This document shows, one piece after another, positions 1 to 64,000 of a DNA stretch of 64,000 nucleotides. The position numbers were made by a program, and so were the translations under genes. How positions within the stretch are numbered: position 1 is the first letter of the stretch; every line of letters begins with the position of its first letter. Source of the DNA: Terrimicrobiaceae bacterium (lineage in GTDB: Bacteria; Verrucomicrobiota; Verrucomicrobiia; Chthoniobacterales; JAATET01); NCBI GenBank assembly GCA_028713285.1, contig JAQTOP010000008.1, positions 1,572 through 65,571 on the forward strand, written 5' to 3'. Under the pieces are notes generated by a model, which made no database searches, had not been told where the DNA came from, and saw only the letters and a list, made by a program, of their open reading frames with translations.

Positions 1-643
1 CGGTTGCTCCCGCCATGATCGATGCGCCGTGGAGCCGATACTTCACAAGTGGCCGCCGCAGGGAAATGACTGGAAATTCCGCCGCCACCCGCGTCCACAA
101 ATCCATGTCCTCGCAGGCGGGCCGCTCGCGATAGCCGCCGAAGCGCTCGGTCACGATGCTGCGCCGAAACAAAGCGCTGCCGTGCGCAAAGGGCGCGCGA
201 AAGCACATATCCCACGCCACCAGATCGGCGTGGCCGCCCGTTCGCCACCGCCCGCGGTATCGACCTGCGTCATCGACCAGCCACGCGTCGGCACCGATGA
301 GAGGCACGGCGGGATTGCCCCGCGCGACGGCGATTTGCGCGGCCAGCCTGCCGGGCGCGCTCAGATCGTCCGCATCCTGCCGGGCGATCCATTCGCCCCG
401 CGCCTCGGCCAGGCCTCGATTGAGTGTCGCCACGAGGCCCAGATTGCGCTCGTTTCTCAACACGCGCACACGGGAATCGCGCACGGAAGCGAGCTCATCC
501 GGCGATCCATCCGTGGAGCCATCATCGATCGCCAGCACCTCAAAATCGCAAAATCGCTGGCGCAGGATGCTTTCCACGGCTGCGCGCAAATACCGCCCGC
601 CATTGAAAACCGGCAGCAGCACGGTGACCGCAGGATCGTTCAT
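1..643 (-). CDS. Glycosyltransferase family 2, partial (C-terminus runs off the left edge)
   Basis: Not in the ORF track because it is open at the window edge. My reverse-complement read from the ATG at 643..641 gives MNDPAVTVLLPVFNGGRYLRAAVESILRQRFCDFEVLAIDDGSTDGSPDELASV, the canonical GT2 N-terminal signature. The sequence tcat at 640-643 is an ATGA overlap with the upstream gene's stop. Confidence 0.8.
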   Translation of the reverse strand, partial: MNDPAVTVLLPVFNGGRYLRAAVESILRQRFCDFEVLAIDDGSTDGSPDELASVRDSRVRVLRNERNLGLVATLNRGLAEARGEWIARQDADDLSAPGRLAAQIAVARGNPAVPLIGADAWLVDDAGRYRGRWRTGGHADLVAWDMCFRAPFAHGSALFRRSIVTERFGGYRERPACEDMDLWTRVAAEFPVISLRRPLVKYRLHGASIMAGAT

Positions 644-1806
644 CGCGCACGCTTCGCGAGCTGGCCCGCGAAGATCTCGGCGTGCCGGTCCACCCATTTC
701 TCCCGGTCGAAATTCGCTTCCGCACGCGCCCGCGCCGCACGCGCAAACTGGCCGTGCCGCTCCATGATCCCGGCCACGGCATCCGCCACACGTTCTGCGT
801 CGGGGGCATGATCGCGCGTCCAGTCATCCGGCACATCGACCAGCCTGCCCGCTTCCCCGCCGACGAGCTCCGGCATGCCGCCGCTGCGCGATCCCACGAC
901 GGGCACACCGCAGGCCATTGCCTCGATGGGCACCGTGGGACACGGATCGTTGTATTTCGGGTGCAGCAGGACGTGCGCCTGCCGGTAGATCGCCGGCGCC
1001 TCCTCCTGCGTAAAGCGTGGAAGCAACCGCACCTGATCGGACAGGCCAGCCCGCTTGATGCAGTCGGCAACCTGGCGCGCGCCTCCCTCCCAGCGAAACT
1101 CGCCGGCAATCGTCAATCGCACCGACATTCCGCGATGCATCAATGCCGCGAGCGCATCAAGCGATGCGCGCACCCGATAGAACGCATGATTCGTTCCCAT
1201 CGCGAGCAACTCCCACACGTTCGCCGGCGGCGGTTGCGAGCCGGGAGTGAATCGCGCAAGGTTCACGGGATTCCATAGCACCTCGGATGGCGCATCCACC
1301 CGGCCGAGGTAGCGATCCGCGCAGTCCCGGCAAAACGCGCTTTGATAGACGACGTGGTCCGCCTGCGCGATCAAGCGCCGCATCGGCTCGTTGAACCATG
1401 GATAACCCGGACCGCACCACGCGGGATACGCGACGCCATTTTGATTCCACACGATCGCGATCCCCCGCCGCTTCGCCCACGCCGCGAGTTCGCCGGCGTG
1501 CGGCACGAGATGGAGCACGCTGCTCACGAGATACAGCACGTTGAATCCCTCCGCCGCCTCGCCGAATCGCTCGCGCAAATGCTCCAGCTTCACCCCTCCG
1601 CCGATCCGCGTTTCCTCCGCGCGCGGCGGCGGTTCGATCCAGCCGAAGTTGAGGCGGATGCCCTCTTTCGCAGGCGGCGGCAATGCCTCCAGCTGCCGGC
1701 GAAATGCCGCGCGGCCTGGCGCATGGTAAAGCTCGCCGGCCCTCGCGATGGCCTCCCGCATCGCCCAATCGAGCGCCGGCACGGGCTCGACGATTCTCAC
1801 GCCCAT
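640..1806 (-). CDS. Glycosyltransferase family 1 (GT4-like, GT-B fold)
   Basis: C-terminal motif EAMACGVPVVGSRSGGMPELV...GRLV is typical of GT1. The ORF-track start at 1908 overlaps the upstream sulfotransferase. ATG at 1806 (MGVRIVEP) or GTG at 1800 (a GTGA overlap) is more likely. Confidence 0.8.
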   Translation of the reverse strand: MGVRIVEPVPALDWAMREAIARAGELYHAPGRAAFRRQLEALPPPAKEGIRLNFGWIEPPPRAEETRIGGGVKLEHLRERFGEAAEGFNVLYLVSSVLHLVPHAGELAAWAKRRGIAIVWNQNGVAYPAWCGPGYPWFNEPMRRLIAQADHVVYQSAFCRDCADRYLGRVDAPSEVLWNPVNLARFTPGSQPPPANVWELLAMGTNHAFYRVRASLDALAALMHRGMSVRLTIAGEFRWEGGARQVADCIKRAGLSDQVRLLPRFTQEEAPAIYRQAHVLLHPKYNDPCPTVPIEAMACGVPVVGSRSGGMPELVGGEAGRLVDVPDDWTRDHAPDAERVADAVAGIMERHGQFARAARARAEANFDREKWVDRHAEIFAGQLAKRAR

Positions 1807-2612
1807 GGCAAATCGCGTCCGAGCAAGCGGGAAAGCTCGCGATTGCGCGGCGCATAGAATGCCCTCAACTCCGCCTCGATTTCGGCCGGCATGGACTCCG
1901 CGTAGCATCCTTCGCGCGAGACCGGCAACGGCGGAATGTCCGCCTCCGGCAAACGGATGTGGTGGAGCACGGCGCGCGTCGTCCCAAGCGGATCGGCAAA
2001 AAATTCCTCACTGATGAGAAAGAGACATTGTTCACGCGGAAAGACCGCCAGCCAGCGCTCGAGGGCGCGCGCATACCACCCGCACAGCACGTAGCGCGCG
2101 GGATGCCACGCCTGGCGCGCGGCCGCATCGACCAGCGGATACACGGAGGGCTCGTCGAGCCAGCGCATCGCACGACGCACGGTCGTCGAGAAATCGGCGG
2201 TGTCGGTGCCAAATTTCCGAAACATCTGGTAGTCGGACCATGCACGCACGACCGGATCGCGGAAGAGAAAGACGAGCCGGGCATTCGGCAGGACATCATG
2301 CACGTTCCGGGGCGCGACGGGATTCGTGAAGTATTCCACGCTGCCATCGCCGACGATGAAGTTGGCCCCCGGCCATCGAATCGGATAATTCATGGCGGCG
2401 CGGAGGCGGCTGCCGGGCCAGTGCACGAAATTCGTCGGCTCCTTGCGGACGCCGCGGCGGATGCGGGGATGCGTCACGAGGAATTCGTAAAGCATCGAGG
2501 TGCCGCATTTCGGCGCGCCGGGGATCACAAACGCCGGCAGCGGCCGCAGCAATGCCGTGAACAGCCGCCACGCCTTCTCGATTTCAAAACGCAGGTCCGG
2601 TGGTCGCGTCAT
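1797..2612 (-). CDS. PAPS-dependent sulfotransferase
   Basis: 5-prime-PSB-like motif GAPKCGTSML and 3-prime-PB-like motif FRDPVVRAWSDY. ATGA overlap with the upstream stop at 2609-2612. Confidence 0.8.
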   Translation of the reverse strand: MTRPPDLRFEIEKAWRLFTALLRPLPAFVIPGAPKCGTSMLYEFLVTHPRIRRGVRKEPTNFVHWPGSRLRAAMNYPIRWPGANFIVGDGSVEYFTNPVAPRNVHDVLPNARLVFLFRDPVVRAWSDYQMFRKFGTDTADFSTTVRRAMRWLDEPSVYPLVDAAARQAWHPARYVLCGWYARALERWLAVFPREQCLFLISEEFFADPLGTTRAVLHHIRLPEADIPPLPVSREGCYAESMPAEIEAELRAFYAPRNRELSRLLGRDLPWA

Positions 2613-3715
2613 GGTTCGATCTCCCTTCGCATCCGCGCGGCCATCCTGCCGCAGACCGCCTCCCAGGTGAAGCGATCCCTTGCCATTTCGCGCCCTGCGG
2701 CGCCGAATTTTTTGCGCATCTCCGCATCCGACAAAAGCCGCCGGAGCCTGTCGGCAAGCTCATGAGGTTCGCACAGAAAGCCTGTCACACCGTCCACGAC
2801 GCGCTCGGAGTTGCCGCCCACGCGAGTCGCCACGACCGGCAGCCCTTGCGAGGCCGCCTCGGCCAGCACCGATGCCGACGGATCCATCCGGCTCGGCAGG
2901 CAAAAGACATCCGCCTGCCGGTAGAGGTCAGCCATGCGTTCCGATGCGAGCCGCCCGAGCACGCGCACGCCCGGTTCGCTCAATGCAGGCGAACACCCTG
3001 CTATCCACAGCTCGGCGTCGGAGGTCGCGGCGCGCACCGCGCGAAATGCCGCGACGAGTTCCGGCCCTCCCTTGCGCTCCCAATCCACGCCGGCAAAGAG
3101 GACGATCCGTCCGCTCCGGCGGGCATCGCCGGGCTGCGTCGCAGGCACGTTGCAGCCCGAGAACACACACTCCACGCGCTCCGGCGGCACGGAATAATCC
3201 TCGCGCAACGACCGCGCGGCGAACCCGCTCGAAACGAAATTACAATCCGCCATCGCATACAGGTCACGTTCCATCCGCCGCCATTCCGCGGCGACCGGCA
3301 ATAGCGGCCTCGGCTCGGGATAGCGCAGGTTCGCGAGATACGTGTGGTCGGTGTAAAGAAAATGCGGCACCGCGTCGTGCCGCGCATCGAAGAGCGATTG
3401 CGTCTGGAAAACGAACGCCGTTTGAGCCGGGTCGATGTTGGCCCGCACCCATTCGCGCACGGCGGCGATCACCGTGGGAATGCGAGGAAAAAAGTCCCGG
3501 GGAGGCCGGCGCTCCCGCAGGACGCGCCCGCCATACCGCAACGCCACCTCGGCCGTGGCGCGAAAACGTAGCGCGGCGCTTCGCCCGACAATGTCGCGTT
3601 CGACATCGATGGCCCTCCATTCGAGATCGGAAAATTCCCGGCGAAGGCCGTCCAGAACTGCTTCGTTGATGAGCGAAAAATCACCAATCCGAAAAAAGGC
3701 CGCGCGCCGTTTCAT
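2609..3715 (-). CDS. Glycosyltransferase family 1
   Basis: PSRMDPSASVLAEAASQGLPVVATRVGGNSERVVDGVTGFL is a GT1 EX7E-type C-terminal domain. It shares a 1-nt overlap (TGATG) with the upstream gene. Confidence 0.85.
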   Translation of the reverse strand: MKRRAAFFRIGDFSLINEAVLDGLRREFSDLEWRAIDVERDIVGRSAALRFRATAEVALRYGGRVLRERRPPRDFFPRIPTVIAAVREWVRANIDPAQTAFVFQTQSLFDARHDAVPHFLYTDHTYLANLRYPEPRPLLPVAAEWRRMERDLYAMADCNFVSSGFAARSLREDYSVPPERVECVFSGCNVPATQPGDARRSGRIVLFAGVDWERKGGPELVAAFRAVRAATSDAELWIAGCSPALSEPGVRVLGRLASERMADLYRQADVFCLPSRMDPSASVLAEAASQGLPVVATRVGGNSERVVDGVTGFLCEPHELADRLRRLLSDAEMRKKFGAAGREMARDRFTWEAVCGRMAARMRREIEP

Positions 3716-4827
3716 CAGTTCGAGCGGGCGCAGGTTTCCCCGATCCAGGCCGCATGCCGCTCCGCGACGACACCCGTTTCGTAATGCTGCCGCACCGCTT
3801 CGAAGGCGGCGCGCCCCCCTTCGCGCAAGCGTGAGGAATCCGACAGAAACCCGTCGAAAGCGGATATCCAGTCGGCGAAGGTCTCGCAGAGGGAAACTGC
3901 GTCCGGCTCGGACCGCTCAGCGGCATCGACATAACTCGGCACCGGGCTCGCGATGGCGGGCAGGCCGCATGCCATGCCGAGGGTGATTTTCCATTCGGTG
4001 TGCGAAAGGTTGTATGGCACGTCGAGAAAGCGCGGGGAGACGATCACTCCGCCCGTGGCGTAGAGCCCAAACAGATGTGGAATGTCGCGATAGCGATGCA
4101 GCGCGTGCGGCACGCGACCCAGAAATCGGCCGAACCGTTCGCGCACCTCGACGGGCCAGCGCTTCGCGGCCGTTTCGATATCGTCGGTGACGAGCTGTAG
4201 ATGAATCCGGTCTGCGAGTGCAAGGAACGCCTCCTCCGCCGCGAGGAACTCGAAGAGCTTCGCCGCCGTGCCGCTCCACCAGACCTGCAGTCGGCCATCG
4301 CGAATCGGCTGCGCCTCCGCCGCTGCCGGACGCAGCCGCAGATTCACATTGTCGGGCACCCACGTCGCGGCGGAATTGAAGCTGCGGCACACCTCCGTGA
4401 GCCTGCGCGAGGAGCCGATCACCGCGTCGGCGAGTTCCGTGATCTCGACGGCGTCCCTGCGCTGCGAAGCGCCTGGCGCCATGGCGTCGAGGCGCGCCTC
4501 GCCCTCGAAGCGCGTGTAATAATCGACGTTCGCCTCGAATAGGACCCGCGTTCCCTCACCTTTCAGTCGCCGGGCAAGCGCGAGGCAGGCCGGTCCCATC
4601 GACTTGAGGAAAACCACGGCGTCGTAGCTCCTCCACGGCCGGTAGAGTTCATACCGCCAGCCGGAGTTCGCCGCCCGCAGCGCGTCGGCAATCCAGCGAA
4701 AGCGCATCAGTCCCATCGGCGAGGCCGCGTCGTCCCAGCCGGATACCAGCGCCAGCGGCGGCATGCCCGTGCGAAGCGAGGCCACGCCAGGCACCCGGCT
4801 GTTGATGATGAACCCGACTCGCTTCAC
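3715..4827 (-). CDS. Putative GT-B fold glycosyltransferase (divergent)
   Basis: The C-terminal half (SPRFLDVPYNLSHTEWKITLGMACGLPAIASPVPSY) resembles a GT1 donor-binding domain. The first 186 aa of the 556-aa track ORF overlap the upstream gene and are Arg/Pro-rich junk. GTG at 4827 gives a GTGA overlap with the stop at 4824. Confidence 0.55.
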   Translation of the reverse strand: MKRVGFIINSRVPGVASLRTGMPPLALVSGWDDAASPMGLMRFRWIADALRAANSGWRYELYRPWRSYDAVVFLKSMGPACLALARRLKGEGTRVLFEANVDYYTRFEGEARLDAMAPGASQRRDAVEITELADAVIGSSRRLTEVCRSFNSAATWVPDNVNLRLRPAAAEAQPIRDGRLQVWWSGTAAKLFEFLAAEEAFLALADRIHLQLVTDDIETAAKRWPVEVRERFGRFLGRVPHALHRYRDIPHLFGLYATGGVIVSPRFLDVPYNLSHTEWKITLGMACGLPAIASPVPSYVDAAERSEPDAVSLCETFADWISAFDGFLSDSSRLREGGRAAFEAVRQHYETGVVAERHAAWIGETCARSN

Positions 4828-5621
4828 GGGCGGCTCGAAAGAAAGGCGGCGATGCGCTCCGCAACCAGTGGGCCGCGCGCGTATTTCTGCTCCTTCCAAT
4901 CCGCCCCGGAGCGGCCGCCGGCCATGGCGCGGAGCCGCGCGAGGAGCTTGCCGACGGTCCAAGCGCGGCGGTCCATGATGTTGCGTCGCGGGCGCCCTCC
5001 GGCGGCATCCCGCGACGAGCGATCGAGAAAGCAAAGGTGCAGGCAGCGAAAATCCGAGTCGTCCCAATTCGACCGGTCGTGAAGATTCAGGCGCTGCGAG
5101 GCAGCAAAGCCGGGGCGAAAGCGGATGTCGCCGCCGTGCAGACGCTCTACGATTTTTCCATCCCACGAATCGATCGCCGCGAAGTTGTAGAGCTTCGTCA
5201 TGCTGCGGCAGGGCGGCGCGAGATGGCCCTCGGCCCGGGCCGCGGCGAGGTCGAGCCGTTTGACGTTGAGCACATTTCCAAATACCGCCCACCACGCATC
5301 GAACTCCCCCGCCTCCAGGCGCGCCCTCAGCCGCGCAAGGCCGGCGGGGTCGTAAATCTCGTCGCCGTCCACGCCGAAGATCCACGTCGCCGTGCCGGCA
5401 TATCGTTCGATCATCCGGTGCGATTCTGCGGAGTCGCGGCAGCGGCGCAAGGTCAGCTTGCGGCCATATTCCCGGGCGAGCCGCCCGAGCACGACGGGGG
5501 TTTCGTCACTCGATTCGTGGTCGCACACGAGGAACTCGTCGCAGAAATCCATCGCGCTGCGAATCGCCCACTCCACGAAGCGGTCTTCGTCGCGCACGAG
5601 CATGATACCGACGATCTTCAC
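4824..5621 (-). CDS. GT2-like glycosyltransferase (GT-A fold)
   Basis: MKIVGIMLVRDEDRFVEWAIRSAMDFCDEFLVCDHESSDETP and a later GVDGDE motif. GTG start at 5621 in a GTGA overlap. Confidence 0.7.
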   Translation of the reverse strand: MKIVGIMLVRDEDRFVEWAIRSAMDFCDEFLVCDHESSDETPVVLGRLAREYGRKLTLRRCRDSAESHRMIERYAGTATWIFGVDGDEIYDPAGLARLRARLEAGEFDAWWAVFGNVLNVKRLDLAAARAEGHLAPPCRSMTKLYNFAAIDSWDGKIVERLHGGDIRFRPGFAASQRLNLHDRSNWDDSDFRCLHLCFLDRSSRDAAGGRPRRNIMDRRAWTVGKLLARLRAMAGGRSGADWKEQKYARGPLVAERIAAFLSSRP

Positions 5622-6493
5622 TCGAAGGTCAGCCGCTGGATCGCCTCAACCCAGTCGTTGCGCCCCACCAGGCTGAGGAAAAAAAGCGCATTGCGATTGA
5701 CGGCGCCCTTGCGCATGAGCCCGCTCCAGATCAGCGGATAGGGCCCGTGGTAGTAATGATGAGCGCCAAGGATGCGCTCGTCCACAGCCGCGCGCTCCGT
5801 CTCGCCGGCGAACTTTCTCACGAGGAAGCGATACAAATCGGTCGCGCTCTTGAACCGTTCGAGCCGTCCGGGATACGGGATGGCTGCATGCGCCCGCCCT
5901 TCGATGCGGTAGCTGTGCATCGTGAGCTCCGCCGGGAGACCCGCATCCTTCGCTCCTCCGCGCCGCTCAAACGCCCATGGCGTGTGCTCGGACTCGGGCA
6001 GGCCCGCGATCAACCGGTCGAGCAGATCGCGCAACGCATCGAGCCTCCACAGCGCGGGATGAAGCGGATATTTCCACAGCGTATCCGGAAGGCACCGATC
6101 GAGCTGCCAGTCGCGCCACTTCACCACTTTGCCGTTTGTCGCGCGCCCCTGCCCGTAGCCCGACAAGGAAATGCTCACCGCGCCGAGCTCGCGCATCATT
6201 GCAGGCAGCGTCTCGTTCAAATGCGCGGCGTGGCAACGCCCAAGCGGCGGGTGGTCGTCGAGAATAAGGTAGGCCTGCGCAAAGCCGTCGGCCATCAATG
6301 CGTCGCACGCGGACCGCACGACCTTCATCCAGTCGCGCGGATCGTCGTGCAGCGGCAGCGCGCAGGGATCGCCCGAGATCCCGCAGAGCCGCAGGGGCGG
6401 AGCGTCTTTCCAAAACTCTTGAATCCGCGCCCGGGTGAAATCCGTAAGCGACCGGTATTTCTCGCAGGTCGAAATGAGGATGCAGGTGTTCAC
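5618..6493 (-). CDS. Hypothetical protein inside the glycosyltransferase string (possible GT-A-like, LILDDHP)
   Basis: Coherent 291-aa ORF starting at GTG 6493 (GTGA overlap with the stop at 6490). I recognise no family. CILISTCEKY ... AYLILDDHPP is loosely reminiscent of a nucleotide-sugar transferase core. Confidence 0.5.
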   Translation of the reverse strand: MNTCILISTCEKYRSLTDFTRARIQEFWKDAPPLRLCGISGDPCALPLHDDPRDWMKVVRSACDALMADGFAQAYLILDDHPPLGRCHAAHLNETLPAMMRELGAVSISLSGYGQGRATNGKVVKWRDWQLDRCLPDTLWKYPLHPALWRLDALRDLLDRLIAGLPESEHTPWAFERRGGAKDAGLPAELTMHSYRIEGRAHAAIPYPGRLERFKSATDLYRFLVRKFAGETERAAVDERILGAHHYYHGPYPLIWSGLMRKGAVNRNALFFLSLVGRNDWVEAIQRLTFE

Positions 6494-7470
6494 AGCCGCC
6501 CCGATTCCACCGCGAGCCGTTGGATGGTGTCCGCAAATTCGAGCACCATGCACTCGCCGGACGGCATCTGTTCCAGCAGGCGATGGCGCAAGTCGGCAAG
6601 CCGCACAATGGCCTTGCGGATCGCTCCCGCGACGTCGTCACGAAAGCCGATTCCGTAGCGCATGCCCGCCTCGACGATGCCACCGCCGTCCTCGTGATAC
6701 ACGAGCGGCAGGCCGCACTGCGCGCCCTCGACGTGGTGCATGCCGCACGGCTCCCAGCGCGAGGCCGTGAGGTAGAGATGGCATTCGCGCAGCTTCGCCG
6801 CGAGCGGCGGGCCGGTCATCGGCGCGAGCGTCTCCGTCGCCTTCCAGCGGATTTCCTCCGGCCAGCGGCCGATCACCCGAAATGCCACGCCGGGAAGCGC
6901 ACCCGTCGCGATGATGTCATCGACGCGCTGATAGACGTCGTAGCCCTTGAGCCAGTGCGCGGACCAATGGTGGGTGACGACGCGCACCGTTTCGCCCGGC
7001 CCCGGCAGGTGATTGCCAATCGGATGATACACGCGCGGATCGGCGCCATTGTAAATCACCGCATGCGGAAGGGTCGGGTCGAACCATTTCGCGCTGAAGT
7101 AATCGCGCAGCCACTCGGAGATGAAAACGGTGTGGTCCGCGAGCGCGTTCGTCCGGCGCAGCAGCTCGTCGATGTCGTCAGTGCCCTTGCGCTGATCGCA
7201 TTCATTGATCCGGTGCAGGATGGGCACCTGCGGATGCCTCTCGCGAAAGTTTTCCAGTTCCGCCAGACCGAATCGCTTTGCGCGGTGGTCCCGGCGGGGG
7301 TCGATCACGAGCACGACATCCGGATCGCGATTCAGATCGAAAACGACGCGCCACCCGCGCCGCCACATGCAACTCGCAAGCTGGGATACGAACGGACTTG
7401 CACCGCCCCAAGAAGAGCGCGTGGGCACGAGGCTGATCGCCAGCGTGGGTTTGGGTTTGGAAAAAAACAT
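6490..7470 (-). CDS. Putative GT-B fold glycosyltransferase (GT1-like)
   Basis: TASRWEPCGMHHVEGAQCGLPLVYHEDGGGIVE resembles a GT1 C-terminal domain. ATG at 7470 (MFFSKPKP). The upstream part of the 449-aa track ORF overlaps the next gene. Confidence 0.6.
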   Translation of the reverse strand: MFFSKPKPTLAISLVPTRSSWGGASPFVSQLASCMWRRGWRVVFDLNRDPDVVLVIDPRRDHRAKRFGLAELENFRERHPQVPILHRINECDQRKGTDDIDELLRRTNALADHTVFISEWLRDYFSAKWFDPTLPHAVIYNGADPRVYHPIGNHLPGPGETVRVVTHHWSAHWLKGYDVYQRVDDIIATGALPGVAFRVIGRWPEEIRWKATETLAPMTGPPLAAKLRECHLYLTASRWEPCGMHHVEGAQCGLPLVYHEDGGGIVEAGMRYGIGFRDDVAGAIRKAIVRLADLRHRLLEQMPSGECMVLEFADTIQRLAVESGRL

Positions 7471-7477
7471 CGTGAAA

Positions 7478-8566
7478 TCAGCTCGCTGGATCGGCCGGGC
7501 CAAACAACGCACCGAGCCGCGAAGCGAAGTCTTCGATGCGTCCGTGCCGGAGCACAGCCTCGCGCGCGGAGCGGCCAATCTGCTCGCGGAGAGCCGGGTC
7601 GTCCAGCAAGCGTTGCACAAGTTCGCGAAGGACGTCGAACGATGCCGGCGGAACCAGCAGCAGATCGCGGCCGTCCAGATAATCGCCGCCGGTCCACAGC
7701 CCGCGGGTGCGCGTGAGGATGACGGGCCGCCCGCACGCCATCGCCTGCAACGCGACGCTCTGACCCGAGGGCTGGATCGAATCCTCGAGCGGGACGACGA
7801 CCGCCAGGGCCCGCCGATAAAGGTCGCGCAGCTCTTCATCCGTCACCGCCGGCGCGTGCCAGGAGCCGCTCAAATGCTCGACGTGGGCGGGCAGCGGCCG
7901 CGGCAAGGGGCGCGCGGTCACGATCTTCACCGGGATGGCGAATTTTGCGATGGCCGCAATCAACGTCGCATAGTCGCGGCGGCCATCGTTGCCCACCGCG
8001 AGGAGAAACTCCCCTTCGCGGGAGGCGGGCGACCAGAAATTCACGTCCACGCCAAAGGGATTCGCGTGAAGGCGGGCGGGTTCGACGCCGCACTGGCGGA
8101 TCGTTTCGTCGCGCTCCGAGCCGGCGAAAAGCACCACCTCCTGGCAGCTCATCGCGCGCCGGGTCGCACGCCGCCTGGCCCCGGCAAGCGCGTAGTTCAC
8201 GTGCCCGCAATGGATGCCCACGAGTTTGCCGCGAAAAAATCCAAGCCGCTTCCAGAGCGCGAGCGCATTCGCGTGCGATGTGGAAGCCGCCACGACGACA
8301 TCGGCCGATCGCAAGCGGTGGAGCACCCGGGCCGTTGCGACGAGATGCTCTCCCCGGGTGCGCGCGGGAGTGCGCGCGCCGAACAGCTTGTTGCACACGG
8401 CGGCGAGCAGCGAGCGCCCCGGGTCGGGCGCGTCGATGCACAGAATCTCGTTCCCGTTGCGCGCCAGCTCGACCGCGCCATAAAAAAAATCGGACGGCGC
8501 GCGCCCGTTCAGCGCCGCCGTCCACCGGACCTCCCGTCCCCCCGCATAAACAAAGGCGATCCTCAC
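7478..8566 (-). CDS. Glycosyltransferase family 1
   Basis: VPLEDSIQPSGQSVALQAMACGRPVILTRTRG, a GT1-like domain. GTG at 8566 (VRIAFVYAGG) forms a GTGA overlap with the stop at 8563. Confidence 0.75.
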   Translation of the reverse strand: MRIAFVYAGGREVRWTAALNGRAPSDFFYGAVELARNGNEILCIDAPDPGRSLLAAVCNKLFGARTPARTRGEHLVATARVLHRLRSADVVVAASTSHANALALWKRLGFFRGKLVGIHCGHVNYALAGARRRATRRAMSCQEVVLFAGSERDETIRQCGVEPARLHANPFGVDVNFWSPASREGEFLLAVGNDGRRDYATLIAAIAKFAIPVKIVTARPLPRPLPAHVEHLSGSWHAPAVTDEELRDLYRRALAVVVPLEDSIQPSGQSVALQAMACGRPVILTRTRGLWTGGDYLDGRDLLLVPPASFDVLRELVQRLLDDPALREQIGRSAREAVLRHGRIEDFASRLGALFGPADPAS

Positions 8567-9408
8567 GTGCGGCCCATCCGGAGTATTCGACGCTTCACGA
8601 AACGAAGCATCCGCTCCGCCCAAACAAACGGAGCGGCAACGGCATGAATCGACGCGCCCACCAGACGTCCCGGTCGCGACAGAATCGTGAAATGTGCCGC
8701 CGTGAGCTGCAATGCGCCGGGAAGGAAAAGGCGAATCCGCCGGCTGGCATTCACCCAGCGCTCCAGTTCCGCCATGTCGGGCCCGCGTCCGTGAATGATG
8801 CGCACGGTGCAGCGGCCAACCGCCGCCGGCATGACGGTGCGCAGGTTGTATTCCGGCGTGAGCACAAACATCGACACCGTCGAGCGCCAGAGGGCCTCGC
8901 GAAAGGCGGGCTGGTCGCTGTCCAGTCTTCCCGTTTTCCGAACCTCCTCTTCGTAGATGCGCTGCCATCTCGAGAGCAGGCTGTCGATTGAAGCTGTTTT
9001 TCGATACGCGATGACGCCGGTGTTCAACTCGCAGAAGCTCGCCGGCGCGACGAAGGGCCGGTCGTGCCGATACGGCGCATGGGCGACGGCGATTTCGACC
9101 CGGTCGAGCAGGTCGAACAAATCGTCGATCGGAGCGCAGACGCGCGTATCGGTGTCGAGAAAGACCGTGCGCTCGAAAGGCGTCTCACGCATCGGTACGA
9201 TCTTGTCCATGAACGAATGCCGAGGATTTTCGAGCGGGCGCACGTCCGCAAACAGCGAGGCGGAGAGTCCGCCTTGATCGGTATAAACGACGATCGGCGC
9301 GTCGGGCATGTGCCGCTTGAGCGATTCCGCGGACTCGATCATCTCAGCCGTGTGCCGCGCGCCCGTCGCCACATAGAGGAAGCCCCGGCTCGATTGCGAA
9401 GCCGTCAT
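8563..9408 (-). CDS. Putative GT-A fold nucleotide-diphospho-sugar transferase (GT8-like, DTD motif)
   Basis: FLYVATGARHTAEMIESAESLKRH...VFLDTDTRVCAPIDDLF. ATG at 9408 in an ATGA overlap. Confidence 0.5.
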   Translation of the reverse strand: MTASQSSRGFLYVATGARHTAEMIESAESLKRHMPDAPIVVYTDQGGLSASLFADVRPLENPRHSFMDKIVPMRETPFERTVFLDTDTRVCAPIDDLFDLLDRVEIAVAHAPYRHDRPFVAPASFCELNTGVIAYRKTASIDSLLSRWQRIYEEEVRKTGRLDSDQPAFREALWRSTVSMFVLTPEYNLRTVMPAAVGRCTVRIIHGRGPDMAELERWVNASRRIRLFLPGALQLTAAHFTILSRPGRLVGASIHAVAAPFVWAERMLRFVKRRILRMGRT

Positions 9409-10046
9409 TTCCACGTCAGGTCGATGATGGCATCGAGCTTCTCGCTCGCGACGCGCGCGCGCAGCGCATCCGTTTCGGCCTTCAGTTCCGGGATGCGATG
9501 ATCGTGGGTCTCGACGAAGAGATGCTCGATTCGCGAGATCGCGCCGGAGTCGATGAGGCGATTCACAACGGCGCATTCGACACCTTCGATGTCCATTTTC
9601 ACAACCTTGACGGGCGAATCGAGCGCGAGAACAAATTCCGCCAGATCGACCAGTTCGACCTGCGCGAAGGTGCCGGTATCCACGTTGGATTTGAAATCCA
9701 GCAGGCTGGAGCCGGTGGACCAGAACACCGGATCCTCCGGCGCATTCACGTGCATGAACAGAGGGGCGGTCCCGGCCTGGGGCGCGACGCCCTTGGGAAT
9801 GCAAACGACATGGGGCCGCTTCGCGAATCGCGCCGCAAGCCGGGCGAAGGCATTCGGATTCGGCTCGAACGCATGGACCGTCGCGCCCCGGCGGGAGAGG
9901 ATGTCCGTGATGTCGCCGACGTTCGCGCCGCAGTCCACCGCGACATCGCCGGGCCCAAGCGGAATGCGGGACAGCGCGCGGATCGTGTCCTTCGTGGGAT
10001 CGAGCATCGCCTGGATGCGATGGGCGATATGGCGGATCGGGTTCAT
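9405..10046 (-). CDS. FkbM-family SAM-dependent methyltransferase
   Basis: VAVDCGANVGDITDILSRRGATVHAFEPNPNAF ... VVKMDIEGVECAVV is the typical FkbM pattern. ATG at 10046 in an ATGA overlap; the alternative ATG at 10079 is less likely. Confidence 0.75.
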   Translation of the reverse strand: MNPIRHIAHRIQAMLDPTKDTIRALSRIPLGPGDVAVDCGANVGDITDILSRRGATVHAFEPNPNAFARLAARFAKRPHVVCIPKGVAPQAGTAPLFMHVNAPEDPVFWSTGSSLLDFKSNVDTGTFAQVELVDLAEFVLALDSPVKVVKMDIEGVECAVVNRLIDSGAISRIEHLFVETHDHRIPELKAETDALRARVASEKLDAIIDLTWK

Positions 10047-10900
10047 CTGGCGGGCGGAGTCTGAAACCATTTCGGCCATCCCTGCACCATCACCGGCGTG
10101 GAACCGAAGGCGCGCCGCAGGGCTTCGTCGGTGATTCTTTCTGCCACCCGGGAATCCAGCCGGCTCACCGCGCTGCGAATGCGATAGGAAAGAAAATTCC
10201 GGTCGAATACGCCGTTGTGGCGGCGGCCGATTTCCGCAATTTCGCGCATGCGCTTCCAGCCGCCGGTCGAAGTCTTCGTGTCGTCGTAGTAGCGAATCTC
10301 GGCGAGCGTCTCGTTGATGGCGATGACCTCGCATTTTGCGGCGAGGCGAATGAGGAGGTCCCAATCCATCGCGTAGTGCAGATCTTCGTCGAGCCCGCCG
10401 ACTTCCAGATAAAGGTCGCGGCGAAAGAACATCGCAGGCTGCACCACGCGGTAGGCGGTCCTGAGATGCCGGCGATTGAAGGGCCGGAAGGGCACCGTGT
10501 AAATCTCGCGCCCGTCTCGCGCGACCTTCGCCCCACGCCCGAATACGACGCCGGCATTCGGATTCGCAAGGAAAGCCTCTCCGACCGCGCGCAGGGCGCC
10601 GGGGCGAAACCGATCGTCGGAGTTCAGCCAGCAGGCGATCTCGCCGGTGGCCAGGCGCACGCCCTTGTTGATGCCGTCGCTCTGGCCGCGATCCGCCTCG
10701 CGCAGGATGCGCATGGGCAGGCGCTGTGCGTAGCGGGCGAGAATGTCCGGCGTCGCGTCGGTGGAGAGGGCATCGACGACGATGTGTTCGAGATTCGGAT
10801 ACGCCTGCGCCTCGATGCTGAGCAGCGTCTCCTCGATGAACTCCGCCTGATTGCGGGTCGGAGTGATGACCGAAATTTTCGGCGGCACAGAAAGAATCAC
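10043..10900 (-). CDS. Glycosyltransferase family 2
   Basis: ISVITPTRNQAEFIEETLLSIEAQAYPNLEHIVVDALSTDATPDIL...DRGQSDGINKG...WLNSDD. GTG at 10900 in a GTGA overlap. Confidence 0.85.
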   Translation of the reverse strand: MILSVPPKISVITPTRNQAEFIEETLLSIEAQAYPNLEHIVVDALSTDATPDILARYAQRLPMRILREADRGQSDGINKGVRLATGEIACWLNSDDRFRPGALRAVGEAFLANPNAGVVFGRGAKVARDGREIYTVPFRPFNRRHLRTAYRVVQPAMFFRRDLYLEVGGLDEDLHYAMDWDLLIRLAAKCEVIAINETLAEIRYYDDTKTSTGGWKRMREIAEIGRRHNGVFDRNFLSYRIRSAVSRLDSRVAERITDEALRRAFGSTPVMVQGWPKWFQTPPAR

Positions 10901-12894
10901 GCGGCCGCTGCGGCCGTCGGAAAGGGACGCAGTTTGGGAATGTGCTCGTGACGGGGAACGTGTGAGCGCGACTTCATGCTGAGGTTGCTGAAATGCACGG
11001 CCCCCGCCGCCTCCCACCCCGGACGTCCATACTCGGCGCACCCCTGCGACTGCTCGAACATCCAGGTATTCTTCGTGAGGATCATCATGTCGGAAACGTG
11101 CGGCTTGCCCTGCAGGCGGTCGTCGGATGCGACGGAGTAGGCCGCAAAAAATCGGGCCACGCGCTCATACTCCGCCGCCGTCCCGCTGACGAGGCAGGGC
11201 ACGCTGCGCTCGTAAAGCGCCATCTTTCCCACCGGACGCGGACGGAAGCCGTAGTTCACCACGTCGTAATCGCACATGAATCCGCCGCCCGCCTGGGCGA
11301 CCGCGAGCCAGCGCACGTAGCAATAGTAGTCGAGCTTTTTGCGATTGATGCTGGGCAGGGCGCGATAGGCGAGAAGCATGCGGGCGACTTCCTCATCGAC
11401 AGCCACAGACGATTCGTCGAGCACAACGGCTTCCCAGCCGTTCGCAGTCCAGCTTTCCCTCCACAGATCGACGAGCGCGGCCTCATGCTCGGGAATTTTG
11501 CCATGGATAGGCGCGCAGAATGTGTAAACGACCGGGCGCTCGTCCGCGGGCCTCGAACCGGAATCCGAAAAATCGCGCCGCGCGAGCCCGGGAACGTGGG
11601 AAGTGGTGATGTTGCGAAAAATGTGGCCGGCCTGTTCACCCTCCTGCATGAGCAACTCGAGGGTCTCGCAGTGCTGGTCGTAATAATCCGTGTAGCTGAT
11701 TCGGAAAAATCCGGGATGGGACTCCTTCGCGGCGTCCATTTTATCGACGATCTGCGATGGCGCGTGGTGGCTCCAGAAATATGCCTGGGCCTTGTCGGAG
11801 CGTCCATCGCAGCCCCCGATGCAAACCTCGCGAGCCAGGGTGGAGGCCACTGGCAGCATGAGCATCGTGAGGATATTGCCCGTTTGATTGACCTCATAAT
11901 CCGACAGGAGGTCGAAGTTGAAATGGCCGAGCTTATTGATGGGCACTCCGAAAATGCGCTTCATCAGGCTGGCCGGGAAATGCGCTCGATAGTAGGGGTA
12001 ATGCGTGATCGGCACGACCGCGTAGAGCGGGTGGCGCTGCATCGCATCGGCGAGGTTGCGTCGAAACTCGGCCGCATAGCCGGAGCAGCCGGCGTGGAAG
12101 ACCGGATCGCCGCAACACACGATGGATGGCCGGATTTTCTCCATCAGCCGCTCGTTCCGCACGAGGCTGTTCGAGACGACGCGCACGCCCTGAAGCAGCT
12201 CCATCTCCGCGATCTCCTCGAGACACGGGCCGGTGCCAAAAACATAGGCGCGCTGGCCGCCGCCGAGCGCCGCGGCCATCTCCGCGAATTTCTCCCGGCA
12301 TTCGGCGACCACCGACGAGCGGGACGAGCCGAGCAGCCGGGGCACGTCGAGCCAGGTCGAGGCTTCGCGGGAATACGTCTGACGATCCACGTTGAAGAAT
12401 GTGCGCCGGCCCCGCCGAAAAACGCCGTAGGACGACAGGCGCGCCGGCGGATCCCACAGCTTCGAATCCCACACGAGCACGATGTCCGCGTCCGCCACCA
12501 GGCTGCGGATATCATCGAGGGTCACGCTCTCGCGAAACTCGAGCAGGTCGCGGATTTGCCCCCGGCAGCGGGCGACTTCTTCGTCCATGTAGGCGGGCGA
12601 TCCGTCCTGCGCGCCGACTCCCGGCGCAACCGGGAAGACCACTTTTTTGACCTTGTCGAACACCGGACTGAGATACCAGCTCGCACGGTAAACGAGGTCC
12701 GCCAGCACGGCGGCATCGGGGATCACGGGCAGGAACGTCACCTTGACGGTTCTCTTGCCGCCCAGGGCCGCGATCGCCGGGCCCATCACGCCGCGGCGCG
12801 GCGGAAACGCGATCAGCCGCTCCGCGAGGGAGATGAGACGCGTGTATTTCGGAAGGAAGTCTCGGGTTCGCACGGAATGGTTCTCGGAATTCAA
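10897..12894 (-). CDS. Bimodular transferase: a DUF115/MptE-like (sialyltransferase-like) module plus a C-terminal DXD module of Caps_synth/GT32-like type
   Basis: Module 1 (about aa 200-440) contains FGTGPCL, VVSNS, YAAEFRRNL, NILTMLMLPVASTLAREVCIGGCDGR and HPGFFRISYTDYY. Module 2 contains WLAVAQAGGGFMCDYDVVNYGF. The track start is TTG 12894; GTG 12789 or ATG 12786 are alternatives. Confidence 0.6.
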   Translation of the reverse strand: MNSENHSVRTRDFLPKYTRLISLAERLIAFPPRRGVMGPAIAALGGKRTVKVTFLPVIPDAAVLADLVYRASWYLSPVFDKVKKVVFPVAPGVGAQDGSPAYMDEEVARCRGQIRDLLEFRESVTLDDIRSLVADADIVLVWDSKLWDPPARLSSYGVFRRGRRTFFNVDRQTYSREASTWLDVPRLLGSSRSSVVAECREKFAEMAAALGGGQRAYVFGTGPCLEEIAEMELLQGVRVVSNSLVRNERLMEKIRPSIVCCGDPVFHAGCSGYAAEFRRNLADAMQRHPLYAVVPITHYPYYRAHFPASLMKRIFGVPINKLGHFNFDLLSDYEVNQTGNILTMLMLPVASTLAREVCIGGCDGRSDKAQAYFWSHHAPSQIVDKMDAAKESHPGFFRISYTDYYDQHCETLELLMQEGEQAGHIFRNITTSHVPGLARRDFSDSGSRPADERPVVYTFCAPIHGKIPEHEAALVDLWRESWTANGWEAVVLDESSVAVDEEVARMLLAYRALPSINRKKLDYYCYVRWLAVAQAGGGFMCDYDVVNYGFRPRPVGKMALYERSVPCLVSGTAAEYERVARFFAAYSVASDDRLQGKPHVSDMMILTKNTWMFEQSQGCAEYGRPGWEAAGAVHFSNLSMKSRSHVPRHEHIPKLRPFPTAAAAA

Positions 12895-12984
12895 AGGCGG
12901 GCCTCCTCATGCATGACACGGATGAGCGGTCCGATCAAAGGCTTCCCGTGGCACGATTTGGGCTGGCAGAGACTTTTCGGCTCT

Positions 12985-15348
12985 TCACGGCTCGACGGCA
13001 TGGTATTCCTTAAGCCCGGGCGGTGCAAAGGGCGTGAATGCCCCGGCGCCCATCTGCCTCCCGTTCGCATCCGCCACCTCGATGCGAAGTTGCAGCTTTT
13101 CCGCCGGCGTACCGGCAATCGGGAATTCCCTCCCAGCCGAGGACGACCAGTCCGCCGTCGCATCCGCCTTGCCCGGCTCGATCACCGCGTAGCGGAAACA
13201 AACCGCGCCTTCGAGTCCCGCCGCGCCAAGCACCAGGGGAGAAATGCGGAGCGTGCGCGCCGCCGGGTTGGTTTCGTCGACGGACGCCTTGAAAACAAGA
13301 TAGCGCGACCGCGCCCGGGGCATTCGCATGCCGAAGGAGGGCGCATCGCCGAAAACCAATTCCGGACCGTAAGAGCAAAGGATGGTATCGAGATAGACGA
13401 GCCCGCGACCGGGCGGAACCGCGACTTTCACGGGCAGAAAGCCATCGAAAGCAGGGTTCGCCTCAATGGCGGTCACCACGGGACCGATCGCGGATATCGA
13501 GTTGCTCTTCAAATGATAAGCGACCAATGGCGCGGCTTTCATGATCTCGTAGTAGGGAACGGCCCAGTGCGCAGCGACCAGAGTGACCCGCTCCAATCCA
13601 GCCAGCGCCTTCCCGAGGCCAAGGCGCGGCGACGACGAGTCGATGGGTTTGCCCGCCACGATGGCCCGGACGACCTTCGAAAGCGAGCGGTCGTAACCGA
13701 ACAGAAGAATGTTCCGGCAAAGCGCCAGATGCCCGACCGCCACCACGCCCGCCAGCGCCCAAATACTCCACGTCCCCGCGCGAGACCTGCCCGGACGCAG
13801 ACCGGCGGCGATGAACGAGCCGCATATGATTACCGGATAGGCGAAATACACGCCGACCGTATCGAAGTATTTCATCGTCGCGCCGTAGGTCACCCACCAG
13901 ACGAGAAGCGTGATGGCAAGAGCTGCCGCGAACCAATCCCGTGGCGCCCGCGCCGCCGCGAGCACGACGCCGCATGCCACGAAGAGCCATGGCAGCAGCC
14001 CCGCCCATTCCGTGTTTTCGAAATGCAAACCCGCCATCGGGTTCGTCACTCCCCGGAAGCGATAGGTGACGTAGGTAAAGGCCGGCGACTGGTCGACACT
14101 CCGGAAGACCTGCGCGTTCCACCAAGCATTCCATTCGTCGATGGGCCGCTGACGCACCGCCGCTTTCGGCGAATCCTCGAAGGTCGGGATCGCGCTGAGA
14201 AAAAGTTGAGCCGTCAGCAACGACAGCGTCTGCTCCGCCACTCGGATTGAAAATGGCGAGTTCCGCGCCTCGTCGCCGCTGTAGGCGAACTTCGGGCTCG
14301 AGAGGCGGTTGTAAATCAGGAAGGGCGTCGACAATGCGACGATCACCACCAGGGCCACCGCCAGATCGCGCAATCGCGCAGGATTCAACGCATAGCTGCG
14401 GACCGCCGGATGCCGCGCCGCCGCGATCAGGAGCCAGACGCCGAGCAGCGGCAGCACCGGCCAGAAAAAATAGAAATGCAGCTTCGATCCGAGTCCGCAG
14501 CCGAGCGCCAGAGCGGCGGTCGAGAGATCGAGGCGTGATCCCTCGCGAAGATAGCGCAGGCCGAAATAAATTCCCGTGAGGACTCCCGCGCCGGCGATGA
14601 TTTCGTCGTTCGTCGAGGTCGCCTCGACAAAAACGATCGGCGCGAAGGCGATAAGAAATGCGACAAATGCCGCGAGGTGCCGCCCGCAGCCCATCCACCG
14701 CACCATCTGGAAGGTCGTGATCGCGACAACGGTCCACGCCGTGACGGAAGGCAGGTTGAAAACGACCGGCGCCACGCCGAACAGCGCGAAGGGCAGGCAG
14801 ACCAGCGATACATTGAACGGATAAAAGACGACGCGCGGATCGACGCTTTCGGCGAAGTGCCGCAGATTGCCCTGGCCCAGATACCACCACACGCGCGGCA
14901 GCCGATACATGAGCGTGTCGGGATTCACCGGCTCGATCGTGAGCGCCACCAGCAGGTTCCACGCGAAGCCCAGGCAAAGAAAGGTCACCGACGCCGCGAA
15001 AAGCGCGCGCGCCCAGGGAGAATGCGCCTCTTCCGCCGGCGGAACCCGCAGCAATCCTTCGACGTCCTCGACCCTGCGCCGGCGCGAAAGCCAGCCGATG
15101 CAAAAAGCCGCGCCGATGCTGAATGCGACGAGGAGCGCGGCATATGCGATGTGGTTGCGGAGTTCGCCGGCCGGCGAAAGGACGTTCGCCACCAGCACGA
15201 GGAGCGCCCAGGCCCAGGCCAGCGCGGCGGGCACGGCATCCGGCCAGCGCAGGCCGGTCCTCCCGAGCGCGAGCAGCAATGGCAGCAGCACCGCCGTGGC
15301 GAGCAGGACCGGCATCATCGGCGGGAAATCGTTCGACGCGGCGCCCAC
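12985..15348 (-). CDS. Large polytopic membrane protein, GT-C-type glycosyltransferase-like, with a C-terminal soluble domain
   Basis: At least 10 hydrophobic helices over about 520 aa, followed by a hydrophilic C-terminal domain of roughly 250 aa. This architecture matches the ArnT/PMT/GtrC class. GTG at 15348 or ATGATG at 15318 (MMPVLLATAVLL). Confidence 0.6.
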   Translation of the reverse strand: MGAASNDFPPMMPVLLATAVLLPLLLALGRTGLRWPDAVPAALAWAWALLVLVANVLSPAGELRNHIAYAALLVAFSIGAAFCIGWLSRRRRVEDVEGLLRVPPAEEAHSPWARALFAASVTFLCLGFAWNLLVALTIEPVNPDTLMYRLPRVWWYLGQGNLRHFAESVDPRVVFYPFNVSLVCLPFALFGVAPVVFNLPSVTAWTVVAITTFQMVRWMGCGRHLAAFVAFLIAFAPIVFVEATSTNDEIIAGAGVLTGIYFGLRYLREGSRLDLSTAALALGCGLGSKLHFYFFWPVLPLLGVWLLIAAARHPAVRSYALNPARLRDLAVALVVIVALSTPFLIYNRLSSPKFAYSGDEARNSPFSIRVAEQTLSLLTAQLFLSAIPTFEDSPKAAVRQRPIDEWNAWWNAQVFRSVDQSPAFTYVTYRFRGVTNPMAGLHFENTEWAGLLPWLFVACGVVLAAARAPRDWFAAALAITLLVWWVTYGATMKYFDTVGVYFAYPVIICGSFIAAGLRPGRSRAGTWSIWALAGVVAVGHLALCRNILLFGYDRSLSKVVRAIVAGKPIDSSSPRLGLGKALAGLERVTLVAAHWAVPYYEIMKAAPLVAYHLKSNSISAIGPVVTAIEANPAFDGFLPVKVAVPPGRGLVYLDTILCSYGPELVFGDAPSFGMRMPRARSRYLVFKASVDETNPAARTLRISPLVLGAAGLEGAVCFRYAVIEPGKADATADWSSSAGREFPIAGTPAEKLQLRIEVADANGRQMGAGAFTPFAPPGLKEYHAVEP

Positions 15349-15379
15349 TCGCGCATAGCGTTCTGACTTTCGGATCTGG

Positions 15380-16573
15380 ATGCTTTCACGGAATCTCTAC
15401 CTGGATGTGCTGCGCGGAATCGCGGTGATTCTCGTCCTGTTCCGCCACGCGACGCTGCCCCCGATGCCGGATGGCTGGGAAAAATCGCTGCTCGACTCGC
15501 TCAACGGCGGCGGCTGGTGCGGGGTGGATTTGTTTTTCGTACTGAGCGGCTTCCTCGTCTCGATGCTGCTTTTCAAGGAATACCAGCGCAGCAATACGGT
15601 GAGGCTCGGGCGTTTCTTCATGCGGCGCGGATGGAAAATCTATCCGATGTTCTGGCTGTTCATTCTCGCGACGGTGCTCGTGCTGACGTTCCATCCCGGC
15701 CAGCGCAAGCCGGAGACGCCGAAACTGATGGCCGAGTTGCTGTTCTATCAAAATTACACCCCGGGCCTCTGGGCGCATACCTGGAGCCTCGCGGTGGAGG
15801 AGCACTTCTATCTGCTGGTCGGGATTGGACTCACGGCGCTTCTCGCCTTTCCGCTGCGAGGACGGCGCGGCCTGCATGCGGTGCCGTGGATTTGCCTGGG
15901 CGGAATGGCGCTGCTCACCGCAGTCCGCGTCATGCACAGCCTGTGGACGCCTTACGACCACTACACGCATTTGTTTCCCACCCATCTGCGCATCGACTCG
16001 CTGCTGATGGGCGTCCTGATTTCGTATCTCTGGTGCTTTCATCGCGAGGCATTTCTCGCGCATGTCACGCGCTGGCGCTGGCCGCTGGCAGTGATGGGCC
16101 TGCTACTCTTCGCCCATCCGTTTGTCTTTCTCGAACCGTGGCGCACCTGGTGGCAGAGTTCGCTGGGATTGACGGCGCTGTATCTCGGCGCGGGCATGAT
16201 CGTGGCGGTGACGCTCTCGCTGCCGGACGTGCGCCAGCCGCTCATTCGCTGGCCCCTGCTCTTCGTCGCCATGGCCGGCGTGTCGTCCTACGCGATCTAT
16301 CTCTGGCACATGCCGTGGAAGGTCTGGGGCCCCACCTATCTCCAAAAGGCGATGGGCATTCGCCGGCCCGTCCAGCTTGGCCCCGAGGACGCATTCTGGT
16401 TTTTCATTTTTGGAAGCCTGCTGCTGGGCATCCTGCTCACGCTGCTCGTCGAGCAGCCCCTGCTGCTGCTGCGCAACAAACTCTTCCCTTCGATTCCCCG
16501 GCAAAAGGACGCGGCCCCCTCACCGCCGACGCGCGAGGATCAAATACTGACCGCCGAGGGGAACCCAACCTAG
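15380..16573 (+). CDS. Acyltransferase family 3 (membrane O-acyltransferase)
   Basis: YLDVLRGIAVILVLFRHA ... GVDLFFVLSGFL ... WSLAVEEHFY are classic acyltransferase_3 motifs. This is the only plus-strand gene in the glycan locus. Confidence 0.85.
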   Translation: MLSRNLYLDVLRGIAVILVLFRHATLPPMPDGWEKSLLDSLNGGGWCGVDLFFVLSGFLVSMLLFKEYQRSNTVRLGRFFMRRGWKIYPMFWLFILATVLVLTFHPGQRKPETPKLMAELLFYQNYTPGLWAHTWSLAVEEHFYLLVGIGLTALLAFPLRGRRGLHAVPWICLGGMALLTAVRVMHSLWTPYDHYTHLFPTHLRIDSLLMGVLISYLWCFHREAFLAHVTRWRWPLAVMGLLLFAHPFVFLEPWRTWWQSSLGLTALYLGAGMIVAVTLSLPDVRQPLIRWPLLFVAMAGVSSYAIYLWHMPWKVWGPTYLQKAMGIRRPVQLGPEDAFWFFIFGSLLLGILLTLLVEQPLLLLRNKLFPSIPRQKDAAPSPPTREDQILTAEGNPT

Positions 16574-17215
16574 CGCCGCCTCGATGGGCCGCAGGCTGCG
16601 CAACGCCGCCGGAAAGTAGAAGTGAAATGACGTTCGCTCCACCTCGAGGCCGCTGTCGCAAAGCAGACGCGCGGCTGCCGGGGGCGGGATCGGCACCGCA
16701 TCACGGTCGAACTCGCAGCGGCTCATCACCCAGCGCGTGCCGGGATTCCACGGGTTGTTCTCCCAAAATGCGAAGCGGCCGCCGGGGCCCAGAGCATCCC
16801 GCACGAGAGCGACGGATGCGGCGCGCTCCGCCGGCGCGATGTGATGAAAGACGCCATTGCAATAGGCGAGGTCGAAGCCCGGCAGCCCGGGCACTTTCTC
16901 GATCGGAACGAAGCGGGCGGCGAATTCATTCCATTGCGCGGCGGCCACCTCCAGAGAGGCGAGCGACGGATCGGTGCCGACCAATTCGGCAAGGGGGAGG
17001 TGCTCGAATAGAAACGGCGTGGCCGAGCCCGTGCCGCAGCCGAAGTCGAGCATGCGGGCGGGTGCGCAGCCCAGCCCGGCCAGGACGCGCGCCGTGATGA
17101 CCGCACGACGGCGCGCGAAGTAATTCTTGTCTTCGCCCGTGACGCTCAACGCGCTTTCCAGCGCTTCGTCGTAGTTCGCGGCGTAGGCGTCGAAGTTGAC
17201 CTTTTCCGGCGTCAT
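16520..17215 (-). CDS. Class I SAM-dependent methyltransferase
   Basis: ARMLDFGCGTGSATPFL (motif I) ... FDLAYCNGVFHHI ... LGPGGRFAFWE. ATG at 17215 in an ATGA overlap with the stop at 17212. The 3-prime end overlaps the convergent acyltransferase by 54 nt. Confidence 0.8.
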   Translation of the reverse strand: MTPEKVNFDAYAANYDEALESALSVTGEDKNYFARRRAVITARVLAGLGCAPARMLDFGCGTGSATPFLFEHLPLAELVGTDPSLASLEVAAAQWNEFAARFVPIEKVPGLPGFDLAYCNGVFHHIAPAERAASVALVRDALGPGGRFAFWENNPWNPGTRWVMSRCEFDRDAVPIPPPAAARLLCDSGLEVERTSFHFYFPAALRSLRPIEAALGWVPLGGQYLILARRR

Positions 17216-18399
17216 CTTCGGCGAAGCCCCAGCACGTCGAGAAAGAAGCTGCCGAAGAGCGTCTGCACCCCGAGCGCGGTGAGCGTCGAGCCGGGAATCA
17301 CAATGCGCATCGTGAAGGCATAGCTCAGCGCCCCGAAGTCGGACAGAATCCACAGGACGACGGCCCAGCCAAGCAGTGCAAATCCGGTGACCATCAGCAG
17401 GGCGCCCGCGACGAGGCCGCGCTCGAGCGGCAGGATGTTCCGCAATTGCCCGATGCGCGCGTCCTCGGGCAGGATGCCTTCGGTGATCGCGAAAACTTTC
17501 GTGAAGATGGCAAACCACACCGCCTGATAGCCGCAGAGCATGCTCAGACTGGCAAACAGGAGCGTGTGCGCGTCGAAGGTGGCGGGGCCGATCCGCGCGC
17601 CGGGAAGGGCCAGGGCGTATCCCGCAAACCCGAGCAGAATCAGCGCAGCTCCCGGCAAAAGGAACAACCAGCGCGGACTGAAAAGGAGGAAGAATCGCAG
17701 CGTGCGCCAGCCGTCGCGGAAGGTTCGCAAATGCGGCGTCCTGCTTTTGCGGCCGTCGGGATGCAGGGTGATCGGCACCTCCGCAAACCTGACCTTCCGC
17801 AGGCTCGCCTTGATCACCATTTCCGTGGCGAATTCCATGCCCGTGCAGCGCAGATCCAGCCGGCGGTAGAGATCTTTCGTGAAGCCGCGCAGGCCGCAAT
17901 AGACATCGTGAATCGGCGCATCAAACCATACGCGCGCCATCTTCGAGAACATCGGATTGCCCCACCAGTAGTGCAGGAACGGCATCGCGCCCGGCAGCAC
18001 TCTGCCGCCGCCCGCGCGCAGGCGGCAGCCCTGCACGAGCTCCGCTCCGGCGCGCAGTTCCCGCACGAATCCCGAAAGGTCGCCGAAGTCGTAGCTGTCA
18101 TCCGCGTCGCCCATGATGATCAAATTTCCCCGAGCCGACTCGATGCCGCCCATCAAGGCGTTGCCATAGCCCCTGGCCTCGACCCGCTCGACGCGCGCGC
18201 CTTCGCCCTCGGCGAGTTCGATGGATCCGTCCGTGCTGCCATTGTCGGCGAGAATCACCTCGCCCTTCACGCCGTTGTCGCGCAGCCAGGTCACCGCCTT
18301 TTTCACGCAAATGCCCACCGTATCCGACTCGTTCAGACACGGGATGATGATCGACAGCTCGACGTCCGAGGCTTCGGCGGCAGGCGGGGGATCCGGCAT
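17212..18399 (-). CDS. GT2 polyprenyl-phosphate glycosyltransferase (GtrB/ArnC/DPM1-like) with C-terminal transmembrane helices
   Basis: LSIIIPCLNESDTVGICVKKA...ILADNGSTDGS...IIMGDADDSYDF, then about four hydrophobic helices (FFLLFSPRWLFLLPGAALILLGFAGYAL ...). ATG at 18399 (MPDPPPAA); the upstream 262 aa of the track ORF are low-complexity. Confidence 0.8.
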   Translation of the reverse strand: MPDPPPAAEASDVELSIIIPCLNESDTVGICVKKAVTWLRDNGVKGEVILADNGSTDGSIELAEGEGARVERVEARGYGNALMGGIESARGNLIIMGDADDSYDFGDLSGFVRELRAGAELVQGCRLRAGGGRVLPGAMPFLHYWWGNPMFSKMARVWFDAPIHDVYCGLRGFTKDLYRRLDLRCTGMEFATEMVIKASLRKVRFAEVPITLHPDGRKSRTPHLRTFRDGWRTLRFFLLFSPRWLFLLPGAALILLGFAGYALALPGARIGPATFDAHTLLFASLSMLCGYQAVWFAIFTKVFAITEGILPEDARIGQLRNILPLERGLVAGALLMVTGFALLGWAVVLWILSDFGALSYAFTMRIVIPGSTLTALGVQTLFGSFFLDVLGLRRR

Positions 18400-18413
18400 G
18401 GTTTTGTCGCAAT

Positions 18414-19199
18414 TCACGCCGGGATGACCTCCTTCGACATGCGCTTCCGATAGACAGCGATTTTCCCTTCGGCACCGACGGAGTCGAATTCCGCAAAACT
18501 CCCGATGCCCCTGTCGCCGGCGGACAAGCCCAGGACCACAAGCGTGCCGCCGTCCTTCACGAGATGAAAAGCGTCGGCGGCGGGCAGCCCCGCGGCATCG
18601 ACAATCAGCGCATCCACCCGCGCGGCCCGACCGATGGACTCGACCTCGACCCGCTCGAACCAAATGGGCGCCAGCGCTCGCACCAGTGCTGCGAAATCTT
18701 TCGAAATATCCCCCGCTGCAAAAACGTGAACCGGCGCGCCCCTCCACCGCAGCAGCGCGATGACTCCGGCGAACAGGTCGGGCGTTTCCAGCCGGATGGG
18801 GCCAATGCCGTCCGCCTCGGCCCGCGCGATGGCGCGCGTCAATGCCTCGATCTCCCCGCGCCCGAGCGCCACGCCCAGCGCACCGGCCCATTCCCGCAGG
18901 CTCGCGAGCTGGAATTCCCCTGCGAAGCGCGAATTCATCCCCGCGGCGAACGGCGCGAGCCCGCCATGGCGCCGCGCCAGATTCTCCTGGATGCGAATCA
19001 GCCCGCGGTGCAATCGCTGCAGTTGCGGCATCGTCGTGTCGCGCTCCAGACCGAGCTTGATGGAAAGGATCGTCCGCTCGGCCTGCAACAGGCGGCGCTC
19101 GATGTCGTCGAATTGCCGGGCCAGCCGGCGGCGGGTGGCAAGCAGCAGCGCGACCGTCAAAATCGCGCTGAGGAGGACGGAACAAATTACGGCGGGCAT
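18414..19199 (-). CDS. Bitopic membrane protein: N-terminal TM helix, coiled-coil segment, C-terminal globular domain of unknown function
   Basis: MPAVICSVLLSAILTVALLLATRRRLARQFDDIERRLLQAERTILSIK..., with ATG at 19199. I recognise no family. Confidence 0.45.
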   Translation of the reverse strand: MPAVICSVLLSAILTVALLLATRRRLARQFDDIERRLLQAERTILSIKLGLERDTTMPQLQRLHRGLIRIQENLARRHGGLAPFAAGMNSRFAGEFQLASLREWAGALGVALGRGEIEALTRAIARAEADGIGPIRLETPDLFAGVIALLRWRGAPVHVFAAGDISKDFAALVRALAPIWFERVEVESIGRAARVDALIVDAAGLPAADAFHLVKDGGTLVVLGLSAGDRGIGSFAEFDSVGAEGKIAVYRKRMSKEVIPA

Positions 19200-19224
19200 A
19201 AGATCGTCTGGGAATGCAAGGCTG

Positions 19225-19518
19225 TTACGAATCGCGGGATTCCTCCGCGCGTTTGCCGGCTTCCAGCGCGGAAAGCCTGAGGTCGAGGCGGAGACCGACC
19301 GCAGCAACTCCGTCCACCATCGCCGCGAGATTGCGCACCTCGTCGGCGTTCGCTTTGCCGGCAAGGGACGGCTCGATTTGCTGAAGCTTCCCGCTCCACA
19401 TCTTCTCGAGTTCCCGAAGCGAACGCTCGGTGCTCCTGCGCAGCTTCGCGAGCCTGACCGCCAGCGCAATCGTCGCGGCGCTCGAGACGAGTGCGATCAA
19501 TGAGAGCGCGTAAATCAT
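19225..19518 (-). CDS. Small bitopic membrane protein with a coiled-coil tail
   Basis: MIYALSLIALVSSAATIALAVRLAKLRRSTERSLRELEKMWSGKLQQ.... Start chosen at ATG 19518, downstream of the upstream stop at 19541. The N-terminal architecture parallels the next gene. Confidence 0.4.
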   Translation of the reverse strand: MIYALSLIALVSSAATIALAVRLAKLRRSTERSLRELEKMWSGKLQQIEPSLAGKANADEVRNLAAMVDGVAAVGLRLDLRLSALEAGKRAEESRDS

Positions 19519-19540
19519 GGCATGTGTTTCGGCGGCGGCA

Positions 19541-22500
19541 TCATTTCCAGACAATCAATCGTCCCCGCCGCGACGGGGAGAATATTTCCCGAAATTCCGC
19601 GACACGATCGCGAAAAAATCCTGAGACCTGATGCCGCACGTTCAACCGCATGAGGGCCGTCCCCCAGGCGCGCAGCCATTGTTGAATTCGATTCGCGACT
19701 CCGCCCTGTCCCGCTCCGACGTTCGCAACCTCCGCCGGGTGAACATTGAGGGCGGCAACATACGCTTTCCGCAGGTGGACCACTGCGTCGCCCGCGCCGC
19801 GCGGGACCTTGATCACCGACGGATCGAGCAGCAACAGCGTGCCGGGGCGTCCGCGGGGGATCGCCGCGGGATCGGCGATTTCCCGCAACAGGCGATAATC
19901 CGGAAGCGGACTCGAGCCCAGTGGCGCATACCGCTCACTCCACACGGCTCGAATGCCGGGATCGATCTTCATGCAGCCGGCCAGCGCCGCCGACCCGTCG
20001 CCATCGCCTTCGCAAAAGACAAGCGTCGCCGCGGTGCGAATCGGATGGGGCAGCGGATCCACGCGGCAAAGGTCGGCGGCATTGCACAAAACGACGGCGA
20101 CGGCATTCTTCCCAAACCGCTGCGCGAGGGTGGAAACATTCCGTTGCGCGGCGGCGGGCGCCGGGCAGGAAATCACGTTCCATTCCCGGCTCAAAAATCG
20201 ATCGAGCCGGCGCCGCGCCACGTCGCCGACTGCGACGGCGACCGTCGCCGACGCCGCGTCGCGGAAAAATCGCGCGGCAACGTCGCAATCGTCGATGCGT
20301 CGGCGATGCAGCCGCGTATAGGGACCGAGCAGCGTTCGCCCTTCGGATTTGTCCCGGCGGACGCGATCCAGCCGAAAGACGGAGTCCTGGAAAATTCGGC
20401 GCGAACCCTCCACATCGAGTTCCGCGAGCGCCCTCTTGCGCGCGGCCAGCGCCCGTTCCCGAAAGATCGCCGGCTCCTGCGCGAGCCGTCGGAGTGCGTC
20501 GTCGAGGGCGTCCGGATCCGGCTGGGCGACAACAACCGCGGCACCCAGCTCACGGGCTCGTCGAACGGTCGCGATGGTGTCCGGCCCGATGACAATCAAA
20601 GGCGCACCCGAAGCGAGACACTCGGGCAATTTATTCGCCATCGAAAACTGCGTGTAGGCGCGGGTGCGGTCGTCGAAATTGTAGGCGATCAACACGGCGC
20701 CTGCGGACGAGAGCAGCCCCGGATAATCCGCCTGCTCGACAGACGGCAGCACCTCGACGCCGCGGAACTCGCGGAAGCGCGCCTGCGCGATCTTCAGCGC
20801 CGCGGGCAGGGCGTAGATCTCGAAGCGAATCGGCAGCTCCGCGCCCAGCTCGCCCACGGCCCGGGCGAGCATTTCCACGGCCGCCAGCGACATGTCCTCG
20901 GTGAGCCCTCCGCAATACCGGATGACAAGGGGTTCGCCCCGCTCGCGATAACGGTCAACGGGCGGCCAATCGGCGGGATCGATGCCGTTTGCGACGGGTG
21001 TGAAATCGAATCCGTAACGTTCGCGATAAGCCGCGCTCATCGCATCGGAAATGCTCAGCCGCGCGTCGGATCGCCGCAAAAGCTCGCGCAGCGTGGGATC
21101 GACACGGGCATGGAGCGCGGGATTCTCCAGCCGCAGACGTTCCGGCCAATCATCCATGATGTGGGTGATCACGGGCACGCCGAGCCGCTGGACGAGTTCC
21201 CATCCGAGTTCGACAAATTCCGGCGGGCTCTCGGTCGGGCGAAAATAGATCACCTGTGGATCGAAATCCCCGCACTCGCGGAGCACGTCCTCGCGGGTGA
21301 GTTTCGCCTCCTTGAACGCGGGATGCTCCGCCGGACTGTGCAGGCGGAAAAACGAGCCGTCCCGCGTGCTCAATGGCCGCACCTGAAGGATGCTCTCCGC
21401 CGGCCAGTTCCTGAACAGCGCCGACTTCAACTGCCCGGTCGCATTGCGGGCGCCGATCTCGGTGAAGTCGATCACGAGCATCCGGGGGAGATTCGCCGGA
21501 CGGCTTTGCAGGGCGGGGATGTGGGACGGCGTGACCGTGCCATATTCCCGACCCATCTTCTCGCCCTCGCCGATCAGCTCCTCGAGCTGCCGGCAATGGT
21601 CGAGATAGTAGTCGTTGTAATCGATCGCGAAAAATCCCGGATGCACACGGCGGATGTTCTCCATTTGATCATTGATCTGGGTGCGCTGGTTGTGACGCCA
21701 GAAATAGCCGTCCTCGTCCAGCGGACGCCCGTCGCAACCGAGCAGGCAAATCCTCCGCGCAAATGTGGAGGCCAGCGGAAGCATGAGGTAGGTGAGAATA
21801 TTCGCCGTGGTGAAAACGCGAAATTCATTGGAGAGGTCGAGATTGAAGCCGTTGGGCTTGTCGGACGGGATGCCGATCGTGCGCCCGCGCAGCTCGGGCA
21901 TCGCGTCGGTCAGCAAACCGTAATACCGCATCGGGACGATGATCGTGTAATCGTGCCGCGCGCAGGAGTCGCGCAGTTTCCGGCGGAATTCCGCCGCGTA
22001 TTTCGACGGGCCGAAATGGAATATCGGATCGGCGAAAACGAGAAGCCTCGGACGCACCCAGGCCATGAGTTCCTCGTCGAGAATCGCGCTGTTGCAGATA
22101 ATGGAAATCGCACCGTCGAAATTCGTTTCCTTGAACGCCGCGAGCGACGGACCCGTCGCCAGGCAGCAGGCCGTCCCCGCGCCGCCGCACTCCTCCACCA
22201 GCCGCGCGAACCGGCTCCGGCATTGCTCGATCTCCGCGTAGCGATCCGCGCGCAACTGGAAATTCAACTCGACCCAGTTTCCGAATTCCTGCCGGGAGCG
22301 AATCGGATCGCAGCGGAGAATTTTTTTCCGGTTCAGCGCTTCGATCCATTCGCCTTCGGAGAGCAAATCCCATTGCGGCGGATCTTCCGCAAGCACCACG
22401 AAATCGCTCCCGGCCAGATGCTCGATCACTGCCTCCGCCGAAGGCGCTGCGACGAACCGCACCCGCGGCCGCAACGCCGGAAAGTTCCCGGCGATGGCGG

Positions 22501-22720
22501 GATCCATCAGCTCCGGCACGCTCCACTCGACATCGGCGAGCGACGCATCAGAAATAAAAACAACGCATTCGCGGAACGAGGCGGTTCCGATGGCCCAGGC
22601 CATGCGGGCGAGCAGGTCGAGCAGCTCGCTCCCGCTGCGGATGAGCGGCAGCACCGTGAGGCGCGATGCGATCACGAGAAGGACAACGCCCTTTCCGGCG
22701 CGGGTGCGGACTTCAGCCAC
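19541..22720 (-). CDS. Giant multidomain transferase: N-terminal domain, DUF115/MptE-like module, GT4-like GT-B domain, and about 270 aa of unknown C-terminus
   Basis: ATGPSL, IICNS, YAAEFRRKL, NILTYLMLPLASTFARRICLLGCDGR and HPGFFAIDYNDYY are paralogous to 10897..12894. They are followed by VITHIMDDWPERL...ISDAMSAAYRERYG...MANKLPECLASGAPLIV (GT-B like). The start is uncertain: ATG 22720 overlaps the upstream gene by 49 nt. Confidence 0.7.
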   Translation of the reverse strand: MAEVRTRAGKGVVLLVIASRLTVLPLIRSGSELLDLLARMAWAIGTASFRECVVFISDASLADVEWSVPELMDPAIAGNFPALRPRVRFVAAPSAEAVIEHLAGSDFVVLAEDPPQWDLLSEGEWIEALNRKKILRCDPIRSRQEFGNWVELNFQLRADRYAEIEQCRSRFARLVEECGGAGTACCLATGPSLAAFKETNFDGAISIICNSAILDEELMAWVRPRLLVFADPIFHFGPSKYAAEFRRKLRDSCARHDYTIIVPMRYYGLLTDAMPELRGRTIGIPSDKPNGFNLDLSNEFRVFTTANILTYLMLPLASTFARRICLLGCDGRPLDEDGYFWRHNQRTQINDQMENIRRVHPGFFAIDYNDYYLDHCRQLEELIGEGEKMGREYGTVTPSHIPALQSRPANLPRMLVIDFTEIGARNATGQLKSALFRNWPAESILQVRPLSTRDGSFFRLHSPAEHPAFKEAKLTREDVLRECGDFDPQVIYFRPTESPPEFVELGWELVQRLGVPVITHIMDDWPERLRLENPALHARVDPTLRELLRRSDARLSISDAMSAAYRERYGFDFTPVANGIDPADWPPVDRYRERGEPLVIRYCGGLTEDMSLAAVEMLARAVGELGAELPIRFEIYALPAALKIAQARFREFRGVEVLPSVEQADYPGLLSSAGAVLIAYNFDDRTRAYTQFSMANKLPECLASGAPLIVIGPDTIATVRRARELGAAVVVAQPDPDALDDALRRLAQEPAIFRERALAARKRALAELDVEGSRRIFQDSVFRLDRVRRDKSEGRTLLGPYTRLHRRRIDDCDVAARFFRDAASATVAVAVGDVARRRLDRFLSREWNVISCPAPAAAQRNVSTLAQRFGKNAVAVVLCNAADLCRVDPLPHPIRTAATLVFCEGDGDGSAALAGCMKIDPGIRAVWSERYAPLGSSPLPDYRLLREIADPAAIPRGRPGTLLLLDPSVIKVPRGAGDAVVHLRKAYVAALNVHPAEVANVGAGQGGVANRIQQWLRAWGTALMRLNVRHQVSGFFRDRVAEFREIFSPSRRGRLIVWK

Positions 22721-23586
22721 TTCGCGGCGAAGCGCGCCAGCTCGTCGTCGGAATAGAAATGGCGCGCCGTTCGCGAAGCGTATTCGGACTCCAGCAAATT
22801 GGCGTCGAGCGTGAGCAAGTTGAGAAATTCTTCGTAGAGCATTGCGTAGGGCTTGTTATCCGAGTCGTTCGCGCGCCGGAGTTCGAGTTCCGCGGAGGGC
22901 GCGAATGCCGCCGCCCAGGGCGAGCCCGCCAGCCATTCACGCACTCCCGGAGCGAAGGCGGCGGCCAAATCTTCAAGGCGGAGCAGCAGGAGATGGACGC
23001 TTCCGTTTCGATGGATCTCGTATCCCCGCTCTCTCGCGAACGGACGGGCGAACACATCGATGCCGAATACCTGCTTCATTTCCTCATCGAACCATCCGTC
23101 GATAAACTCCCGCGGGTAGGTCCGTTGGAAGAGCGCCACGAGCTCGCGAGCCACGCGATGGATCCCATCCGGCGTCGCGCGCACGGGTCTCCTGCGCAGG
23201 AGTTCGAGGCACAGGTCGCGCGAATCCTGCGGAAGATGATGCACCCAGCCCCGGCGGAGGTTGTCGAAGAACGCCGAGACGTTGCGCCCGACGGGCTCGC
23301 GGACCAGCGAGAGAAGATACCAATCGGCCGCCGCGATGCCCTTTGCCAGACGTCCGCTCAGCTCGATGCTCGCAAGGAGATTCCATTGCGGCTGGAATCC
23401 GGGCCTGGCCTGCGAGCGGCCAATCCATTCGCGAATCGACGCCAGCACGGCCCGCTCGCTGAGCACGTGCGTCTGGAAAATCCTCTCCCGTGGCAAATGG
23501 CGCCGCAGGGTCTCGAGGACGCTGGTCGAGCCGACCTTGCCCACCTGGTGCACGCAGAGGATTGCGGGCTTCATCGCGGCGCTCAT
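22672..23586 (-). CDS. Putative PAPS-dependent sulfotransferase (divergent)
   Basis: LCVHQVGKVGSTSVLETL matches the hhhHxPKxGxTSh 5-prime-PSB pattern with P replaced by G. LVREPVGRNVSAFF matches the RxPxxRxxS 3-prime-PB pattern. ATGA overlap at 23583-23586. Confidence 0.65.
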   Translation of the reverse strand: MSAAMKPAILCVHQVGKVGSTSVLETLRRHLPRERIFQTHVLSERAVLASIREWIGRSQARPGFQPQWNLLASIELSGRLAKGIAAADWYLLSLVREPVGRNVSAFFDNLRRGWVHHLPQDSRDLCLELLRRRPVRATPDGIHRVARELVALFQRTYPREFIDGWFDEEMKQVFGIDVFARPFARERGYEIHRNGSVHLLLLRLEDLAAAFAPGVREWLAGSPWAAAFAPSAELELRRANDSDNKPYAMLYEEFLNLLTLDANLLESEYASRTARHFYSDDELARFAAKWLKSAPAPERALSFS

Positions 23587-26500
23587 TCGGCGCGGGGAAC
23601 CAATGCCATCCCGAACAGGCGAAACGCCGCGCGCTCAGGGGCGGCGGCCTGATGGTGGGCTCGCTGCCGGGGATAGAGCGTGATGCGCTGCGTGCCGACC
23701 GAGCCGAAGATGGGAATCTCCACGGTGCGGAGGTCGTTCGGGGAAAAGTTCAGCTCGAACTCGCCCAGAAAACGGGCGCCATTGCGAACGGACAAGGCCT
23801 GCTGCTTGAGCGGGCAGGTGTAGAGTATCAACAAATGGTAACGGCCGCCGCGTTCGACGGTGAGATCGAATTCCGCTTTCGGGCCGTAAACCCAGGAGCA
23901 CTTCATCGCCCTGCCGCGGCGGGTGGCGGGCTCGAACCGGTCGAAGCCGGATCCCCAGCGCACGAAACCCTGATGGACGCGCGCAACGGCCGGCTCGGCG
24001 GGCTTCGCGACCGGCAGCACGATCTTGCGTCCGAGCCTGCGGCCACGCCCGGCGAGGGCGTCGCCAAGTAGGCGGTGCAATTGGTTGAGCGTTTTCTCCG
24101 GAGCGAAGCGGTTCCTTGCGATCACCGGCGCGAGGCCGGAGAAGGAAGCCGCCGTCGCGGCATTGGACCAGATCTCCAGGATCGCTCCGGCGAGGCGTTG
24201 CGCGGAAATTTCATCCGCCACGATGCCGGTCCACCCATCGAGGACGGCTTCGGAAACTCCGCCGGTGCGAAAGCCGATCGATGGCGTGCCGCAGGCCGCG
24301 GCCTCGGTGAAGACCTGGCCAAACGTCTCGTCGCGACTCGGCCCGACATACACGTCGGAGGCGGAGTAGATGCGCGCGAGCGATTCCGGGTCGTTCACGT
24401 AGCCGAAGCAACGCAGATTCTCGCGCGGGAATTGCGCCGCACTCTCCTCGCGACCGAGGCAGCCGAGCAGCAGATTCGGGATGCCCGCGAGCTCGATGGC
24501 CTCGAGCAGCAAGTCCACGCCCTTGCGCGGATCGTCGAGGCGGCCGGCGGAGAACAGCACGAGGAACGCGTCTCCCGGGATGCCAAGCATTCGGCGGCAG
24601 GTGAGGCGATCCAATGGCTGGAGCGAACCGAGCGGCAGCGGGAGATTCACCACGGCGGCGCGCTGAGCGGCGCCCTGCCGGGCGAGATACGCATCCGCGA
24701 CATCCGCGACCGCGCGGCTGTTCGTGGCGATGCGCACCGGGGTCCCGCCGAAATGAAGCAGCCTCTTCGCCGCCCAGGCGGCGTGAATTTTCTCCGGGGC
24801 GAGCGCCGGGTATTCCGTGGGCGTTGGGCAGGCCGCGTCGCAGCCGGCCAGAAACTTTTCGCAGCCCTGCATGTAGGCGCACCGGCCCGTGATGAGCCAG
24901 TAGTCGTGCATGAAGAAAATCGCGGGACATCGCTCGGAAACGAGCGACACGACTTCCTCGCCGAGGTTCGCTCCGTGGAGATTGCCGAAGAACACCACGT
25001 CGGGGTCGCCCGCCAGGAGAACGTCCGCAAGCTGGATGGGCGACAACGGATCGGCCGGACGCAGGACGTCCTTCGCGCAGAGACAGGTAACGACATGCCC
25101 GCCGAGTTGCAGTGCTTCGACCAGTCGGCGGTGGCCGATTCCCGCGCCGAAGCGAAAGCCGTTGTCGTTGAAAAAAACGATCTTCAGCCGCCTCGTCTCC
25201 TCGACGGGCGATGGCTGCGGCACTGCCAGGCCATTCCCGGAGGCGAAGGCATCGCGCAGCCCGCGCAGCTCCGGCTCGTAGTTCTGCGTGAGGAAGGTTT
25301 TTTGCTCATCGTGCTTCCGGAAGAGCGCGATGGGCGCGCCGATCACCACAAGACGCGCTCCGGCCAATGCCATGCGCAGCCACAGCTCGTAATCCATGCT
25401 GAAGTGCAAATCCTCCCGCACGCGGCTGCCCGCGCGCTCCCAAATCCCGCGGGTGAAGAGCACCTCGGGCTGATAGAAAAACTGCCCGCGCAGCCAGCAA
25501 TCATCGAGGTTGAGCAAATCCTCCAGGGGCAGTAGGCCATCGCGGCAGCTCGTGAGATGCCGGCTTTCGACGCGGCCGTCCTGCCGGACCTCCGCGACGC
25601 CCGCGACCATGTCCGCGCCGCTGGTGACCAGGGCAACGACCGCGGCGGCGAGCGCGCCGGGAGCAAGCATGTCGTCGCTGTTCAACCAGGTGACGATCTC
25701 GCCGGTGGCCTGGCGGAATCCCTTGTTCAACGCGTCGCTCTGCCCCTTGTCCGGCTCGCTCACCCACGAGGCGAGATGCGCATCGTAGCGCTTCAGAATC
25801 GCAACGGTTCCGTCGGAACTTCCACCGTCGCAAATGATGTGCTCGATGTCCGGATAGTTCTGACGCAGGACGGAGAGGATATTCTCCTCGATGTAACGCC
25901 CCTGCTGAAAGGACGCGGTGATGACGGACACGCGCGGCCAGGGCTGGCCATCGGGCATCGCGGAAGGCAGGCAATCTGAAACGGGCGCACGGGGCCATGC
26001 CCGCAAATCCCCCTGCCCTCGAACGGCCTCGCGACGCGTTTCGCCCAGGATTTCCTCCACAGCGCGCCGCAATCCATCGTCTGTCCCGTCACCCGCGAAA
26101 GCTGCTGCCAGCAGCGATGCCGTTCGCGCAAAGGGTTCCGCCCCGAGTCCGGCGGGCCGCCGGCCATTCACCCGCGTGAGCTCGATCTCACCGCCATCCG
26201 ATCCGCGGAAATCCGTCGCGTCGGGCATCGCGGAGCCGTCCAGCCCGGCGATCCGCGTGCCGATAGCGCCATACTCCGCCGCCGCGCGCAGCGCCTTCTC
26301 CAGTCGATCACCGCGCGGCCTTTCCGCGAACCAGATCCAGGACGGACAAATCGGGACTTCGCGCAAGAAATCCTCAAGGGAAAGCGGCGCGACGACCGGC
26401 CGATTTTCGGCCTCGCCGACCTCCGCCAGCGCGGCGCGCGCCGCCGGAACGGAACCGGTCAGCACGTAAACCTCGCGCACACCCGCGGAGGCCAGCTCCC

Positions 26501-26600
26501 GCCAGACCGGCGAGATCGAGCCGGCGCCGGCCACAACGAGAATGGGACCGGACGATTCGCGCACGGAATGTGGCAGCCTTTCCAGATCGAGCGAAGTCAC
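23583..26600 (-). CDS. Giant multidomain glycosyltransferase: unknown N-terminal domain, GT2, GT1, and an unknown beta-rich C-terminal domain
   Basis: GT2: VSVITASFQQGRYIEENILSVLRQNYPDIEHIICDGGSSDGT...DKGQSDALNKG...WLNSDD. GT1: PSRDETFGQVFTEAAACGTPSIGFRTGGVSEAVLDGWTGI. I recognise no signature in the first ~230 aa or the last ~150 aa. Confidence 0.8.
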   Translation of the reverse strand: MTSLDLERLPHSVRESSGPILVVAGAGSISPVWRELASAGVREVYVLTGSVPAARAALAEVGEAENRPVVAPLSLEDFLREVPICPSWIWFAERPRGDRLEKALRAAAEYGAIGTRIAGLDGSAMPDATDFRGSDGGEIELTRVNGRRPAGLGAEPFARTASLLAAAFAGDGTDDGLRRAVEEILGETRREAVRGQGDLRAWPRAPVSDCLPSAMPDGQPWPRVSVITASFQQGRYIEENILSVLRQNYPDIEHIICDGGSSDGTVAILKRYDAHLASWVSEPDKGQSDALNKGFRQATGEIVTWLNSDDMLAPGALAAAVVALVTSGADMVAGVAEVRQDGRVESRHLTSCRDGLLPLEDLLNLDDCWLRGQFFYQPEVLFTRGIWERAGSRVREDLHFSMDYELWLRMALAGARLVVIGAPIALFRKHDEQKTFLTQNYEPELRGLRDAFASGNGLAVPQPSPVEETRRLKIVFFNDNGFRFGAGIGHRRLVEALQLGGHVVTCLCAKDVLRPADPLSPIQLADVLLAGDPDVVFFGNLHGANLGEEVVSLVSERCPAIFFMHDYWLITGRCAYMQGCEKFLAGCDAACPTPTEYPALAPEKIHAAWAAKRLLHFGGTPVRIATNSRAVADVADAYLARQGAAQRAAVVNLPLPLGSLQPLDRLTCRRMLGIPGDAFLVLFSAGRLDDPRKGVDLLLEAIELAGIPNLLLGCLGREESAAQFPRENLRCFGYVNDPESLARIYSASDVYVGPSRDETFGQVFTEAAACGTPSIGFRTGGVSEAVLDGWTGIVADEISAQRLAGAILEIWSNAATAASFSGLAPVIARNRFAPEKTLNQLHRLLGDALAGRGRRLGRKIVLPVAKPAEPAVARVHQGFVRWGSGFDRFEPATRRGRAMKCSWVYGPKAEFDLTVERGGRYHLLILYTCPLKQQALSVRNGARFLGEFELNFSPNDLRTVEIPIFGSVGTQRITLYPRQRAHHQAAAPERAAFRLFGMALVPRAE

Positions 26601-26632
26601 AAATCAGAATGCCGAAAATTCGGCGGGGCAAA

Positions 26633-26968
26633 TCACTTGCCGCGGAAGAGCAGGCGGCGAGCCTGCCAGAGCACCAGCCGCAGCGTGCCGGAGGCGGATT
26701 TATAATCGTTTACAAGCGCCTGCAACCTCCCGAGCCGCTCGGTCATTTTCGCCCGCTCCTCCTTCGCCGCAGCGTGCGCAGCCTCCACTTTGCGCAGCCG
26801 CGCCAGATCGTCGGCCTGCGTGCCGCAAATGGATTCGAGTTCGTGATACTGCCGCTCGAGCATCTCGACGCGAATCCGGCCGTCCTGCGCCTCCGCGCGA
26901 GCGTGGTTCAGCTCCGAAATCAGATCGGCAATCGCCGCGGGCGGCGCAGGTTGCTCCGGACTCGCCAT
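26633..26968 (-). CDS. Small coiled-coil protein
   Basis: The 111-aa sequence MASPEQPAPPAAIADLISELNHARAEAQDGRIRVEMLERQYHELESICGTQADDLARLRKVEAAHAAAKEERAKMTERLGRLQALVNDY has heptad-like charged/hydrophobic periodicity. It starts 2 nt after the upstream stop. Confidence 0.45.
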   Translation of the reverse strand: MASPEQPAPPAAIADLISELNHARAEAQDGRIRVEMLERQYHELESICGTQADDLARLRKVEAAHAAAKEERAKMTERLGRLQALVNDYKSASGTLRLVLWQARRLLFRGK

Positions 26969-26970
26969 CG

Positions 26971-28662
26971 TCAGGCTTCCGCTCCCCGCGGCGAGGTTTT
27001 GACGAACAATCCGCTGCAGCCGGATGCGCCGATGAATCGGGCATGACCGGACTCCGCCCATTCGAGCGCGGCCTGTCTTACGCCGTAGCTGCCGTCGTCG
27101 TTTTCGGGATTCAAAAAATCGTGGAAGAGCACCGGCACCCCGGCGTCGAGCATGCGGGTGAGCATTTCGCAATCGGCCTTCACACCCTCGTAACGATGAT
27201 CGCCATCGACAAAGACCATCGTTGGCGAAATCGGATACGCGGCAAAAAACTCCTCGAGATTGCCCTGGAAGAGACGCGCATACGGCGTGAGTTTCCATGC
27301 GGCAAGCGTGTCGAACGTGCGCCGGATGGACTCGCTGCTGATATCCACGCCGTAGAAAAAAGTGCGGCCCTCGCGGGCGGGATTCGCCAGGGCGCCGAGG
27401 ATTTCGCAAACCGCCGAGCGGCCGCCGTAGGTGCCGATCTCGAGAACCAAGTCGCCGGAGTGATACGCGAGTTCGTATTGCTTGAACGAATCGCCGTCCA
27501 TCGCCCAGCCGGGCACGTCCTTCGTGCGGTCGAAAATCCCTTCATGCCCGGCGTCGATGAATGTCTGCTCGCGGCGATAGGAAGGGCGGAAAATGGCGCC
27601 GCCGCTCCTGCATTCATCCGGGTATTCGATCTCCGGGGCGGCGATTTTTCCGCCGGAAGCGCGGCCGCCATTCTTGCGAAAGAAGCAGCACGCCGTGACC
27701 TGCGGCCAGCTTCCGCCGGCGGAGGCTTCGGTGACGTAATCAAAATATGGCCTGGCGAACTGGTCGAGCTTCTCGATCAACGCCATCGGATACGACATGC
27801 AATATTGCAGATAGCTGCGGAAGAATTCGTAGAAATCGTATTTGCCGATGTGCCTGCCGGAATCCATCGACGCCTCCTGGAAGCTCTGGTTGACATAGAA
27901 CCGGCTGCTCATCCCCAGATCGGCGGCGACATTTGCAAGCTCCGCCAGATCGAAAAGGTGCTTGTCCTCCCACGTGGATTTGTCGAGGTCGCGCCGGTGA
28001 TAGCGCCCCATCGTTCTGGCGAATGCTTTCAACAGCCTGGCCTCCTCCGGCTCGAGCGATACTTTGGCGACCTTCGCAAGGCCGGGCAGCGTGTCGGCGA
28101 GCGCGCCCATGAGCAGATAGCCCTGGGCGCACGGTTCCTGCACGGCGAGGACTCCTCCCGGCAACAGGACGCGCGCGCATTCGCGCAGGAAGGCGGGAAC
28201 GTCGAGAATGTGATGCAGAGTCGAGCGCAGGGCGATCAGCGAGAAGGTATCCGCGGGCAATCGATCCAGCTCGTCGCCCAGCAAAACCCCGTAGCGAACC
28301 GGCGTCTTTGCATCCGCGCCGAGCGCCTCGATTTTTGACCGGGTAATCGCGAGGAATGCGGGCGACGGATCCGTGAGCAGAATCGCGGGATACCGGCTGG
28401 TTGCCGCAAGCCCCACGGACGCAAGGCCGGTTCCGCATCCGATCTCCAGAGCCGGGCCGGTATCCACGCCGCCGCATTCGATCGCCGCGGCAACGAGGCC
28501 GAAACCTGTCTCCAGGTCCCGCGGATTCACGCAATATTGCGTGTCGTATGCGCCCTCCTCGTGCGCGTAGGCGCGCGGCGACGAAATTGCCGCAAACCCG
28601 TCCGTCTGGGGCGTGGCATCCAGCCAGGCGCTGTAGGAATTCATTGTGTCACTCATCAGCAT
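26971..28662 (-). CDS. Dual-domain SAM-dependent methyltransferase (class I MTase plus Methyltransf_24/CmcI-like)
   Basis: N-terminal domain: ALEIGCGTGLASVGLAA ... LLPGGVLAVQEP. C-terminal domain: VLEIGTYGGRSAVCEILGAL ... VFVDGDHRYEGVKADCEML...VLFHDF. Confidence 0.75.
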   Translation of the reverse strand: MLMSDTMNSYSAWLDATPQTDGFAAISSPRAYAHEEGAYDTQYCVNPRDLETGFGLVAAAIECGGVDTGPALEIGCGTGLASVGLAATSRYPAILLTDPSPAFLAITRSKIEALGADAKTPVRYGVLLGDELDRLPADTFSLIALRSTLHHILDVPAFLRECARVLLPGGVLAVQEPCAQGYLLMGALADTLPGLAKVAKVSLEPEEARLLKAFARTMGRYHRRDLDKSTWEDKHLFDLAELANVAADLGMSSRFYVNQSFQEASMDSGRHIGKYDFYEFFRSYLQYCMSYPMALIEKLDQFARPYFDYVTEASAGGSWPQVTACCFFRKNGGRASGGKIAAPEIEYPDECRSGGAIFRPSYRREQTFIDAGHEGIFDRTKDVPGWAMDGDSFKQYELAYHSGDLVLEIGTYGGRSAVCEILGALANPAREGRTFFYGVDISSESIRRTFDTLAAWKLTPYARLFQGNLEEFFAAYPISPTMVFVDGDHRYEGVKADCEMLTRMLDAGVPVLFHDFLNPENDDGSYGVRQAALEWAESGHARFIGASGCSGLFVKTSPRGAEA

Positions 28663-29375
28663 AAAATCTCGTCGAGGATGAGATAAATTCCCTCCTCCGC
28701 TTCAATCCGGTCGATCCAGGCGCCCTGCTCGGGGCTGAGATGGCGCTGCCAGTCTCCCATCACGCCCTTTCGAAAAAAGCGCTTCTCCTCCGGCACGGCG
28801 GGACCGCTGAGCTTCGAAAACTGCGTGTTGCTGCGGGCGGTCTGAATGTCGCGCACCGTCAATTCTCTCCCGAGAAACCGTCCGAGCCGCAGCACCTCGT
28901 CTTCAAAACAGGTGTGCAGCTTTTGATAGGTCGTGAAAAAAATTGCATCCTCGACGCCCCGATTGTCCCAATACAAATGGTAGCGCGTCAACTGGCGGAC
29001 GAGGCTCTCGCCGCGCCGCTCGAAAAACTCCTCGATCGTGCCGTCGAACTGCCCAAGTCGCCGAAAATGGAAGTAAGCCGACACCACGACATCCTTCGGG
29101 TCGCGATAGACGTTGAGAACCTTCACCCCCGGCGTCGCCAGGAGCAGCGGGCGCACTTCGTCCTCGGGCTTGTAGTGCGACTTGATGAGGTAGTCGTTCG
29201 TCGCGATGCCGGCCGTGCGCAGGAAGTCACCCATCCGGGACGGCTCGATCGTATTGTTCTTCCATGCCTCGTTCTTGAACTCCGCCGGCACCTCGATGAA
29301 CGTCCCAATCTGCCGCACCACCAGGGTAAGCCAGGTCGAACCGCTTTTGAACGCTCCGTTGCTTACGATCAGCAT
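28656..29375 (-). CDS. PAPS-dependent sulfotransferase
   Basis: MLIVSNGAFKSGSTWL (5-prime-PSB) and VLNVYRDPKDVVVSAYFH (3-prime-PB). Confidence 0.85.
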   Translation of the reverse strand: MLIVSNGAFKSGSTWLTLVVRQIGTFIEVPAEFKNEAWKNNTIEPSRMGDFLRTAGIATNDYLIKSHYKPEDEVRPLLLATPGVKVLNVYRDPKDVVVSAYFHFRRLGQFDGTIEEFFERRGESLVRQLTRYHLYWDNRGVEDAIFFTTYQKLHTCFEDEVLRLGRFLGRELTVRDIQTARSNTQFSKLSGPAVPEEKRFFRKGVMGDWQRHLSPEQGAWIDRIEAEEGIYLILDEILC

Positions 29376-29394
29376 GAAAAAACGGAAAGTCGCG

Positions 29395-30267
29395 TCAGGC
29401 GCTCCAGCGTTCGATGACCAGCGGCATTGCGGCCCGAACCAGAACCAGACCGATGAGCAGCATCACGAGCATGAGCGCCATCACGCCAAAAAATTGGGGC
29501 AACACCGTCAAGGACTCGCCCGCCACCAATTGCCGGGTCGTCATGACCAGATAGCTCATCGGATTCAGCCGCGCGACCAGTGCGTAAACACCGCCGGGAG
29601 GAAGGTGCTTCGCCGCGAACACGGTCGGCGTCACGACGAGCCACCCCTTCTCGATGATGGGAATGGCGAGCGCGATATCCCGGTAAAGCAGTCCGATGGG
29701 CATGACCAAAAGTCCGACCGCCGTTCCGAATGCCGCCACGCCGATCAGGGCCGGTATCCCCATCAGCGTGGTCGGGGTAAACGGGAGACGAAACCAGAGG
29801 AAGGCGAAGAAGATCAGCACGATCTGCAAGGCCATGGTGATGCCAAGTTTCACCATACTGGAAAGAATGATCGCCTCGGGCGGCACGACCACCTTGGTCA
29901 GCACGCTGCGGTAGCTGCCGACGACCTGGAGCGGCCCGCTGACCGCCGTGGCGAAAACCTGCCAGATGGACACCCCGATCAGGATGTAGGCGCCGTTGGG
30001 AATCTTCGCCGTGCCGAAATTGACGAGGTCATTTTGTTGCGCGACCGTGAGGCCGACGGCGATCACGATCGGCGGCGCCAGAATCCAGAACAGCCCGAGC
30101 AGCGACTGCCGATACTGCGAACGCAAATCGCGGACCGCGAGAATGATCGCGAGCTGGCGGCTGCCGACAATGTCGCGCCACATCATTCGCAGCAGCTTCG
30201 ACGGGCGCAGCAGCGTGCTCTCCGCGCCGTATTCGTGGGTCTGCAGATGTCCGCTTTCCAGGCTCAT
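29395..30267 (-). CDS. wzm: ABC-2 type polysaccharide export permease (Wzm/TagG/KpsM class)
   Basis: ILAVRDLRSQYRQSLLGLFWILAPPI is the hallmark N-terminal ABC-2 motif. About 6 TM helices, 290 aa. Confidence 0.85.
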   Translation of the reverse strand: MSLESGHLQTHEYGAESTLLRPSKLLRMMWRDIVGSRQLAIILAVRDLRSQYRQSLLGLFWILAPPIVIAVGLTVAQQNDLVNFGTAKIPNGAYILIGVSIWQVFATAVSGPLQVVGSYRSVLTKVVVPPEAIILSSMVKLGITMALQIVLIFFAFLWFRLPFTPTTLMGIPALIGVAAFGTAVGLLVMPIGLLYRDIALAIPIIEKGWLVVTPTVFAAKHLPPGGVYALVARLNPMSYLVMTTRQLVAGESLTVLPQFFGVMALMLVMLLIGLVLVRAAMPLVIERWSA

Positions 30268-30321
30268 GATTCGATAGTGACGGAATGAAATGTGTTGTCC
30301 AACGCTGCGTAAACCCGCGCT

Positions 30322-31782
30322 TCAATGCGACCTCGCGCGGCCGCCCCTTCCGAGCCGCCGAAGCATTTCGTCGCGCAATCTGACCCGCATGGGCGTGGAT
30401 TTTTCCCGCCAAAGCTCCTCGGCAAGCGACTCGGCGCGGTGCGTCGCCTCCGCGACCTTTTCCTTGAGCCGCAGCCGATCCTCGCCGGCCTTCTCACGCG
30501 CCAGCCGCGCGCGCTCGGTCCATTGCTCCCTCAGTGCGTCCAGTCGCCGCCGCAGATATTCGTTCTGCGTCTGCAGGTGATCCAGGTGCAGGAGCGGGTG
30601 CTTCCTGATCTCGTCTTCGGGATCATAACCCGACCAGCCTGCGCGGACGCCTGCGGAGCGACGGCGACATTCGATCGCTTCGCGACAGATCTCGATCAGG
30701 CTGTAGGCCCAGCGCTTCCCCCGTTCCCGCTCGAGCTGGAGACTGGCCCGTTCGGCCTCCACGCCCGACCAGCCACCGCACGACCAGTCAATCTCCTGCA
30801 GGTGCCCTGCCAGGGGACCGGCGTCGTAGCATGGGAAGAAAAACGCTCCCGGCGCCTGCTCGCGATTGGACTCTATATCCGAACAAGCCACGCGCTTGCC
30901 GAGGGCGAGGGAATCCTCGATCGTCGTGTTCCATCCCTCGAATCGCGAGGGTTGCACGACCTCGATCGCGCAGCGCATCAGCGCGATGAGGTCCGGCAGC
31001 GGCACCTCGCCCAGCACGCTGATATTCTGAAAGAGCTTTTCCACCGAAAGCCTTCCGAACAATTCCGAGATGTGGGAATTACGCGGATCGCGCGTGTCGT
31101 TCGGGACTCCGACCATCACGACATGCACATCGGGTCGCAACCGCCGGGCGAGTGCGACCGCCTCGACAACCAGCCGATGGTTCTTGTGCTTCCAGAACTG
31201 ATTCGCAACGAGGACAAACGCCCGCGGCAAACCGTATTTGCCGGAGACGAACCGCGGATCGCCTTCCGTCATGCCGCGGGCGTAGGCGAAACTCGACGGA
31301 AAATGCGCGCAGCCGCTCGCCCCTGCATATGATGGATACAATGCCCGGAAATCGGCGAGTACGGCTTCGCTCGAAAACATCATCGCGTCGCAGTTGTCCA
31401 CCAGATATCCGAAGTAGCGGTCGCGCTGCGAGAGTTCCTCGTCGCTGAAATACTCCGGCAGGTGGCGATGCTGGAAATCCGGTATCCAGCCGACCAGCGC
31501 GCAGGCCGTCTGCGGAAGCAGCGCCTCGGTGACCGGGAGCAGCACGTCGAGCCCATGCGCCTCCACCGCCTCCTGGATGTGCGTCAGCGAAACGACATCG
31601 GCGTCGAAGCGAATCGCCTTCGCTCCCGCCGGCAATTCCGCAAGCGAACTTGTGCGTCCGCCAAGGACATGCACCTCGCAATCCGCAATCGACGCGTTCG
31701 CGAGCGCATGGACCATGCTGCGCGTGTAGCTCGCGCCCGCAGTCCAGTTCGCCTGCGTCCGGTCGAGGAAACCGATCTTCAT
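30322..31782 (-). CDS. Glycosyltransferase family 1 with a C-terminal coiled-coil extension of about 90 aa
   Basis: GT1 core: VVQPSRFEGWNTTIEDSLALGKRVACSDI. Tail (nt 30322-30600): HLDHLQTQNEYLRRRLDALREQWTERARLAREKAGEDRLRLKEKVAEATHRAESLAEELWRE. ATGA overlap at 31779-31782. Confidence 0.75.
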   Translation of the reverse strand: MKIGFLDRTQANWTAGASYTRSMVHALANASIADCEVHVLGGRTSSLAELPAGAKAIRFDADVVSLTHIQEAVEAHGLDVLLPVTEALLPQTACALVGWIPDFQHRHLPEYFSDEELSQRDRYFGYLVDNCDAMMFSSEAVLADFRALYPSYAGASGCAHFPSSFAYARGMTEGDPRFVSGKYGLPRAFVLVANQFWKHKNHRLVVEAVALARRLRPDVHVVMVGVPNDTRDPRNSHISELFGRLSVEKLFQNISVLGEVPLPDLIALMRCAIEVVQPSRFEGWNTTIEDSLALGKRVACSDIESNREQAPGAFFFPCYDAGPLAGHLQEIDWSCGGWSGVEAERASLQLERERGKRWAYSLIEICREAIECRRRSAGVRAGWSGYDPEDEIRKHPLLHLDHLQTQNEYLRRRLDALREQWTERARLAREKAGEDRLRLKEKVAEATHRAESLAEELWREKSTPMRVRLRDEMLRRLGRGGRARSH

Positions 31783-32663
31783 CCCACGCGAATGCCGAAT
31801 GCCACGCCGTAGCCCAGGCTGGCATACTCGTGGGTGCGAATCGGGAACGGGGCCTCGGAGATCGCCTGCCGCCAGATCGCCCGCAGGTTCGGATGCTGCG
31901 GATGGCTGATGTCGTCGAAGATGACCACGCCGCCCACATCGAGTCGCGGCAGCACGTCGCGCAAATCCTGCAACGCGCCTTCGTCGCTGTGGTCACCATC
32001 CACCGTCACCATCGAAAGCTTCCGCTCCGGCTGTCCGGCGAAGAACTTCGGCAGCGTCACATGGCTGTCGCCATCGACAAATTCCGCCGTTCCCGAGTGG
32101 CCGATCCTGCGCAACTCGGAGCGGACAAAATCCGGTCCCGGGTTTTCCATTCCGGCGTAATCCGCCATCCACATGTCGAAACCGAACAGCGCGCATTTTC
32201 GCGCGGCGGCCGCAGCCGTGGCCATGCTGCGGCCCCGGCGCACGCCGATCTCCAGATAGCTCACGGGCTGCAAAAGCAAGGCTGCCGCCGCAACGACATC
32301 GACGATGTCCAGGTAGTGCCAGCATTCGCCGAATTTGCGCTCTCCCTCCCGGCGGAACTCGGAAATATACCGCGAATAGGCGTCGGGGGTGAGCCGCGCA
32401 AACATCCGCCGCACGAATCGGCGGCATGCGCCCGAGTGGGCAAATGCCACGATGGTTTCCGGATCCACGAGCACCGGATTATACCACCCCCCAAGGGCCT
32501 CATGCCTGGTGAATACCCCGCGATTGGTCGTCATCGAACAGGAGTGGTCGGCCGGAATTCCGGGCCACTGGCAATGCTGGAATTCCGGATTCCCGGACAG
32601 ATCGAATCGCGTCCGCCGCTGACGGACGTGGCGACAGATAAACGGTTGCAAATACCGCCGCAT
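31779..32663 (-). CDS. Class I SAM-dependent methyltransferase (Methyltransf_24-like)
   Basis: YLEIGVRRGRSMATAAAAA ... VTVDGDHSDEGALQDLRDVLPRLDVGGVVIFDDI. The start is uncertain: 32663 or ATG 32534. Confidence 0.65.
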   Translation of the reverse strand: MRRYLQPFICRHVRQRRTRFDLSGNPEFQHCQWPGIPADHSCSMTTNRGVFTRHEALGGWYNPVLVDPETIVAFAHSGACRRFVRRMFARLTPDAYSRYISEFRREGERKFGECWHYLDIVDVVAAAALLLQPVSYLEIGVRRGRSMATAAAAARKCALFGFDMWMADYAGMENPGPDFVRSELRRIGHSGTAEFVDGDSHVTLPKFFAGQPERKLSMVTVDGDHSDEGALQDLRDVLPRLDVGGVVIFDDISHPQHPNLRAIWRQAISEAPFPIRTHEYASLGYGVAFGIRVG

Positions 32664-32695
32664 GTCCGCTGGAATGAAGTCACCATCGATTCCGA

Positions 32696-32929
32696 TTATC
32701 CGGCCGTCGTCTTGCTTCCGATCACATCGATAAACTGCCGGAGACTTAGAGTTTCCAGCGTCTCCTCATCGCTAAATCTGATCCCAAACTCCTCCTCCAG
32801 GGCCAGGATCAGATTCATTTGCCTCAGGGAATCCCACTCTTCAATCGTTTCCGAGCTTGAGTCGTCTCCAATTTGCGATTCCTCGATTCCGAAGACCGAG
32901 GCCATCACCCGCTTAATTCTGGTTTCCAT
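32696..32929 (-). CDS. Acyl carrier protein
   Basis: 77 aa with IEEWDSLRQMNLILALEEEFGI. The DSL serine is in the usual helix-2 context of phosphopantetheine attachment. Confidence 0.8.
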   Translation of the reverse strand: METRIKRVMASVFGIEESQIGDDSSSETIEEWDSLRQMNLILALEEEFGIRFSDEETLETLSLRQFIDVIGSKTTAG

Positions 32930-34667
32930 ATCGAATGCTTATGTAATGTAAATTCCTGGGTTGATAGACGTCCAATTCCAACCGGTAATTCCTGACTGTC
33001 TGCGTGGATTCCATGGTCTGAAATCCGACCCTCTCATAAAAATCGATCACCTGGTTGTTTTTTTGCGTCTGAATGTAGGTTGCCTCGACGGCTTCGATTC
33101 CCGCGTCTTTCATAAAGGGAATCAGAAAATCGAAGAAGGCCAATTCGATATTACGTCCAATCGTCCGGCAACTCATCAACAGCGTATCGATCGTTGCACT
33201 CCCTGCATCCACCCCGCGACAAACGATGCACAATCCCACCAGTCCATATCCGCCAAACTTATCAGCCACGGAAAAGGAGACTACTGAGTCGGACCGGCTG
33301 TCGATGAAGTTCCGAATGTCCGCTTCGGTGTATCGTTTGGTCGTGAGATTGAATTGGTTTGTCTTCTGCGTCAGTTGGGCAAGGCGCGGCGCGTCCCTGA
33401 TCTCGTCAATGGCAATTGAAACACCCAACTGCAGCGAGGCGAGATATTCCTCGACGTTTTGAAACGCCGAAATTCCCGCCTTGCGTTCGATTTCGCGCTG
33501 ATACATCGCCCCTCGTTCGGCATCCTCCTTCGAGAGGACACCGGAATAAAAGAGCCGCGAAGTCTTCCTCAGCAGTTCAGGATAATCATGCAGACTTTCA
33601 GGAACCCGGACGGCCAGCACCTCCGGCATACCGCTCCGGACCCGCTCAATCTCAAAATCCGAATCATCAATAAACACCAGGCTGTTCAGTCCGATATTCA
33701 AGTCCCGGGCGATCGCCGCAAGATTGGATGCTTTGTCTTCCCAATTGATCCTTTTAATTGCAATCGAGGCATCGCGCAGGCAGGCATCGGGGTGATTCTC
33801 GATGACATGATTCACATCATCGAGGTTATTCTTGCTGCACAACCCGATCAAAACTCCCTTCCGGCTCAACTCGACCGCGATTTGCTGGATTTCTTCGAAT
33901 ATCGCGCCGGCTTTTGACCTCGCGGACATTTCGATGCCGTCAAACCCGTCTTCTCCGAGCACCCCCTTCCAGAGTGTATTATCGCAGTCGAAGATAAGCG
34001 CCTTCCTGGCTTTCCCCGCCACCGATTGGATGATCGCGCCGCAATAGTCCGCATAAGCTCTAAAGAATTCAATCGAGTACAGGGATTTCGAAGAATAAAA
34101 AAATCTGAAATCCACCGCTTTCGATACGGACATCGACGCAAGGATCTTTTCGACATCGACGAGGAAAAGATTGCTGCATGCGTCTTCCTTCGCCGTCAGG
34201 TGGGCATTGAGCTCTTCGCAAATTCGATCGAAGTTATTCCTTCCAATGACATGGTGATTGAATGCCATGCTCGAGAATTGATTGAAGAAAACAAGCGACG
34301 TCCTTGAGAGATTGTTAAGAACAAAGTCAATTTCCGCTTTAACCGCGGAGACCAGGTCCTGAATCTCGACAGCCTCCATTACATTTGCCCTCGCTTGCAG
34401 CAAAGGTCTAATGTTGCAAGCCTCCCAAAATACGATGACCAAATCCGCTTCTCGAAACTTTAGAGAATCCTGCGGGATGTTGTCGTAGTCACCCGAAGAA
34501 ACTCTGGCGTGGATTCCCGCCCGTCGAAGCGGATGCTCGAAAATAGCGTTCAGCTGAGCAACAACGATATTTGACAACACGGCAATTGTGTACGCCGGCG
34601 TGCCTTCCATGCTCTTCCCAAGCAGGGCATTCTCACGCAGAATTTCGCTATAACTCAATCCAGCCAT
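32913..34667 (-). CDS. FkbH-like HAD-IIIC phosphatase/transferase with a C-terminal GNAT-like domain
   Basis: KALIFDCDNTLWKGVLGEDG (HAD motif I, typical of FkbH), LVFIDDSDFE, and a C-terminal FGGYGLVGLCIV...RTIGRNIELAFFDFL...FYERVGFQ. Confidence 0.85.
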   Translation of the reverse strand: MAGLSYSEILRENALLGKSMEGTPAYTIAVLSNIVVAQLNAIFEHPLRRAGIHARVSSGDYDNIPQDSLKFREADLVIVFWEACNIRPLLQARANVMEAVEIQDLVSAVKAEIDFVLNNLSRTSLVFFNQFSSMAFNHHVIGRNNFDRICEELNAHLTAKEDACSNLFLVDVEKILASMSVSKAVDFRFFYSSKSLYSIEFFRAYADYCGAIIQSVAGKARKALIFDCDNTLWKGVLGEDGFDGIEMSARSKAGAIFEEIQQIAVELSRKGVLIGLCSKNNLDDVNHVIENHPDACLRDASIAIKRINWEDKASNLAAIARDLNIGLNSLVFIDDSDFEIERVRSGMPEVLAVRVPESLHDYPELLRKTSRLFYSGVLSKEDAERGAMYQREIERKAGISAFQNVEEYLASLQLGVSIAIDEIRDAPRLAQLTQKTNQFNLTTKRYTEADIRNFIDSRSDSVVSFSVADKFGGYGLVGLCIVCRGVDAGSATIDTLLMSCRTIGRNIELAFFDFLIPFMKDAGIEAVEATYIQTQKNNQVIDFYERVGFQTMESTQTVRNYRLELDVYQPRNLHYISIRYGNQN

Positions 34668-34694
34668 TTATCAATTGCACCCAACAATTCGGGG

Positions 34695-35612
34695 TCACCA
34701 GATGTCGTTCCGTCGCTTTTGCAACACCAAGGCCATGGACCGGGGCAAAAAGCGAAAGTCGGACGGATAGGAACCCGGCGATGCCGAGTAGGTGGATACG
34801 ACGCGAAAGCCGGCGTCTTCCGCCAGTTTGATGATTTCCGATTCGCGTTTGAATTCCGTGATGTGGTCAATTTCAGCGGCGGTTAGCGCCCCCGTTACGA
34901 AAGCATATCCGCCGGGGTTAAGATTGCCGGCGAGGCTCGAAAACAGCAAATCCGGCCGCTCGACATGCTCGAGAAGAAAACAGGAGATCGCAGCGTCGTA
35001 TTGCCCCGCCCCTGTGAACGCCAGCGCGTCCCCGACTATGTAGTTGGTGCGATCCGAGAATCCGATCCTGCGCGTCATGTCAATCGCAAGCTCGACAGAT
35101 TTTTGGCTAATATCCACGCCATCAAGGGTCCATTGCTGCATCCCGTGCAAAAGCAGCAGACCCCAAACGCCCGAACCCGAGCCGAGTTCCAGCAAGGTTC
35201 CTCCCTCATCCGGGAGCACGGGCAGGAAATAGTCCTTGAAAAAGCCGGCGATTTTCAAGTGGTGTTCCCACGCGAAAGTCGTTGTAAAGACTCCCCAGTG
35301 GTAGTTTTGCATGTGATCGGCATTGTTATAAACGCTCTGGTAAACTTCCGCGTAGGTCTTGTTTTTGTATGCACCCCGTTTTTCGTATTCCATCTGCGAC
35401 TTGCCCACATCCAGAACGAAGCTGTTGTATCCGTTGATCAGGACAGACGCGAATTCTTCCGATCCAAGATAATCCGCCGCCCAGCCGACCATAAGGTCGC
35501 CCAGCTCGTCGAACAGGGCCGCGTTCCTTTCGCGATTGGCGAGGACCTTCGGCCCAAAGAGCCGGTTCTTTGCAAACTCCGCGAGGAATATTTTCAGGTT
35601 GGTTGAGATCAT
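34695..35612 (-). CDS. Class I SAM-dependent methyltransferase
   Basis: TLLELGSGSGVWGLLLL (motif I), GVDISQKSVELA, YDAAISCFLLEHV, LNPGGYAFV. Confidence 0.75.
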   Translation of the reverse strand: MISTNLKIFLAEFAKNRLFGPKVLANRERNAALFDELGDLMVGWAADYLGSEEFASVLINGYNSFVLDVGKSQMEYEKRGAYKNKTYAEVYQSVYNNADHMQNYHWGVFTTTFAWEHHLKIAGFFKDYFLPVLPDEGGTLLELGSGSGVWGLLLLHGMQQWTLDGVDISQKSVELAIDMTRRIGFSDRTNYIVGDALAFTGAGQYDAAISCFLLEHVERPDLLFSSLAGNLNPGGYAFVTGALTAAEIDHITEFKRESEIIKLAEDAGFRVVSTYSASPGSYPSDFRFLPRSMALVLQKRRNDIW

Positions 35613-35695
35613 GACTCTTCGTTGGTATTAATGACTGTTTGCCAATCCTTGGGTGGAAAATACCGATGCCCGCAATAGTCGGCAGGCCGACCGGT

Positions 35696-36364
35696 TCATT
35701 CAGAGGGAAGCTTTCCCATCACTCTTGCAGGATTGCCCATGAGGATTGAAAAAGGCGGCGCATCGCTCATCACCACACTTCCCGTGGACACGATGGAGCC
35801 CTTTCCGATGCGCACGCCCCTTAGGATGCTGGAATTGGCATAGATTGCCGCGTAATCTTCGATCACAATGGGCGCGGTTGGGATGTCGCCCTTTTCCGTG
35901 GGATGACCGGTGGCAAATATTCGTTTAACGCCTTCCGCCCGGGTTATGTAGTGCGTTTCGTGAGCAAAGTCGATGATGTTCACATTGTGGGCAACACCGA
36001 CGCAATCGCCCATGACGATACTGTCCCCTGACCAGACCCGGGTGCCTTCGCCGATGTAACATCCCTCACCGATCTCTATTTTCCCACCGTAAGCAAAGAC
36101 GGTGAGCTCGCCCCGAATATGGGTGTTTTTGCCAACACGAACAGACGCTGGATTTTGCTGCAAATTGACGACCCTGGCGGATTCATAGAACCGGGCCGAA
36201 TCGGCGACGCTCGCCCCTTTGTAACACCTGCCAGCCTTCACTTGATCGAGTTGAGCTTCGATGAATTCAAAATCGATCAGATTTGCATCGACCAACTTCA
36301 GAAGGAGTCGCGTCGCCCGCCTCTTCAGCATGCGTTTGATGTTTTCCATCTTTCTTCTGAACAA
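35696..36364 (-). CDS. Hexapeptide-repeat (left-handed beta-helix) acyl/acetyltransferase
   Basis: VGKNTHIRGELTVFAYGGKIEIGEGCYIGEGTRVWSGDSIVMGDCVGVAHNVNII ... IEDYAAIYANSSILRGVRIGKGSIVSTGSVV shows the hexapeptide periodicity. Confidence 0.85.
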   Translation of the reverse strand: MFRRKMENIKRMLKRRATRLLLKLVDANLIDFEFIEAQLDQVKAGRCYKGASVADSARFYESARVVNLQQNPASVRVGKNTHIRGELTVFAYGGKIEIGEGCYIGEGTRVWSGDSIVMGDCVGVAHNVNIIDFAHETHYITRAEGVKRIFATGHPTEKGDIPTAPIVIEDYAAIYANSSILRGVRIGKGSIVSTGSVVMSDAPPFSILMGNPARVMGKLPSE

Positions 36365-36430
36365 AGTATCGTTAACTTGCAGGCAGCCTTTTCCGCCTTG
36401 CTTTGGAAGGCCCGGTCTCGCGGTCTGTGT

Positions 36431-37324
36431 TCATATTCGTTGTTCAAGCGCAGGCTCGCCGGCCTGTGCAGGTTCCAAGGGCTTCATCGCAAAGAACGAA
36501 AAGATCTCATATCCCTCGCTGCGGGCACGAACCGCGCCGGCGTCGTGCCGGACGCCCTCCACGAAGGGCGCAGGGTAGGTGTTGATGACCGAATCGGGCG
36601 GCGCCAGCACTTTTCTCAGGGTCAACTCCGCGTTGACGAACGCGAGGAGGTATTCGTCGAGATAGTAGCAATTCTCGTCCTTCGTGATGAAGTTCAGCGG
36701 GTGTTTGGCGAAAAAATCCGCGCGCTGGCTCTCGTTCCAGATCACCACGTCCCGCAGGCAGCAAACCACCCCGCCCGGCTTCAAAATCGTCCGGATTTGC
36801 CGAAGGAATTCCACGAGGGAATGAATATGGTGCAGCACCTCGCGGATATAGACCACGTCGAAGGAATTGGGCTCGATGTCGAGCTTCTCGCCGGAGTGAA
36901 AGCGAAAGTTGACCTTCACGCCGTCGAGGCCGTTCAACTTCTTTGCCGCGCCGAGGCCGGCAAGCAGCCCGGCTGAGGAATCCATGCCCGTGACGTTGAA
37001 TCCCTCTCGAGCGAAGGCGTAACTCGCCACGCCGTTGCCACAGCCAAAATCGAGCACCTTGCTGGATGGAGAGGGGGCGACGCCCAGCGCCGCGAGCATG
37101 GCAAGCAGCGCGCGAAATTCGTCGCTCGCATGGAACCGCCTGGCATTGTCGGGAAAGTCCGGCGTCTTGTAGCAGAGGCGGAGCAGCTCGCGCATGCCGC
37201 CCTCCTCCCATGCCCACAAGTAGGCGCGATCATAGGCATCGTTTTTGTCGATCGCGATCCGGCGGGAGAAAGCGGTGGAGGCCATCTGAAAAAGTCTTTC
37301 GATCATCACGCTAAAGAGACGCAC
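36431..37324 (-). CDS. Class I SAM-dependent methyltransferase
   Basis: KVLDFGCGNGVASYAFAREGFNVTGMD ... FDVVYIREVLHHI ... LKPGGVV. Confidence 0.75.
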   Translation of the reverse strand: MRLFSVMIERLFQMASTAFSRRIAIDKNDAYDRAYLWAWEEGGMRELLRLCYKTPDFPDNARRFHASDEFRALLAMLAALGVAPSPSSKVLDFGCGNGVASYAFAREGFNVTGMDSSAGLLAGLGAAKKLNGLDGVKVNFRFHSGEKLDIEPNSFDVVYIREVLHHIHSLVEFLRQIRTILKPGGVVCCLRDVVIWNESQRADFFAKHPLNFITKDENCYYLDEYLLAFVNAELTLRKVLAPPDSVINTYPAPFVEGVRHDAGAVRARSEGYEIFSFFAMKPLEPAQAGEPALEQRI

Positions 37325-37369
37325 CGTCCGGGCACGATGCTGCGGCAGGCTTGCTTCGCGGGCATCATG

Positions 37370-38767
37370 CTAATCGGTCTCCATGAGGTCGTCGGCGGCT
37401 TCGACGGTGTTCAGGATTTTTTCGGTATGCAGCCGGGCGCCATCATGCGCAACAACGCTCCACGTCCTGCGCTGATAATACTCGCCGGCATTCCATGGAT
37501 CGTCGCACGAGACGAGGAACTGTGCGCTTCGGCGCGCCGCGATGGTGACGCGGATGGGGCGGGAGAATTTGAGGTGGACCTGATAGACACCCTCCCGCAA
37601 ACCGACGCATGCGAGGTCGATGCGCACTTCGTATTCTCCGGGCTGGACCCTGGACAGGCTTCCGCCATCCCGGCGGGAAAGCATCTTCAGCACCTGTCTT
37701 GGTTTCTCATCCAGCTTCATCGCCTCGAGGGAGGGATGGCGATACACAATCGCTGTAAAGTTTAGCTGCTCGATGGGCTGCTTCACCTGGAACCGCGCGA
37801 CGATCACCGCATCCTCACCCGGCTTCACCGGCCCGCCGGTCGCGGACTGCATGTCCACTCCAAGAATTTCCGCCTCATCGGAGGCTTGCTGATCGCCGTC
37901 CTCCGTCTGGTTGACCATCGCCGCCCGATCGCCCTTTTGATCCTCGATCAGGTGACGTTCGTATTGCTGAATCACCGATCCAATGGGCCCGAAGTCCACG
38001 ACTTCTCCGCGGCGCAAATACAACGCGGTTTCCGCAATCGAGAGCAGGATGCTCGGGGAGTGATGCACCATGACGAGGGACATGCCGCTGGAGCGCATTT
38101 CGAAGAGCCGCTCGAGGCACTTCCTGCGAAAATTCATGTCGCCGACGGCCAGCACCTCGTCGAGCAGAAGGATGTCGGGCTGGGTGCTGATGGCGCAGGC
38201 AAAACCCAGCCGCGCCACCATCCCCGAGCTGTAGGTTTGCACCGGCGCATCGATCGCGTAGCCGATCTCCGAGAATGCCACCACGTCGTCGAAGCGGTCC
38301 TTGATCTCCTGGTAGGTCAGCCCGAGGACCGACATGTTCGCGAAGACGTTCTCGCGGCCGGTCAGCACGGGATTGAACCCAGCGCCCAGCGCGAGCAACG
38401 GCGCCAGGCGGCCCCGCACGGTCACCCGCCCGGTGGTGGGCTTGATGAGCCCCGCGACGATGCGCATGAGCGTCGTCTTTCCGCAGCCGTTGATCCCGAC
38501 GATGCCCACCGCGTCACCCGAGCGCAGTTCGAAGTTCACATCCTGCACCGCCCAGAATTCATTTTTGCGCAGGACACCGGCGCGTTGCGAGAGTCCGACG
38601 ACTTCGCGCCCGATGTCCTGGACGCCGTAGAAAAGCGATCGCTTCAAGTCGCGGCAAAAGCGCTTCGAGACATTCTCGAGCGCCAGCACGACGTGCTTCC
38701 CGGAATTGCCATCGGCAGGCGCCGCAGTTTCGGAGGCCGCAGGGTTGATCAGTTCAGATACGTTCAT
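37370..38767 (-). CDS. wzt: Polysaccharide ABC exporter ATP-binding protein with a C-terminal extension of about 200 aa (Wzt-type)
   Basis: Walker A GINGCGKTTL, signature YSSGMVARLGFA, Walker B LLLDEVLAVGD. About 200 aa of beta-rich sequence follow the NBD (ILGVDMQSATGGPVKPGEDAVIVARFQVKQ...YEVRIDLACVGLREGVYQVHLKF). Confidence 0.9.
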   Translation of the reverse strand: MNVSELINPAASETAAPADGNSGKHVVLALENVSKRFCRDLKRSLFYGVQDIGREVVGLSQRAGVLRKNEFWAVQDVNFELRSGDAVGIVGINGCGKTTLMRIVAGLIKPTTGRVTVRGRLAPLLALGAGFNPVLTGRENVFANMSVLGLTYQEIKDRFDDVVAFSEIGYAIDAPVQTYSSGMVARLGFACAISTQPDILLLDEVLAVGDMNFRRKCLERLFEMRSSGMSLVMVHHSPSILLSIAETALYLRRGEVVDFGPIGSVIQQYERHLIEDQKGDRAAMVNQTEDGDQQASDEAEILGVDMQSATGGPVKPGEDAVIVARFQVKQPIEQLNFTAIVYRHPSLEAMKLDEKPRQVLKMLSRRDGGSLSRVQPGEYEVRIDLACVGLREGVYQVHLKFSRPIRVTIAARRSAQFLVSCDDPWNAGEYYQRRTWSVVAHDGARLHTEKILNTVEAADDLMETD

Positions 38768-39734
38768 TGGCAGAAACCATCGTCAATCGTTCGGTCCTCG
38801 CGCCGGGCCGGTCTGCGGTATCCCATGCGGCAACGCACGCCGCCAGCGACTTCGCGAAGGGCCGGGGTTGCCATCCGGGCAAAAGACGCCGCAGCTCCGC
38901 GACGTCCGCCTGCCAGTGCGCGGGATTCCCACGCAGCATCTCGCGTCCGAATACGATCTTCGCCGGGACATCCGCGCAGTCCCGCACGGCTTCGGCGACG
39001 TCACGCACGGCGACACTCGCACCCGACGCCATGTTCACGGCGCGAAAACCGGGCAGCCGTCCGGCGGTCATCGCCTTCACCACGCCGATTGTGGCAGCCG
39101 CCGCTTCGTCCTCCGCGAGAAAATCCCGCCGCTCATCGCCCGTTCCCTTCAATCGCAACTCCGGCATCCCGGCCCGCAATTGGTCGAAGATCTCCCACAC
39201 GAGCAATCGGCGCTGGCGGGGACCGAAGACCGAGAAAAATCGCAACGAGACGATGGACAGACCGAAGCAGCAGGCAAACTCGACGCCCATCTGTTCCGAG
39301 AGCAGCTTGTGAAATCCGTAAGGGGACTCGGGCTGGCACGCCGCGGCCTCCGATATCGGAAGCTCCACCGGCGAGCCATACACCGCGGCGCTGGATGCGA
39401 GCGCGACCATGGGCCGCCGCCCGGAACGCCGGATCGCCTCCAGCACGCGAAACCACAAGCTCGCGGAAGCTTCGAAATCCTGGAGCGGCGCCGCGAACGA
39501 CTCGCCGACCGAGGCGGCGCCGGCAAAGTGCAGCACGCAGTCCGGATCCTCTTCGCGCATCACGGCCGCCAGCGTGTCGGGCGAGGAAAAATCCACGGAG
39601 CGATAGTCGCCGGGCCAGGCCGGCGGCGGAGTTGCCGCGCGGCCGATCGCGACGACTTCGCATCCCGCGTCGGACGCCGCGCGACCGACCGCGCCGCCGA
39701 GGAAGCCGGAAGCGCCTGTGATCACGCATTTCAT
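38754..39734 (-). CDS. NAD-dependent epimerase/dehydratase (extended SDR)
   Basis: MKCVITGASGFLGGAVGR (GxxGxxG), SPYGFHKLLSE (YxxxK). ATG at 39734 in an ATGA overlap with the nadE stop. The rest of the 798-aa track ORF is an artefact overlapping nadE. Confidence 0.85.
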   Translation of the reverse strand: MKCVITGASGFLGGAVGRAASDAGCEVVAIGRAATPPPAWPGDYRSVDFSSPDTLAAVMREEDPDCVLHFAGAASVGESFAAPLQDFEASASLWFRVLEAIRRSGRRPMVALASSAAVYGSPVELPISEAAACQPESPYGFHKLLSEQMGVEFACCFGLSIVSLRFFSVFGPRQRRLLVWEIFDQLRAGMPELRLKGTGDERRDFLAEDEAAAATIGVVKAMTAGRLPGFRAVNMASGASVAVRDVAEAVRDCADVPAKIVFGREMLRGNPAHWQADVAELRRLLPGWQPRPFAKSLAACVAAWDTADRPGARTERLTMVSANERI

Positions 39735-41704
39735 TGGCCGGACACCTCCTCCGCCAGCGCATCGACTTCGGCCAGCCATGCGGCGGCGCTGGCATCGCTG
39801 GGCATGCGCCAGTCGCCGCGCGGCGAGAGCGCGACCGTGCCGACCTTCGGGCCGTCGGGCATCGCCGAACGCTTGAATTGATTCGCAAAAAATCTTCCGA
39901 CGAACACGCGCAGCCAGCGGAGCAACTCGACTCGCGGGTGGCGGCCGTCGAATGCCATCTCGGCGAGCGCGAGGATTTTCGCGGGGCGGAATCCGCAGCG
40001 CACCATCTGGAACAGGAAGAAATCGTGGAGTTCGTAGGGGCCGACCGTTTCCTCGGTCTTCTGCACGAGACCCGCGTCCGGATCGAGCGGCAGGAGCTCG
40101 GGAGTGATCGGGGTGGCCGCGATATCGAGCAGCAGCCCGCGAATCGGCTCGGCAAACTCCTCCTCCGCGCACCACTCGACCAGATGCCGCACGAGCGTCT
40201 TCGGCACGCCGGCGTTCACGTGATACATCGACATGTGATCGCCGTTGAAGGTACACCAGCCGAGCGCCGCCTCGGAAAGATCGCCCGTGCCGACGACGAT
40301 GCCGCCGCATTGATTCGCGATGTCCATCAAAATCTGCGTGCGCTCCCGGGCCTGCGCGTTTTCGTAGGTGGGATCGTGCAGTCCCGCCGGGTGCCCGATA
40401 TCCGCAAGGTGCCGATCCACGGCCGGACCGATGGGAATCACGCGGGACGATACGCCCAGCGCGGCAGTCAGCGCCGTGGCGTTGTCTTGCGTGCGGTCCG
40501 TGCTGCCCGGGCCGGGCATGACCACGGCGATCAGGTCGGCCGGGCCGCGCCCGAGCTTCCCGAGGGCGCGCACCCCGACGAGCGCCGCGAGGGTGGAATC
40601 GAGCCCGCCCGAGAGCCCGAGCACCAGCTTCGCCGATCCCGTATGCAGCAGACGCCGCGCGAGGCCCGTCGATTGAATCGAAAAGATTTCCCGGCAATTT
40701 TCCGCGCGCCGGCCGGCATCGTCGGGAACAAATGGACGCGGCGGCACGGGACGGCGCAGCGCGATCTCGCGTGTCGCGGAGGCGCCGCCGAGCGTGAAGC
40801 GGACGCGGCGGAACCCACTCTCGCCCGCCGCCGAGAAGCTGCTGTTCTGCAGGCGTTCGTGGGTCACGCGCTCGAGATCGAAGTCTGCCGTCACCGCATC
40901 CGTCTCGAACGAAAATGCCCGCGTCTCGGCCAGGACGATTCCGCACTCGGCAAGAATCCCGTGCCCGGAGGATACGAGGTCGGTGCTCGATTCCCACGGT
41001 CCGGCGGCGGCGTAGGCGTAGGCCGCCAGGCAGCGGGCGGACTGCTGGCGCACGAGGTCGCGGCGGTAGGCGGCCTTGCCCAGCAACTCGTCGCTGGCAG
41101 AGGGATTGAGAATGAGGGTGGCTCCGGCGAGCGTGAGCCGCCCGCTGCACGGTTCAACGGCCCACAAGTCCTCGCAGATTTCAAGGCCGATGCAGGCATG
41201 CGGGCGATCCGTCGCCTCGAATAACAGGTCGGCCCCAACCGGCACGAGCGCGCCATCCAGCAAAACGGTCTCGCGCCCGAGCGCTCCAGCGCGCGAAAAC
41301 CAGCGCTCCTCGTAGTATTCCTGCGAATTCGGCAGATAAGTCTTCGGCACGATGCCGCACACGACGCCGCCCGCCACAAGCGCGGCGCAATTGAAAAGCC
41401 GCCCGTCGATTTCCAATGGCAATCCGACGACTGCCGCGATGGCATGGTCGTGCGTCGCTTCCGCAACCCGGAGCAACGCAGCCACCGCGGCGAGTTGGAG
41501 CGTTCGTTGAAAGAACAGGTCGCCGCAGGTGTAGCCCGTGAGGCACATCTCGGGAAAAAGAGCGACGGCGCAGTCGTCACCCGCAAGCCGGTCGATGGCC
41601 TCGATGACGCGCGCCGCATTGAACGCCGGGTCGCCGACGCGCAACTCGGGCGCGACCGACGCCACGCGCAGGTAGCCGAAATCCGCATGTTCACGGGCGT
41701 TCAT
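39731..41704 (-). CDS. nadE: Glutamine-dependent NAD+ synthetase (N-terminal CN-hydrolase domain plus synthetase domain)
   Basis: LRVASVAPELRVGDPAFNAARV...ALFPEMCLTGYTCGDLF...IGLEICEDLW is the nitrilase-type domain. LVLGLSGGLDSTLAA is the PP-loop SGGxDS motif. 657 aa. Confidence 0.9.
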   Translation of the reverse strand: MNAREHADFGYLRVASVAPELRVGDPAFNAARVIEAIDRLAGDDCAVALFPEMCLTGYTCGDLFFQRTLQLAAVAALLRVAEATHDHAIAAVVGLPLEIDGRLFNCAALVAGGVVCGIVPKTYLPNSQEYYEERWFSRAGALGRETVLLDGALVPVGADLLFEATDRPHACIGLEICEDLWAVEPCSGRLTLAGATLILNPSASDELLGKAAYRRDLVRQQSARCLAAYAYAAAGPWESSTDLVSSGHGILAECGIVLAETRAFSFETDAVTADFDLERVTHERLQNSSFSAAGESGFRRVRFTLGGASATREIALRRPVPPRPFVPDDAGRRAENCREIFSIQSTGLARRLLHTGSAKLVLGLSGGLDSTLAALVGVRALGKLGRGPADLIAVVMPGPGSTDRTQDNATALTAALGVSSRVIPIGPAVDRHLADIGHPAGLHDPTYENAQARERTQILMDIANQCGGIVVGTGDLSEAALGWCTFNGDHMSMYHVNAGVPKTLVRHLVEWCAEEEFAEPIRGLLLDIAATPITPELLPLDPDAGLVQKTEETVGPYELHDFFLFQMVRCGFRPAKILALAEMAFDGRHPRVELLRWLRVFVGRFFANQFKRSAMPDGPKVGTVALSPRGDWRMPSDASAAAWLAEVDALAEEVSGQ

Positions 41705-41836
41705 CGTATGGAGGCCGGCGTTTGCGGCGCGCGGGCATGCTGCCGCCCGTGGTCAGGAGCCGGAGCCTGCGACCGGAGAAAATTCGACTGTTCGCCGAGG
41801 ATCGGCACAAATTCGGACCGCTTCGAGGAGGAACGG

Positions 41837-42391
41837 TCAGGCGAGGAGCTTGAGAGCCACGGGCAGCATCGTCCGGCCCCGGTTGAGCCAGCGACTTAGT
41901 TCATTGATGCGAGCCCGCGTCTCACGGCGCTCCGCTTCGGGCAGCTCAGCCAGCGCGGCCTCCATGCGCTCGACGCGCGAGGAAGCCACCTCGAGTTTCG
42001 GCAAAATCTGTTCCTTGATGAAGGAAGCGGCGAAGCGGCTGAGTTCCAGGTCGGCGACAAAATGGTCGCGCCGCTCGCCGGGGCTGTAAACGGCCTTCAC
42101 GGCGCCCACGGAGCGCAGGGTCTTCAATCCCTGGCTCGCCGCGCCGAGGCTGATGTCCAGACGCGTCATCAGGTCGTCCATCGTGAGCGGATGCGGGGAG
42201 ACGAAAAGCAGGCCGTAAATCTCGCCGATGGACTTGGGCAGGCCGAGGAGCCGGAAGAAATTGATGAACATCTCGATGGCCTCCCTCTCAATCGGGCCCA
42301 GGTGGCCCCCCTTGACGATCGACTGTTCCGCGGGTCTCGACTCCGACAACATCGTGGCACCAAATTTGCGCAATCCCTTCAGGGACTTCAA
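41837..42391 (-). CDS. Winged-helix transcriptional regulator (GbsR/MarR-like)
   Basis: IEMFINFFRLLGLPKSIGEIYGLLFVSPHPLTMDDLMTRLDISLGAASQGLKTLRSVGAVKAV is the GbsR-type wHTH pattern. An alternative start exists at MLSESRP. Confidence 0.65.
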   Translation of the reverse strand: MKSLKGLRKFGATMLSESRPAEQSIVKGGHLGPIEREAIEMFINFFRLLGLPKSIGEIYGLLFVSPHPLTMDDLMTRLDISLGAASQGLKTLRSVGAVKAVYSPGERRDHFVADLELSRFAASFIKEQILPKLEVASSRVERMEAALAELPEAERRETRARINELSRWLNRGRTMLPVALKLLA

Positions 42392-42415
42392 TATAAAATG
42401 AAATGCGTCGCGGGG

Positions 42416-43330
42416 TTAGTTGCCGATGCGCATGACGATCCGCTGCGCGACTTTCACCCGCTTTCCGGCCACCGTGTAAACCTGGAGCCGGATCGTGTTC
42501 GAGCCCGGCTTGAGAGGCACGAAGCGATGCCATGTCTGCACGCCGTAGGCCTTGATGAATCTGCGGGCGCCCAGTCGCGAGCTGGAAAGATAGACCGCCG
42601 TGACCTGCCCGATGTCGGCATGTCCGCGGAACGTGTAGCCTGGCCCGCCGGTCTCGGTCTGGCGCTTCGCCGGGGCGGTGAACGCGGCCCGTGGCTGCCC
42701 GGCCCGCGCGCCGTAAAGGGCCTGGCCGCCGCGGATGTCGTCCGCCTGGAGAGAATCGAGGTTCGACACCCTGCTGTTCATTATGGCCTTGACGGACTGC
42801 CCATGGTCGTCGGGATGATCGAGCCCGAGGGTGTGGCCGAACTCGTGCAACGCGACCCGGCGCAGGTCATACAACGTATCACCGCTCGCGGTGCGTTTGA
42901 GGTTCCCGCGATAGGAGTTCCAGCTCAAGGTCGAGTTGAAAACGGTGTCCGCTTCGATGCGCTGCCGTCCACCGTTCCGGGTCCACTCCGTCGTGATCGC
43001 CACCGCATCGCCGAAGGAAAAACCATACACCGAGTTGTCGAAGAAAACGTTGTTCACGCCGTCGCCGTCACCCGGCGGCGTGTTCGAGCTGGTCACGACG
43101 GAAAATTGCAGGTTCGCGAGATATTGATTCCAAATCGCGAGCGCGCCCCGGGCCACGGCGTTCCATGAGCGCGAGCCGTCGATCAGGCGCCCGCTCGACG
43201 AGCCGAGCTGGAGTTGCATGACGACGGGGCTCGTGGTCCATTTGGAGCCCAGGAATGCGTAGGCCCAGGCCACGGCGCCGGTGCCCACAAACAGGACCAC
43301 CGCGATGAAGATGCGCAGCGGTCGAATCAC
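42416..43330 (-). CDS. Secreted zinc metalloprotease, metzincin (matrixin/M10-like)
   Basis: VALHEFGHTLGLDHPDD is the HExxHxxGxxH metzincin motif. N-terminal hydrophobic signal MIRPLRIFIAVVLFVGTGAVAWA. GTG start in a GTGA overlap at 43327-43330. Confidence 0.8.
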   Translation of the reverse strand: MIRPLRIFIAVVLFVGTGAVAWAYAFLGSKWTTSPVVMQLQLGSSSGRLIDGSRSWNAVARGALAIWNQYLANLQFSVVTSSNTPPGDGDGVNNVFFDNSVYGFSFGDAVAITTEWTRNGGRQRIEADTVFNSTLSWNSYRGNLKRTASGDTLYDLRRVALHEFGHTLGLDHPDDHGQSVKAIMNSRVSNLDSLQADDIRGGQALYGARAGQPRAAFTAPAKRQTETGGPGYTFRGHADIGQVTAVYLSSSRLGARRFIKAYGVQTWHRFVPLKPGSNTIRLQVYTVAGKRVKVAQRIVMRIGN

Positions 43331-43983
43331 GGCTTGTTCGAGAGTTCAGCGATGCGGGTCCTCAGCCGGCGCTCGAATTCCGGCAGCTCGATTGCCCCGG
43401 TAAGAATCGTGCGGCCGCGGGCCGAAACGGCGGGTTCCTTCGACCCTGCGACATCCGGCGAAACCGCGACCGTGGCCACGCCCGCCCGCCGATCCACCGT
43501 CAAGCTGCCCTCGCCCCAGCCCACCACCGGGCAGGCGCGGTGCGGATCGCCGGACACAAAAAGCACAACCTCCTGCCCGACCTGGAATTCCGGCATGCCG
43601 CCGACTTTCATCTCCATGTCGCCGAGCCTCCCTCCGAGAAACTTGAGCGAAACCGGCTGCGCCGCATCGCCCTTATAGACGGCGAGCGGAACGAATCGCA
43701 CCGTGGACACAATCGCCGACCCGCGCACGGTCGCCTCCCGCGCCACGTCGATCTGCTCGACCCGGCCGCGAAAAATCGTCCCCGATTGTTGAATTTGTTC
43801 GTCCTCGGAAATCGGCTGCAAGGTCGTCGCAAAAAGCGAACCCAGCAGCGAGGCAGCGGCAAATCCGGCCACGCCGGCGCGCCGGCGCAAAGTCCGCGCG
43901 GAGAGAGATATCTGCCGATCCACGGCAGACCATTCGCCCGGGTTCTGGCGCGCGCAATGAGATATTGGAATCCGGTCCCGCAT
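43327..43983 (-). CDS. Hypothetical exported protein, translationally coupled to the metzincin
   Basis: RRRAGVAGFAAASLLGSLFATTL is a signal-like segment and the rest is beta-rich. The ATG immediately abuts the yciH stop (TGAATG). I recognise no family. Confidence 0.45.
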   Translation of the reverse strand: MRDRIPISHCARQNPGEWSAVDRQISLSARTLRRRAGVAGFAAASLLGSLFATTLQPISEDEQIQQSGTIFRGRVEQIDVAREATVRGSAIVSTVRFVPLAVYKGDAAQPVSLKFLGGRLGDMEMKVGGMPEFQVGQEVVLFVSGDPHRACPVVGWGEGSLTVDRRAGVATVAVSPDVAGSKEPAVSARGRTILTGAIELPEFERRLRTRIAELSNKP

Positions 43984-44343
43984 TCAGACTCCAACCACGC
44001 GAAAGCCCTCAGCCTCAAAAAACCGCCGCACGCGCGCGGGCTCGTCGCCCTGCAACTCGATCTCGCGCCCCGCCACCGTGCCGCCGCAGCCGCAGGCCTG
44101 CTTCGCCCGACGGGCCAGCATTTCGAGATCGGAATCCGAAAAATGCGACGCGAAATCGCCGGCCACAACGACGGTCTTTCCTCCGCGCCGCGATTTTTCG
44201 CGCCGCAGCACGACGCGCCCCTTCTTCGCCGCGCGTCCGGGCGCAGGTTCCGGCCCGGCAGGCAGCCCGCCGATCTCGAGGCCGGCAAACGGATTCACCG
44301 CCAGCGGTTGCTGCAAGTGCGAGATCGGGATCTTTTTCGCCAT
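43984..44343 (-). CDS. yciH: SUI1/YciH-family translation initiation factor-like protein
   Basis: RGGKTVVVAGDF...LEMLARRAKQACGCGGTVAGREIELQGDEPARVRRFFEAEGFRV is the typical YciH C-terminal pattern. Confidence 0.8.
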   Translation of the reverse strand: MAKKIPISHLQQPLAVNPFAGLEIGGLPAGPEPAPGRAAKKGRVVLRREKSRRGGKTVVVAGDFASHFSDSDLEMLARRAKQACGCGGTVAGREIELQGDEPARVRRFFEAEGFRVVGV

Positions 44344-44361
44344 CCCCGCGCCGAATGGAAG

Positions 44362-46173
44362 CTAGGCCACCTTCCCCGCGGCCCGCTTGCGCATGTTCGC
44401 ATCGAGAATTTTCTTACGCAGCCGCAGCGATTTCGGCGTGGCCTCGACGTATTCGTCGGGCGCGATGTATTCGAGCGAGCGCTCGAGGCTCATGACGAGC
44501 GGAGGCGCGAGCGAGATGCCTTTGCCATCGCCCTGCGAGCGCATGTTCGTGAGCTTCTTCGCCTTGCAGGGGTTCACAGGCATGTCGTCGGTGCGGGCAT
44601 TCTCCCCCACGATCATGCCTTCGTAGATTTCCTCCTGCGGCCCGATGAAGAGGCGGCCGCGTTCCTGGATCGTGTCGAGCGCGTAAGCCATGCTGGTGCC
44701 GCCCTCCATGGAAACGAGCACGCCGCGGCCCCGGCTGGGAATGTCGCCCTTGTGCGGACCGTATTCCTTGAAAAGATGCGAGGCAATGCCGTGGCCCTTC
44801 GTCACGTTCACGAGTTCCGTCTCGAAACCAATCAAGCCGCGCGTCGGGATCGCCGCCTCGACAAGGACGCTGTGCGGATTGTGCTCCATGCTCGTAATCT
44901 CGGCCTTGCGGGTGGCGAGCGATTGCAGAATGTCGCCCAGGTTCTCCGGCGGCACGTCCACGTAAAGTGTCTCGATGGGCTCGACGAGATTTCCCGCCTC
45001 GTCCCGCTTGAAGATCACTTCCGGCCGCGAAACAAGGATCTCGAAACCCTCGCGGCGCATCTGCTCGACGAGCACGGCGATCTGCATTTCACCGCGCGCC
45101 TTCACGTCGAATTGCGCGGCGTTGTCCGTGTCGGAAACGAGGATCGATACGTTGGTGCGCGTCTCGCGGGTGAGGCGATCGCGAATCTGGCGCGCCGTCA
45201 GCAGCTTGCCCTCGCGGCCCGCGAGCGGTCCGTCGTTCACGCAAATTTTCATCGCGATGGTCGGCGGATCGATATCGACGAAGGGCAACCCCTCGCGCTC
45301 TTCGCTATCGACGAGCGTCTCGCCGATGAAAACATCTTCAAATCCCGTGATGCCCACGATGTCGCCCGCGCCGGCGGACTCGACCTGGACCTTTTCAAGG
45401 CCTTCGTGACTGAAGAGCGCCGTGACGTTCGCCCGCTTTTTGCCGCCGTCCTTGTTGATGCAGACCAGGCTCTGGCCGACCTTCACGGAGCCGCTGATGA
45501 TGCGTCCGTAGGCGATGCGGCCGAGATAATCGCTGTAGTCGAGGTTCGAAACGAGAAACTGGAAGAAATCCTGATCGGCCTTCGGCGGCGGCGGGATGTG
45601 CTGCACGATGGCCTCGTAAAGCGGCTCCATCGTGTCGCTCGGGTCGGTGAGTTCCTTCTTTGCGTAGCCCTGCTTGGCGCTCGCGTAAATGTGCGGGAAA
45701 TCGAGCTGTTCGTCGGTCGCATTGAGTTCGAGGAAGAGCTCAAAAACCATGTCGAGCACCTTGTGTGGACGGGCGTTTTCGCGGTCGATCTTGTTGATCA
45801 CGACGATGGGCTTGAGGCCGTTTTCCATCGCCTTGCGCAGCACGAACTTCGTCTGCGCCTGCGGCCCGTCGTGCGAATCGACGACCAGCAGCACGCCATC
45901 GACCATTTTCATGATCCGCTCGACCTCGCCGCCAAAATCGGCGTGGCCCGGGGTATCGACGATGTTTACGTGGTAATTCTTCCAGCGGAAGGCGGCGTTC
46001 TTGGCGCGGATGGTGATGCCCTTCTCCTTCTCGAGATCCATCGAGTCCATCATGCGCTCGTCCGTCTTCTGGTTCGCGCGGAAGGTGCCGGCCTGCTTGA
46101 GCAACTGGTCCACGAGCGTCGTCTTGCCGTGGTCCACGTGTGCGATGATGGCGATGTTGCGAATGTTATCCAT
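44362..46173 (-). CDS. typA: Translational GTPase TypA/BipA
   Basis: [46 protein letters not shown]. 603 aa, full length. Confidence 0.95.
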
Positions 46174-46301
46174 AGTCCCGCCCCGAAAAGCGGACGCGCA
46201 CTATGTCGGCGGTTCCCCGGCGTGTCAATGGGGGCTCCGAATATACCGCGACGTCCTTCATTCGATCAGCGGTCGCGAACGACTTGCCACCCGCCCCGGC
46301 A

Positions 46302-47006
46302 TCAAGCAACACCGGACGATTCGCGTGCGTTTCGTCGGAGGCGTCGAATGAGAAACGCTCCGCACGCTGCGGAAAGCGCCAGGGCCGTGGCGTCCAGTTC
46401 CGGCACGGCCTGGATGTTGTCCACGCCCAGATGGGAGGCAATCGGGTCGCCGTTCAGGTTCGTCGCCCCCACCTCATTGATGATCCGCAGTTCGGCTTCG
46501 CCATTCGTGAAGAACGCGCTGAAGCTGGAAGGGCCGCCGATAGCCGTAAGCGACTCCGGCGTGATCGAAAAAACCGCGCGGTGCCAGCTCGCATCCGCAG
46601 GGAGATCGAAACCCTCCGAGAGATAGCCTGGCGAACTGCCGGAGGTCGTCTGTTTGAACGCAATCCGAATCGTCAGAGTGGTCGCGCCGAGATTTTCCAG
46701 ATCCATGCTGATCCCACTGATTGCCTGTCCGATGTAATCGCCGAGCCACTGGGCGTGATTGAAGACCGTGAGTTTTCCCCCGGCCCCGCTCCCATTCGCA
46801 GTGATATCGAGGAAGTGGTCCCCAATCCCGTCGGGTCCCCCGGTCGAGAGGATCGGTTGCGGAACGACGCCGCCATTCGCCCAGCTCAGCGTCGTGCCGG
46901 TTTCGAAGGTGTCGATTTGGCCGGGAGTGACCGCAGAGCCGACGCGAAGCGGTCCGCCGAACAGGCAGAAGACGAGCAGAGCCAGAGCCCGGATTTGGAA
47001 ATTCAT
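46302..47006 (-). CDS. Secreted protein with a PEP-CTERM-like C-terminal sorting signal
   Basis: N-terminal signal MNFQIRALALLVFCLFGG. The C-terminus VPELDATALALSAACGAFLIRRLRRN is a PE motif, a hydrophobic helix and an Arg cluster. It differs from the canonical signal in having PEL rather than PEP and 9 extra residues after the Arg cluster. Confidence 0.5.
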   Translation of the reverse strand: MNFQIRALALLVFCLFGGPLRVGSAVTPGQIDTFETGTTLSWANGGVVPQPILSTGGPDGIGDHFLDITANGSGAGGKLTVFNHAQWLGDYIGQAISGISMDLENLGATTLTIRIAFKQTTSGSSPGYLSEGFDLPADASWHRAVFSITPESLTAIGGPSSFSAFFTNGEAELRIINEVGATNLNGDPIASHLGVDNIQAVPELDATALALSAACGAFLIRRLRRNARESSGVA

Positions 47007-47291
47007 TGGAGAATCAGGCGGGTGAATTCGTCTTCCCGGATATCGCCGCGGCGCCCGCAACGCCACTCAAGGGTTCCCTACCGAATGCCCGACGCGGAGA
47101 CCAGCGAAATCCTCCAATCGTCAGGCGGCCCGAATGCGGGTGCCTACTGCATGCAGCAGCAACCCGTCAGGAATGCGAACACGACGAGCAGGACAAGGTA
47201 TTTCCAAAGCGCGGACACCGCGCGAATCTTCCCGCGCGGCGGACCCGAGTAAAGCGGAGAATTTGTCGCGCGATATGCTACGTTTCGCATC

Positions 47292-48173
47292 ATGTTCCGG
47301 CCATTCCTTCTCTTCGCCTCGCTGATGCTTTGCGTCCCGGCCGCCCTCGGCGCGCAGCTCCCGCTCAACAGGACGTTCAAGGGCCAGGCGAGATTCCAGC
47401 GGCTCGTCGCGCAGGCGCAATCGGAGAACTGGCGCGCGCTGCCCATCGGCGAGCGCACCGCGCGCGTGGGCATGGCGCTGCTCGGTACGCCCTACGCGAA
47501 CTACACACTCGAAATCGACGATCACATCGAGGCGCCGAGCGTGAACCTCAACGGGCTCGACTGCTGGACCTTCTACGAGACTTCGCTCGCATTCGCCCGC
47601 ATGATCAAGCAAAAGCCCGTCGGCGCGACGCCGGAGGACCTGCTGTCATTCATCGAGCTCGAGCGCTACCGCGGCGGGCATTGCACGGGCGGCTACCTGT
47701 CGCGCATGCACTTCCTCGAGGAGGTTTTTTCCGACAACTCGCGCCGCGGCCTCGCCGTGAACCCCACGCAGGATCTCGGCGGCGTTCCCATCCGGCGCAA
47801 CATCACGGAAATGACCTCCGCGTGGCGCAGCTATCGCTACCTCGTCCACAACCCCGGCCTGCTGCCCGGAATGGCGGCGATTCAAGACCGCGTCTCCGCG
47901 CTGCCCGTCTATTACATTCCAAAGGCGAAGGTTCCGGCGACCGAGAAATCCCTGCGCACCGGCGATGTCGTCGCGATCGTCTCGGCGGATCGCTCGGGCT
48001 ACACCTCGCATGTCGGCATGGTGGTGAAGCGACCCGATGGCATGCACTTCATGCACGCCACATCGAGCCGCTCCCGCGGCCATCGCGTGATCCTCGACGA
48101 TCGCATCTCGCAATATCTCAAGCGATCGAGCGACCACATCGGCATCATCGTCTATCGGCCGCTGGATGCATGA
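47292..48173 (+). CDS. DUF1460-like (amidase-like) exported protein
   Basis: Signal peptide MFRPFLLFASLMLCVPAALG. LGTPYANYTLEIDD...VNLNGLDCWTFYETSLAFARM resembles the DUF1460 core as I remember it. Confidence 0.55.
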   Translation: MFRPFLLFASLMLCVPAALGAQLPLNRTFKGQARFQRLVAQAQSENWRALPIGERTARVGMALLGTPYANYTLEIDDHIEAPSVNLNGLDCWTFYETSLAFARMIKQKPVGATPEDLLSFIELERYRGGHCTGGYLSRMHFLEEVFSDNSRRGLAVNPTQDLGGVPIRRNITEMTSAWRSYRYLVHNPGLLPGMAAIQDRVSALPVYYIPKAKVPATEKSLRTGDVVAIVSADRSGYTSHVGMVVKRPDGMHFMHATSSRSRGHRVILDDRISQYLKRSSDHIGIIVYRPLDA

Positions 48174-51100
48174 GCGGGCCGGCCGGCGGGACTTCCCGGT
48201 TCCTTCGGCGGTCGGCGAATCCCATGATCACGACGTAAAATACCGGCGTCAGCAGCAACCCGAAGAACGTAACGCCGATCATGCCGGAGAAGACGGCGGT
48301 GCCGAGGGCCTGGCGCATCTCGGCGCCCGCGCCCGTCGCAAGCACCAGCGGAAGCACACCGAGGATGAACGCGAAGGAGGTCATGAGGATCGGTCGAAGG
48401 CGCAGCCGGCAGGCCTCGACGGCGGCGTCGAAGCGGGATTTGCCCTCCTTCACCTGAATCTGTCGCGCGAACTCGACGATAAGAATCGCGTTTTTACACG
48501 AGAGGCCGACGAGAACGATGAAACCGATCTGGGTGAGGATGTTGTTGTCGAGGCCGCGCATCCAGACGCCGGTGATGCCTGCGAGCAGGCACATGGGCAC
48601 GATGAGAATGATCGCGAGCGGAAGGGACCAGCTCTCGTATTGCGCGGCCAGCGTGAGGAAAACGAAGAGCACGCAGAGCGGAAAGATGTAGATCGCCGTG
48701 TTGCCGGCGAGCTTCTGCTGGTAGGCGAGATCGGTCCATTCGAAGGCAAAACCGGCGGGCAGATTCTCCCGGGCAAGCCGCTCGATCGCCTCGATGGCCT
48801 GGCCGGAGCTGAAGCCCGGCACCGTGTCGCCGCTGATATCGGCGGCAGGGTAGAGATTGTAACGAATCACGCGGTCTGGACCGGTCTTTTCCTTGATCTC
48901 CATGAGCGAGCCGAGCGGGACGATGGCGCCGGTCTTGCTGCGGGTCTTGAGGTTCGCAATCGCGGAGGGATCATCCCGAAATCTCGCTTCGGCCTGCGCG
49001 GTGACGCGGTAGGTGCGTCCGAAAAGGTTGAATTCATTGACGAATTGCGAGCCGAGATAAACTTGCAGCGTCTCGAAAATCTCACTCAGCGGGACGCCCA
49101 GCTTCTTGGCCTTCGTGCGGTCGATATCCGCGTAAATCTGAGGGGTCGAAACGCGGAAGGGCGAAAAAACCTGGATGAGTCCGGGCTCCGCGCGCGCCGC
49201 CGCGGAGAGCTTGTCCGCGGCCTGCTGGAGGGCGGCCAGACCGGCGCCGCCGCGATCCTGCACGTCGAGCTTGAAGCCGCCTCCCGTGCCCAGACCGCGC
49301 ACCGGTGGAGGCGGGATGACCACGATCACCGCATCGGGAATCGCGGCGAATTTTTTCCGAAGATCCGCCATGATCGAGACCGCGCTCCTGCCGGCTTTCA
49401 CCCGCTCGTCGAAGGGCTTGAAAGGCGTGAAGACGGCGCCTGCATTCGAGGCGTTGGCCCGGGTTGCACCGGAGAATCCCGCGAAGGCGACGGCGTTGAG
49501 CACGCCCGGCGTCTCCATCGCGAGACGGGTGACCTCCTTGACCACGGCGTCGGTGCGCTCGAGCGCTGCCGCGTCCGGGAGCTGGATCGCAACGATGGCG
49601 TAGCCTTGATCCTGGGCCGGGATGAATCCCGCGGGCACCTGCGAAAATCCGAACCACGCCAGGCCCAGCAGCCCTGCATAGACGATCAGGGCGAGCGCCG
49701 CCCTGCGTACGACGCGGCCGACGTCGGCCGTGTAGCGGCGGGTGGCCCAGTCGAACGCCCGGTTGAATCCGTTAAAGAACCACCCGAACAGGAAATTCCA
49801 GATTCGCGTGAACCAATCGCATCTTGCCTCCCTGGGGCGCAGCAATAATGCGCCCAGCGCCGGACTGAGCGTGAGCGAGACGAAGGCCGAGATGACGGTG
49901 GATACGGCGATCGTGAGGGCGAATTGCTTGTAGAACTGGCCGGTGATTCCTGAGACGAATGCGGTCGGAATGAAGACCGCCGAGAGCACGAGCGCGACCG
50001 AAATGACCGGGCCACCCACCTCGTCCATGGCCTTGAATGCCGCATCGCGCGGGCTCATCCCTTCGTGAATGTGGCGTTCGATATTCTCGACGACGACGAT
50101 GGCGTCATCGACCACGATGCCAATCGCGAGCACGAGGCCAAAGAGCGTGAGATTGTTCAGCGAAAAGCCGAGCGCGGCCATCACGGCGAACGTGCCGATC
50201 AACGAAACGGGGATGGCCACGAGCGGAATGACCGAGGCGCGCCAGCTCTGGAGGAAAACCATGATGACCAGCACCACGAGCAGGATGGCCGCAAAGACGG
50301 TATCCACGACCGCGTGGACGGACTCCTGGATGAAAACGGTCGGGTCGTAGATGATGCGGTATTCGAGGCCGGGCGGAAAATTGACGCTCAGGTCCTTGAT
50401 CGCCCGACGCACGGCCTCCGCGGTCGCGAGCGCGTTCGACCCCGGCCGCTGCTGCACGGCGAGAGCCACGGCCGGCTTGCCGCCGAGATAGCTGTTTACC
50501 GAATAGTCGAGGGCGGCGAGTTCGACGCGCGCCACGTCGCGCACCTTCACGATGCGTCCGTTGTCGCCTGTCTTCACGACCACGTCGGCGAACTGCTCGG
50601 GATCCTTGAGGCGACCCAAGGTGGTGACGGTCAGTTGGAAGGCTCTGCCCTTCGGCACCGGCGGCTGGCCGATCACGCCCGCGGCGACCTGAACGTTTTG
50701 CTCGCTGAGCGCGTTGACGACGTCGGTGGCGGTAAGGTTGAGATTGCTCAGGCGCTCCGGATCGAGCCAGATGCGCATGCTGTATTCGCGCCCGCCAAAA
50801 ACGTTGACCTGGCCGACGCCATCGACCCGGCGCAGTTGATCGCGCACCTGGAGATAGGCGTAGTTGCTGATGTAGAGCTGGTCGTAGCGGTTGTCGGGCG
50901 AGATGAGATGCGCCACGAGAAGGAGATCGGGCGAACTCTTGTCCACCTTCACGCCGATGCGGCGGACGTCCTCGGGGAGACGCGGCTCCGCCACCGCAAC
51001 GCGATTTTGCACGAGGACCTGGGCGGTATCGAGGTTCGTGCCGAGTTTGAAGGTGATCGTGATGTTGAGCTGGCCGTCGGCGGTGGCCTGCGACGACATG

Positions 51101-51336
51101 TAGAGCATGTTCTCCACGCCATTGATCTCCTGCTCGATGGGCGTGGCGACCGTATCGGCGATGACCTCGGGATTCGCGCCGGGATAGGAGGCCGTCACGA
51201 CGATGGTCGGAGGGACGACGTTCGGATACTGCGCAATCGGCAGCGACTGGAACGAGATCGCACCGACGAGAGTGATGACGATCGACAAAACCGCCGCAAA
51301 AATCGGACGGTCGATAAAGAAGTGCGAAAACTTCAT
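48145..51336 (-). CDS. RND multidrug efflux permease (HAE1, AcrB/MexB family)
   Basis: MKFSHFFIDRPIFAAVLSIVITLVGAISFQSLPIAQYPNV is the canonical AcrB N-terminus. 1063 aa with 12-TM architecture. ATGA overlap with the adaptor gene. Confidence 0.95.
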   Translation of the reverse strand: MKFSHFFIDRPIFAAVLSIVITLVGAISFQSLPIAQYPNVVPPTIVVTASYPGANPEVIADTVATPIEQEINGVENMLYMSSQATADGQLNITITFKLGTNLDTAQVLVQNRVAVAEPRLPEDVRRIGVKVDKSSPDLLLVAHLISPDNRYDQLYISNYAYLQVRDQLRRVDGVGQVNVFGGREYSMRIWLDPERLSNLNLTATDVVNALSEQNVQVAAGVIGQPPVPKGRAFQLTVTTLGRLKDPEQFADVVVKTGDNGRIVKVRDVARVELAALDYSVNSYLGGKPAVALAVQQRPGSNALATAEAVRRAIKDLSVNFPPGLEYRIIYDPTVFIQESVHAVVDTVFAAILLVVLVIMVFLQSWRASVIPLVAIPVSLIGTFAVMAALGFSLNNLTLFGLVLAIGIVVDDAIVVVENIERHIHEGMSPRDAAFKAMDEVGGPVISVALVLSAVFIPTAFVSGITGQFYKQFALTIAVSTVISAFVSLTLSPALGALLLRPREARCDWFTRIWNFLFGWFFNGFNRAFDWATRRYTADVGRVVRRAALALIVYAGLLGLAWFGFSQVPAGFIPAQDQGYAIVAIQLPDAAALERTDAVVKEVTRLAMETPGVLNAVAFAGFSGATRANASNAGAVFTPFKPFDERVKAGRSAVSIMADLRKKFAAIPDAVIVVIPPPPVRGLGTGGGFKLDVQDRGGAGLAALQQAADKLSAAARAEPGLIQVFSPFRVSTPQIYADIDRTKAKKLGVPLSEIFETLQVYLGSQFVNEFNLFGRTYRVTAQAEARFRDDPSAIANLKTRSKTGAIVPLGSLMEIKEKTGPDRVIRYNLYPAADISGDTVPGFSSGQAIEAIERLARENLPAGFAFEWTDLAYQQKLAGNTAIYIFPLCVLFVFLTLAAQYESWSLPLAIILIVPMCLLAGITGVWMRGLDNNILTQIGFIVLVGLSCKNAILIVEFARQIQVKEGKSRFDAAVEACRLRLRPILMTSFAFILGVLPLVLATGAGAEMRQALGTAVFSGMIGVTFFGLLLTPVFYVVIMGFADRRRNREVPPAGPLMHPAADRR

Positions 51337-52499
51337 GCGCCCGTCCGGCTGTCCGTCGTCTCATCGGGCCTGGCATCCACCTGCGCGCCGGGGCGCACCC
51401 GCTGCAAGCCGCGCGTAATGACGCGCTCGCCCTTGCGGAGACCGTCGCGAATCACTCGCAGGCCATCCGACAGCGGCCCCAGGGCGACCTTGCGATAGTC
51501 CACCGAACCGTCGGGCTTCACGACGTTCACGAATTTGTTGGATTGATCGGTGACGATCGCCTGATCGGGAACGAGGACCGCCTCATATTTCCCGCTGCCC
51601 TGGAGCCGAACGCGGGCGAACATGCCGGGCGTCAGTTGGAGATCCTTGTTCGGAAACACCGCCCGCCCCTGGATCGTCGAAGTCTGCTCATCCAGCGCAT
51701 TTTCCATGAAATCCATCCGACCCTGCCGCCGAAAGGTGTCTTCATCCGCGAGCTGGAGTTCGACGGGATTTGCCGCCGTGCGCGAGCTGGGCAGCTTGCC
51801 CTCGCGGTCCAGCCGCTGATATTTCAAATAGGCCCGCTCGTCGGCCTCGAAGTAACAATAGATCGGGTCGAGCGAAACGATCGTCGTCAGCAGGGTGGTG
51901 TCGGTGCCGTCGCCCCCGCTGATCAGGTTGCCCTCGGTGACGAGCTTGCGGCTGATTCTTCCGGAAATCGGCGCGTGCAGGTTGGTGAAGTCCAGGTTGA
52001 GCTTTGCTTCGTCGTAGTCCGCCTTTGCGGCCAGGTAGGCGGCCTGGGCCTGGATCAGTTCATTCCGGCGGGAATCGATCTCCTCCTGCGCGATTACCCT
52101 GTCGGCGGCAAGCTTCACCGTGCGCTGGTCGTTGAGCTGCGCGAGCTTGAGCTTCGCATCCGCCTGCTTGAGGTCCGCTTCCGCCCGATTGAACTTCGCC
52201 ACGTAGGGCCGCGGATCGATGACAAAGAGCAAATCGCCCTGCTTGACGATCTGGCCATCCTTGAAGTGCGTGGACTCGAGGAAGCCGCTCACCCGGGCGC
52301 GCACTTCCACGCGATCCGGCGCTGCGAGGCGGCCCGTGTATTCGTCCCACTCGACGATTTCCTTCGCGACTGCCGGGGTCACAAAAACCACCGGTTTCGA
52401 AGCGGGCGGGGCGGTCGGCTTCTGCCGGCAACCAGTCAGTCCCTGCCCGACCGCCAGCAAAGCGGCGTACCATAAAAACATACGAAGTTTTCCCGTCAC
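51333..52499 (-). CDS. RND efflux periplasmic adaptor (MFP, AcrA/MexA family) lipoprotein
   Basis: Lipobox LTGC after a signal peptide. VRARVSGFLESTHFKDGQIVKQGDLLFVIDPRPY is the lipoyl/hairpin pattern. GTG start at 52499, or ATG at 52481. Confidence 0.9.
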   Translation of the reverse strand: MTGKLRMFLWYAALLAVGQGLTGCRQKPTAPPASKPVVFVTPAVAKEIVEWDEYTGRLAAPDRVEVRARVSGFLESTHFKDGQIVKQGDLLFVIDPRPYVAKFNRAEADLKQADAKLKLAQLNDQRTVKLAADRVIAQEEIDSRRNELIQAQAAYLAAKADYDEAKLNLDFTNLHAPISGRISRKLVTEGNLISGGDGTDTTLLTTIVSLDPIYCYFEADERAYLKYQRLDREGKLPSSRTAANPVELQLADEDTFRRQGRMDFMENALDEQTSTIQGRAVFPNKDLQLTPGMFARVRLQGSGKYEAVLVPDQAIVTDQSNKFVNVVKPDGSVDYRKVALGPLSDGLRVIRDGLRKGERVITRGLQRVRPGAQVDARPDETTDSRTGA

Positions 52500-52623
52500 G
52501 CGGCGGAAACCTAGCCTCTTGTTCGATGTTCGTCAAACGACCTTCCGATGGCCCGCCGCAGCCCAATGGCAGGCGGCGGACTATTTGCCGGCGGCCGAGA
52601 GTTTTTCTTGACGTGGAAACAGC

Positions 52624-52660
52624 AAAGTGGTGAAAAGTGGGGCCAAGTGGAGGTTAGTGG
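52624..52660 (+). promoter_or_regulatory. Putative MraZ operator: four direct AGTGG repeats with exact 10-bp phasing
   Basis: AGTGG occurs at 52626-52630, 52636-52640, 52646-52650 and 52656-52660 (aaAGTGG tgaaaAGTGG ggccaAGTGG aggttAGTGG). The last repeat ends 20 nt upstream of the mraZ ATG, and tatata follows at 52661-52666. Phased GTGG-containing repeats are the known MraZ binding architecture. Confidence 0.6.
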
Positions 52661-52680
52661 TATATAGACCCTAAATCCGA

Positions 52681-53136
52681 ATGCCGAGGGAATCAACAAA
52701 CGGAACGATTTACGCGGGCGCATTCCATCGCACGATGGACGCGAAGAATCGTGTCACGATTCCTTCCGAATGGCTCGGCGACGGGAAGGAGGCATTCTTT
52801 GTCCTGCCCGCGCGGACGAATCTCAGCGTGATGCCGGAGCAGGAACTCTCCAGGCAGGAGGACGAACTGCGCCAGATGCTGCCTGCCGGCACCGTGCGGC
52901 AGGAGGCATTGCGCCGGATTTACAGCTCCGCGCGGCGCGTCGAGCCCGACAAGCAGGGACGGATCCTGCTGCCCGACGAACTTTGCAAAAAGATCGAGCT
53001 GAGCGGCGACGTGGCGTTCGTCGGCGTGAAAAGCCGTTTTGAAATCTGGAGCGCGGCGAAATGGTCGATCGTCGCCGGGCAGGAACCGCAGCTCTCCGAC
53101 GAGGCGCGCGAGGCGCTCGAGGCTTTGGGACTATGA
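52681..53136 (+). CDS. mraZ: Transcriptional regulator MraZ
   Basis: FHRTMDAKNRVTIPSEW and a second half VEPDKQGRILLPDELC give the duplicated DxxxR(I/V)xxP SpoVT-AbrB motifs. First gene of the dcw cluster. Confidence 0.9.
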   Translation: MPRESTNGTIYAGAFHRTMDAKNRVTIPSEWLGDGKEAFFVLPARTNLSVMPEQELSRQEDELRQMLPAGTVRQEALRRIYSSARRVEPDKQGRILLPDELCKKIELSGDVAFVGVKSRFEIWSAAKWSIVAGQEPQLSDEAREALEALGL

Positions 53137-53347
53137 CAATGAAGGATTCCACCGAATGAGGAGACCCGGCCGATGAGCAAAGCCGGTCGCAAGTTCTTCT
53201 GCGGGTTTTCGCCCGCGAAAGATGCGAACGGCCAGCCCGCCGGCGCAGCGATCATTAAACTCAAACCACGCAACGCATATGAACTGCTTGGACTTCGAAG
53301 ACCCGCTCGACCTGCTCTTGGAAAATTCTGAGCCCGCGCCCGGCTGC

Positions 53348-54268
53348 ATGGACTACCACGTTCCCGTCCTCGCCGACGAAGTCGTCGCCTTTCTGCGACC
53401 CGCGCCCGGCATCCTCTTCCTCGATGGCACCGTCGGAGGCGGCGGCCACTCCGAGCGCCTGCTCCAGGCCGGCGCCCGCGTCATCGCGCTCGACCGCGAT
53501 CCCGAGGCCCTCGCCTACGCGGCCGGCCGTCTCGCGCCCTTCGCCCACCGGCTCACGCTGCTGCAGGCAAACTATGCGGACGCCGCCCAGGCGCTCGACT
53601 CGCTGGGCATCGCGGATATCGGCGGCGCGCTCATCGACATCGGCGTGTCCTCCCACCAGCTCGACACCGCCGCGCGGGGCTTCTCGCTCCTGCACGACGG
53701 TCCGCTCGACATGCGCATGGGCGCGGACACCACAGTCACCGCCGCCGATCTCGTCAATGAAGAATCGCCCGAGAACCTGGTGCGGATTCTGCGCGAATAT
53801 GGAGAGGAGAATTCCGCCGTGCGCATCGTCTCGCACCTCGTCCATCTCCGCAGCTCGATGCGTTTCGAAACGACCGGCCAGCTCGCCGACGCCGTGAGCG
53901 ACGTGATCCCGCGCACGGGCCGCCGCCACCCCGCGACGCGGGTTTTCCAGGCGTTGCGCATCGCGGTGAACGACGAACTCGGCTCGCTTCATCGCGGCCT
54001 CGACGCCATCAGCGGTCGCCTCGCCCGTGGCGCGCGATTCGGCGTGATCACGTTTCACTCGCTCGAGGACCGCATCGTGAAACGCTACTTCAAGCACCGC
54101 AGTTCCGAGTGGCTCGATCGTCCCGAGTGGCCCGAGCCCCGACGCAATCCCGATCGCATCTTCCGGCTTCTCACTCCGCATCCCATCGACCCCGGTCCCG
54201 AAGAGATCGAGGCCAACCCACGCGCCCGCAGCGCCAAACTCCGCATCGTCGAGCACATCCAGCCATGA
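53348..54268 (+). CDS. rsmH: 16S rRNA (cytosine1402-N4)-methyltransferase RsmH/MraW
   Basis: HVPVLADEVVAFL...DGTVGGGGHSERLL...DIGVSSHQLD...RGFS. Start chosen at MDYHVPVL (53348); ATG 53279 is possible. Confidence 0.9.
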   Translation: MDYHVPVLADEVVAFLRPAPGILFLDGTVGGGGHSERLLQAGARVIALDRDPEALAYAAGRLAPFAHRLTLLQANYADAAQALDSLGIADIGGALIDIGVSSHQLDTAARGFSLLHDGPLDMRMGADTTVTAADLVNEESPENLVRILREYGEENSAVRIVSHLVHLRSSMRFETTGQLADAVSDVIPRTGRRHPATRVFQALRIAVNDELGSLHRGLDAISGRLARGARFGVITFHSLEDRIVKRYFKHRSSEWLDRPEWPEPRRNPDRIFRLLTPHPIDPGPEEIEANPRARSAKLRIVEHIQP

Positions 54269-54651
54269 ACGCCACGCTCAATCGCCCGCGTACCCGCGCA
54301 ATCAATCCGCTCCAGCTCTCCCGCGTCTTCGCGTTTCTCCTCCTCGCCCTCGTGGTCGGCGGCGCGGGCCTTTGCTTTGTCTCGCTCAAAAACACCCAGC
54401 ACGCCCTCGGCGAACGCGTGCGCGAAACCGAGCGGCAGCTTCGCGAATTCCGCGCCCGCAATCAGGACTACCAGAGCCGCATCGCCAGCCTCTCGTCCCG
54501 CGTGGCGCTGCGCCGCAAGCTCGAATCCGGATTCATTGCGATGATTCCCGTGCCCGCCACGGCCATTGCCCGTCTCACACCGCCCGCCATCGCGACCGAG
54601 GATGGAGCGATGCGCACCGCCGCCGTCATCAACCCTCTTCTACGTCCGTGA
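54265..54651 (+). CDS. ftsL: FtsL-like cell-division protein (bitopic, coiled coil)
   Basis: Position between rsmH and ftsI. TM segment VFAFLLLALVVGGAGLCFV, then RETERQLREFRARNQDYQSRIASL. ATGA overlap with the rsmH stop. Confidence 0.6.
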   Translation: MNATLNRPRTRAINPLQLSRVFAFLLLALVVGGAGLCFVSLKNTQHALGERVRETERQLREFRARNQDYQSRIASLSSRVALRRKLESGFIAMIPVPATAIARLTPPAIATEDGAMRTAAVINPLLRP

Positions 54652-56429
54652 GGTGGAATGCTCATACCCGCATCACCCTCGCCAGCGCGTTCCTCGGGCT
54701 GATCTTCACCGGCTTTTCCTCGCGGCTGATTTACATCGCGGTCGCCAAGCATGACGAATACTCCACCTTCGCGGCGGAGAAGAATTCGATCCGCCAGCCG
54801 CTCTTCGCGAAGCGCGGGATCATCTACGACCGAAATGGCGAGGTGCTCGCCGAAAACGCCCCGATCCGCACCGCCGTAGCCGACGGCACGCATATCGAGA
54901 ATCCGCGCCGCGTCGCCGAGGCCGCCGCTCCGTTCCTCGACATGAACGTGGACGAACTCACCGCGAAGCTCGCCGACGCGGTCGAATTCAAGCGCAAATT
55001 CGTCGTCCTGCGCCACGACGTCCCCGCGGAAACCGCCTTCGAAAACGCCCATGCGCTCGACGCCGCCAGACTGCGCGGCATCTCCTTCCTCAACGACAGC
55101 AAGCGCGTGCATCCAAACGGTTCGATGCTCTGCCACGTGATGGGCTTCCTCGATCACGAGCGTCGCGGCATACAGGGCGTCGAAGCCGCCATGGAGGACT
55201 ACCTGCGCGGCCAGGACGGCTTCCGCTTCATCGAGCGCGACCGCACCGGCAGGGAGCTCGTCGTCTATCGCGGCCAGGAGCGCGAGCCGCGCGACGGCCT
55301 CAACGTCACGCTCACCATCGACATGGGCCTGCAATCCATCGTCGAGGACGAACTCGACGCCGCCGTGAAGGATCTCAAGCCGCACACCGCGGTCGTCATC
55401 ATGGCCGACCCGAAGACCGGGGAAATCCTTGCCATGGCCAGCCGGCCGAATTTCGAACCAGATACCCTCGGCAAGGCGCAGCCCGAGCAGATGAAAAACC
55501 ACGCGGTCATCGACATGTTCGAGCCCGGTTCGACATTCAAAATCGTCGTCGCCTCCGCCGCCCTCAACGAAGGCATCATCAACACCGAGACCCGCGTGAA
55601 CTGCGAAAACGGCCACTTCGCCTACGCTGGAAAAATCCTGCGTGACCACCACGGCTTCGGCATGATGACCGTGCATGAGATCCTCATGCGATCCTCGAAC
55701 ATCGGTTCCGCCAAGCTGGGGCTCATGGAGGGCGAGCAGACCTTTTACGAATACATCAAGCGCTTCGGCTTCGGGGAGCGCACCGGCGTCGAGCTGCCCG
55801 GCGAAATCCCCGGCCTCGCCCCTCCTCCAGCCCGCTGGGACAAGCTGAGCATCACCCGCATGCCGATGGGCCAGGCGATCTCCGTCACCCCGCTGCAAAC
55901 CGTGCAGGCGATGAGCGTGATCGCAAATGGCGGCAAGCTCCTTGCCCCGCACATCGTGAAATCCCTCGCCGACGGCCCCGGCAATACGATCAAGAGCTTC
56001 CAGCCGTCGGTCATTCGCGAAGTGATCAATCCCCAGACGGCATCGCTCGTCCGGGACGCGCTCATCGATGTCGTGAGCACCAAGGGCACCGCCGTCCTCG
56101 CGTCGGTCCCCGGTTTCCGCGTCGGGGGAAAAACCGGCACCGCGCAGATTCCCAAGCCCGGCGGCGGCTACTACGAAAACAAATACGTCGCTTCCTTCTG
56201 CGGATTCATGCCGGCCGAAGATCCCGCGTTCGTCTGCCTCGTGCTCATCGACGACCCCAAGGTCGGCCCCGAAATGTATTACGGCGGCCTCGTCGCCGCG
56301 CCGATCTTCTCGCGCATCGCCGAGCGCGCCGCCCGCTATCTCGACCTCCAGCCCGTAATGAAAGCCGAGCCCGTCACGCAGGTCGTCTCCACCCGCCTGC
56401 AAGACAAGGGAGACGCCGTCGATCAATGA
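54648..56429 (+). CDS. ftsI: Penicillin-binding protein 3 / FtsI transpeptidase
   Basis: SxxK is present as GSTFK, SxN as SSN, and KTG as GGKTGTA. N-terminal TM anchor. GTG at 54648 in a GTGA overlap with the ftsL stop; the upstream part of the track ORF overlaps ftsL. Confidence 0.9.
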   Translation: MRWNAHTRITLASAFLGLIFTGFSSRLIYIAVAKHDEYSTFAAEKNSIRQPLFAKRGIIYDRNGEVLAENAPIRTAVADGTHIENPRRVAEAAAPFLDMNVDELTAKLADAVEFKRKFVVLRHDVPAETAFENAHALDAARLRGISFLNDSKRVHPNGSMLCHVMGFLDHERRGIQGVEAAMEDYLRGQDGFRFIERDRTGRELVVYRGQEREPRDGLNVTLTIDMGLQSIVEDELDAAVKDLKPHTAVVIMADPKTGEILAMASRPNFEPDTLGKAQPEQMKNHAVIDMFEPGSTFKIVVASAALNEGIINTETRVNCENGHFAYAGKILRDHHGFGMMTVHEILMRSSNIGSAKLGLMEGEQTFYEYIKRFGFGERTGVELPGEIPGLAPPPARWDKLSITRMPMGQAISVTPLQTVQAMSVIANGGKLLAPHIVKSLADGPGNTIKSFQPSVIREVINPQTASLVRDALIDVVSTKGTAVLASVPGFRVGGKTGTAQIPKPGGGYYENKYVASFCGFMPAEDPAFVCLVLIDDPKVGPEMYYGGLVAAPIFSRIAERAARYLDLQPVMKAEPVTQVVSTRLQDKGDAVDQ

Positions 56430-57913
56430 GCTGGGACCTCGACCAACTCCTCGCGAAAGCGGGCCTGCCGTCGCCACCCGGCGCGTCCGGCGCAACAATC
56501 GACGCGCTGTGTTACGACTCCCGCCGCGCCACGGCGGGCTCGTTGTTTTTCGCCCTGCCCGGGGCCCTGGCCGATGGAGCAAAGTTCGCGTCCGATGCCG
56601 TCGCGCGCGGCGCTTCCGCAGTCCTCTCCGAGACGGTTGTTCCCGGCTGCGCCGTCCCGCAGGCGCTCGTGGCCGACGCGCGCGCCGCGATGGCCGATGT
56701 CGCGCGCGCATTCTATGGCGACCCGGGCGCCAGCCTGCGCACCGTCGGCATCACCGGGACGAACGGCAAGACGACCACCGCCTTCCTCGTGAAGCACCTG
56801 CTCGACGCCGCCCGCCTGCGCTGCGGCCTGCTCGGCACGATCCGCTACGTCGTTGGCGACGAGGCGCTGCCCGCCTCCCGCACCACGCCCGAGTCCGCCG
56901 ACGTGCAGGCGCTCTTCGCGCAAATGCTCGACGCCGGCAATCGCGCCGTCGCGATGGAAGTCTCCAGCCACGCCCTCGCCCAGCAGCGCGTGCGCGGCAT
57001 CGAGTGGGACGCCGCGATCTTCACCAATCTCACGCAGGACCATCTCGACTACCACCGCACGATGGATGGCTATTTCGACGCGAAGGCCTCGCTCTTCGAG
57101 ATCATGTATCGCCAGACCGGCAAGCGCGGAAAAAGCATCATCAACTTCGACGACCGCTACGGCGCGCTCCTCATCGAGCGCCTGCCCAAACAGGCGAAAC
57201 CGCTCACCTACGGCCTCACCGTGCGCTCCGACTTCCGCGCCATCGACCCGCGCTCCGACGTTCACGGCACTCAATACCAACTCGACGCCAGGGGCCGCCA
57301 ATACCTCGTCCGCCTCCCGCTCATCGGGCGCTTCAATGTTTCCAATTCCCTCGCCGCCCTCGCCACGGCATTCGCGCTCGGCCTCGATCTCCGCGCCGCC
57401 GTCCAGGCGCTCGCCAGCGCGCCCCAGGTGCCCGGCCGGCTCGAGCGCGTCCCCGCGCGGCGCAACTTCACCGTTTATGTCGATTATGCTCACACGGACG
57501 ACGCCTTAACCAACGTCCTGAGCACGCTTCGCGACCTACGGCCCCGGCGGCTGCTCGTTGTCTTCGGATGCGGCGGCGACCGGGACCGCGCGAAGCGCCC
57601 TTTGATGGCGCGCGCCGCCGAGCAGCTCGCGGACCACGCGATTGTCACCTCCGACAATCCCCGCGGCGAAGATCCCGAAGACATCCTCGCGGACATCCTC
57701 GCCGGCATGCGCGGCTCGAACCACGAGTCCATCACGGACCGCCGCGAGGCCATCCACCACGCCGTCTCCCTCGCGGAACCAGGCGACATCGTGCTAATCG
57801 CCGGCAAGGGCCACGAAAATTACCAGGAAATCCGCGGCCAGCGCACGCCCTTCGACGACGTCTCGGTTGCCCGCAACGCCATTGAGGCGAAACCTGTCCC
57901 TATCGAGCAATAA
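56426..57913 (+). CDS. murE: UDP-MurNAc-L-Ala-D-Glu:meso-DAP ligase
   Basis: GITGTNGKTTTAFL, the DNPR motif (TSDNPRGEDP, a signature of the DAP-adding type), and position in the dcw cluster. ATGA overlap with ftsI. Confidence 0.9.
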   Translation: MSWDLDQLLAKAGLPSPPGASGATIDALCYDSRRATAGSLFFALPGALADGAKFASDAVARGASAVLSETVVPGCAVPQALVADARAAMADVARAFYGDPGASLRTVGITGTNGKTTTAFLVKHLLDAARLRCGLLGTIRYVVGDEALPASRTTPESADVQALFAQMLDAGNRAVAMEVSSHALAQQRVRGIEWDAAIFTNLTQDHLDYHRTMDGYFDAKASLFEIMYRQTGKRGKSIINFDDRYGALLIERLPKQAKPLTYGLTVRSDFRAIDPRSDVHGTQYQLDARGRQYLVRLPLIGRFNVSNSLAALATAFALGLDLRAAVQALASAPQVPGRLERVPARRNFTVYVDYAHTDDALTNVLSTLRDLRPRRLLVVFGCGGDRDRAKRPLMARAAEQLADHAIVTSDNPRGEDPEDILADILAGMRGSNHESITDRREAIHHAVSLAEPGDIVLIAGKGHENYQEIRGQRTPFDDVSVARNAIEAKPVPIEQ

Positions 57914-57914
57914 A

Positions 57915-59273
57915 ATGGACCCCCTTCCGCTCTCCGAAATTGCCGAACTCTGCGGCGGCCAGCTTCATGGCGATGGCGCCATCCGCGTCGCGCGCATCTC
58001 GAAGGACACCCGTTCGATCGAGCCCGGCGACCTCTACCTCGCCCTGCGCGGAGATAACTTCGATGGAAACGACTTCGTCGCCGCCGCCGCCGGCCGAGCC
58101 GCGGCCGCCGCCATCGTGGACCGCGATCCCGCCGTCGCGGGACCCGCCGGCTTCCCCCTCATCCGCGTCGCCGACAGCCTCGCCGCGCTCCACGCGCTCG
58201 CCGCCGCCTGGCGCAGCCGGCTCAGCCTGCGCGTCGTCGGCATCACCGGCAGCTCCGGCAAGACGAGCACGAAAGAATTCACCGCCGCCGTCCTCTCCGC
58301 CCGCTTCCGTGTCAACAAAACCACCGGCAACCTCAATAACCACTTCGGCCTCCCGCTGACCATTCTAAGCGCCTCCCAGGCCGACCAGGCGGCCGTTTGG
58401 GAAGTCGGCATGAACCACCCCGGCGAGATCGCCCCGCTCGCCGCGCTGGCGCGTCCGGATGCCGCGATCCTCACGAACATCGGCGTCGGACACATCGAGT
58501 TTTTCGAGAATCGCGACGGCATCGCCGCCGAGAAGGCCGAACTCATCCGCGCCGTCCACGCCGGCGGCGCCATCATTATTCCGGCCGGGGACGACTACGC
58601 CGGCTTCCTTGCGAAGCGCGCCCAGGGCCGCCGCCTCATCCGCTGCGGACTCGGCGCCGCCGACGTGCGCGCCGAGTCGATCCAGCTGGCTGCCAACGGC
58701 GCGGCCTTCACCGTTCGCGCATTCGGCGAATCCGCGACCGCGCACCTTCCCGCGACGGGCGAGCACATGGTGCGCAATGCCCTGCTCGCCATCGCAGCCG
58801 GCATCGAGTTCGGTCTCTCGCTCGAAGAATGCGTCGCCGGCCTCGCGACCGCGCGCCTCACGGGCGGACGACTCGAGCTGAAACTCATCCGCGGCATCCG
58901 ATTCCTGGACGACACCTACAACGCAAATCCCGATTCCGTCGAAGCCGCGCTTAAAACCCTCGCCGACCTGCCCGCCAGCGGCCGCCGCATCGCCGTGCTC
59001 GGCCGCATGGGCGAACTCGGCAGCCACGCCCTTGCCGGTTACCAGCGCGTGGGCCGCGCCGCCGCACGGGCCGCCCAGACACTCGTCGCCGTGGGCCCCG
59101 AGACCGCGCCGCTTGGCGAGGCAGCCCGCGCCGCCGGGCTCACCGATCTTTACGAAGCGCCCGACCCGCTGGACGCCGCACGGCTCCTGCGAGGCATCGC
59201 CCACGAAGGCGACGTCGTCCTCGTCAAGGGCAGCCGCGCCGCGCGGATGGAACAAGTGATCGGAGAATTCTAA
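57915..59273 (+). CDS. murF: UDP-MurNAc-tripeptide:D-Ala-D-Ala ligase
   Basis: GITGSSGKTSTKEF and dcw order. ATG at 57915 (MDPLPLSEIA), directly after the murE stop. Confidence 0.9.
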   Translation: MDPLPLSEIAELCGGQLHGDGAIRVARISKDTRSIEPGDLYLALRGDNFDGNDFVAAAAGRAAAAAIVDRDPAVAGPAGFPLIRVADSLAALHALAAAWRSRLSLRVVGITGSSGKTSTKEFTAAVLSARFRVNKTTGNLNNHFGLPLTILSASQADQAAVWEVGMNHPGEIAPLAALARPDAAILTNIGVGHIEFFENRDGIAAEKAELIRAVHAGGAIIIPAGDDYAGFLAKRAQGRRLIRCGLGAADVRAESIQLAANGAAFTVRAFGESATAHLPATGEHMVRNALLAIAAGIEFGLSLEECVAGLATARLTGGRLELKLIRGIRFLDDTYNANPDSVEAALKTLADLPASGRRIAVLGRMGELGSHALAGYQRVGRAAARAAQTLVAVGPETAPLGEAARAAGLTDLYEAPDPLDAARLLRGIAHEGDVVLVKGSRAARMEQVIGEF

Positions 59274-60403
59274 TGCTCTACTACCTCTACGAACTCAGCG
59301 AATCGCTGCTGCGCCACGGGCTGGACAGCGACTTCGTGAAGGCGCTCAACGTCTTTCAATACATCTCGTTTCGCGCGATCAGCGCGGCGGTCACCGCGTT
59401 CCTGTTGTGCTTGATTTTCGGCAATCGCGTCATCCGCAAGCTCATCTCGTTGAAGTTCGGCCAGCCCATTCGCACGAAGGAGGAGGTTCACAAACTCTTC
59501 GAGCTTCACGGCGCGAAAAAAGGCACCCCGACCATGGGCGGCATCCTCATTCTCGGCTCCGTCCTCATCTCCTCGCTGCTCTGGGCGCGGCCCACGAATT
59601 CCTTCGTCTGGATCGTACTGCTCGCGACCGTTTTCCTCGGCGGAATCGGCTTCTACGACGACTACCTCAAAGTCGCGAAGAAGAGCTCCGCCGGCATCAG
59701 CAGCCGCCTGAAGCTCGCTCTCCAATGCGTGCTCGCCGCCGCCTTCACGTTCTTTTTCTGGCGCGATCCGGAGCTCTGGAGACAGGCCCAGGCCCTCTAC
59801 GTGCCCTTCTTCAAGGATCCCGTGGTGATGAATCTCGGCGTCTTCGCCTTCTTCCTTTACCTCCTCGTGATCGTCGGCACGTCGAACGCCGTCAACCTTA
59901 CCGACGGTCTCGACGGCCTCGCAGCCGGCTGCAGCACGACGGTCGCCGCCACCTACGGCGTGCTCGCCTACGTCGCCGCGACCGCCCCCGCCGCCCGCTA
60001 TCTCCAGATTCCCCAGGTTCCCGGCGCCGGCGAACTCACCGTCCTTTGCTTCGCCCTCGCCGGCGCGTGCCTCGGCTTCCTCTGGTGGAATTGCCACCCG
60101 GCCCGCGTGTTCATGGGCGACACCGGCTCGCTCGCCATCGGCGGCATGCTCGGCGCCGTCGCCATTTGCACGAAACAGGAACTCCTCCTCGTCATCGTCG
60201 GCGGCGTCTTCGTCATCGAAGCGATGTCCGTCATCCTGCAGGTCGCCAGCTTCAAACTCACCGGCCGGCGCATCATCAAGATGTCTCCCATTCATCATCA
60301 CTTCGAACTCAGCGGCTGGAAGGAGAGCACGGTCATCGTCCGATTCTGGATCATGTCCGTCCTCTTCGCCCTGCTCGGCCTCGCGACACTCAAACTCCGA
60401 TGA
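59273..60403 (+). CDS. mraY: Phospho-MurNAc-pentapeptide translocase
   Basis: GTPTMGGILIL, NAVNLTDGLDGLA, FMGDTGSLAIGG, HHHFE. TAATG 1-nt overlap with murF. Confidence 0.95.
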   Translation: MLYYLYELSESLLRHGLDSDFVKALNVFQYISFRAISAAVTAFLLCLIFGNRVIRKLISLKFGQPIRTKEEVHKLFELHGAKKGTPTMGGILILGSVLISSLLWARPTNSFVWIVLLATVFLGGIGFYDDYLKVAKKSSAGISSRLKLALQCVLAAAFTFFFWRDPELWRQAQALYVPFFKDPVVMNLGVFAFFLYLLVIVGTSNAVNLTDGLDGLAAGCSTTVAATYGVLAYVAATAPAARYLQIPQVPGAGELTVLCFALAGACLGFLWWNCHPARVFMGDTGSLAIGGMLGAVAICTKQELLLVIVGGVFVIEAMSVILQVASFKLTGRRIIKMSPIHHHFELSGWKESTVIVRFWIMSVLFALLGLATLKLR

Positions 60404-61716
60404 TCTACTCCGGGAAAAACGCGATTGTCCTCGGCCTCGGCCACAGCGGCGAGGCGGCGGCCACCCTGCTCAAGGAGGAGGGCGCCACCGTCGTCGCCGC
60501 AGACAGCGCCGACAATGCCGCCGTGCGCGAAAAGGCCGCGCAGCTCGAAGCGGCGGGCATCCGCGTGCTGCTTGGCCCCGCCGCGGAGTCCGACCCCGCG
60601 CCCTACGATGTCTGCGTGCTCAGCCCGGGAATCGATCCGATCGTTCCGCTCGTGCAAAATGTCATCCGCAAGGAGATCCCGATCATCGGCGAACTCGAAC
60701 TGGCCTTCCAGGAATGCTCGTGCCCCTGCGTCGCGATCACCGGCACCAACGGCAAGACGACCACCACCGAGCTGACGACCGCCATGCTCCAGGGCTGCGG
60801 CGTGCGCACCATGTCGAGCGGCAACATCGGCCTGCCCTTCGCCACCGCCGTTCGCCAAAGTCACGAACTGGACGTGATGGTGCTCGAGACCAGCTCGTTC
60901 CAGCTCGAAACGATCCGCCATTTCCGCCCGCACGTCGCCGTCTGGCTGAACCTCAGCCCGAATCACCTCGACCGCTACCGCGATGTCGAGGAATACCGCA
61001 CAGCGAAACTTCGCATCTTCGAGGAGCAAACCGCCGAGGATTTCGCCGTCGTCAACGCGCTTTCCCCGCTCCCGCCGCTCGCCGCACGCCAGCTCACGTT
61101 CAGCGCCAGCGCCGGCAGCGCGGATTTCACCCTGCGGGACGGCGTCATCCATTTCCGCGGCGCCCCCGTGCTCGACCAGTCCCGCACAAAGCTCCACGGA
61201 CTCCACAATGCGGAGAACCTCATGGCCGCCTTCGCCATAGGCCATGCGCTCGACGTGGAATTCGACCTCATGGCCGCCGCCGTGCTCGACTACACCGCGC
61301 CCGCGCACCGCTGCGAATTCGTCCGCGACCTCGACGGCGTCCGCTGGGTCAACGACTCGAAGGCCACCAACCTCGACGCGATGGAGAAGGCGATCCTCTC
61401 CCAGGACCGTCCGCTCCTTCTCATCGCGGGCGGCAAGGACAAGGGCTTCGAATTCGACGACATCGCGCCGCTGGTGAAGGAACACGCGCGCAGCGCCGTC
61501 CTCATCGGGGAAATGAAGGACCGCATCGCCGCATCGTGGAGCGCCACGCCGTGCCGGACGGCCGCCACCCTCGACGAAGCCGTCGCCCTCGCGCGCCGCG
61601 CCGCCCGTCCCGGCGACGTCGTCCTCTTCTCACCCGGCACCTCGTCCTTCGACATGTTTCGCAACTACGGCGAGCGGGGAAATCAATTCAAAGCCGCTGT
61701 CCACGCCCTTGCCTGA
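60400..61716 (+). CDS. murD: UDP-MurNAc-L-Ala:D-Glu ligase
   Basis: VLGLGHSGEAAA..., ITGTNGKTTTTEL, WVNDSKATN. ATGA overlap with the mraY stop; the upstream portion of the 769-aa track ORF is an artefact. Confidence 0.9.
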   Translation: MIYSGKNAIVLGLGHSGEAAATLLKEEGATVVAADSADNAAVREKAAQLEAAGIRVLLGPAAESDPAPYDVCVLSPGIDPIVPLVQNVIRKEIPIIGELELAFQECSCPCVAITGTNGKTTTTELTTAMLQGCGVRTMSSGNIGLPFATAVRQSHELDVMVLETSSFQLETIRHFRPHVAVWLNLSPNHLDRYRDVEEYRTAKLRIFEEQTAEDFAVVNALSPLPPLAARQLTFSASAGSADFTLRDGVIHFRGAPVLDQSRTKLHGLHNAENLMAAFAIGHALDVEFDLMAAAVLDYTAPAHRCEFVRDLDGVRWVNDSKATNLDAMEKAILSQDRPLLLIAGGKDKGFEFDDIAPLVKEHARSAVLIGEMKDRIAASWSATPCRTAATLDEAVALARRAARPGDVVLFSPGTSSFDMFRNYGERGNQFKAAVHALA

Positions 61717-61785
61717 CCTTTCCATCCACCCTTCACAAATCATCCACCAAACGCCGTCCACGCAAAACCCAACGCCAGCCGAACC

Positions 61786-62637
61786 ATGAAAATCAAACTG
61801 CCAGTCCGCAGGCCCGCAACGCCGCTCCAGCGGCCGCCGAAGCTCAAACTGCAAGCCAGCGTCGCCCGCTCGCGCCACGCGCCGATGGTCGAGAACGACG
61901 AGTTTCTCGAGGAACCGGAGCCGAACATGAAGCTCTCGCACGCGTTCGTCGTCGTGCTCGTGCTCCACGTCATCGCGGTGGCGGGCGTCTTCGCCTTCAA
62001 CTCGATCAAGGCCCGCCAGGCCGACATCTTCTCGGCCACGAAGGACGAAGCCGCCCAGGCGAATGCAGCCGCGCCGGCCGCACCGCCGCTGACGCAGAGC
62101 ACGAACGAACCGCCCCCGCTCACCACGGGATCCTCCGATCCGTCGAACGGGACCGGGTCGGTCCAGCCGTCAGGTCCCACCGCGCCGGCCACGGCCGCCG
62201 CGACGGCCACGCCCGCGCCGGCCAGACAGCCCGCGGACGCCTCGAAGACCCACGAAATGCAGCCGGGCGAAACGCTCACCAAAATCGCGACGGAGTATGG
62301 CGTGACGGTCGCCGCGCTGGAAAAGGCCAACAACATCACCGATCCGAAAAAAATCCGCGCCGGCACCGTGCTCAAGATTCCGGAAGGGGGCGCCCCCGTC
62401 GCCGTGAAGCCGGCTACCGCCGCCGCGCCCTCCCCGGCGGCGGCGACCGCCGCGCCTTCGAACATCAAGGACTCCGGCCAGGTCTACACGGTGGTGAAGG
62501 GCGACAATCCCGTGAAGATCGCCAAAAAACTGAAGGTCCCCTACGCCGACCTCATGGCGCTCAACGGCAACCCCGATCCGCGCAAGCTCCAGATCGGCCA
62601 GAAGCTCAAAATCCCGGCCGCCAGCGCAAAAAAATAG
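61786..62637 (+). CDS. Bitopic membrane protein with a Pro/Ala-rich linker and two C-terminal LysM domains
   Basis: TM segment HAFVVVLVLHVIAVAGVFAF. LysM 1: HEMQPGETLTKIATEYGVTVAALEKANNITDPKKIRAGTVLKIP. LysM 2: YTVVKGDNPVKIAKKLKVPYADLMALNGNPDPRKLQIGQKLKIP. Confidence 0.8.
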   Translation: MKIKLPVRRPATPLQRPPKLKLQASVARSRHAPMVENDEFLEEPEPNMKLSHAFVVVLVLHVIAVAGVFAFNSIKARQADIFSATKDEAAQANAAAPAAPPLTQSTNEPPPLTTGSSDPSNGTGSVQPSGPTAPATAAATATPAPARQPADASKTHEMQPGETLTKIATEYGVTVAALEKANNITDPKKIRAGTVLKIPEGGAPVAVKPATAAAPSPAAATAAPSNIKDSGQVYTVVKGDNPVKIAKKLKVPYADLMALNGNPDPRKLQIGQKLKIPAASAKK

Positions 62638-62641
62638 CCTC

Positions 62642-63808
62642 TTGTTGAAGACCTTCACCGCCATTCTGCAGCGCCACAGCATGCACATTCTCCTGCTCGT
62701 CATCGCGGGACTTGTGACGCTCGGCATCGTGATGCTCTTCAGCACGAGCGCGTTTGCGCAGCAGGCCCACGGCGACGTCTATTATTTTGTGAAGCGCCAG
62801 TGCTTCTGGCTCGGCATCGGGCTCGCCGCCTGCACGTTCGGCGCGCTGGTCGATTACCATTTCTGGCAAAAGTGGTGGTGGGTCGCATTCGTGTTTTCGC
62901 TCATCGCGCTCGCCCTCTGCTTCGCGCCGCACATCGGGCTCAAGATCAACGGTTCCCGCCGCTGGATCGGCGTCGGCTTCGCAAATTTCCAGCCGAGCGA
63001 ACTCGCGAAGATCGCCTCCATCTTCTTCCTGGCGTGGTGGTATGACCGCTTCGCTCCCCGCACGCGCGAATTCTTTTTCGGCTTCGTCTTCCCCATTTCG
63101 ATCGTGGCCGTGCTGCTCGCGCTCATTGTCGTCGAGGTGGACCTGGGAGCCACCGCGCTCATCGGCGCCGCGATGGTGGGCACGATGTTCGTCGCCGGCT
63201 CCAGCATGCGCTACCTCGGAGCCTGCGCAGGCATCGGACTCGCCGGCGTCATTTTCGTGGCGACGAAGATTCCCGAGCGCATGGCCCGCTTCCTCGCCTT
63301 CCTGCACCCCGAGCAATACCGGCTTACCGAGGGCCTGCAGCAATGGCAGGCGCTCATCGCCATCGGCTCCGGCGGCATCCACGGCCTCGGCCTCGGCAAC
63401 GGCCGGCAGAAAATGCTCTACCTCCCGGAGGCGCACACCGACTTCATTTTTCCGATGATCGGCGAGGAACTCGGCCTCGTTTTCACGCTCCTCGTCGTCG
63501 CCTCCTACCTCGTCATTTGCGTTTGCGGCTTCCTCGTCGCGATGAATGCCCGGGATCGCTTCGGCATGCTCCTCGCCTTCGGCTTCATCACAACGATCCT
63601 GCTTCAGGCCGCGGTGAACATCGGCATGACGACCTCCCTGCTCCCGAACAAGGGCATGCCGCTGCCGTTCATCAGCTTCGGCGGCTCGAATCTCATGATC
63701 TGCCTTTTCATGGTCGGCGTGCTCATCAACATCCACCGTCACGGCCACCCGGTCGCCGCTCCCGTCGGCCGCGTGCGGCTCGCCGCGAGGGTGACACCGC
63801 GCATCTAG
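62642..63808 (+). CDS. ftsW: SEDS-family peptidoglycan polymerase FtsW
   Basis: FQPSELAKI, LPEAHTDFIFPMIGEELG, PNKGMPLPFISFGGS. TTG start at 62642, or ATG at 62681. Confidence 0.9.
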   Translation: MLKTFTAILQRHSMHILLLVIAGLVTLGIVMLFSTSAFAQQAHGDVYYFVKRQCFWLGIGLAACTFGALVDYHFWQKWWWVAFVFSLIALALCFAPHIGLKINGSRRWIGVGFANFQPSELAKIASIFFLAWWYDRFAPRTREFFFGFVFPISIVAVLLALIVVEVDLGATALIGAAMVGTMFVAGSSMRYLGACAGIGLAGVIFVATKIPERMARFLAFLHPEQYRLTEGLQQWQALIAIGSGGIHGLGLGNGRQKMLYLPEAHTDFIFPMIGEELGLVFTLLVVASYLVICVCGFLVAMNARDRFGMLLAFGFITTILLQAAVNIGMTTSLLPNKGMPLPFISFGGSNLMICLFMVGVLINIHRHGHPVAAPVGRVRLAARVTPRI

Positions 63809-63826
63809 CGGGTTAGATATGGAATT

Positions 63827-64000
63827 ATGCGTGTAGTCATTGCTTGCGGGGGAACGGGCGGCCACCTCTTTCCGGGTCTCGCCGTGGCCCAGGCCCTCAA
63901 GGACCGCGGCCACGAGCTGCTGCTCCTCGTTTCGGAAAAGGCCATCGACACCCAGGCGCTCAAGGGCCACCCCGACTTCCGCTCCGAGCGGCTGCCCTCC
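63827..64000 (+). CDS. murG: UDP-GlcNAc:lipid I GlcNAc transferase MurG, N-terminal fragment (continues past the window)
   Basis: My read from the ATG at 63827 gives MRVVIACGGTGGHLFPGLAVAQALKDRGHELLLL, the canonical MurG G-loop. Not in the ORF track because it is open-ended. Confidence 0.85.
   Translation, partial: MRVVIACGGTGGHLFPGLAVAQALKDRGHELLLLVSEKAIDTQALKGHPDFRSERLPS

Follow-up and report, generated by a model that had tools for sequence, protein, structure and literature searches.

What does a run of almost 40 kb of glycan genes, with three sulfotransferase-type proteins scattered along it, build in a verrucomicrobial cell? The question is raised by a 64,000-nucleotide stretch of DNA (hereafter the window) from a soil-type verrucomicrobial MAG assigned to Terrimicrobiaceae (Verrucomicrobiota). 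A preliminary description read the first 39.7 kb as a Wzm/Wzt ABC-transporter-dependent glycan locus equipped with PAPS-type sulfotransferases, SAM methyltransferases and acyltransferases, and the family assignments reported here support that reading. Drawing on gene content and synteny, on family assignments and on the conservation of motifs, our analysis indicates that the cluster most likely builds a cell-surface polysaccharide bearing sulfate, methyl and acyl groups. We also favour, with some confidence, a single mosaic ABC-transporter-dependent surface-glycan locus of the O-antigen (Wzm/Wzt) type.

Organization of the locus

Codon-usage-based gene calling, completed by one small conserved gene added by homology, places 35 genes at 2 to 39734. 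This bears out the earlier count of 35 consecutive genes, 34 of them on the minus strand, and agrees with the spacing of GenBank protein accessions on the contig (MDD5198727, ...738, ...745, ...749). All coordinates below refer to the minus strand, except those of the sole plus-strand gene, g15 (15380-16573). Most junctions overlap, many of them by 4 bp, or are at most 10 bp apart, and no intergenic gap exceeds 109 bp. The first gene is incomplete and the locus continues past the left edge of the window, so that 39.7 kb is a minimum size. At the other end, g33 (38754..39734) encodes an NAD-dependent sugar epimerase/dehydratase (Epimerase, 131.5 bits) that resembles GalE/LegB and scores below the NCBIfam equivalog cut-offs; the start of g33 and the nadE stop share 4 bp. 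Since g15 breaks the minus-strand run, the locus may form two or more transcription units. The locus holds 10 Pfam-supported glycosyltransferase genes, six methyltransferase genes with seven domains, two acyltransferases and the Wzm/Wzt exporter.

Two canonical sulfotransferases and a probable divergent relative

All six PAPS-motif strings quoted in the preliminary description are present, and of the three proteins carrying them two are solid sulfotransferase assignments. ST1 (1797..2612), which carries the name 'sulfotransferase' in GenBank (MDD5198727.1), is a heparan sulfate 3-O-sulfotransferase-like/bacterial 3rnl-like enzyme whose scores for Sulfotransfer_3 (50.7 bits) and Sulfotransfer_1 (45.1 bits) both exceed the curated Pfam cut-offs. 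It matches the PDB entries 3rnl (E 1.5e-15) and HS 3-OST-3A (E 6e-15); its KCGTS and RDPVVRAWS align with the PAPS-binding motifs of both, and the Glu of its 'RKEP' with 'KKEA'. ST3 (28656..29375), of the cytosolic SULT type, reaches 91.4 bits with Sulfotransfer_1, likewise above the curated cut-off, and matches 44 PDB sulfotransferase sequences (best E 1.1e-12). Across five homologues K10-S-G-S, K65-x-H67, R91...S99 and R202-K-G-x-x-G-D-W are invariant, and the motif residues remain so in homologues down to 42% identity. ST1 and ST3 align with solved sulfotransferases at both PAPS-binding elements (5'-PSB loop and 3'-PB motif) and at the catalytic His or Glu position, which makes a solid sequence-based case that both are bona fide PAPS-type enzymes.

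The third protein, ST2 (22672..23586), stands apart as a member of PF10364 ('NKWYS', 69.3 bits). The window protein reaches no Sulfotransfer threshold (Sulfotransfer_2, E 0.24), which leaves the case for this third protein weaker than first put; its motif Lys, Arg and Ser are conserved. In 33 homologues (29-60% identity) G12-K13-V14-G15-S16, R92, P94 and S100 are invariant, and 14 of the 33 give weak Sulfotransfer_2 matches (best E 3.4e-4), which together make ST2 a probable divergent sulfotransferase on the grounds of invariant motif residues and recurrent sub-threshold matches rather than family membership. It could instead be another glycan-tailoring enzyme that shares the nucleotide-binding loop, leaving only two sulfotransferases in the locus. 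The missed thresholds speak for this, as do a Foldseek search of its model (pLDDT 92.6) that puts SULTs on top without significance (E 0.14, TM about 0.3), low hhalign probabilities in profile-profile comparison with ST3 and ST1, and a literature search that found no paper on PF10364 function. We nevertheless hold this alternative to be somewhat unlikely, because the invariant residues are exactly the 5'-PSB Lys and the 3'-PB Arg and Ser, placed after strand 1 and after a central strand respectively, as in sulfotransferases. Moreover, Sulfotransfer_2 and Sulfotransfer_1 (the latter in 5 of 33) are the only secondary Pfam families recurring among the homologues. At E < 0.1 the family profile reaches only heparan sulfate 3-O-sulfotransferases in the PDB, aligned at the 3'-PB motif (R-x-P..S; HS 3-OST-3A, E 0.013). 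PF10364 genes also lie within glycan loci of other phyla, one of them flanked by canonical sulfotransferase genes, and in distant loci ST2 is found alongside canonical sulfotransferase genes.

Glycosyltransferases and assembly proteins

The previous estimate of about 15 glycosyltransferases is a fair one: 10 genes score above Pfam thresholds, another two give weak matches and a further two are inferred from fold or transitive homology, giving about 14 probable genes. At the left end, g1 (2..643, truncated at its 3' end by the edge of the window) is a family-2 enzyme (Glycos_transf_2, 104.9 bits), followed by the GT4 enzymes g2 (640..1908, start 1806 or 1908; Glycos_transf_1 68.4, Glyco_trans_1_4 69.3 bits) and g4 (2609..3715; Glycos_transf_1, 92.4 bits). 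Next come the possibly GT4-like g5 (3715..4827; sole match Glyco_trans_1_4, E 0.062), the GT2-like g6 (4824..5621; Glyco_tranf_2_4, 28.0 bits against a cut-off of 27.5) and the soluble protein g7 (5618..6553), which has no Pfam or NCBIfam match. A probable GT4, g8 (6490..7480; Glyco_trans_1_4 25.6 bits, below cut-off), has an uncertain start, its open frame extending to 7839 and the next gene ending at 7478. This group closes with the GT4 g9 (7478..8623; Glyco_trans_1_4, 39.3 bits), g10 (8563..9414), for which neither Pfam nor NCBIfam gives a significant match, and the GT2 g12 (10043..11041, start 10888 or 11041; Glycos_transf_2, 88.4 bits). Homologues of g9 and g10 in the related locus L004 are 74% and 65% identical.

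Two large proteins carry paralogous N-terminal sialyltransferase-fold domains, absent from the preliminary description. In g20 (19541..22720, 1059 aa) this domain precedes a central GT4 region (Pfam, residues 479-768) and some 290 C-terminal residues. The AlphaFold2 model of residues 1-430 (pLDDT 89.1) has Cst-I and Cst-II as top Foldseek matches (probability 0.99-1.00, E 3.6e-4 to 1e-3), the GP..N..D..FH..G.DG positions are invariant in the alignment, and two homologues give sub-threshold PF01973 matches. Homologues in L001, L003, L004 and L007 are 65-83% identical. For g13 (10897..12894, 665 aa, with a further C-terminal domain) the evidence of a GT42-like fold comes via g20, to whose N-terminus it is 34% identical over 413 residues (E 5e-72); its L004 homologue is 79% identical. 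The 1005-aa bifunctional g22 (23583..26600; Glycos_transf_2 85.8, Glyco_trans_1_4 78.1 bits), with a full-length homologue in L003 (68% identical), is a candidate polymerase, and g26 (30322..31782; Glycos_transf_1, 41.5 bits) is a GT4 in which a composition scan finds a coiled-coil-like stretch at about residues 341-463 towards the C-terminus. Small coiled-coil proteins, likewise new here, accompany them: g22b (26633..26968, 111 aa; helical by composition scan, with weak coiled-coil-type Pfam matches) is 55% identical to a 116-aa gene in the same position of L003, and g19 (19225..19518, 97 aa) has a hydrophobic N-terminus followed by a coiled-coil-like stretch, with homologues in L003 and L004. 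The neighbouring g18 (18414..19307), with one hydrophobic segment and then a helical stretch, has a homologue in L004.

Two membrane-associated proteins suggest a module for glycosylation after export. A GT2 with three C-terminal hydrophobic segments, g17 (17212..18417; Glycos_transf_2, 74.3 bits) is like a polyprenyl-phosphate sugar synthase; its best NCBIfam matches, none of which reaches its equivalog cut-off, are AglJ, dolichyl-phosphate hexose transferase, PpgS and ArnC. The 787-aa g14 (12985..15348), with 14 hydrophobic segments and no Wzy_C/WaaL match, is a probable periplasmic GT-C (PMT_2/ArnT-like) glycosyltransferase: it is 29% identical (E 2e-30) to P0150, whose PMT_2 match (28.4 bits, above cut-off) lies inside the aligned region.

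Methyl, acyl and FkbH functions

Pfam profiles confirm the six methyltransferase genes and seven domains. These are the FkbM-family g11 (9405..10079; Methyltransf_21 46.3, TIGR01444 78.4 bits), the class I SAM enzymes g16 (16520..17215; Methyltransf_12, 59.5 bits), g29 (34695..35612; Methyltransf_23, 53 bits; in a low-GC cassette, 54.7% GC) and g31 (36431..37324; Methyltransf_11, 73 bits), the dual g23 (26971..28662; Methyltransf_12 and Methyltransf_24, 66.8 and 62.5 bits) and the TylF-like O-methyltransferase g27 (31779..32663; Methyltransf_24, 65.1 bits). Homologues of g23 in L003 and L005 are 72-75% identical, those of g27 in L001, L004, L008 and L009 76-78%. Both acyltransferases also stand: g15, a membrane O-acyltransferase with six hydrophobic segments (Acyl_transf_3, 79.3 bits), which shares 54 bp at its 3' end with g16, and the hexapeptide-repeat, WcaF/NeuD-like g30 (35696..36364; Hexapep, 35.3 bits; 53.1% GC), with a WcaF score of 58.8 bits, below cut-off. 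A low-GC island further holds an acyl carrier protein (32696..32908; PP-binding 27.6 bits, cut-off 20.8; 51.6% GC) with a 'WDSL' serine motif, and g28 (32913..34667; 49.9% GC), an FkbH-like HAD-IIIC protein of the glyceryl-ACP loading type (TIGR01686, 262.3 bits against a cut-off of 146.65). This cassette had gone unmentioned before.

Export, and steps encoded elsewhere

The identification of the exporter pair is upheld. Wzt (37370..38767) matches ABC_tran (75.2 bits) and the TagH/Wzt NCBIfam models (166-183 bits), and Wzm (29395..30267), an ABC-2 type permease with six hydrophobic segments, matches the galactan Wzm model NF050109 (49.6 bits, E 3.8e-13). Wzm itself has no Pfam match; a 66% identical homologue from an L003-type locus has a precomputed PF01061 (ABC2_membrane) match, and that of L004 has none on record. 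The C-terminal domain of Wzt, of about 190 aa, is divergent: its 186 residues meet Wzt_C at E 1.4e-3 (19 bits, below the Pfam cut-off), and among 1.84 billion representatives it has only eight relatives, three of which also match Wzt_C weakly (best 27.3 bits).

Profile searches of the window returned no APS kinase or ATP sulfurylase, no initiating transferase of the WecA/WbaP type (only MraY), no Wzy_C/WaaL and no outer-membrane export protein, as already noted in the preliminary description. The initiating enzyme, the ligase, the outer-membrane steps and the supply of PAPS must be encoded elsewhere.

One locus or several functions side by side

Comparison across related genomes, recommended at the outset, revealed a backbone common to L001 and L003-L009, nadE-epimerase-Wzt ... 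Wzm-ST3 ... ST2-g20, around which cassettes are swapped, NeuB/CMP-transferase/polysialyltransferase-like genes taking the place of FkbH-ACP. Such a pattern is expected of one serotype-variable surface-glycan locus. ST3 lies directly downstream of wzm in the window and in all these loci, the pair being kept in all nine loci with upstream DNA available, always adjoined by g26. The neighbours themselves are rearranged, with g26 upstream or downstream and either a single Methyltransf_24 gene (MT24) or the dual methyltransferase flanking.

The 40 kb could nevertheless comprise more than one separate glycan pathway, such as a Wzm/Wzt O-antigen locus at about 16.5-39.7 kb lying beside a second set (about 1-15.3 kb: ST1, GT-C, several GT4/GT2 genes) serving another polymer or protein glycosylation. 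The plus-strand g15, overlapping g16, splits the minus-strand run at this point, L004 is devoid of the g14-g17 block, none of the related loci retrieved carries a homologue of ST1, and GT-C enzymes of the PMT_2 family also serve protein O-mannosylation. We still judge such a division unlikely. The window has a single exporter pair, with neither a further flippase nor a further polymerase, gaps are tiny throughout, and promoter and terminator pattern counts, at chance level, mark no boundary. In L004, moreover, the homologues of g13, g12, g10 and g9 directly follow that of g20, and both halves of the window locus were therefore inherited together. That the sulfotransferases have a non-glycan acceptor, be it lipid, small metabolite or protein, and that their position is incidental, is very improbable. 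ST3 is indeed closest to the cytosolic SULTs, which sulfate small molecules, but three different sulfotransferase-type genes are interleaved and overlap with glycosyltransferase genes, ST3 is fixed beside wzm in nine loci, and ST1 is nearest to polysaccharide (heparan sulfate) sulfotransferases.

A more specific proposal concerns ST3, which, possibly with the adjacent methyltransferases, might install a sulfate-containing cap at the non-reducing end instead of sulfating every repeat unit. Such a cap would stop polymerisation and signal to the lineage-specific Wzt C-terminal domain, and would be the sulfate counterpart of the caps (methyl-phosphate, methyl and Kdo) in Klebsiella/E. coli polymerase-terminator systems, whose hallmarks are coiled-coil rulers and CBM-read caps (PMC11231755, PMC9445017, PMC3482155). 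The Wzm-ST3 adjacency amid rearranged neighbours, the rarity of the weakly Wzt_C-like domain and the nearby coiled-coil-like elements (g26 C-terminus, g22b, g19) would fit, as would the conservation of ST3, Wzm, Wzt and MT24 across loci (66-83% identity, versus 55-68% for g26 and 57-60% for ST2). We find a sulfate cap decidedly unlikely, however. Unlike known terminators, ST3 consists of a minimal SULT domain of 239 aa with neither coiled coil nor extra module, and a literature search found no sulfate terminator. The locus offers conventional caps, by O-methylation or with an ulosonic acid via the GT42-like g20/g13. Finally, the syntenic loci all belong to a single narrow clade, in which simple inheritance may account for the adjacency.

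A proposed pathway

Under the favoured reading of one mosaic locus, a heteropolysaccharide would be assembled on a polyprenyl carrier at the cytoplasmic face by about a dozen GT2, GT4 and sialyltransferase-fold enzymes, including g22 (GT2 and GT4) and g20 (GT42-like and GT4). What we infer is the acceptors, the cap, the sulfate of the product and the order in which the steps follow. ST1 and ST3, probably with ST2, would O-sulfate the chain in the cytoplasm, and up to seven SAM methyltransferase domains would O-methylate it there. None of the three sulfotransferases and none of the methyltransferases has a predicted membrane segment, so their action must precede export and take place in the cytoplasm, in keeping with the Wzm/Wzt route. 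The chain would also be acylated, one acyl group possibly being glycerate-derived and made on the ACP by the FkbH cassette. Wzm/Wzt would export the finished chain, the Wzt_C-like domain probably reading a non-reducing-end cap. In the periplasm, g17 and g14 may then add a side-branch sugar, and g15 O-acyl groups; a GtrA-like flippase for this module was not found. Neither the post-export glycosylation module nor the Wzt_C-like domain figured in the preliminary description; together with the FkbH-ACP cassette and the sialyltransferase-fold domains, they change the view of the polymer's final steps and its export.

Relation to known sulfated-glycan loci

The gene combination had been said to match none known, which was overstated. 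Published work on Vibrio sp. KMM 8419 (PMC11641403) and on Cobetia marina (PMC11766843) describes sulfated capsule loci in which an ABC exporter is found together with PAPS genes and several sulfotransferases. A predicted sulfotransferase/methyltransferase/GT cluster is reported from Pontiella, assigned in that paper to class Kiritimatiellae within Verrucomicrobiota (PMC7356697), and similar clusters are predicted in cyanobacteria. The published capsule loci co-locate cysDNC (PMC11641403, PMC11766843), whereas no PAPS-synthesis genes lie in the window. Bacterial pathways of this kind are rare but have been described before, and the present locus is an unusually rich example.

Organisation and gene content of the locus

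The glycan locus comprises 35 genes between positions 2 and 39734, 34 of them on the minus strand, as obtained by a codon-usage gene call to which one small gene was added by homology. The spacing of the GenBank accessions of four identical or near-identical proteins (MDD5198727.1, ...738.1, ...745.1 and ...749.1) fits this count. The genes are cleanly tiled with many 4-bp overlaps, and the widest intergenic gap is 109 bp. As the leftmost gene is cut by the window edge, the locus measures at least 39.7 kb. Promoter and terminator patterns occurred as often as expected from shuffled sequence and are uninformative on operon boundaries.

Pfam and NCBIfam scans, together with the gene call, bore out the gene cluster that the preliminary description had read as a candidate sulfated and methylated glycan pathway with an ABC exporter. 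Ten glycosyltransferase genes exceed the thresholds (low coordinates 2, 640, 2609, 4824, 7478, 10043, 17212, 19541, 23583 and 30322) and two more, at 3715 and 6490, are weak in these databases. The scans recovered all six methyltransferase genes, with seven domains, where they had first been placed, and likewise both acyltransferases, an Acyl_transf_3 gene and a hexapeptide acyltransferase. GC content is around 62-67% over the window and dips to 52-59% within 32-38 kb.

Sulfotransferases ST1 and ST3

Three sulfotransferase candidates are encoded on the minus strand, ST1 (1797-2612), ST2 (22672-23586) and ST3 (28656-29375). They were judged on the two PAPS motifs, the 5'-phosphosulfate-binding (PSB) loop K-x-G-S/T-S/T and the 3'-phosphate-binding (PB) motif R-x-P-x5-S, and on the catalytic base, which is a His in the cytosolic SULT type and a Glu in the heparan sulfate 3-O-sulfotransferase type.

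ST1 matches Sulfotransfer_3 at 50.7 bits (cut-off 27) and Sulfotransfer_1 at 45.1 bits (cut-off 22), and resembles the bacterial sulfotransferase 3rnl (E 1.5e-15) as well as heparan sulfate 3-O-sulfotransferases (E 6e-15). In ST1 the KCGTS loop, the RDPVVRAWS motif and a Glu are aligned with the matching positions of these enzymes, the putative catalytic base being, by alignment only, the Glu of 'RKEP' opposite that of 'KKEA' in 3rnl. ST3 reaches 91.4 bits with Sulfotransfer_1 (cut-off 22) and matches 44 solved sulfotransferase sequences. Five homologues, the most distant at 42% identity, all retain unchanged its PSB loop K10-S-G-S, K65-S-H67, R91...S99 and the C-terminal RKGxxGDW; K65-S-H67 is aligned with the KSH of 8xgz, and the invariant H67 would, again by alignment only, be the catalytic base. 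With scores above the curated Pfam cut-offs and both the 5'-PSB loop and the 3'-PB motif aligned to those of solved enzymes, ST1 and ST3 are predicted members of PAPS-dependent sulfotransferase families, as first proposed.

ST2 and the PF10364 family

Placement by profile, which had been expected of all three proteins, held for ST1 and ST3 but not for ST2, whose sole significant family is PF10364 ('NKWYS, putative capsular polysaccharide synthesis protein') and which reaches no Sulfotransfer threshold. A phmmer search of ST2 against PDB sequences gave no significant match, SULT structures ranked first without significance when its model was compared with the PDB by Foldseek, and in hhalign comparisons of the ST2 family with the ST3 family and with ST1 the correct motif was aligned at a probability below 3%. 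On the side of a sulfotransferase assignment, G12-K13-V14-G15-S16, R92, P94 and S100 of ST2 are invariant across 33 homologues of 29-60% identity, so that the Lys, Arg and Ser of the motifs originally noted (K13, R92 and S100) are conserved without exception. In the confident AlphaFold2 model (pLDDT 92.6) strand 1 is followed by the Lys loop, and the central strand 84-91 by the R-x-P motif. Searched against PDB sequences, the PF10364 family profile retrieved at E<0.1 only heparan sulfate 3-O-sulfotransferases, with the R-x-P...S motif aligned (E 0.013). When the 33 members were scanned one by one, 14 matched Sulfotransfer_2 (best E 3.4e-4) and 5 matched Sulfotransfer_1, no further family recurring among them.

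Gene neighbourhoods point the same way. PF10364 genes lie in glycan loci of a Gammaproteobacteria bacterium, of a Caldilineaceae bacterium and of a third assembly; in the latter they have a canonical sulfotransferase gene on either side, the arrangement seen on an unrelated 893-kb contig (L018, 1551-11818). PF10364 genes of distant metagenome loci adjoin ST3-like genes: a distant ST3 homologue (~41% identical) follows a PF10364 homologue in L010 (846-2265) and in L011 (2447-3871), and both gene types therefore travel together beyond the Terrimicrobiaceae-like clade. On this evidence ST2 is quite probably a divergent sulfotransferase. That PF10364 as a whole is a widespread and so far unrecognised glycan sulfotransferase family seems fairly likely to us, and it is a likelier novelty than the sulfate cap discussed below. 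Our search of the literature on PF10364/NKWYS returned nothing relevant.

The PF10364 gene of L018 also has genes for very large Flg_new_2 and FG-GAP repeat proteins as neighbours, an arrangement which hints that something other than a classical O-antigen may be sulfated there.

The Wzm/Wzt exporter and candidate export caps

The exporter pair originally recognised was retrieved again, Wzt (37370-38767) by ABC_tran and by TagH/Wzt models at 166-183 bits, and Wzm (29395-30267) by its topology of 6 hydrophobic segments and by a galactan Wzm model (E 3.8e-13, below the equivalog cut-off). One close Wzm homologue carries a precomputed PF01061 (ABC2_membrane) match. The called genes of the window gave no Polysacc_synt or Wzy_C-type match that would indicate a Wzx flippase or a Wzy polymerase. 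An initiating WecA/WbaP-type transferase and a WaaL ligase are, in agreement with the preliminary description, missing from the 64-kb window, where the sole Glycos_transf_4 protein is the MraY of the dcw cluster.

Wzt bears a C-terminal extension of ~190 aa that matches Wzt_C at E 1.4e-3 and 19 bits, below the cut-off of 30.4. Among 1.84 billion representative proteins, 8 are related to its last 186 residues (37373-37930) at E<=1e-3. Three of these match Wzt_C only, at best at 27.3 bits; from these searches the domain appears rare and lineage-specific. One relative, P0158 (897 aa), has three matched stretches, none within an ABC ATPase.

A crude composition scan detected coiled-coil-like stretches in three proteins: the tail of the GT4 protein g26 (30322-31782), a conserved 111-aa coiled-coil protein (g22b, 26633-26968, minus strand) and a 97-aa membrane-anchored helical protein (g19, 19225-19518). 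The same scan found no coiled coil in any sulfotransferase or methyltransferase of the locus. A plus-strand ORF of the first gene call (26609-27046) proved spurious, g22b being the actual gene.

In each related locus with upstream DNA, wzm stands directly before the ST3 homologue, and this fixed pairing makes a sulfate cap worth testing. ST3 would be the chain terminator or part of one, adding a sulfate, perhaps together with an O-methyl group, to the non-reducing end, where the Wzt C-terminal domain would read it. We nevertheless regard such a role as improbable, since ST3 consists of a SULT domain alone and the syntenic loci all come from one narrow clade. O-methyl groups are another cap candidate, as is a ulosonic acid supplied by the sialyltransferase-fold domains of the locus. 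If ST3 did act as proposed, sulfate would join the short list of export-licensing caps, which holds methyl, methyl-phosphate and Kdo.

Putative sialyltransferase-fold domains

The N-terminal ~400 residues of g20 (1059 aa, 19541-22720; domain 21431-22720) and g13 (665 aa, 10897-12894; domain 11600-12894), both on the minus strand, are paralogues, 34% identical (E 5e-72). These domains have no Pfam match, and phmmer of g20 and g13 against PDB sequences gave no significant match. Across 22 sequences of the domain, invariant positions fall within the consensus stretches GTGPSL, CNS, DPIFH and GCDGR. The model of the g20 domain (pLDDT 89.1) retrieved Campylobacter Cst-I/Cst-II by Foldseek at a probability of 0.99-1.00 and E 3.6e-4 to 1e-3, with a target-normalised TM of only 0.45-0.48; two homologues score 25-28 bits with PF01973 (MptE-like), short of its cut-off of 34.6. 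Both domains may be CMP-sugar-dependent transferase domains, and they look like an uncatalogued CMP-sugar-transferase-like family, fused here to GT4 or to another domain. For the C-terminal ~215 residues of g13 (coordinates given as 12290-12894) a profile search was without match; the stretch '...AGGGFMCDYDVVN...' resembles the DxD region of GT32/Caps_synth-type transferases.

The FkbH-ACP cassette and the low-GC island

A 584-aa FkbH-type HAD-IIIC protein (32913-34667; TIGR01686 262.3 bits, cut-off 146.65) is encoded next to a 70-aa acyl carrier protein (ACP) with a PP-binding match (27.6 bits, cut-off 20.8) and a 'DSL' phosphopantetheine serine motif. The two are predicted to form a glyceryl-loading pair, for which the family would indicate 1,3-bisphosphoglycerate as the FkbH substrate. 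Both lie in a low-GC island (32696-37324) with two methyltransferases and the hexapeptide acyltransferase, at 49.9-59.7% GC against 62-68% elsewhere; the ACP, FkbH, hexapeptide acyltransferase and one methyltransferase genes have 49.9-54.7%. What is known of the FkbH family is the basis for the product proposed here, and the cassette suggests a glycerate-derived, possibly O-methylated, acyl substituent. A literature search on FkbH in O-antigen loci returned nothing relevant. As to marks of a mobile element around the cassette, the window holds no tRNA and no meaningful flanking repeats were found. In the related loci L001 and L004 a NeuB/CMP-transferase/polysialyltransferase-like cassette occupies the same slot.

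A putative post-export module

With 14 hydrophobic segments, the 787-aa protein g14 (12985-15348) gave no direct Pfam match; a homologue (E 2e-30) links it to PMT_2 (GT-C), the PMT_2 match lying inside the aligned region. A role as WaaL ligase or Wzy polymerase was rejected for g14, which has no Wzy_C match and PMT_2/GT-C as its sole family link. The GT2 protein g17 (17212-18417; 74.3 bits) ends in 3 C-terminal hydrophobic segments. Its best NCBIfam matches are AglJ, dolichyl-phosphate hexose transferase, PpgS and ArnC, all below equivalog cut-offs, which makes g17 a predicted polyprenyl-phosphate sugar synthase at family level only. Together with the Acyl_transf_3 gene, g14 and g17 look like a module for glycosylation and acylation after export. 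They would represent two of the three components of GtrA/GtrB/GtrC-type systems (PMC11127046). Unlike in those systems, no GtrA-like small flippase is apparent in the window, whose called genes contain neither a GtrA match nor a ~120-aa four-helix membrane protein.

Proposed pathway

From gene content, protein families, motif conservation and synteny, and from the lack of predicted membrane segments in the sulfotransferases and methyltransferases of the locus, we infer a pathway in four steps. The chain would be assembled in the cytoplasm on a polyprenyl carrier, and there be sulfated with PAPS and methylated with SAM, as well as acylated. Export by Wzm/Wzt would follow, probably once the Wzt C-terminal domain recognises a terminal cap, on the model of the Klebsiella and E. 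coli polymerase-terminator systems (PMC11231755, PMC9445017, PMC3482155). Once in the periplasm, the chain would be further glycosylated and O-acylated, in the manner of three-component systems (PMC11127046).

Related loci

Scans of genomes and of metagenomes with ST3, completed by contig look-ups with ST2 homologues, revealed nine closely related loci (L001, L003-L009). L003 has the order of the window: GT4, Wzm, ST3, dual methyltransferase, small coiled-coil gene, GT2-GT4 and ST2. L001 (JAATET010000071.1, labelled Chthoniobacterales) has in common with the window nadE-epimerase-Wzt and, with MT24 denoting a Methyltransf_24 O-methyltransferase, MT24-Wzm-ST3-GT4 ... ST2-g20; at the FkbH slot it encodes NeuB, a CMP-transferase, a polysialyltransferase-like protein and a hexapeptide transferase. 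In L004 the g20 homologue is joined directly to homologues of g18, g13, g12, g10 and g9, the GT-C/AT3 block is missing and a second PF10364 gene is present. The pattern reads as that of one surface-glycan locus, variable by serotype, in which the export core is conserved and decoration cassettes are exchanged. The nadE genes of L001 and the window are 86% identical, which, with the synteny, fits a close relationship between the two MAGs.

Comparison with known systems

Animals and algae commonly make sulfated polysaccharides, which in bacteria have rarely been tied to genes; it is chiefly for degrading such polymers that the Verrucomicrobia are known. The preliminary description had judged the gene combination to match none known. 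This part did not stand, as precedents exist in Vibrio sp. KMM 8419, Cobetia marina, synechan and other cyanobacterial loci, and Pontiella, so that the interpretation is supported as to the type of pathway and not as to its unprecedented character.

The sulfated capsules of Vibrio sp. KMM 8419 (PMC11641403) and Cobetia marina KMM 1449 (PMC11766843) have solved structures and assigned loci, with ABC exporters, up to three sulfotransferases and cysDNC. Like the window locus, these are big glycan clusters with an ABC exporter, many glycosyltransferases, an acyltransferase and 1-3 sulfotransferase genes, and their polymer is finished and sulfated in the cytoplasm before export, as would be the case here. 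The Cobetia locus differs by Kps-type group III capsule export genes with kpsS/kpsC and by co-located cysD/cysN/cysC and cysQ; the Vibrio locus, for a group 3 capsule, has kpsS, lacks kpsC and also carries cysD/cysN/cysC. The window locus instead has an O-polysaccharide-type Wzm/Wzt with a Wzt_C-like domain and far denser methylation (seven domains), and its sulfated product is a prediction from genes, whereas the product is structurally solved in the other two. PAPS-synthesis genes are absent, as first noted: no gene of the 64-kb window has an APS kinase or ATP sulfurylase domain, and the co-located cysD/N/C by which sulfated-polysaccharide clusters are in part defined (PMC11641403) does not occur there.

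The genetically validated synechan locus (xss) of Synechocystis PCC 6803 is plasmid-borne and Wzx/Wzy-dependent, and its study further notes that other cyanobacteria have ABC-type clusters with sulfotransferase genes (PMC8205485). Both in xss and here, one extracellular-polysaccharide locus intersperses sulfotransferase genes from different subfamilies with glycosyltransferases; a methyltransferase array, FkbH-ACP and a GT-C module are lacking in xss. Pontiella sulfatireligans F21 (Kiritimatiellae), a marine anaerobe of the same superphylum-level neighbourhood, has a chemically detected sulfated exopolymer and a putative sulfated glycosaminoglycan-like cluster (PMC7356697). This cluster resembles the window locus in its GT2/GT4 genes, methyltransferase, sulfotransferase, large membrane protein (YfhO) and undecaprenyl-phosphate glycosyltransferase; it differs in having one sulfotransferase and a tuaB gene, and no Wzm/Wzt pair is described.

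Polymerase-terminator systems (E. coli O8/O9a, Klebsiella O3/O4/O5/O7/O12; PMC3482155, PMC11231755, PMC9445017) share with the locus, as far as its gene content predicts, Wzm/Wzt with a C-terminal extension on the ATPase, multi-domain polymerising glycosyltransferases, and methyltransferase genes and coiled-coil elements beside the exporter genes. The protein g20 recalls WbbB in the fusion of a putative CMP-sugar-type transferase domain with other GT domains. Known caps in these systems are methyl, methyl-phosphate and beta- or alpha-Kdo, and none contains a sulfotransferase; in the window locus the Wzt C-terminal domain is below the Wzt_C threshold, a WbdD-like kinase is lacking, and the coiled-coil-like stretches are found in small separate proteins and a GT4 protein.

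Judged from its genes, the locus is set apart by five traits: a Wzt_C-like Wzm/Wzt rather than Kps or Wzx/Wzy, no nearby PAPS genes, a PF10364-type enzyme, very high methyltransferase density, and FkbH-ACP, putative GT-C and putative sialyltransferase-fold modules. Its value is limited because it belongs to an uncultured MAG, has a product predicted from gene content and follows an already published general idea, in which a glycan cluster combines sulfotransferases with an ABC exporter. It appears a good candidate set of glycan sulfotransferases with a testable cap hypothesis. If the reading is true, a Wzm/Wzt-type locus with two or three sulfotransferases and seven methyltransferase domains would extend sulfated surface glycans beyond marine Gammaproteobacteria and cyanobacteria to a soil/freshwater Verrucomicrobia lineage, PF10364 would gain a testable functional assignment, and three compact, soluble candidate enzymes of different subfamilies would become available for glycoengineering.

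Genomic surroundings

The stop of nadE (NAD synthetase) and the start of the first locus gene overlap by 4 bp at 39731-39734. This overlap and the nadE-epimerase-Wzt order kept in L001 make it possible that the glycan locus is co-transcribed with this housekeeping gene. To the right of the locus lie the housekeeping genes, with nadE, a MarR regulator, an M10 peptidase, SUI1, BipA, an AmiA-like amidase, AcrAB and the dcw cell-division cluster. Inside the latter, a 283-aa LysM-repeat protein is encoded on the plus strand (61786-62637) between murD and ftsW, to our knowledge not a usual position for such a gene.

Follow-up and report, generated by a model that had tools for sequence, protein, structure and literature searches.

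What reaction might be catalyzed by a protein module that recurs, joined to different glycosyltransferase (GT) domains, in two large proteins encoded by one stretch of a Terrimicrobiaceae genome? The two proteins, here termed A and B, lie in the 64,000-nucleotide stretch that we analyzed (hereafter, the window). Our check of reading frames and translations bears out the coordinates given in the initial annotation and puts both on the minus strand. Both frames show coding-type GC3 (0.80 in A and 0.77 in B). For B, translation probably begins at GTG 22675 and yields 1044 aa, since this codon overlaps the stop of the upstream gene as GTGA, and A possibly starts at the ATG at 12786. Each has an ortholog elsewhere in the Chthoniobacterales: that of A (80% identity) in a MAG (locus L033) and that of B (70% identity) in a 17-kb ortholog locus (L038). 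Their parts are:

10897..12894, minus strand: protein A ORF, 665 aa, in which the shared module precedes a GT-A domain (ORF and translation)
11545..12744, minus strand: module copy A (residues 51-450), comprising an N-terminal alpha/beta sub-domain and a DUF115/GT42-like sub-domain (BLASTP against B)
11575-12297, minus strand: DUF115/GT42-like sub-domain of A (residues ~200-440)
10900..11553, minus strand: GT-A (DxD) domain of A (residues ~448-665; family search, AF2 and Foldseek)
19541..22720, minus strand: protein B ORF, 1059 aa, with the module, a GT4 domain and a probably decayed methyltransferase-like tail (ORF and translation)
21440..22663, minus strand: module copy B (residues 20-427; BLASTP, AF2, Foldseek and hhalign)
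20381..21286, minus strand: GT4-type GT-B domain of B (residues ~479-780; Pfam)
19544..20380, minus strand: C-terminal tail of B (residues 781-1059), an orphan beyond its FkbM relic
20099-20350, minus strand: probable FkbM methyltransferase relic in the tail of B (residues ~791-874; hhalign)

A shared module in two ancient paralogs

Residues 51-450 of A align with residues 20-427 of B (BLASTP with composition-based statistics: 413 columns, 34% identity, 50% positives, E 6e-72), and by this alignment A and B are ancient paralogs. Their paralogy had been proposed from short shared blocks (GTGPCL/ATGPSL, VVSNS/IICNS, YAAEFRRNL/YAAEFRRKL, NILT...GCDGR, YFWSHH/YFWRHN, HPGFF...HC and EGEQAG/EGEKMG) which, like the FMCDYDVV of A, are all found in the translations and whose nucleotide ranges were correctly computed. 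However, the extent of 240 aa given to the module was too short: the homology begins ~150 residues earlier, and the shared module is one of ~400 aa with two sub-domains. These are the only two copies in the window (tblastn). The window is mostly of 62-67% GC (lower in an island at 32-38 kb) and rich in spurious long ORFs, a setting in which compositional chance between high-GC frames, or a frame that is no real gene, could mimic such similarity. That reading is refuted and retains a negligible probability: the E-value stands despite composition-based statistics, GC3 is of the coding type in both, orthologs of 70-80% identity exist in other genomes, public data hold ~1,300 homologous clusters, and the AF2 models are very confident. 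By the same pairwise alignment, neither chance nor composition comes near to explaining the similarity.

The module defines an unnamed family of these ~1,300 clusters from many phyla. It usually occupies the N-terminus of multidomain enzymes of 800-2,500 aa, where it is fused to GT4 or GT2 together with FkbM/TylF methyltransferase or sulfotransferase domains. Double modules also occur within single polypeptides, and of the 150 family representatives with the highest scores, roughly one in four is a stand-alone protein of ~400 aa. The family is marked by the motifs DPxFHFGPSxYAAxFR, YFWxHN and HPxFFxxDYxDYY, by a glycine-rich TGP loop and by the invariant or near-invariant polar residues N210, D231, H235, D330, R332, H343 and H360 (B numbering). 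Of 51 positions that at least 85% of the family conserves, copy A retains 49 (including TGP 221-223, N242, D263, H267, G361, D363 and R365) and copy B all 51; both the TGP and GCDGR motifs and the invariant residues (N, D, H and G) are among those retained. As judged from this retention, both copies are under purifying selection.

A divergent branch of the DUF115/GT42-like superfamily

Direct searches place the module outside named families: neither module copy matches any Pfam family at E<=1 in a direct scan (PF01973 included), no NCBIfam model matches the module above threshold, and no PDB chain matches it by sequence at E<=10 (GT99 and GT107 enzymes included). In the structure search suggested by the initial annotation, the AF2 model of residues 20-412 of B (pLDDT 94.5, pTM 0.93) has only two specific PDB matches, the sialyltransferases Cst-II and Cst-I (GT42, Campylobacter jejuni; PDB 1RO7 and 2P2V), with Foldseek probabilities of 0.96-1.00 and target-normalised TM scores of 0.46-0.48. 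Common to these enzymes and the module are a glycine-rich xGPS loop following the first strand, an Asn following the second strand and a G-x-D motif following the central strand. The family profile aligns with that of 24 bona fide small PF01973 proteins (hhalign 93.2%, E 2.9e-7, 200 columns), which in turn have sequence similarity to Cst-II and Cst-I (E 3e-6; 95.7%), and 12 of 60 family members have weak direct PF01973 matches (best E 0.0018). Hence, by profile and model, the catalytic sub-domain belongs, as a divergent branch, to the DUF115 (PF01973)/GT42 sialyltransferase-like superfamily. The label “DUF115/MptE-like, GT42-type” thus holds at the superfamily level but not as membership: going by the families' own thresholds, the module constitutes an unnamed sister family outside both PF01973 and GT42.

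Several differences set the module apart from Cst-I and Cst-II: an extra N-terminal alpha/beta sub-domain of ~150 aa, its own motifs, its occurrence in Wzm/Wzt polysaccharide loci in fusion with other GT domains, and a window without neuABC genes. Cst-I and Cst-II use a CMP-activated keto-acid sugar, and the module would do likewise. Since direct alignment to Cst-II is insignificant (hhalign 2%, E 0.022), the pairing of G328/D330 with G152/D154 of Cst-II, and of H375 with its catalytic His188, may serve only as a lead. Nor is the superfamily exclusively one of glycosyltransferases, as PF01973 bears the name of an archaeal 6-hydroxymethylpterin diphosphokinase, a pyrophosphokinase. One preprint reports that the DUF115 Maf enzymes transfer CMP-activated Pse, Leg, Neu5Ac and Kdo (bioRxiv 10.1101/2020.06.03.131540). 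The acceptor of these nonulosonic-acid glycosyltransferases is flagellin, whereas the acceptors of the module are presumably lipid-linked glycans, and the N-terminal sub-domain and fusion partners of the module differ as well. In many genomes a separate small PF01973 protein shares a gene cassette with the module family; thus, the two are not interchangeable.

Partner domains

The DxD-containing partner in A (FMCDYDVV), noted in the initial annotation, adopts a GT-A fold in its AF2 model (pLDDT 95.9), which resembles PBCV-1 A64R, BoGT6a, LARGE1, LtpM, SetA and Och1 (Foldseek probability 0.92-1.00). Its relatives are stand-alone proteins of ~210 aa that form an unnamed family in which the DYD motif is invariant; none of the 53 matches has a Pfam assignment. 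The GT4-like GT-B domain recognized in B is upheld by PF13524 (29.6 bits, cut-off 25), with further matches to PF13439 (27.5 bits) and PF13692 (21.9 bits) and a weak WcaI-family match (NCBIfam).

The tail of B, ~270 aa left unassigned earlier, has no Pfam match at E<=10, and apart from the L038 ortholog it has a single homolog among 5.8 billion proteins. It does align with the FkbM region of relatives with a module-GT4-FkbM architecture (hhalign 93.9%, E 1.6e-7, 81 columns), and the DVGAHxG motif of FkbM reads AVGDVAR in it. The tail is probably what remains of an FkbM methyltransferase domain that has decayed and lost its SAM-binding motif. The module-GT4-FkbM relatives, all uncharacterised, include enzymes from Cyanobium (L002), Parvibaculaceae (L052) and Solirubrobacterales (L018). 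B falls within their clade in a neighbor-joining tree, has 37-45% identity to them and displays the same module-then-GT4 order; with L018 and L010 the similarity spans the GT4 domain too. Unlike in these enzymes, only ~80 residues of the methyltransferase remain recognisable in B, and the cytidylyltransferase cassette that flanks the relatives is absent from the window.

Gene neighborhoods and the donor sugar

Across related loci, a distinct PF02348 cytidylyltransferase is found within 10 kb of the module in 33 of 81 cases, and near it in 27 of the 58 that span 15 kb or more. It corresponds to neither the KdsB nor the PseF equivalog (NCBIfam), and is almost always paired with a 2-hydroxyacid dehydrogenase. 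The third component of this cassette varies: in one variant it is an SDR with a lactonase-type gene, MBL-fold or SMP30, that takes the same position, and in another an HpcH/HpaI aldolase with a HAD phosphatase. A distant homolog of the module adjoins neuB and neuC on the Azospirillum lipoferum plasmid AZO_p6. The module is thus linked in other genomes to a cytidylyltransferase and three different gene sets for the supply of keto-acid sugars. The only known activated form of ulosonic acids is the CMP-linked one (bioRxiv 10.64898/2026.04.20.719630), and these neighborhoods point to CMP-activated 2-keto-acid sugar donors, strengthening the earlier suggestion of an acidic, ulosonic-type sugar. The SDR-type cassette holds a second DUF115 protein, and the CMP donor could in fact be used by that protein; where the aldolase set is present, the sole DUF115-like protein is the module.

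Around A and B the window encodes the following genes, those between the paralogs (12985..19469) being read from Pfam scans and GC3 filtering:

10043..11041, minus strand: GT2 glycosyltransferase directly downstream of A (PF00535, E 7e-25)
12985-15348, minus strand: 787-aa protein of no assigned family, between the paralogs
15380-16573, plus strand: acyltransferase_3, between the paralogs (Pfam)
16520-17899, minus strand: methyltransferase, between the paralogs, 5' part probably over-extended
17212-19185, minus strand: GT2, between the paralogs, 5' part probably over-extended
18414-19469, minus strand: 351-aa protein of no assigned family, between the paralogs
29395..30267, minus strand: Wzm-like ABC-2 permease (NCBIfam, sub-threshold)
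37370..38767, minus strand: Wzt-type ABC transporter ATPase (PF00005; NCBIfam matches TagH and Wzt)

The GT2 downstream of A falls into a GT2 cluster whose members occur with the module in 21 other loci. Another 27 loci have Wzt close to the module, and in locus L080 a Wzt with the Wzt_C domain adjoins it. The Wzt of the window has a ~180-aa C-terminal extension that appears to be a weak Wzt_C carbohydrate-binding domain (PF14524, E 0.0013, 19.2 bits, below its cut-off), and the permease matches the galactan export permease Wzm/RfbD (NCBIfam, E 3.8e-13, 49.6 bits, cut-off 380). Several stand-alone methyltransferases and sulfotransferases are also present. As the initial annotation had observed for nonulosonic-acid and Kdo synthesis, the window lacks a cytidylyltransferase, 2-hydroxyacid dehydrogenase, SDR, small MptE-like, NeuB or Kds gene; the same genes are absent from the L038 ortholog locus. 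CMP-Kdo synthesis is a housekeeping function whose genes are expected elsewhere in the genome, and hence the missing Kdo genes are weak evidence; the donor in this organism is perhaps housekeeping CMP-Kdo.

Alternative readings and proposed function

The name of PF01973, the source of the module's only Pfam signal, raises the prospect that the module is no glycosyltransferase but an MptE-like kinase, pyrophosphokinase or other phosphotransferase acting on a glycan terminus, as does the kinase domain of WbdD, or on a precursor. In ABC-dependent systems, terminal phosphorylation and methylation serve as caps (WbdD, PMC3482155), and the absence of CMP-sugar genes from the window fits as well. We nevertheless regard this as unlikely: the only solved structures that the module specifically matches are CMP-sugar transferases, and its tight linkage to cytidylyltransferase and keto-acid-sugar genes in other genomes requires a transferase, for which the aldolase variant offers no DUF115-like candidate other than the module. 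No MptE structure is among the Foldseek PDB matches, though the PDB possibly holds none. Considerably more improbable still is a non-catalytic scaffold, membrane- or acceptor-binding or dimerisation domain in which an old nucleotide-binding fold simply persists. The N-terminal sub-domain does lack an assigned role, and the tail of B indicates that domains can decay in these proteins; yet the conserved polar residues and the TGP loop are kept in both copies and throughout the ~1,300 clusters, and the stand-alone representatives have no catalytic partner to scaffold.

A chain-terminating role has an architectural precedent in WbbB of Raoultella terrigena, in which an N-terminal GT99 beta-Kdo terminator is fused to polymerising GTs in an ABC-transporter-dependent O-antigen system (PMC9587256). 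A and B show the same arrangement of a putative N-terminal ulosonic-acid-type transferase followed by polymerising GT domains, and the CMP-sugar donor class would also be shared. The parallel, drawn already in the initial annotation, is one of architecture only, as the module has no structural or sequence relation to GT99: WbbB (8cse) ranks 50th in the Foldseek search with a probability of 0.11. On this model the module would add a single ulosonic-acid cap, recognized by the C-terminal domain of Wzt and thereby setting chain length, while the fused GTs polymerise. Consistent with it are the mostly N-terminal placement of the module in large enzymes with methyltransferase or sulfotransferase domains, its association with Wzt and Wzt_C in other loci, the weak Wzt_C domain in the window and the need of carbohydrate-binding-domain transporters for a modified terminus (PMC9445017). 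However, two modules in this one locus, and double modules in single polypeptides elsewhere, are explained at least equally well by incorporation within the chain or by two linkages, and the stand-alone methyltransferases and sulfotransferases of the window could supply the cap instead. We give termination a probability of about one in four; it is a more specific version of the explanation that we favor.

Building on the paralogy, fold, domain architectures and neighborhood associations described above, we favor, at a probability of roughly 60%, the reading that A and B are bifunctional multidomain glycosyltransferases serving an ABC-transporter-dependent (Wzm/Wzt) surface-glycan locus. The DUF115/GT42-like module would bind a CMP-activated 2-keto-acid (ulosonic-type) sugar and transfer it to the growing undecaprenyl-linked glycan, and the fused second domain, the GT-A DxD domain in A and the GT4 GT-B domain in B, would add a neutral sugar from an NDP-sugar. 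The two paralogs may thereby serve different acceptors or linkages.

The shared module and its family

Two large proteins of the window, here A and B, contain a common module fused to different partners:

10897–12894, minus strand: A, a 665-aa ORF with the module at residues 51–450
19541–22720, minus strand: B, a 1059-aa ORF with the module at residues 20–427

Both ORFs, as reported in the initial annotation, are present on this strand, show the GC enrichment at third codon positions that is typical of real genes (0.80 for A and 0.77 for B) and contain in translation every motif string quoted for them. BLASTP aligns A 51–450 with B 20–427 at high significance (34% identity and 50% positives over 413 columns; E = 6e-72). 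Thus, the paired module proposed earlier exists and withstands pairwise alignment, while its extent had been drawn too short: the unit spans ~400 aa, with ~150 aa more on the N-terminal side. Searches of the 64-kb window using tblastn with either module recovered no copies besides these two. The start of B is most likely the GTG at 22675, as this codon matches the point where orthologs and family members begin and lies in a GTGA junction (window 22672–22675), wherein the TGA of the gene for an NKWYS capsule-synthesis protein overlaps the probable start. Hence, the ORF as listed (1059 aa) includes 15 codons too many, and the junction suggests translational coupling of the NKWYS gene and B. A may start at the ATG at 12786.

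The module in A and B matches no Pfam or NCBIfam model at E ≤ 1 and no PDB sequence at E ≤ 10, be it with a single sequence (phmmer) or a profile (hmmsearch), the returns of the PDB searches (a globin, a de novo designed protein and a P450) being only noise. A word-indexed search of 5.8 billion proteins yielded 101 relatives, none with a Pfam match on the module and all called “hypothetical protein” wherever the source gives a name. An exhaustive HMM search of 1.84 billion representatives expanded the family to 1,294 clusters at E ≤ 1e-3 (971 at E ≤ 1e-30), counted at 50% identity. Most members are proteins of 800–2,500 aa with the module at residues ~2–400; some carry it internally or twice, as in P0156, P0157, P0168 and P0213, in which two copies occur in a single polypeptide of 1,500–2,600 aa. 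A scan of GTDB species genomes recovered 132 relatives from Proteobacteria, Cyanobacteria, Actinomycetota, Chloroflexota, Verrucomicrobiota, Bacteroidota, Nitrospirota and other phyla, the closest being from Chthoniobacterales MAGs, namely a protein from locus L033 that is 80% identical to A and one from locus L038 that is 70% identical to B, both over the full length; the window thus probably derives from this order.

Between 49 and 51 of the 51 positions conserved at ≥85% in the family are kept in both window copies, including the invariant N, D, H and G, so that, judged by sequence, both copies look functional. The glycine-rich loop behind the first strand reads GTGPCL in A and ATGPSL in B, and an Asn (N242 in A, N210 in B) follows the second strand; across the family the TGP is 95–98% conserved and the Asn invariant, and the loop and Asn align with the NGPSL and N of PF01973 proteins and of the GT42 sialyltransferase Cst-II.

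Placement of the module in the DUF115/GT42 superfamily

An AlphaFold2 model of B residues 20–412, built on a 60-sequence alignment (pLDDT 94.5, pTM 0.93), comprises an N-terminal α/β sub-domain and a larger C-terminal α/β sub-domain. In a Foldseek search of the PDB, its only high-probability matches are the GT42 enzymes Cst-II and Cst-I (probability 0.96–1.00, E from 8e-4, target-normalized TM 0.43–0.48 over ~250 aligned columns); the match is moderate in quality and confined to the C-terminal sub-domain, and the remaining matches are generic Rossmann proteins at a probability of ≤0.5. Kinship with GT99 or GT107 was rejected: the GT99 β-Kdo terminator WbbB (8cse) appears at rank 50 with a probability of 0.11 and a TM of 0.19, and there is no sequence match to WbbB or KpsC. 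The fold search proposed earlier for the excised module thus leads to Cst-II and Cst-I, and not to WbbB.

Neither A nor B matches the PF01973 (DUF115/MptE-like) model at E ≤ 1, and 12 of 60 relatives produce weak, sub-threshold scores (best 18.5 bits against a gathering score of 34.6; E 0.0018, profile positions 15–80). We bridged this distance with an alignment of 24 small (~260 aa) PF01973 proteins encoded in the same gene cassettes as the module, those from loci L080 and L081 having an unmarked precomputed PF01973 match. The module family matches this set in hhalign with a probability of 93.2% (E 2.9e-7, 200 columns, module residues 148–381), and the small-PF01973 profile matches Cst-II and Cst-I by sequence (E 3e-6 against the PDB; hhalign 95.7%). 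With the module itself, neither phmmer nor hmmsearch recovered GT42 chains among PDB sequences at E ≤ 10, and hhalign against the single Cst-II sequence (checked against 1RO7) gave a probability of 2%, too weak for active-site mapping. This low-confidence alignment places G328/D330 of B on G152/D154 of Cst-II and H375 on the catalytic His188, with H375 falling below 85% conservation in the family.

The DUF115/GT42 assignment of the initial annotation is therefore sustained at the superfamily level by both the Foldseek and the hhalign results. The C-terminal ~240 aa of the module are a divergent member of this superfamily, and the N-terminal ~150 aa are a family-specific addition. By fold, GT42 enzymes are the closest characterized relatives, and by profile the PF01973/Maf proteins are; however, the module is recovered by the sequence tests of neither family and differs from both in its own motifs and extra sub-domain. 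WbbB is an architectural analogue only. Hence, the module is most aptly viewed as a sister family without a name, which belongs to a known superfamily and lies outside PF01973 and GT42 by their own sequence criteria.

Gene neighborhoods and the predicted donor

We compared 81 related loci with up to 10 kb on each side of the module gene, calling and clustering their ORFs and annotating the representatives with Pfam and NCBIfam. The most recurrent neighbor is a ~230-aa PF02348 cytidylyltransferase (33 loci; 27 of the 58 loci that measure ≥15 kb). It does not qualify as an equivalog of KdsB or PseF (65.7 bits vs a cut-off of 205.7) and is almost always paired with a PGDH-like 2-hydroxyacid dehydrogenase. 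The cassettes centered on it come in two variants. The first is found across phyla (e.g., L013 from Marinibactrum, L034, L035, L052, L065, L074, L080 from Oceanicoccus and others) and typically has the order: MBL-fold or SMP30/gluconolactonase-type protein, GT2, cytidylyltransferase, 2-hydroxyacid dehydrogenase, sometimes Wzm and Wzt, module protein, SDR, small PF01973 protein and GT2; the MBL-fold and SMP30 lactonase-type genes, whose folds are unrelated, swap within the same slot. In the second variant (L015, L031, L060, L064, L069, L071 and L073 from Hufsiella), a stand-alone module adjoins an HpcH/HpaI aldolase gene as well as those for the cytidylyltransferase and the 2-hydroxyacid dehydrogenase; five of the seven loci also have a HAD phosphatase gene. 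These loci encode no small PF01973 protein, so that the module is the one DUF115-like protein in them that could use the CMP product. Further afield, a distant homolog (28% identity; L082) on plasmid AZO_p6 of Azospirillum lipoferum 4B (NC_016588.1, 122477–123742, annotated as hypothetical protein) sits next to neuB, neuC, aminotransferase and formyltransferase genes, which constitute a nonulosonic-acid cluster, together with a CmcI methyltransferase and, nearby, a sialidase-family protein. The 222-aa hypothetical gene adjoining this homolog was considered as a cytidylyltransferase and is not one.

PF02348 enzymes produce the activated CMP esters of 2-keto-acid sugars. The only activated form known for ulosonic acids is the CMP one (bioRxiv 10.64898/2026.04.20.719630), and Maf-type DUF115 enzymes are reported to transfer Pse, Leg, Neu5Ac and Kdo (bioRxiv 10.1101/2020.06.03.131540). 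Together with the conserved neighborhoods, these precedents make the transfer of a CMP-activated 2-keto-acid sugar the best-supported function for the module family. The enzyme classes, together with the exchange of one lactonase-type fold for an unrelated one at the same gene position, lead us to infer a route in which an aldose would be oxidized to an aldonolactone by the SDR, opened to the aldonate by the MBL-fold or SMP30 lactonase, converted to a 2-keto-aldonate by the 2-hydroxyacid dehydrogenase and activated as a CMP-sugar by the new PF02348 subfamily; the HpcH aldolase and HAD phosphatase would offer an alternative supply route. Our literature searches found no description of the module family or of the cytidylyltransferase cassette.

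Consistent with the earlier remark that the window contains no nonulosonic-acid or Kdo synthesis genes, our Pfam and NCBIfam scans found in it no cytidylyltransferase, NeuB, Kds or other ulosonic-acid gene, and tblastn found none of the cassette proteins (cytidylyltransferase, 2-hydroxyacid dehydrogenase, SDR and small MptE-like protein). The 17-kb L038 locus, which encodes the B ortholog, likewise contains no cassette genes. Hence, the donor would be encoded elsewhere or be a housekeeping CMP-sugar such as CMP-Kdo. The GT2 gene directly downstream of A (10043–11041) is the sole window member of a cassette-associated cluster.

Fusion partners of the two modules

In A, the module is followed by a domain (residues ~448–665, window 10900–11553) from another family without a name, made up of stand-alone proteins of ~210 aa (53 matches, no Pfam). 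As neither Pfam nor PDB sequences match the domain, it cannot be placed in a CAZy family. The family displays invariant RW..A, DYD, SD and H motifs, the DYD being invariant in 37 sequences, and the top Foldseek matches of its AlphaFold2 model (pLDDT 95.9) are all GT-A enzymes, namely PBCV-1 A64R, BoGT6a, LARGE1, LtpM, SetA and Och1 (probability 0.92–1.00). The prediction of a DXD module in this region is thereby borne out as a GT-A fold. A similar fusion of the module to a GT-A domain is seen in L042.

Residues 479–780 of B match GT4 models, with PF13524 at 29.6 bits (cut-off 25) confirming the GT4-like GT-B domain predicted for it; PF13439 scores 27.5 (cut-off 28.5) and PF13692 21.9. Relatives commonly have a GT4 (or GT2) domain after the module and then an FkbM methyltransferase domain, to which a TylF-type methyltransferase or a sulfotransferase may be added; in L018, a relative of B from Solirubrobacterales, a sulfotransferase domain is fused to the module-containing protein. 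A neighbor-joining tree, without support values, places B inside this module–GT4/GT2–FkbM clade and A on a separate long branch. A recent duplication within the locus was rejected because A and B are not sisters in this tree and each has its own Chthoniobacterales ortholog. The pair thus stems either from an ancient duplication or from separate acquisitions, and both proteins are conserved in other Chthoniobacterales.

Apart from its own ortholog, the tail of B has a single homolog among 5.8 billion proteins, and it matches no Pfam model at E ≤ 10. Its residues ~791–874 (nt 20099–20350) align with the start of the FkbM region of the relatives (hhalign 93.9%, E 1.6e-7, ~80 residues), and the SAM-binding motif DVGAHxG reads AVGDVAR in it. 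This alignment and the lost motif indicate that the tail most likely represents a methyltransferase domain that has decayed while the rest of the protein stayed conserved.

The surface-glycan locus

A and B lie in one large surface-glycan locus that spans positions 640 to ~39,700 and is nearly all on the minus strand; the rest of the window encodes housekeeping proteins (NadE, BipA, AcrAB and the dcw cluster). Pfam and NCBIfam scans of its GC3-supported ORFs recovered six proteins with GT4 domains (two of them weak matches) and four with GT2 domains, one 1005-aa protein having both, along with two sulfotransferases, six methyltransferases, an acyltransferase_3, the NKWYS capsule-synthesis protein and a NAD-dependent epimerase/dehydratase. 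The genes that bear on export and decoration are:

1797–2612 and 28656–29375: sulfotransferases (PF00685/PF13469), inside the glycan locus
29395–30267: Wzm-like permease, weak match
32913–34667: FkbH-domain/HAD-IIIC protein (TIGR01686, 262 bits), low-GC island
34695–35612 and 36431–37324: methyltransferases, low-GC island
35696–36364: hexapeptide acyltransferase, low-GC island
37370–38767: Wzt ATPase, 465 aa, ATPase clear

The C-terminal ~180 aa of the Wzt protein (~287–465, window 37373–37909) match Wzt_C at 19.2 bits (E 0.0013), below the cut-off of 30.4, and BLAST shows no similarity between them and the C-termini of the Wzt proteins collected from related loci; the extension may be a divergent cap-binding domain. 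The two sulfotransferase genes inside the locus suggest that the polysaccharide is sulfated. GC content in the window is ~0.62–0.67, except for a 32–38 kb island at 0.52–0.59; the island (32000–37400, vs ~0.64 elsewhere) lies between the Wzm-like gene and wzt. It resembles a decoration module gained by horizontal transfer, possibly one for a glyceryl-type substituent.

Four ORFs of the locus, of 787, 351, 311 and 413 aa (12985–15348, 18414–19469, 5618–6553 and 8563–9804, respectively) yielded no credible Pfam match at E ≤ 10 and no NCBIfam match; the first three have coding-type GC3, and the last, which failed this filter, may be spurious. The ORFs 16520–17899, 17212–19185 and 18414–19469 mutually overlap in different frames. 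As the Pfam domains lie in the 3′ parts, the methyltransferase and GT2 ORFs probably extend too far at the 5′ end; a frameshift is a possible alternative.

Proposed function and alternatives

We propose that the locus would build a methylated, sulfated and acylated polysaccharide on undecaprenyl phosphate at the cytoplasmic face, for export by Wzm/Wzt. Both A and B would be bifunctional enzymes, in which the module is predicted to transfer a CMP-activated keto-acid sugar and the fused GT-A or GT4 domain an NDP-sugar, with the two paralogs potentially providing two acceptor or linkage specificities. What goes past fold, homology and synteny here is inference, and we place the probability that the module is a transferase, in the general sense, at about 0.6. 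The chief competitor of this reading is an MptE-like kinase or phosphotransferase, which we consider quite improbable.

A narrower question is whether the acid sugar serves as a terminal cap or as part of the repeat unit. The position of the module at the N-terminus of giant enzymes, its frequent fusion to methyltransferase domains and its frequent proximity to Wzt would all fit a cap, as would the weak Wzt_C domain of the window Wzt. A modified terminus is required by those transporters that have a carbohydrate-binding domain (PMC9445017), and WbbB furnishes an architectural precedent (PMC9587256). However, a single cap sits uneasily with the two modules in this locus and the two per polypeptide elsewhere, and the window offers many alternative capping enzymes, so that we regard termination as possible, if somewhat doubtful. 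A bolder form of the transferase reading holds that the family is dedicated to an undescribed CMP-activated 2-ulosonic acid, neither Kdo nor nonulosonic, which would be made by the cassette, often methylated by FkbM/TylF domains and read as a conserved non-reducing cap by the carbohydrate-binding domains of Wzt for export, with the window paralogs representing a Verrucomicrobial derivative; taken as a whole, this is unlikely.

Implications

There are few transferases of ulosonic acids (sialic acids, Kdo, Pse and Leg), all in a small number of CAZy families, and they are in demand for glyco-engineering and as targets of antimicrobials. The family considered here has no Pfam or NCBIfam model, yet it comprises ~1,300 clusters from many phyla and holds the leading position in giant multidomain enzymes of ABC-transporter-dependent glycan pathways. 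For the window and its relatives, a domain-resolved, testable prediction can now replace the annotation “hypothetical protein”. If the module is indeed a CMP-keto-acid-sugar transferase, it would add a new glycosyltransferase family for donors of this class. The cytidylyltransferase cassette linked to it would indicate a CMP-sugar that is still undescribed, and may encode an undescribed pathway for a CMP-activated keto-acid sugar.

Follow-up and report, generated by a model that had tools for sequence, protein, structure and literature searches.

Surface glycans made by the ABC-transporter strategy are characterized by two hallmarks, a coiled-coil terminator and a Wzt CBM (PMC11127046, PMC11231755). 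The coiled-coil terminator acts as a ruler in the systems tested for this, E. coli O9 (= Klebsiella O3) and Klebsiella O12, and in all studied ABC-transporter glycan systems with length control, ruler and terminating enzyme form one fused protein (PMC11231755). The stalk of WbdD measures ~20 nm (PMC5082667).

Here, we analyzed a stretch of 64,000 nucleotides (the window) from a MAG of Terrimicrobiaceae (Verrucomicrobiota), an uncultured soil bacterium. A sequence-only reading of this DNA had proposed that one ruler is distributed over a glycosyltransferase with a coiled-coil tail (GT4cc), a free-standing coiled-coil protein of 111 aa (CC111) and a dual methyltransferase. Our comparison with related loci leads us, tentatively, to a different arrangement, namely two separate stalk units, one of which is split into separate polypeptides.

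The transporter genes and the surrounding cluster

The genes belong to a surface-glycan cluster of the ABC-transporter-dependent type, which encodes both Wzm and Wzt. The five genes from GT4cc to CC111 lie on the minus strand, with the sulfotransferase gene and wzm between GT4cc and the dual methyltransferase, as had been read from the sequence. The features discussed below are as follows.

22672..23586, minus strand: NKWYS-family protein (Pfam PF10364, E 4e-19, and synteny)
23583..26600, minus strand: GT2-GT4 two-module glycosyltransferase, 1005 aa, polymerase-like (Pfam and PDB sequence matches)
26633..26968, minus strand: CC111, free-standing helical (coiled-coil-type) protein, 111 aa (ORF and translation)
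26636..26686, minus strand: C-terminal segment of CC111, residues 95-111, TLRLVLWQARRLLFRGK, hydrophobic and basic
26971..28662, minus strand: dual methyltransferase, 563 aa (Pfam Methyltransf_11/12/25, then Methyltransf_24)
28656..29375, minus strand: Sulfotransfer_1 sulfotransferase, 239 aa (Pfam, E 8e-26)
29395..30267, minus strand: Wzm, ABC-transporter permease (NCBIfam galactan_ABC_perm, E 4e-13, below cut-off)
30322..31782, minus strand: GT4cc, 486 aa (Pfam Glycos_transf_1 = CAZy GT4)
30355..30390, minus strand: short basic helix after the GT4cc stalk, residues 465-476 (AF2)
30397..30597, minus strand: GT4cc stalk helix, residues 396-462, 67 residues, ~100 Å if straight (AF2)
31779..32663, minus strand: Methyltransf_24 methyltransferase, 294 aa, directly upstream of GT4cc
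37370..38767, minus strand: Wzt, ABC-transporter ATPase, 465 aa (NBD profile and PDB matches)

The Wzm orthologues in related loci match Pfam ABC2_membrane. The NBD of Wzt matches TagH/Wzt models and PDB Wzt/TarH chains (E 1e-49 to 1e-54), and the PDB sequence matches end at the NBD; the sole Pfam match of the C-terminal domain (~190 aa, nt 37370-37960) is Wzt_C, at E 0.0016 and 18.9 bits where the cut-off is 30.4, which leaves its assignment as a CBM below threshold. Besides the dual methyltransferase, the cluster encodes other candidate modifying or capping enzymes: three methyltransferases, the Sulfotransfer_1 protein, the NKWYS protein, which we read as sulfotransferase-like, and an acyltransferase.

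GT4cc and its C-terminal tail

Among Chthoniobacterales, GT4cc belongs to the core of this type of locus. In L003, L004 and the P0141 locus, none of which has the dual methyltransferase or CC111, the tailed protein adjoins wzm or wzt. In all related loci examined, a methyltransferase gene stands before GT4cc; in the window, the stop of the one and the start of the other overlap by 4 nt.

In the AlphaFold2 (AF2) monomer model of GT4cc (pLDDT 90), a GT-B domain (residues 1-375) is followed by a low-confidence linker, the stalk helix (pLDDT about 86-94) and the short basic helix; the top Foldseek matches are the GT4 enzymes SPS, MshA and BshA. The C-terminal helical tail that the sequence-only reading had placed at nt 30322-30600 (residues 394-486) is confirmed by the model, and it is kept in ~25 Chthoniobacterales homologues, the untailed relatives being 380-415 aa long. 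The stalk is flanked by a conserved N motif, (N/H)P-x-x-Y-x-x-Y-L-E, and, around residues 465-476, by a conserved C motif, E-R/K-x-K/T-P-L/M-R-x-R-x-R-E (alignment consensus 'Er.kPLR.r.rea'). Between these motifs lie 47-67 residues in 21 homologues, changing by steps of 3, 4 or 7.

Quantitative coiled-coil propensity was seen at the level of the families, CC111 (below) included, and was weak in the window's GT4cc tail taken by itself. The profile of the 25 homologues has a period of 3.55-3.65 (z 5.3-9.6), such that the tail family combines a long helix with an apolar period of ~3.5 residues, whereas the window's own tail, which is 43% charged and sparse in hydrophobic residues in its second half, shows weak 3.5-residue periodicity alone (z 0.4). 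In a home-made heptad score, 3/300 shuffles of the GT4cc tail were as high as observed.

CC111, the dual methyltransferase and their accessory block

CC111, a hypothetical protein in the NCBI annotation, is a real gene that is under purifying selection and kept in five loci. That the ORF might not be translated had been named in the sequence-only reading as a possible refutation; the codon-position GC (0.74/0.46/0.79), the dN/dS of ~0.26 against the L001 orthologue, the in-frame indels and the orthologues in L001, L007, L087 and L005/L006 speak for a genuine gene. The AF2 monomer model consists of a single 99-residue helix (residues 11-109, mean pLDDT 85) preceded by ten Pro-rich residues, and the hydrophobic profile of the family has a period of 3.45 (z 6.3-6.4; ≤1/1000 shuffles as high). 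The long proline-free helix and the ~3.5-residue apolar period of a coiled coil are thus both present, as had been supposed, and searches against Pfam and PDB returned sub-threshold matches only, all of them to coiled-coil families.

The C-terminal segment of CC111 carries the invariant motif G-x-x-R-L-x-x-W-Q (invariant columns G94, R97, L98, W101, Q102 and L106) and has a hydrophobic moment of 0.45 compared with 0.08 in a mid-helix control; it is a putative membrane-binding or partner-binding helix. The N motif and WQ are 88 residues apart in three orthologues, and the alignment shows this spacing to be 3 residues smaller in the member of 29% identity; the length of CC111 is thus held while its sequence drifts.

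The dual methyltransferase comprises a class I Methyltransf_11/12/25 domain (residues 70-180) and a Methyltransf_24 domain (407-516) according to Pfam. The heptad score detected no heptad segment and hence no coiled coil of its own, a comparison with PDB retrieved no WbdD chain at E≤0.1, and the Pfam/NCBIfam results included no kinase family. The gene ends 2 nt before CC111 (from its TGA to the CC111 ATG) and in another frame, which agrees with the spacing already noted; separate ORFs are also found in L001 and L087.

CC111 tracks the dual methyltransferase and is genetically locked to it in five loci. A CC gene lies directly 3' of a dual methyltransferase with the MT11-to-MT24 order in the window, L001, L087, L007 and L005/L006, with MT identities of 72%, 75%, 82% and 47%, respectively, for the latter four. 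The CC protein of L005/L006 is 29% identical, and, depending on the locus, the two genes are 2 nt or 29 nt apart or overlap by 1 nt. Since no fused MT-CC or CC-GT protein was found among 1.84 billion representatives, the pairing has no Rosetta-stone support. Dual methyltransferases of the permuted order (MT24-MT11, ~600 aa) lack a CC partner; one of them, in L002, stands beside a GT2-GT4 gene with no CC gene at all. Therefore, the enzyme pair can work without a stalk.

CC111 belongs to an accessory block together with the dual methyltransferase and the 1005-aa GT2-GT4 enzyme, and in loci with full context the order is dual methyltransferase, CC111, GT2-GT4 and NKWYS. In the window and L001, the block lies between the sulfotransferase gene and a p1059 homologue, and L087 has the same start of the block, with GT2-GT4 after the CC gene as in L001. 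In L003, which lacks the block, the sulfotransferase gene adjoins the p1059 homologue, and in L004, which lacks both the block and the sulfotransferase gene, Wzm adjoins it. The GT2-GT4 gene, the third of the block, starts 32 nt past CC111, and its PDB sequence matches are to GT2 at residues 215-344 and to GT4 at 636-855; this enzyme was absent from the sequence-only ruler proposal. In L005, the most distant locus, the first 115 aa encoded by the gene after CC have no similarity to GT2-GT4, so that old age is demonstrated for the MT-CC pair alone and not for the trio. ORFs of 95-125 aa with a TM segment and a coiled coil (TM+CC) occur downstream of NKWYS genes in L001, L003 and L004, and a TM+CC+domain protein is encoded in the window too, at 18414-19199.

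Two proposed stalk units and their counterparts in known systems

The two-unit reading, which we hold as a tentative preference, would assign the helices as follows. The first unit would be GT4cc itself, in which an N-terminal GT4 catalytic domain bears its own ~100 Å C-terminal helix with a conserved, possibly docking, motif at the end; this layout of catalytic head, stalk and membrane- or partner-proximal end is that of known terminators such as WbdD and Klebsiella O4 ORF7. GT4cc would add a terminal sugar, a possible substrate for subsequent methylation by the upstream methyltransferase, whose gene is translationally coupled to that of GT4cc. The second unit would be the accessory block with its dual methyltransferase, CC111 and GT2-GT4, followed by the NKWYS gene. 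We propose that CC111 oligomerizes into a coiled coil of ~12-15 nm, with its hydrophobic-basic C-terminal helix contacting the membrane or the polymerase and its other end holding the soluble dual methyltransferase, such that methyl capping would reach only chains grown to about the length of the stalk. That CC111 is in this sense a molecular ruler with a gene of its own, a free membrane-proximal stalk spacing a dual-methyltransferase terminator from a separate GT2-GT4 polymerase, is the bolder part of this reading, and we regard it as possible but doubtful; the predicted stalks, at ~10-15 nm, are shorter than the ~20 nm of WbdD (PMC5082667).

This shortness, together with the dual methyltransferase homologues that occur elsewhere without a CC partner, would also suit a scaffold, in which the helices di- or trimerize the proteins and tether the soluble dual methyltransferase and GT4 to a membrane complex while enzyme ratios or export set the chain length. 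The small membrane-anchored helical proteins beside modifying enzymes in L001, L003 and L004 and the TM+CC+domain protein of the window suggest a general tethering habit in the lineage. However, a CC111 length within 3 residues at 29% identity and GT4 tails that vary by helix-phase-preserving steps between conserved end motifs are patterns expected of spacers (PMC5082667), and the coiled-coil proteins studied in ABC-dependent systems all carry a terminator and are rulers where tested (PMC11231755); we consider a role in scaffolding or localization alone rather unlikely. The proposal that started from the sequence, a hetero-coiled coil of the GT4 tail and CC111 that forms, with the dual methyltransferase, a single distributed ruler-terminator, draws on the fact that in the window, L001 and L087 a stretch of 5 kb encodes all three and on the comparable helix lengths (67 versus about 80-99 residues). 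The idea of a split ruler is partly supported, in that both helices are conserved, the cluster is of the ABC type and CC111 is locked to the dual methyltransferase, but we found no sign that the GT4 tail shares in it: the tail family is conserved in loci without CC111 and the dual methyltransferase, CC111 follows the dual methyltransferase and not GT4, the two helices share no sequence similarity (E 2.7) and their conserved end motifs differ. A ruler common to both helices is accordingly very improbable.

GT4cc might instead serve as a polymerase subunit or as the glycosyltransferase of an adaptor or primer step, with a tail that is a charged single α-helix or an in-plane amphipathic helix and not a coiled-coil ruler. 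While the other large enzymes change from locus to locus, this glycosyltransferase is conserved, which would suit an adaptor step, and a fusion to a GT2 module, as in polymerases, is seen in its more distant homologues (737-757 aa); the charge and the hydrophobic-poor second half of the window's tail, and a family period that is not 3.5, point the same way. Against this stand the several family members with a clean periodicity of 3.5-3.55 (z up to 5.4), the layout of head, stalk and docking motif as in known terminators (PMC11231755) and the consistently coupled upstream methyltransferase, and we judge the adaptor explanation to be improbable.

If the two-unit reading with a CC111 ruler is true, this would be the first ruler detached from both terminator and polymerase. 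Taken with the TM+CC ORFs that neighbour NKWYS genes in sister loci, it would speak for a modular design in Verrucomicrobia, 'enzyme plus clip-on stalk'. A detached ruler would show the stalk to be an exchangeable part; length control would be easy to probe by swapping or resizing one 111-codon gene with the enzymes untouched, and glycoengineers would gain a simple handle on polymer size. The terminator-ruler paradigm would extend from Proteobacteria to uncultured Verrucomicrobiota, and a conserved tailed GT4 family with naturally varying stalk length is brought to notice.

Among known systems, Klebsiella pneumoniae O4 ORF7, a GT137 terminating Kdo transferase with a C-terminal coiled coil, is the counterpart of GT4cc. 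ORF7 is a CMP-Kdo-dependent terminator, whereas the terminating role of GT4cc is putative, and the fold of GT4cc is a canonical GT-B GT4, not GT137, with no TPR-like bundle. Both proteins nevertheless combine a GT head with a C-terminal helical stalk in a stand-alone polypeptide encoded in a wzm/wzt cluster.

WbdD of E. coli O9a / Klebsiella O3 is a methyltransferase-kinase with a ~200 Å trimeric coiled coil and a C-terminal amphipathic membrane helix that recruits WbdA. The accessory block has a shorter stalk and encodes neither a kinase nor a methyltransferase homologous to WbdD, and its coiled coil and C-terminal helix are not on the catalytic chain; unlike in WbdD, head and stalk are separate proteins, a pairing seen at the level of the genes. 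Taken together, the dual methyltransferase and CC111 nonetheless present the same succession of catalytic head, coiled coil and C-terminal hydrophobic-basic helix, and in both systems the polymerase is a separate two-module glycosyltransferase encoded next door.

Klebsiella pneumoniae O7 ORF6 and O12 WbbB are single chains, in contrast to the three ORFs here, which have separate starts and lie in different frames, 2 nt and 32 nt apart. The block has no kinase domain, its methyltransferases belong to Methyltransf_11/12 and Methyltransf_24 with no detectable similarity to WbdD, its GT modules are GT2 and GT4 and not GT2+GT2 or GT102/GT103, and its stalk is about 80-99 residues long. All of these systems use an ABC-transporter pathway, and the terminator of O7 ORF6 contains a methyltransferase (PMC11231755), like the putative terminator of the block. 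The domain order of ORF6 and WbbB, namely terminator, coiled coil and two GT modules, is collinear with the dual methyltransferase, CC111 and GT2-GT4 genes (PMC11231755), a match that holds purely at the level of gene order and is found in the window, L001 and L087.

Layout of the glycan-assembly cluster

A single glycan-assembly cluster on the minus strand of the window extends from ~38.8 kb to 19.5 kb or beyond, and its upstream boundary is an NAD synthase gene, as is also the case in the related locus L003. The two-domain (dual) methyltransferase, the free-standing 111-aa helical protein CC111 and GT4cc, a GT4 glycosyltransferase with a C-terminal helical stalk, are each 100% identical to a protein from a 66,477-bp Terrimicrobiaceae MAG contig (Verrucomicrobiota, Chthoniobacterales). 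Every coordinate claimed in the sequence-only reading of this region proved correct.

Genes of the cluster, in order from the upstream end
37370-38767, minus strand: Wzt ATPase, 465 aa
36431-37324, minus strand: methyltransferase
35696-36364, minus strand: hexapeptide acyltransferase
34695-35612, minus strand: methyltransferase
32913-34667, minus strand: 584-aa protein with HAD and GNAT matches only, weak
31779-32663, minus strand: Methyltransf_24 methyltransferase
30322-31782, minus strand: GT4cc (GT4 with tail), 486 aa
29395-30267, minus strand: Wzm
28656-29375, minus strand: Sulfotransfer_1 protein
26971-28662, minus strand: dual methyltransferase, 563 aa
26633-26968, minus strand: CC111, 111 aa
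23583-26600, minus strand: GT2-GT4 enzyme, 1005 aa
22672-23586, minus strand: NKWYS protein, read as sulfotransferase-like
19541-22720, minus strand: GT4-containing protein, 1059 aa

Gene-by-gene comparison of the window with related loci revealed a common core of Wzt, a methyltransferase, GT4cc, Wzm, a sulfotransferase, the 1059-aa protein, a 665-aa protein, an NKWYS protein and a GT2 enzyme; the core sulfotransferase is missing from L004. In the window and in locus L001, the sulfotransferase gene is separated from the 1059-aa gene by an extra block consisting of the dual methyltransferase, CC111, GT2-GT4 and NKWYS genes, and the metagenomic locus L087 carries this block as far as its contig reaches. 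We think that the GT2-GT4 gene, which the sequence-only reading left out, is the natural third member of this unit.

Several parts of these proteins returned zero Pfam matches, namely the N and C ends of GT2-GT4 and the unassigned domains of p1059, p665, p787 and p351. In GT2-GT4, these ends are the N-terminal 220 aa (25941-26600, minus strand) and the C-terminal ~150 aa (23583-24050, minus strand), the latter beta-rich in look by eye, and either might serve for docking or as a sugar-binding module. The 1059-aa (19541-22720) and 665-aa (10897-12894) proteins, both on the minus strand and kept as core genes in L001, L003 and L004, share a homologous N-terminal region of ~400 aa, without a Pfam match and with 34-36% identity to each other's orthologues, which may be an undescribed glycan-assembly domain.

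The GC content is 62-67% over most of the window and dips to 52-59% at 32000-38000, a stretch between Wzt and the Methyltransf_24 gene that holds the 584-aa protein, two methyltransferases and the hexapeptide acyltransferase. Since the content of this sub-block is unlike that of L003, L004 and L087, it may have been acquired separately. The window and L003 share 49% identity in the Wzt C-domain, as against 81% in the NBD, and these values do not settle whether the two C-domains read the same cap.

CC111 and its pairing with the dual methyltransferase

The dual methyltransferase (Methyltransf_11/12/25, then Methyltransf_24) ends with TGA at 26973-26971, and, as had been read from the sequence, two bases separate this stop from the ATG of the 111-aa ORF. 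The ORF lies in another frame. This ORF is a real gene: it is annotated by NCBI, and its codon-position GC of 0.74/0.46/0.79 matches the genome pattern. Comparison with the L001 orthologue gave 52% identity, in-frame indels and a dN/dS of ~0.26, a value that is approximate because dS is saturated.

AF2 predicted residues 11-109 as one unbroken helix (mean pLDDT 85). With a home-made score, the heptad signal of the single sequence is modest, the observed value being reached by 6 of 300 shuffles. Averaging the hydrophobic profiles of five orthologues gave a period of 3.45 residues, with z 6.3 for residues 12-93 (reached by 1 of 1000 shuffles) and z 6.4 for residues 12-109 (0 of 1000), and the weak database matches are all to coiled-coil families (e.g. 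ATG16, Sec2p, the Rad50 coiled coil and designed coils). CC111 is a probable canonical coiled coil. The possibility that the helix folds back as a hairpin at the conserved ICGTQ motif was considered and rejected, given that AF2 models an unbroken helix there and the apolar repeat keeps its phase through the motif. In three orthologues, 88 residues separate the N-terminal motif from an invariant W-Q; the alignment puts this spacing at 3 residues fewer in the distant orthologue. CC111 ends in a hydrophobic, basic stretch of 17 residues (TLRLVLWQARRLLFRGK), in which G, R, L, W, Q and L positions are invariant and the hydrophobic moment is 0.45. WbdD, the terminator of the O9a system, has a C-terminal amphipathic helix (PMC11231755), and from this likeness we infer that the C-terminal helix of CC111 may contact the membrane or a partner.

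Four relatives of CC111 were found altogether. A word-index search returned CC111 itself and P0122; HMMER, run exhaustively against 1.84 billion representatives, added the true relatives P0243 and P0246, together with two compositional matches; and a metagenome scan with the dual-methyltransferase alignment gave one useful locus, L087. The metagenome scan with the coiled-coil alignment found nothing, and the scan of genome contigs with the dual methyltransferase yielded single-domain relatives only, with no CC111 homologue in 79 loci. Every relative sits directly downstream of a dual methyltransferase of identical domain order, with a 2-nt gap in L001 (methyltransferase identity 72%) and L087 (75%), a 1-nt overlap in L007 (82%) and a 29-nt gap in L005/L006 (47%; coiled-coil identity 29%). 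This variation argues against a programmed frameshift joining the two genes, an explanation that was rejected, and for translation that is coupled but separate. The first 115 aa of the gene after the distant coiled coil in L005 have no homology to GT2-GT4.

No fused protein joining the methyltransferase to the coiled coil, or the coiled coil to a glycosyltransferase, was found in the HMMER search of the 1.84 billion representatives. Both methyltransferase domains are also fused in the reversed order, Methyltransf_24 first, in other metagenomic proteins, namely P0005-P0015 (~600 aa) and the one at L002 10001-11818, and they are widespread as separate proteins of ~330 aa. That they are fused either way round speaks for joint action of the two domains. 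The reversed dual methyltransferases have no coiled-coil partner, and no hidden coiled coil was found in the 1188-aa GT2-GT4 beside the permuted enzyme of L002.

The GT4cc stalk and other helical elements

In the AF2 model of GT4cc (overall pLDDT 90), a flexible linker joins a GT-B domain (1-375) to a 67-residue helix (396-462), after which comes a short basic helix (465-476). The tail is 43% charged in the window, where its periodicity is weak when taken alone; the family profile has strong periodicity (period 3.55-3.65, z 5.3-9.6), and the tail is a long amphipathic helix, probably a coiled coil. Some 25 homologues, 458-498 aa long and with 45-67% identity, retain it, while remoter relatives are 380-415 aa without a tail or have a GT2 module instead. 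Its start, (N/H)P-x-x-Y-x-x-Y-L-E, and its end, E-R-x-K-P-L-R-x-R-x-R-E, are conserved around a poorly conserved middle. In the 21 homologues among P0124-P0148 in which both motifs were located, the intervening lengths are 47, 50, 53, 54, 57, 61, 64 and 67 residues, differing by steps of 3, 4 or 7; the stalks of P0141 and P0140 are exactly one heptad apart. This natural variation could be set against glycan length.

The tailed GT4 gene adjoins wzm or wzt in L001, L003, L004, L087 and the P0141 locus, where a methyltransferase gene comes before it and usually overlaps it by 4 nt. The sequence-only reading had suggested that one ruler may be distributed over this tail, CC111 and the dual methyltransferase. 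Both helical elements are real; however, L003, L004 and the P0141 locus have the tailed GT4 without the dual methyltransferase or CC111, and the tail and CC111 have no similarity. Judged from these comparisons, the tail is a family trait independent of CC111, and the proposal, which is supported in part, has been re-drawn.

A third helical element, which the sequence-only reading did not list, lies at 18414-19199 (minus strand), within ORF 18414-19469 and just downstream of the 1059-aa gene. From Met91, this ORF encodes an N-terminal TM helix, a heptad-scoring segment (long-ORF residues 99-147) and an unassigned domain of ~170 aa, and the element is 30% identical to a 323-aa protein of the same TM and coiled-coil type in L003. 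Its layout of anchor, stalk and head is inverted relative to WbdD. Furthermore, small ORFs of 95-125 aa, with an N-terminal TM helix and then a charged helical segment, directly follow NKWYS genes at L001 9455-9769, L003 20174-20473 and L004 19556-19933 and 20820-21107, whereas the NKWYS gene of the window has no such neighbour. Modifying enzymes may thus be repeatedly paired with small anchored helices.

Proposed units and known coiled-coil terminators

We propose two units. In one, GT4cc would have a head-stalk-dock design resembling those of WbdD and the terminating glycosyltransferase O4 ORF7, probably adding a terminal sugar that is then modified by the coupled methyltransferase. In the other, terminator, stalk and polymerase would be three separate proteins: we infer that CC111 oligomerises, with its C-terminal helix at the membrane or the polymerase, and holds the dual methyltransferase ~12-15 nm away, such that only chains with that reach would be capped.

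For CC111, it is about equally likely that the role of the helices is confined to tethering and oligomerising enzymes, with no ruler effect, and the other small anchored helical proteins of the lineage hint at tethering only. The two-unit reading is further weakened by the lack of a fused precedent, by the stalkless methyltransferase/GT2-GT4 pair found elsewhere, by the many other candidate capping enzymes, by stalks shorter than that of WbdD (~20 nm; PMC5082667) and by a Wzt C-domain whose match to Wzt_C is below threshold.

In mode of action, the region plausibly resembles the WbdD, WbbB, ORF6 and O4 ORF7 systems. It falls outside the WbdD family: a kinase is absent, the dual methyltransferase contains no WbdD-like sequence, and the architecture is split. 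GT4cc is not a GT137 enzyme, its Foldseek matches being ordinary GT4 enzymes. The first three genes of the extra block follow the order of domains in Klebsiella O7 ORF6, with methyltransferase, coiled coil and two GT modules in turn (PMC11231755), and Klebsiella O12 WbbB has the same order but with a glycosyltransferase terminator (PMC11231755). WbbB and ORF6 are single chains, unlike the system in the window; if our reading is true, a ruler encoded by a separate gene would vary the known coiled-coil terminator design in a new way.
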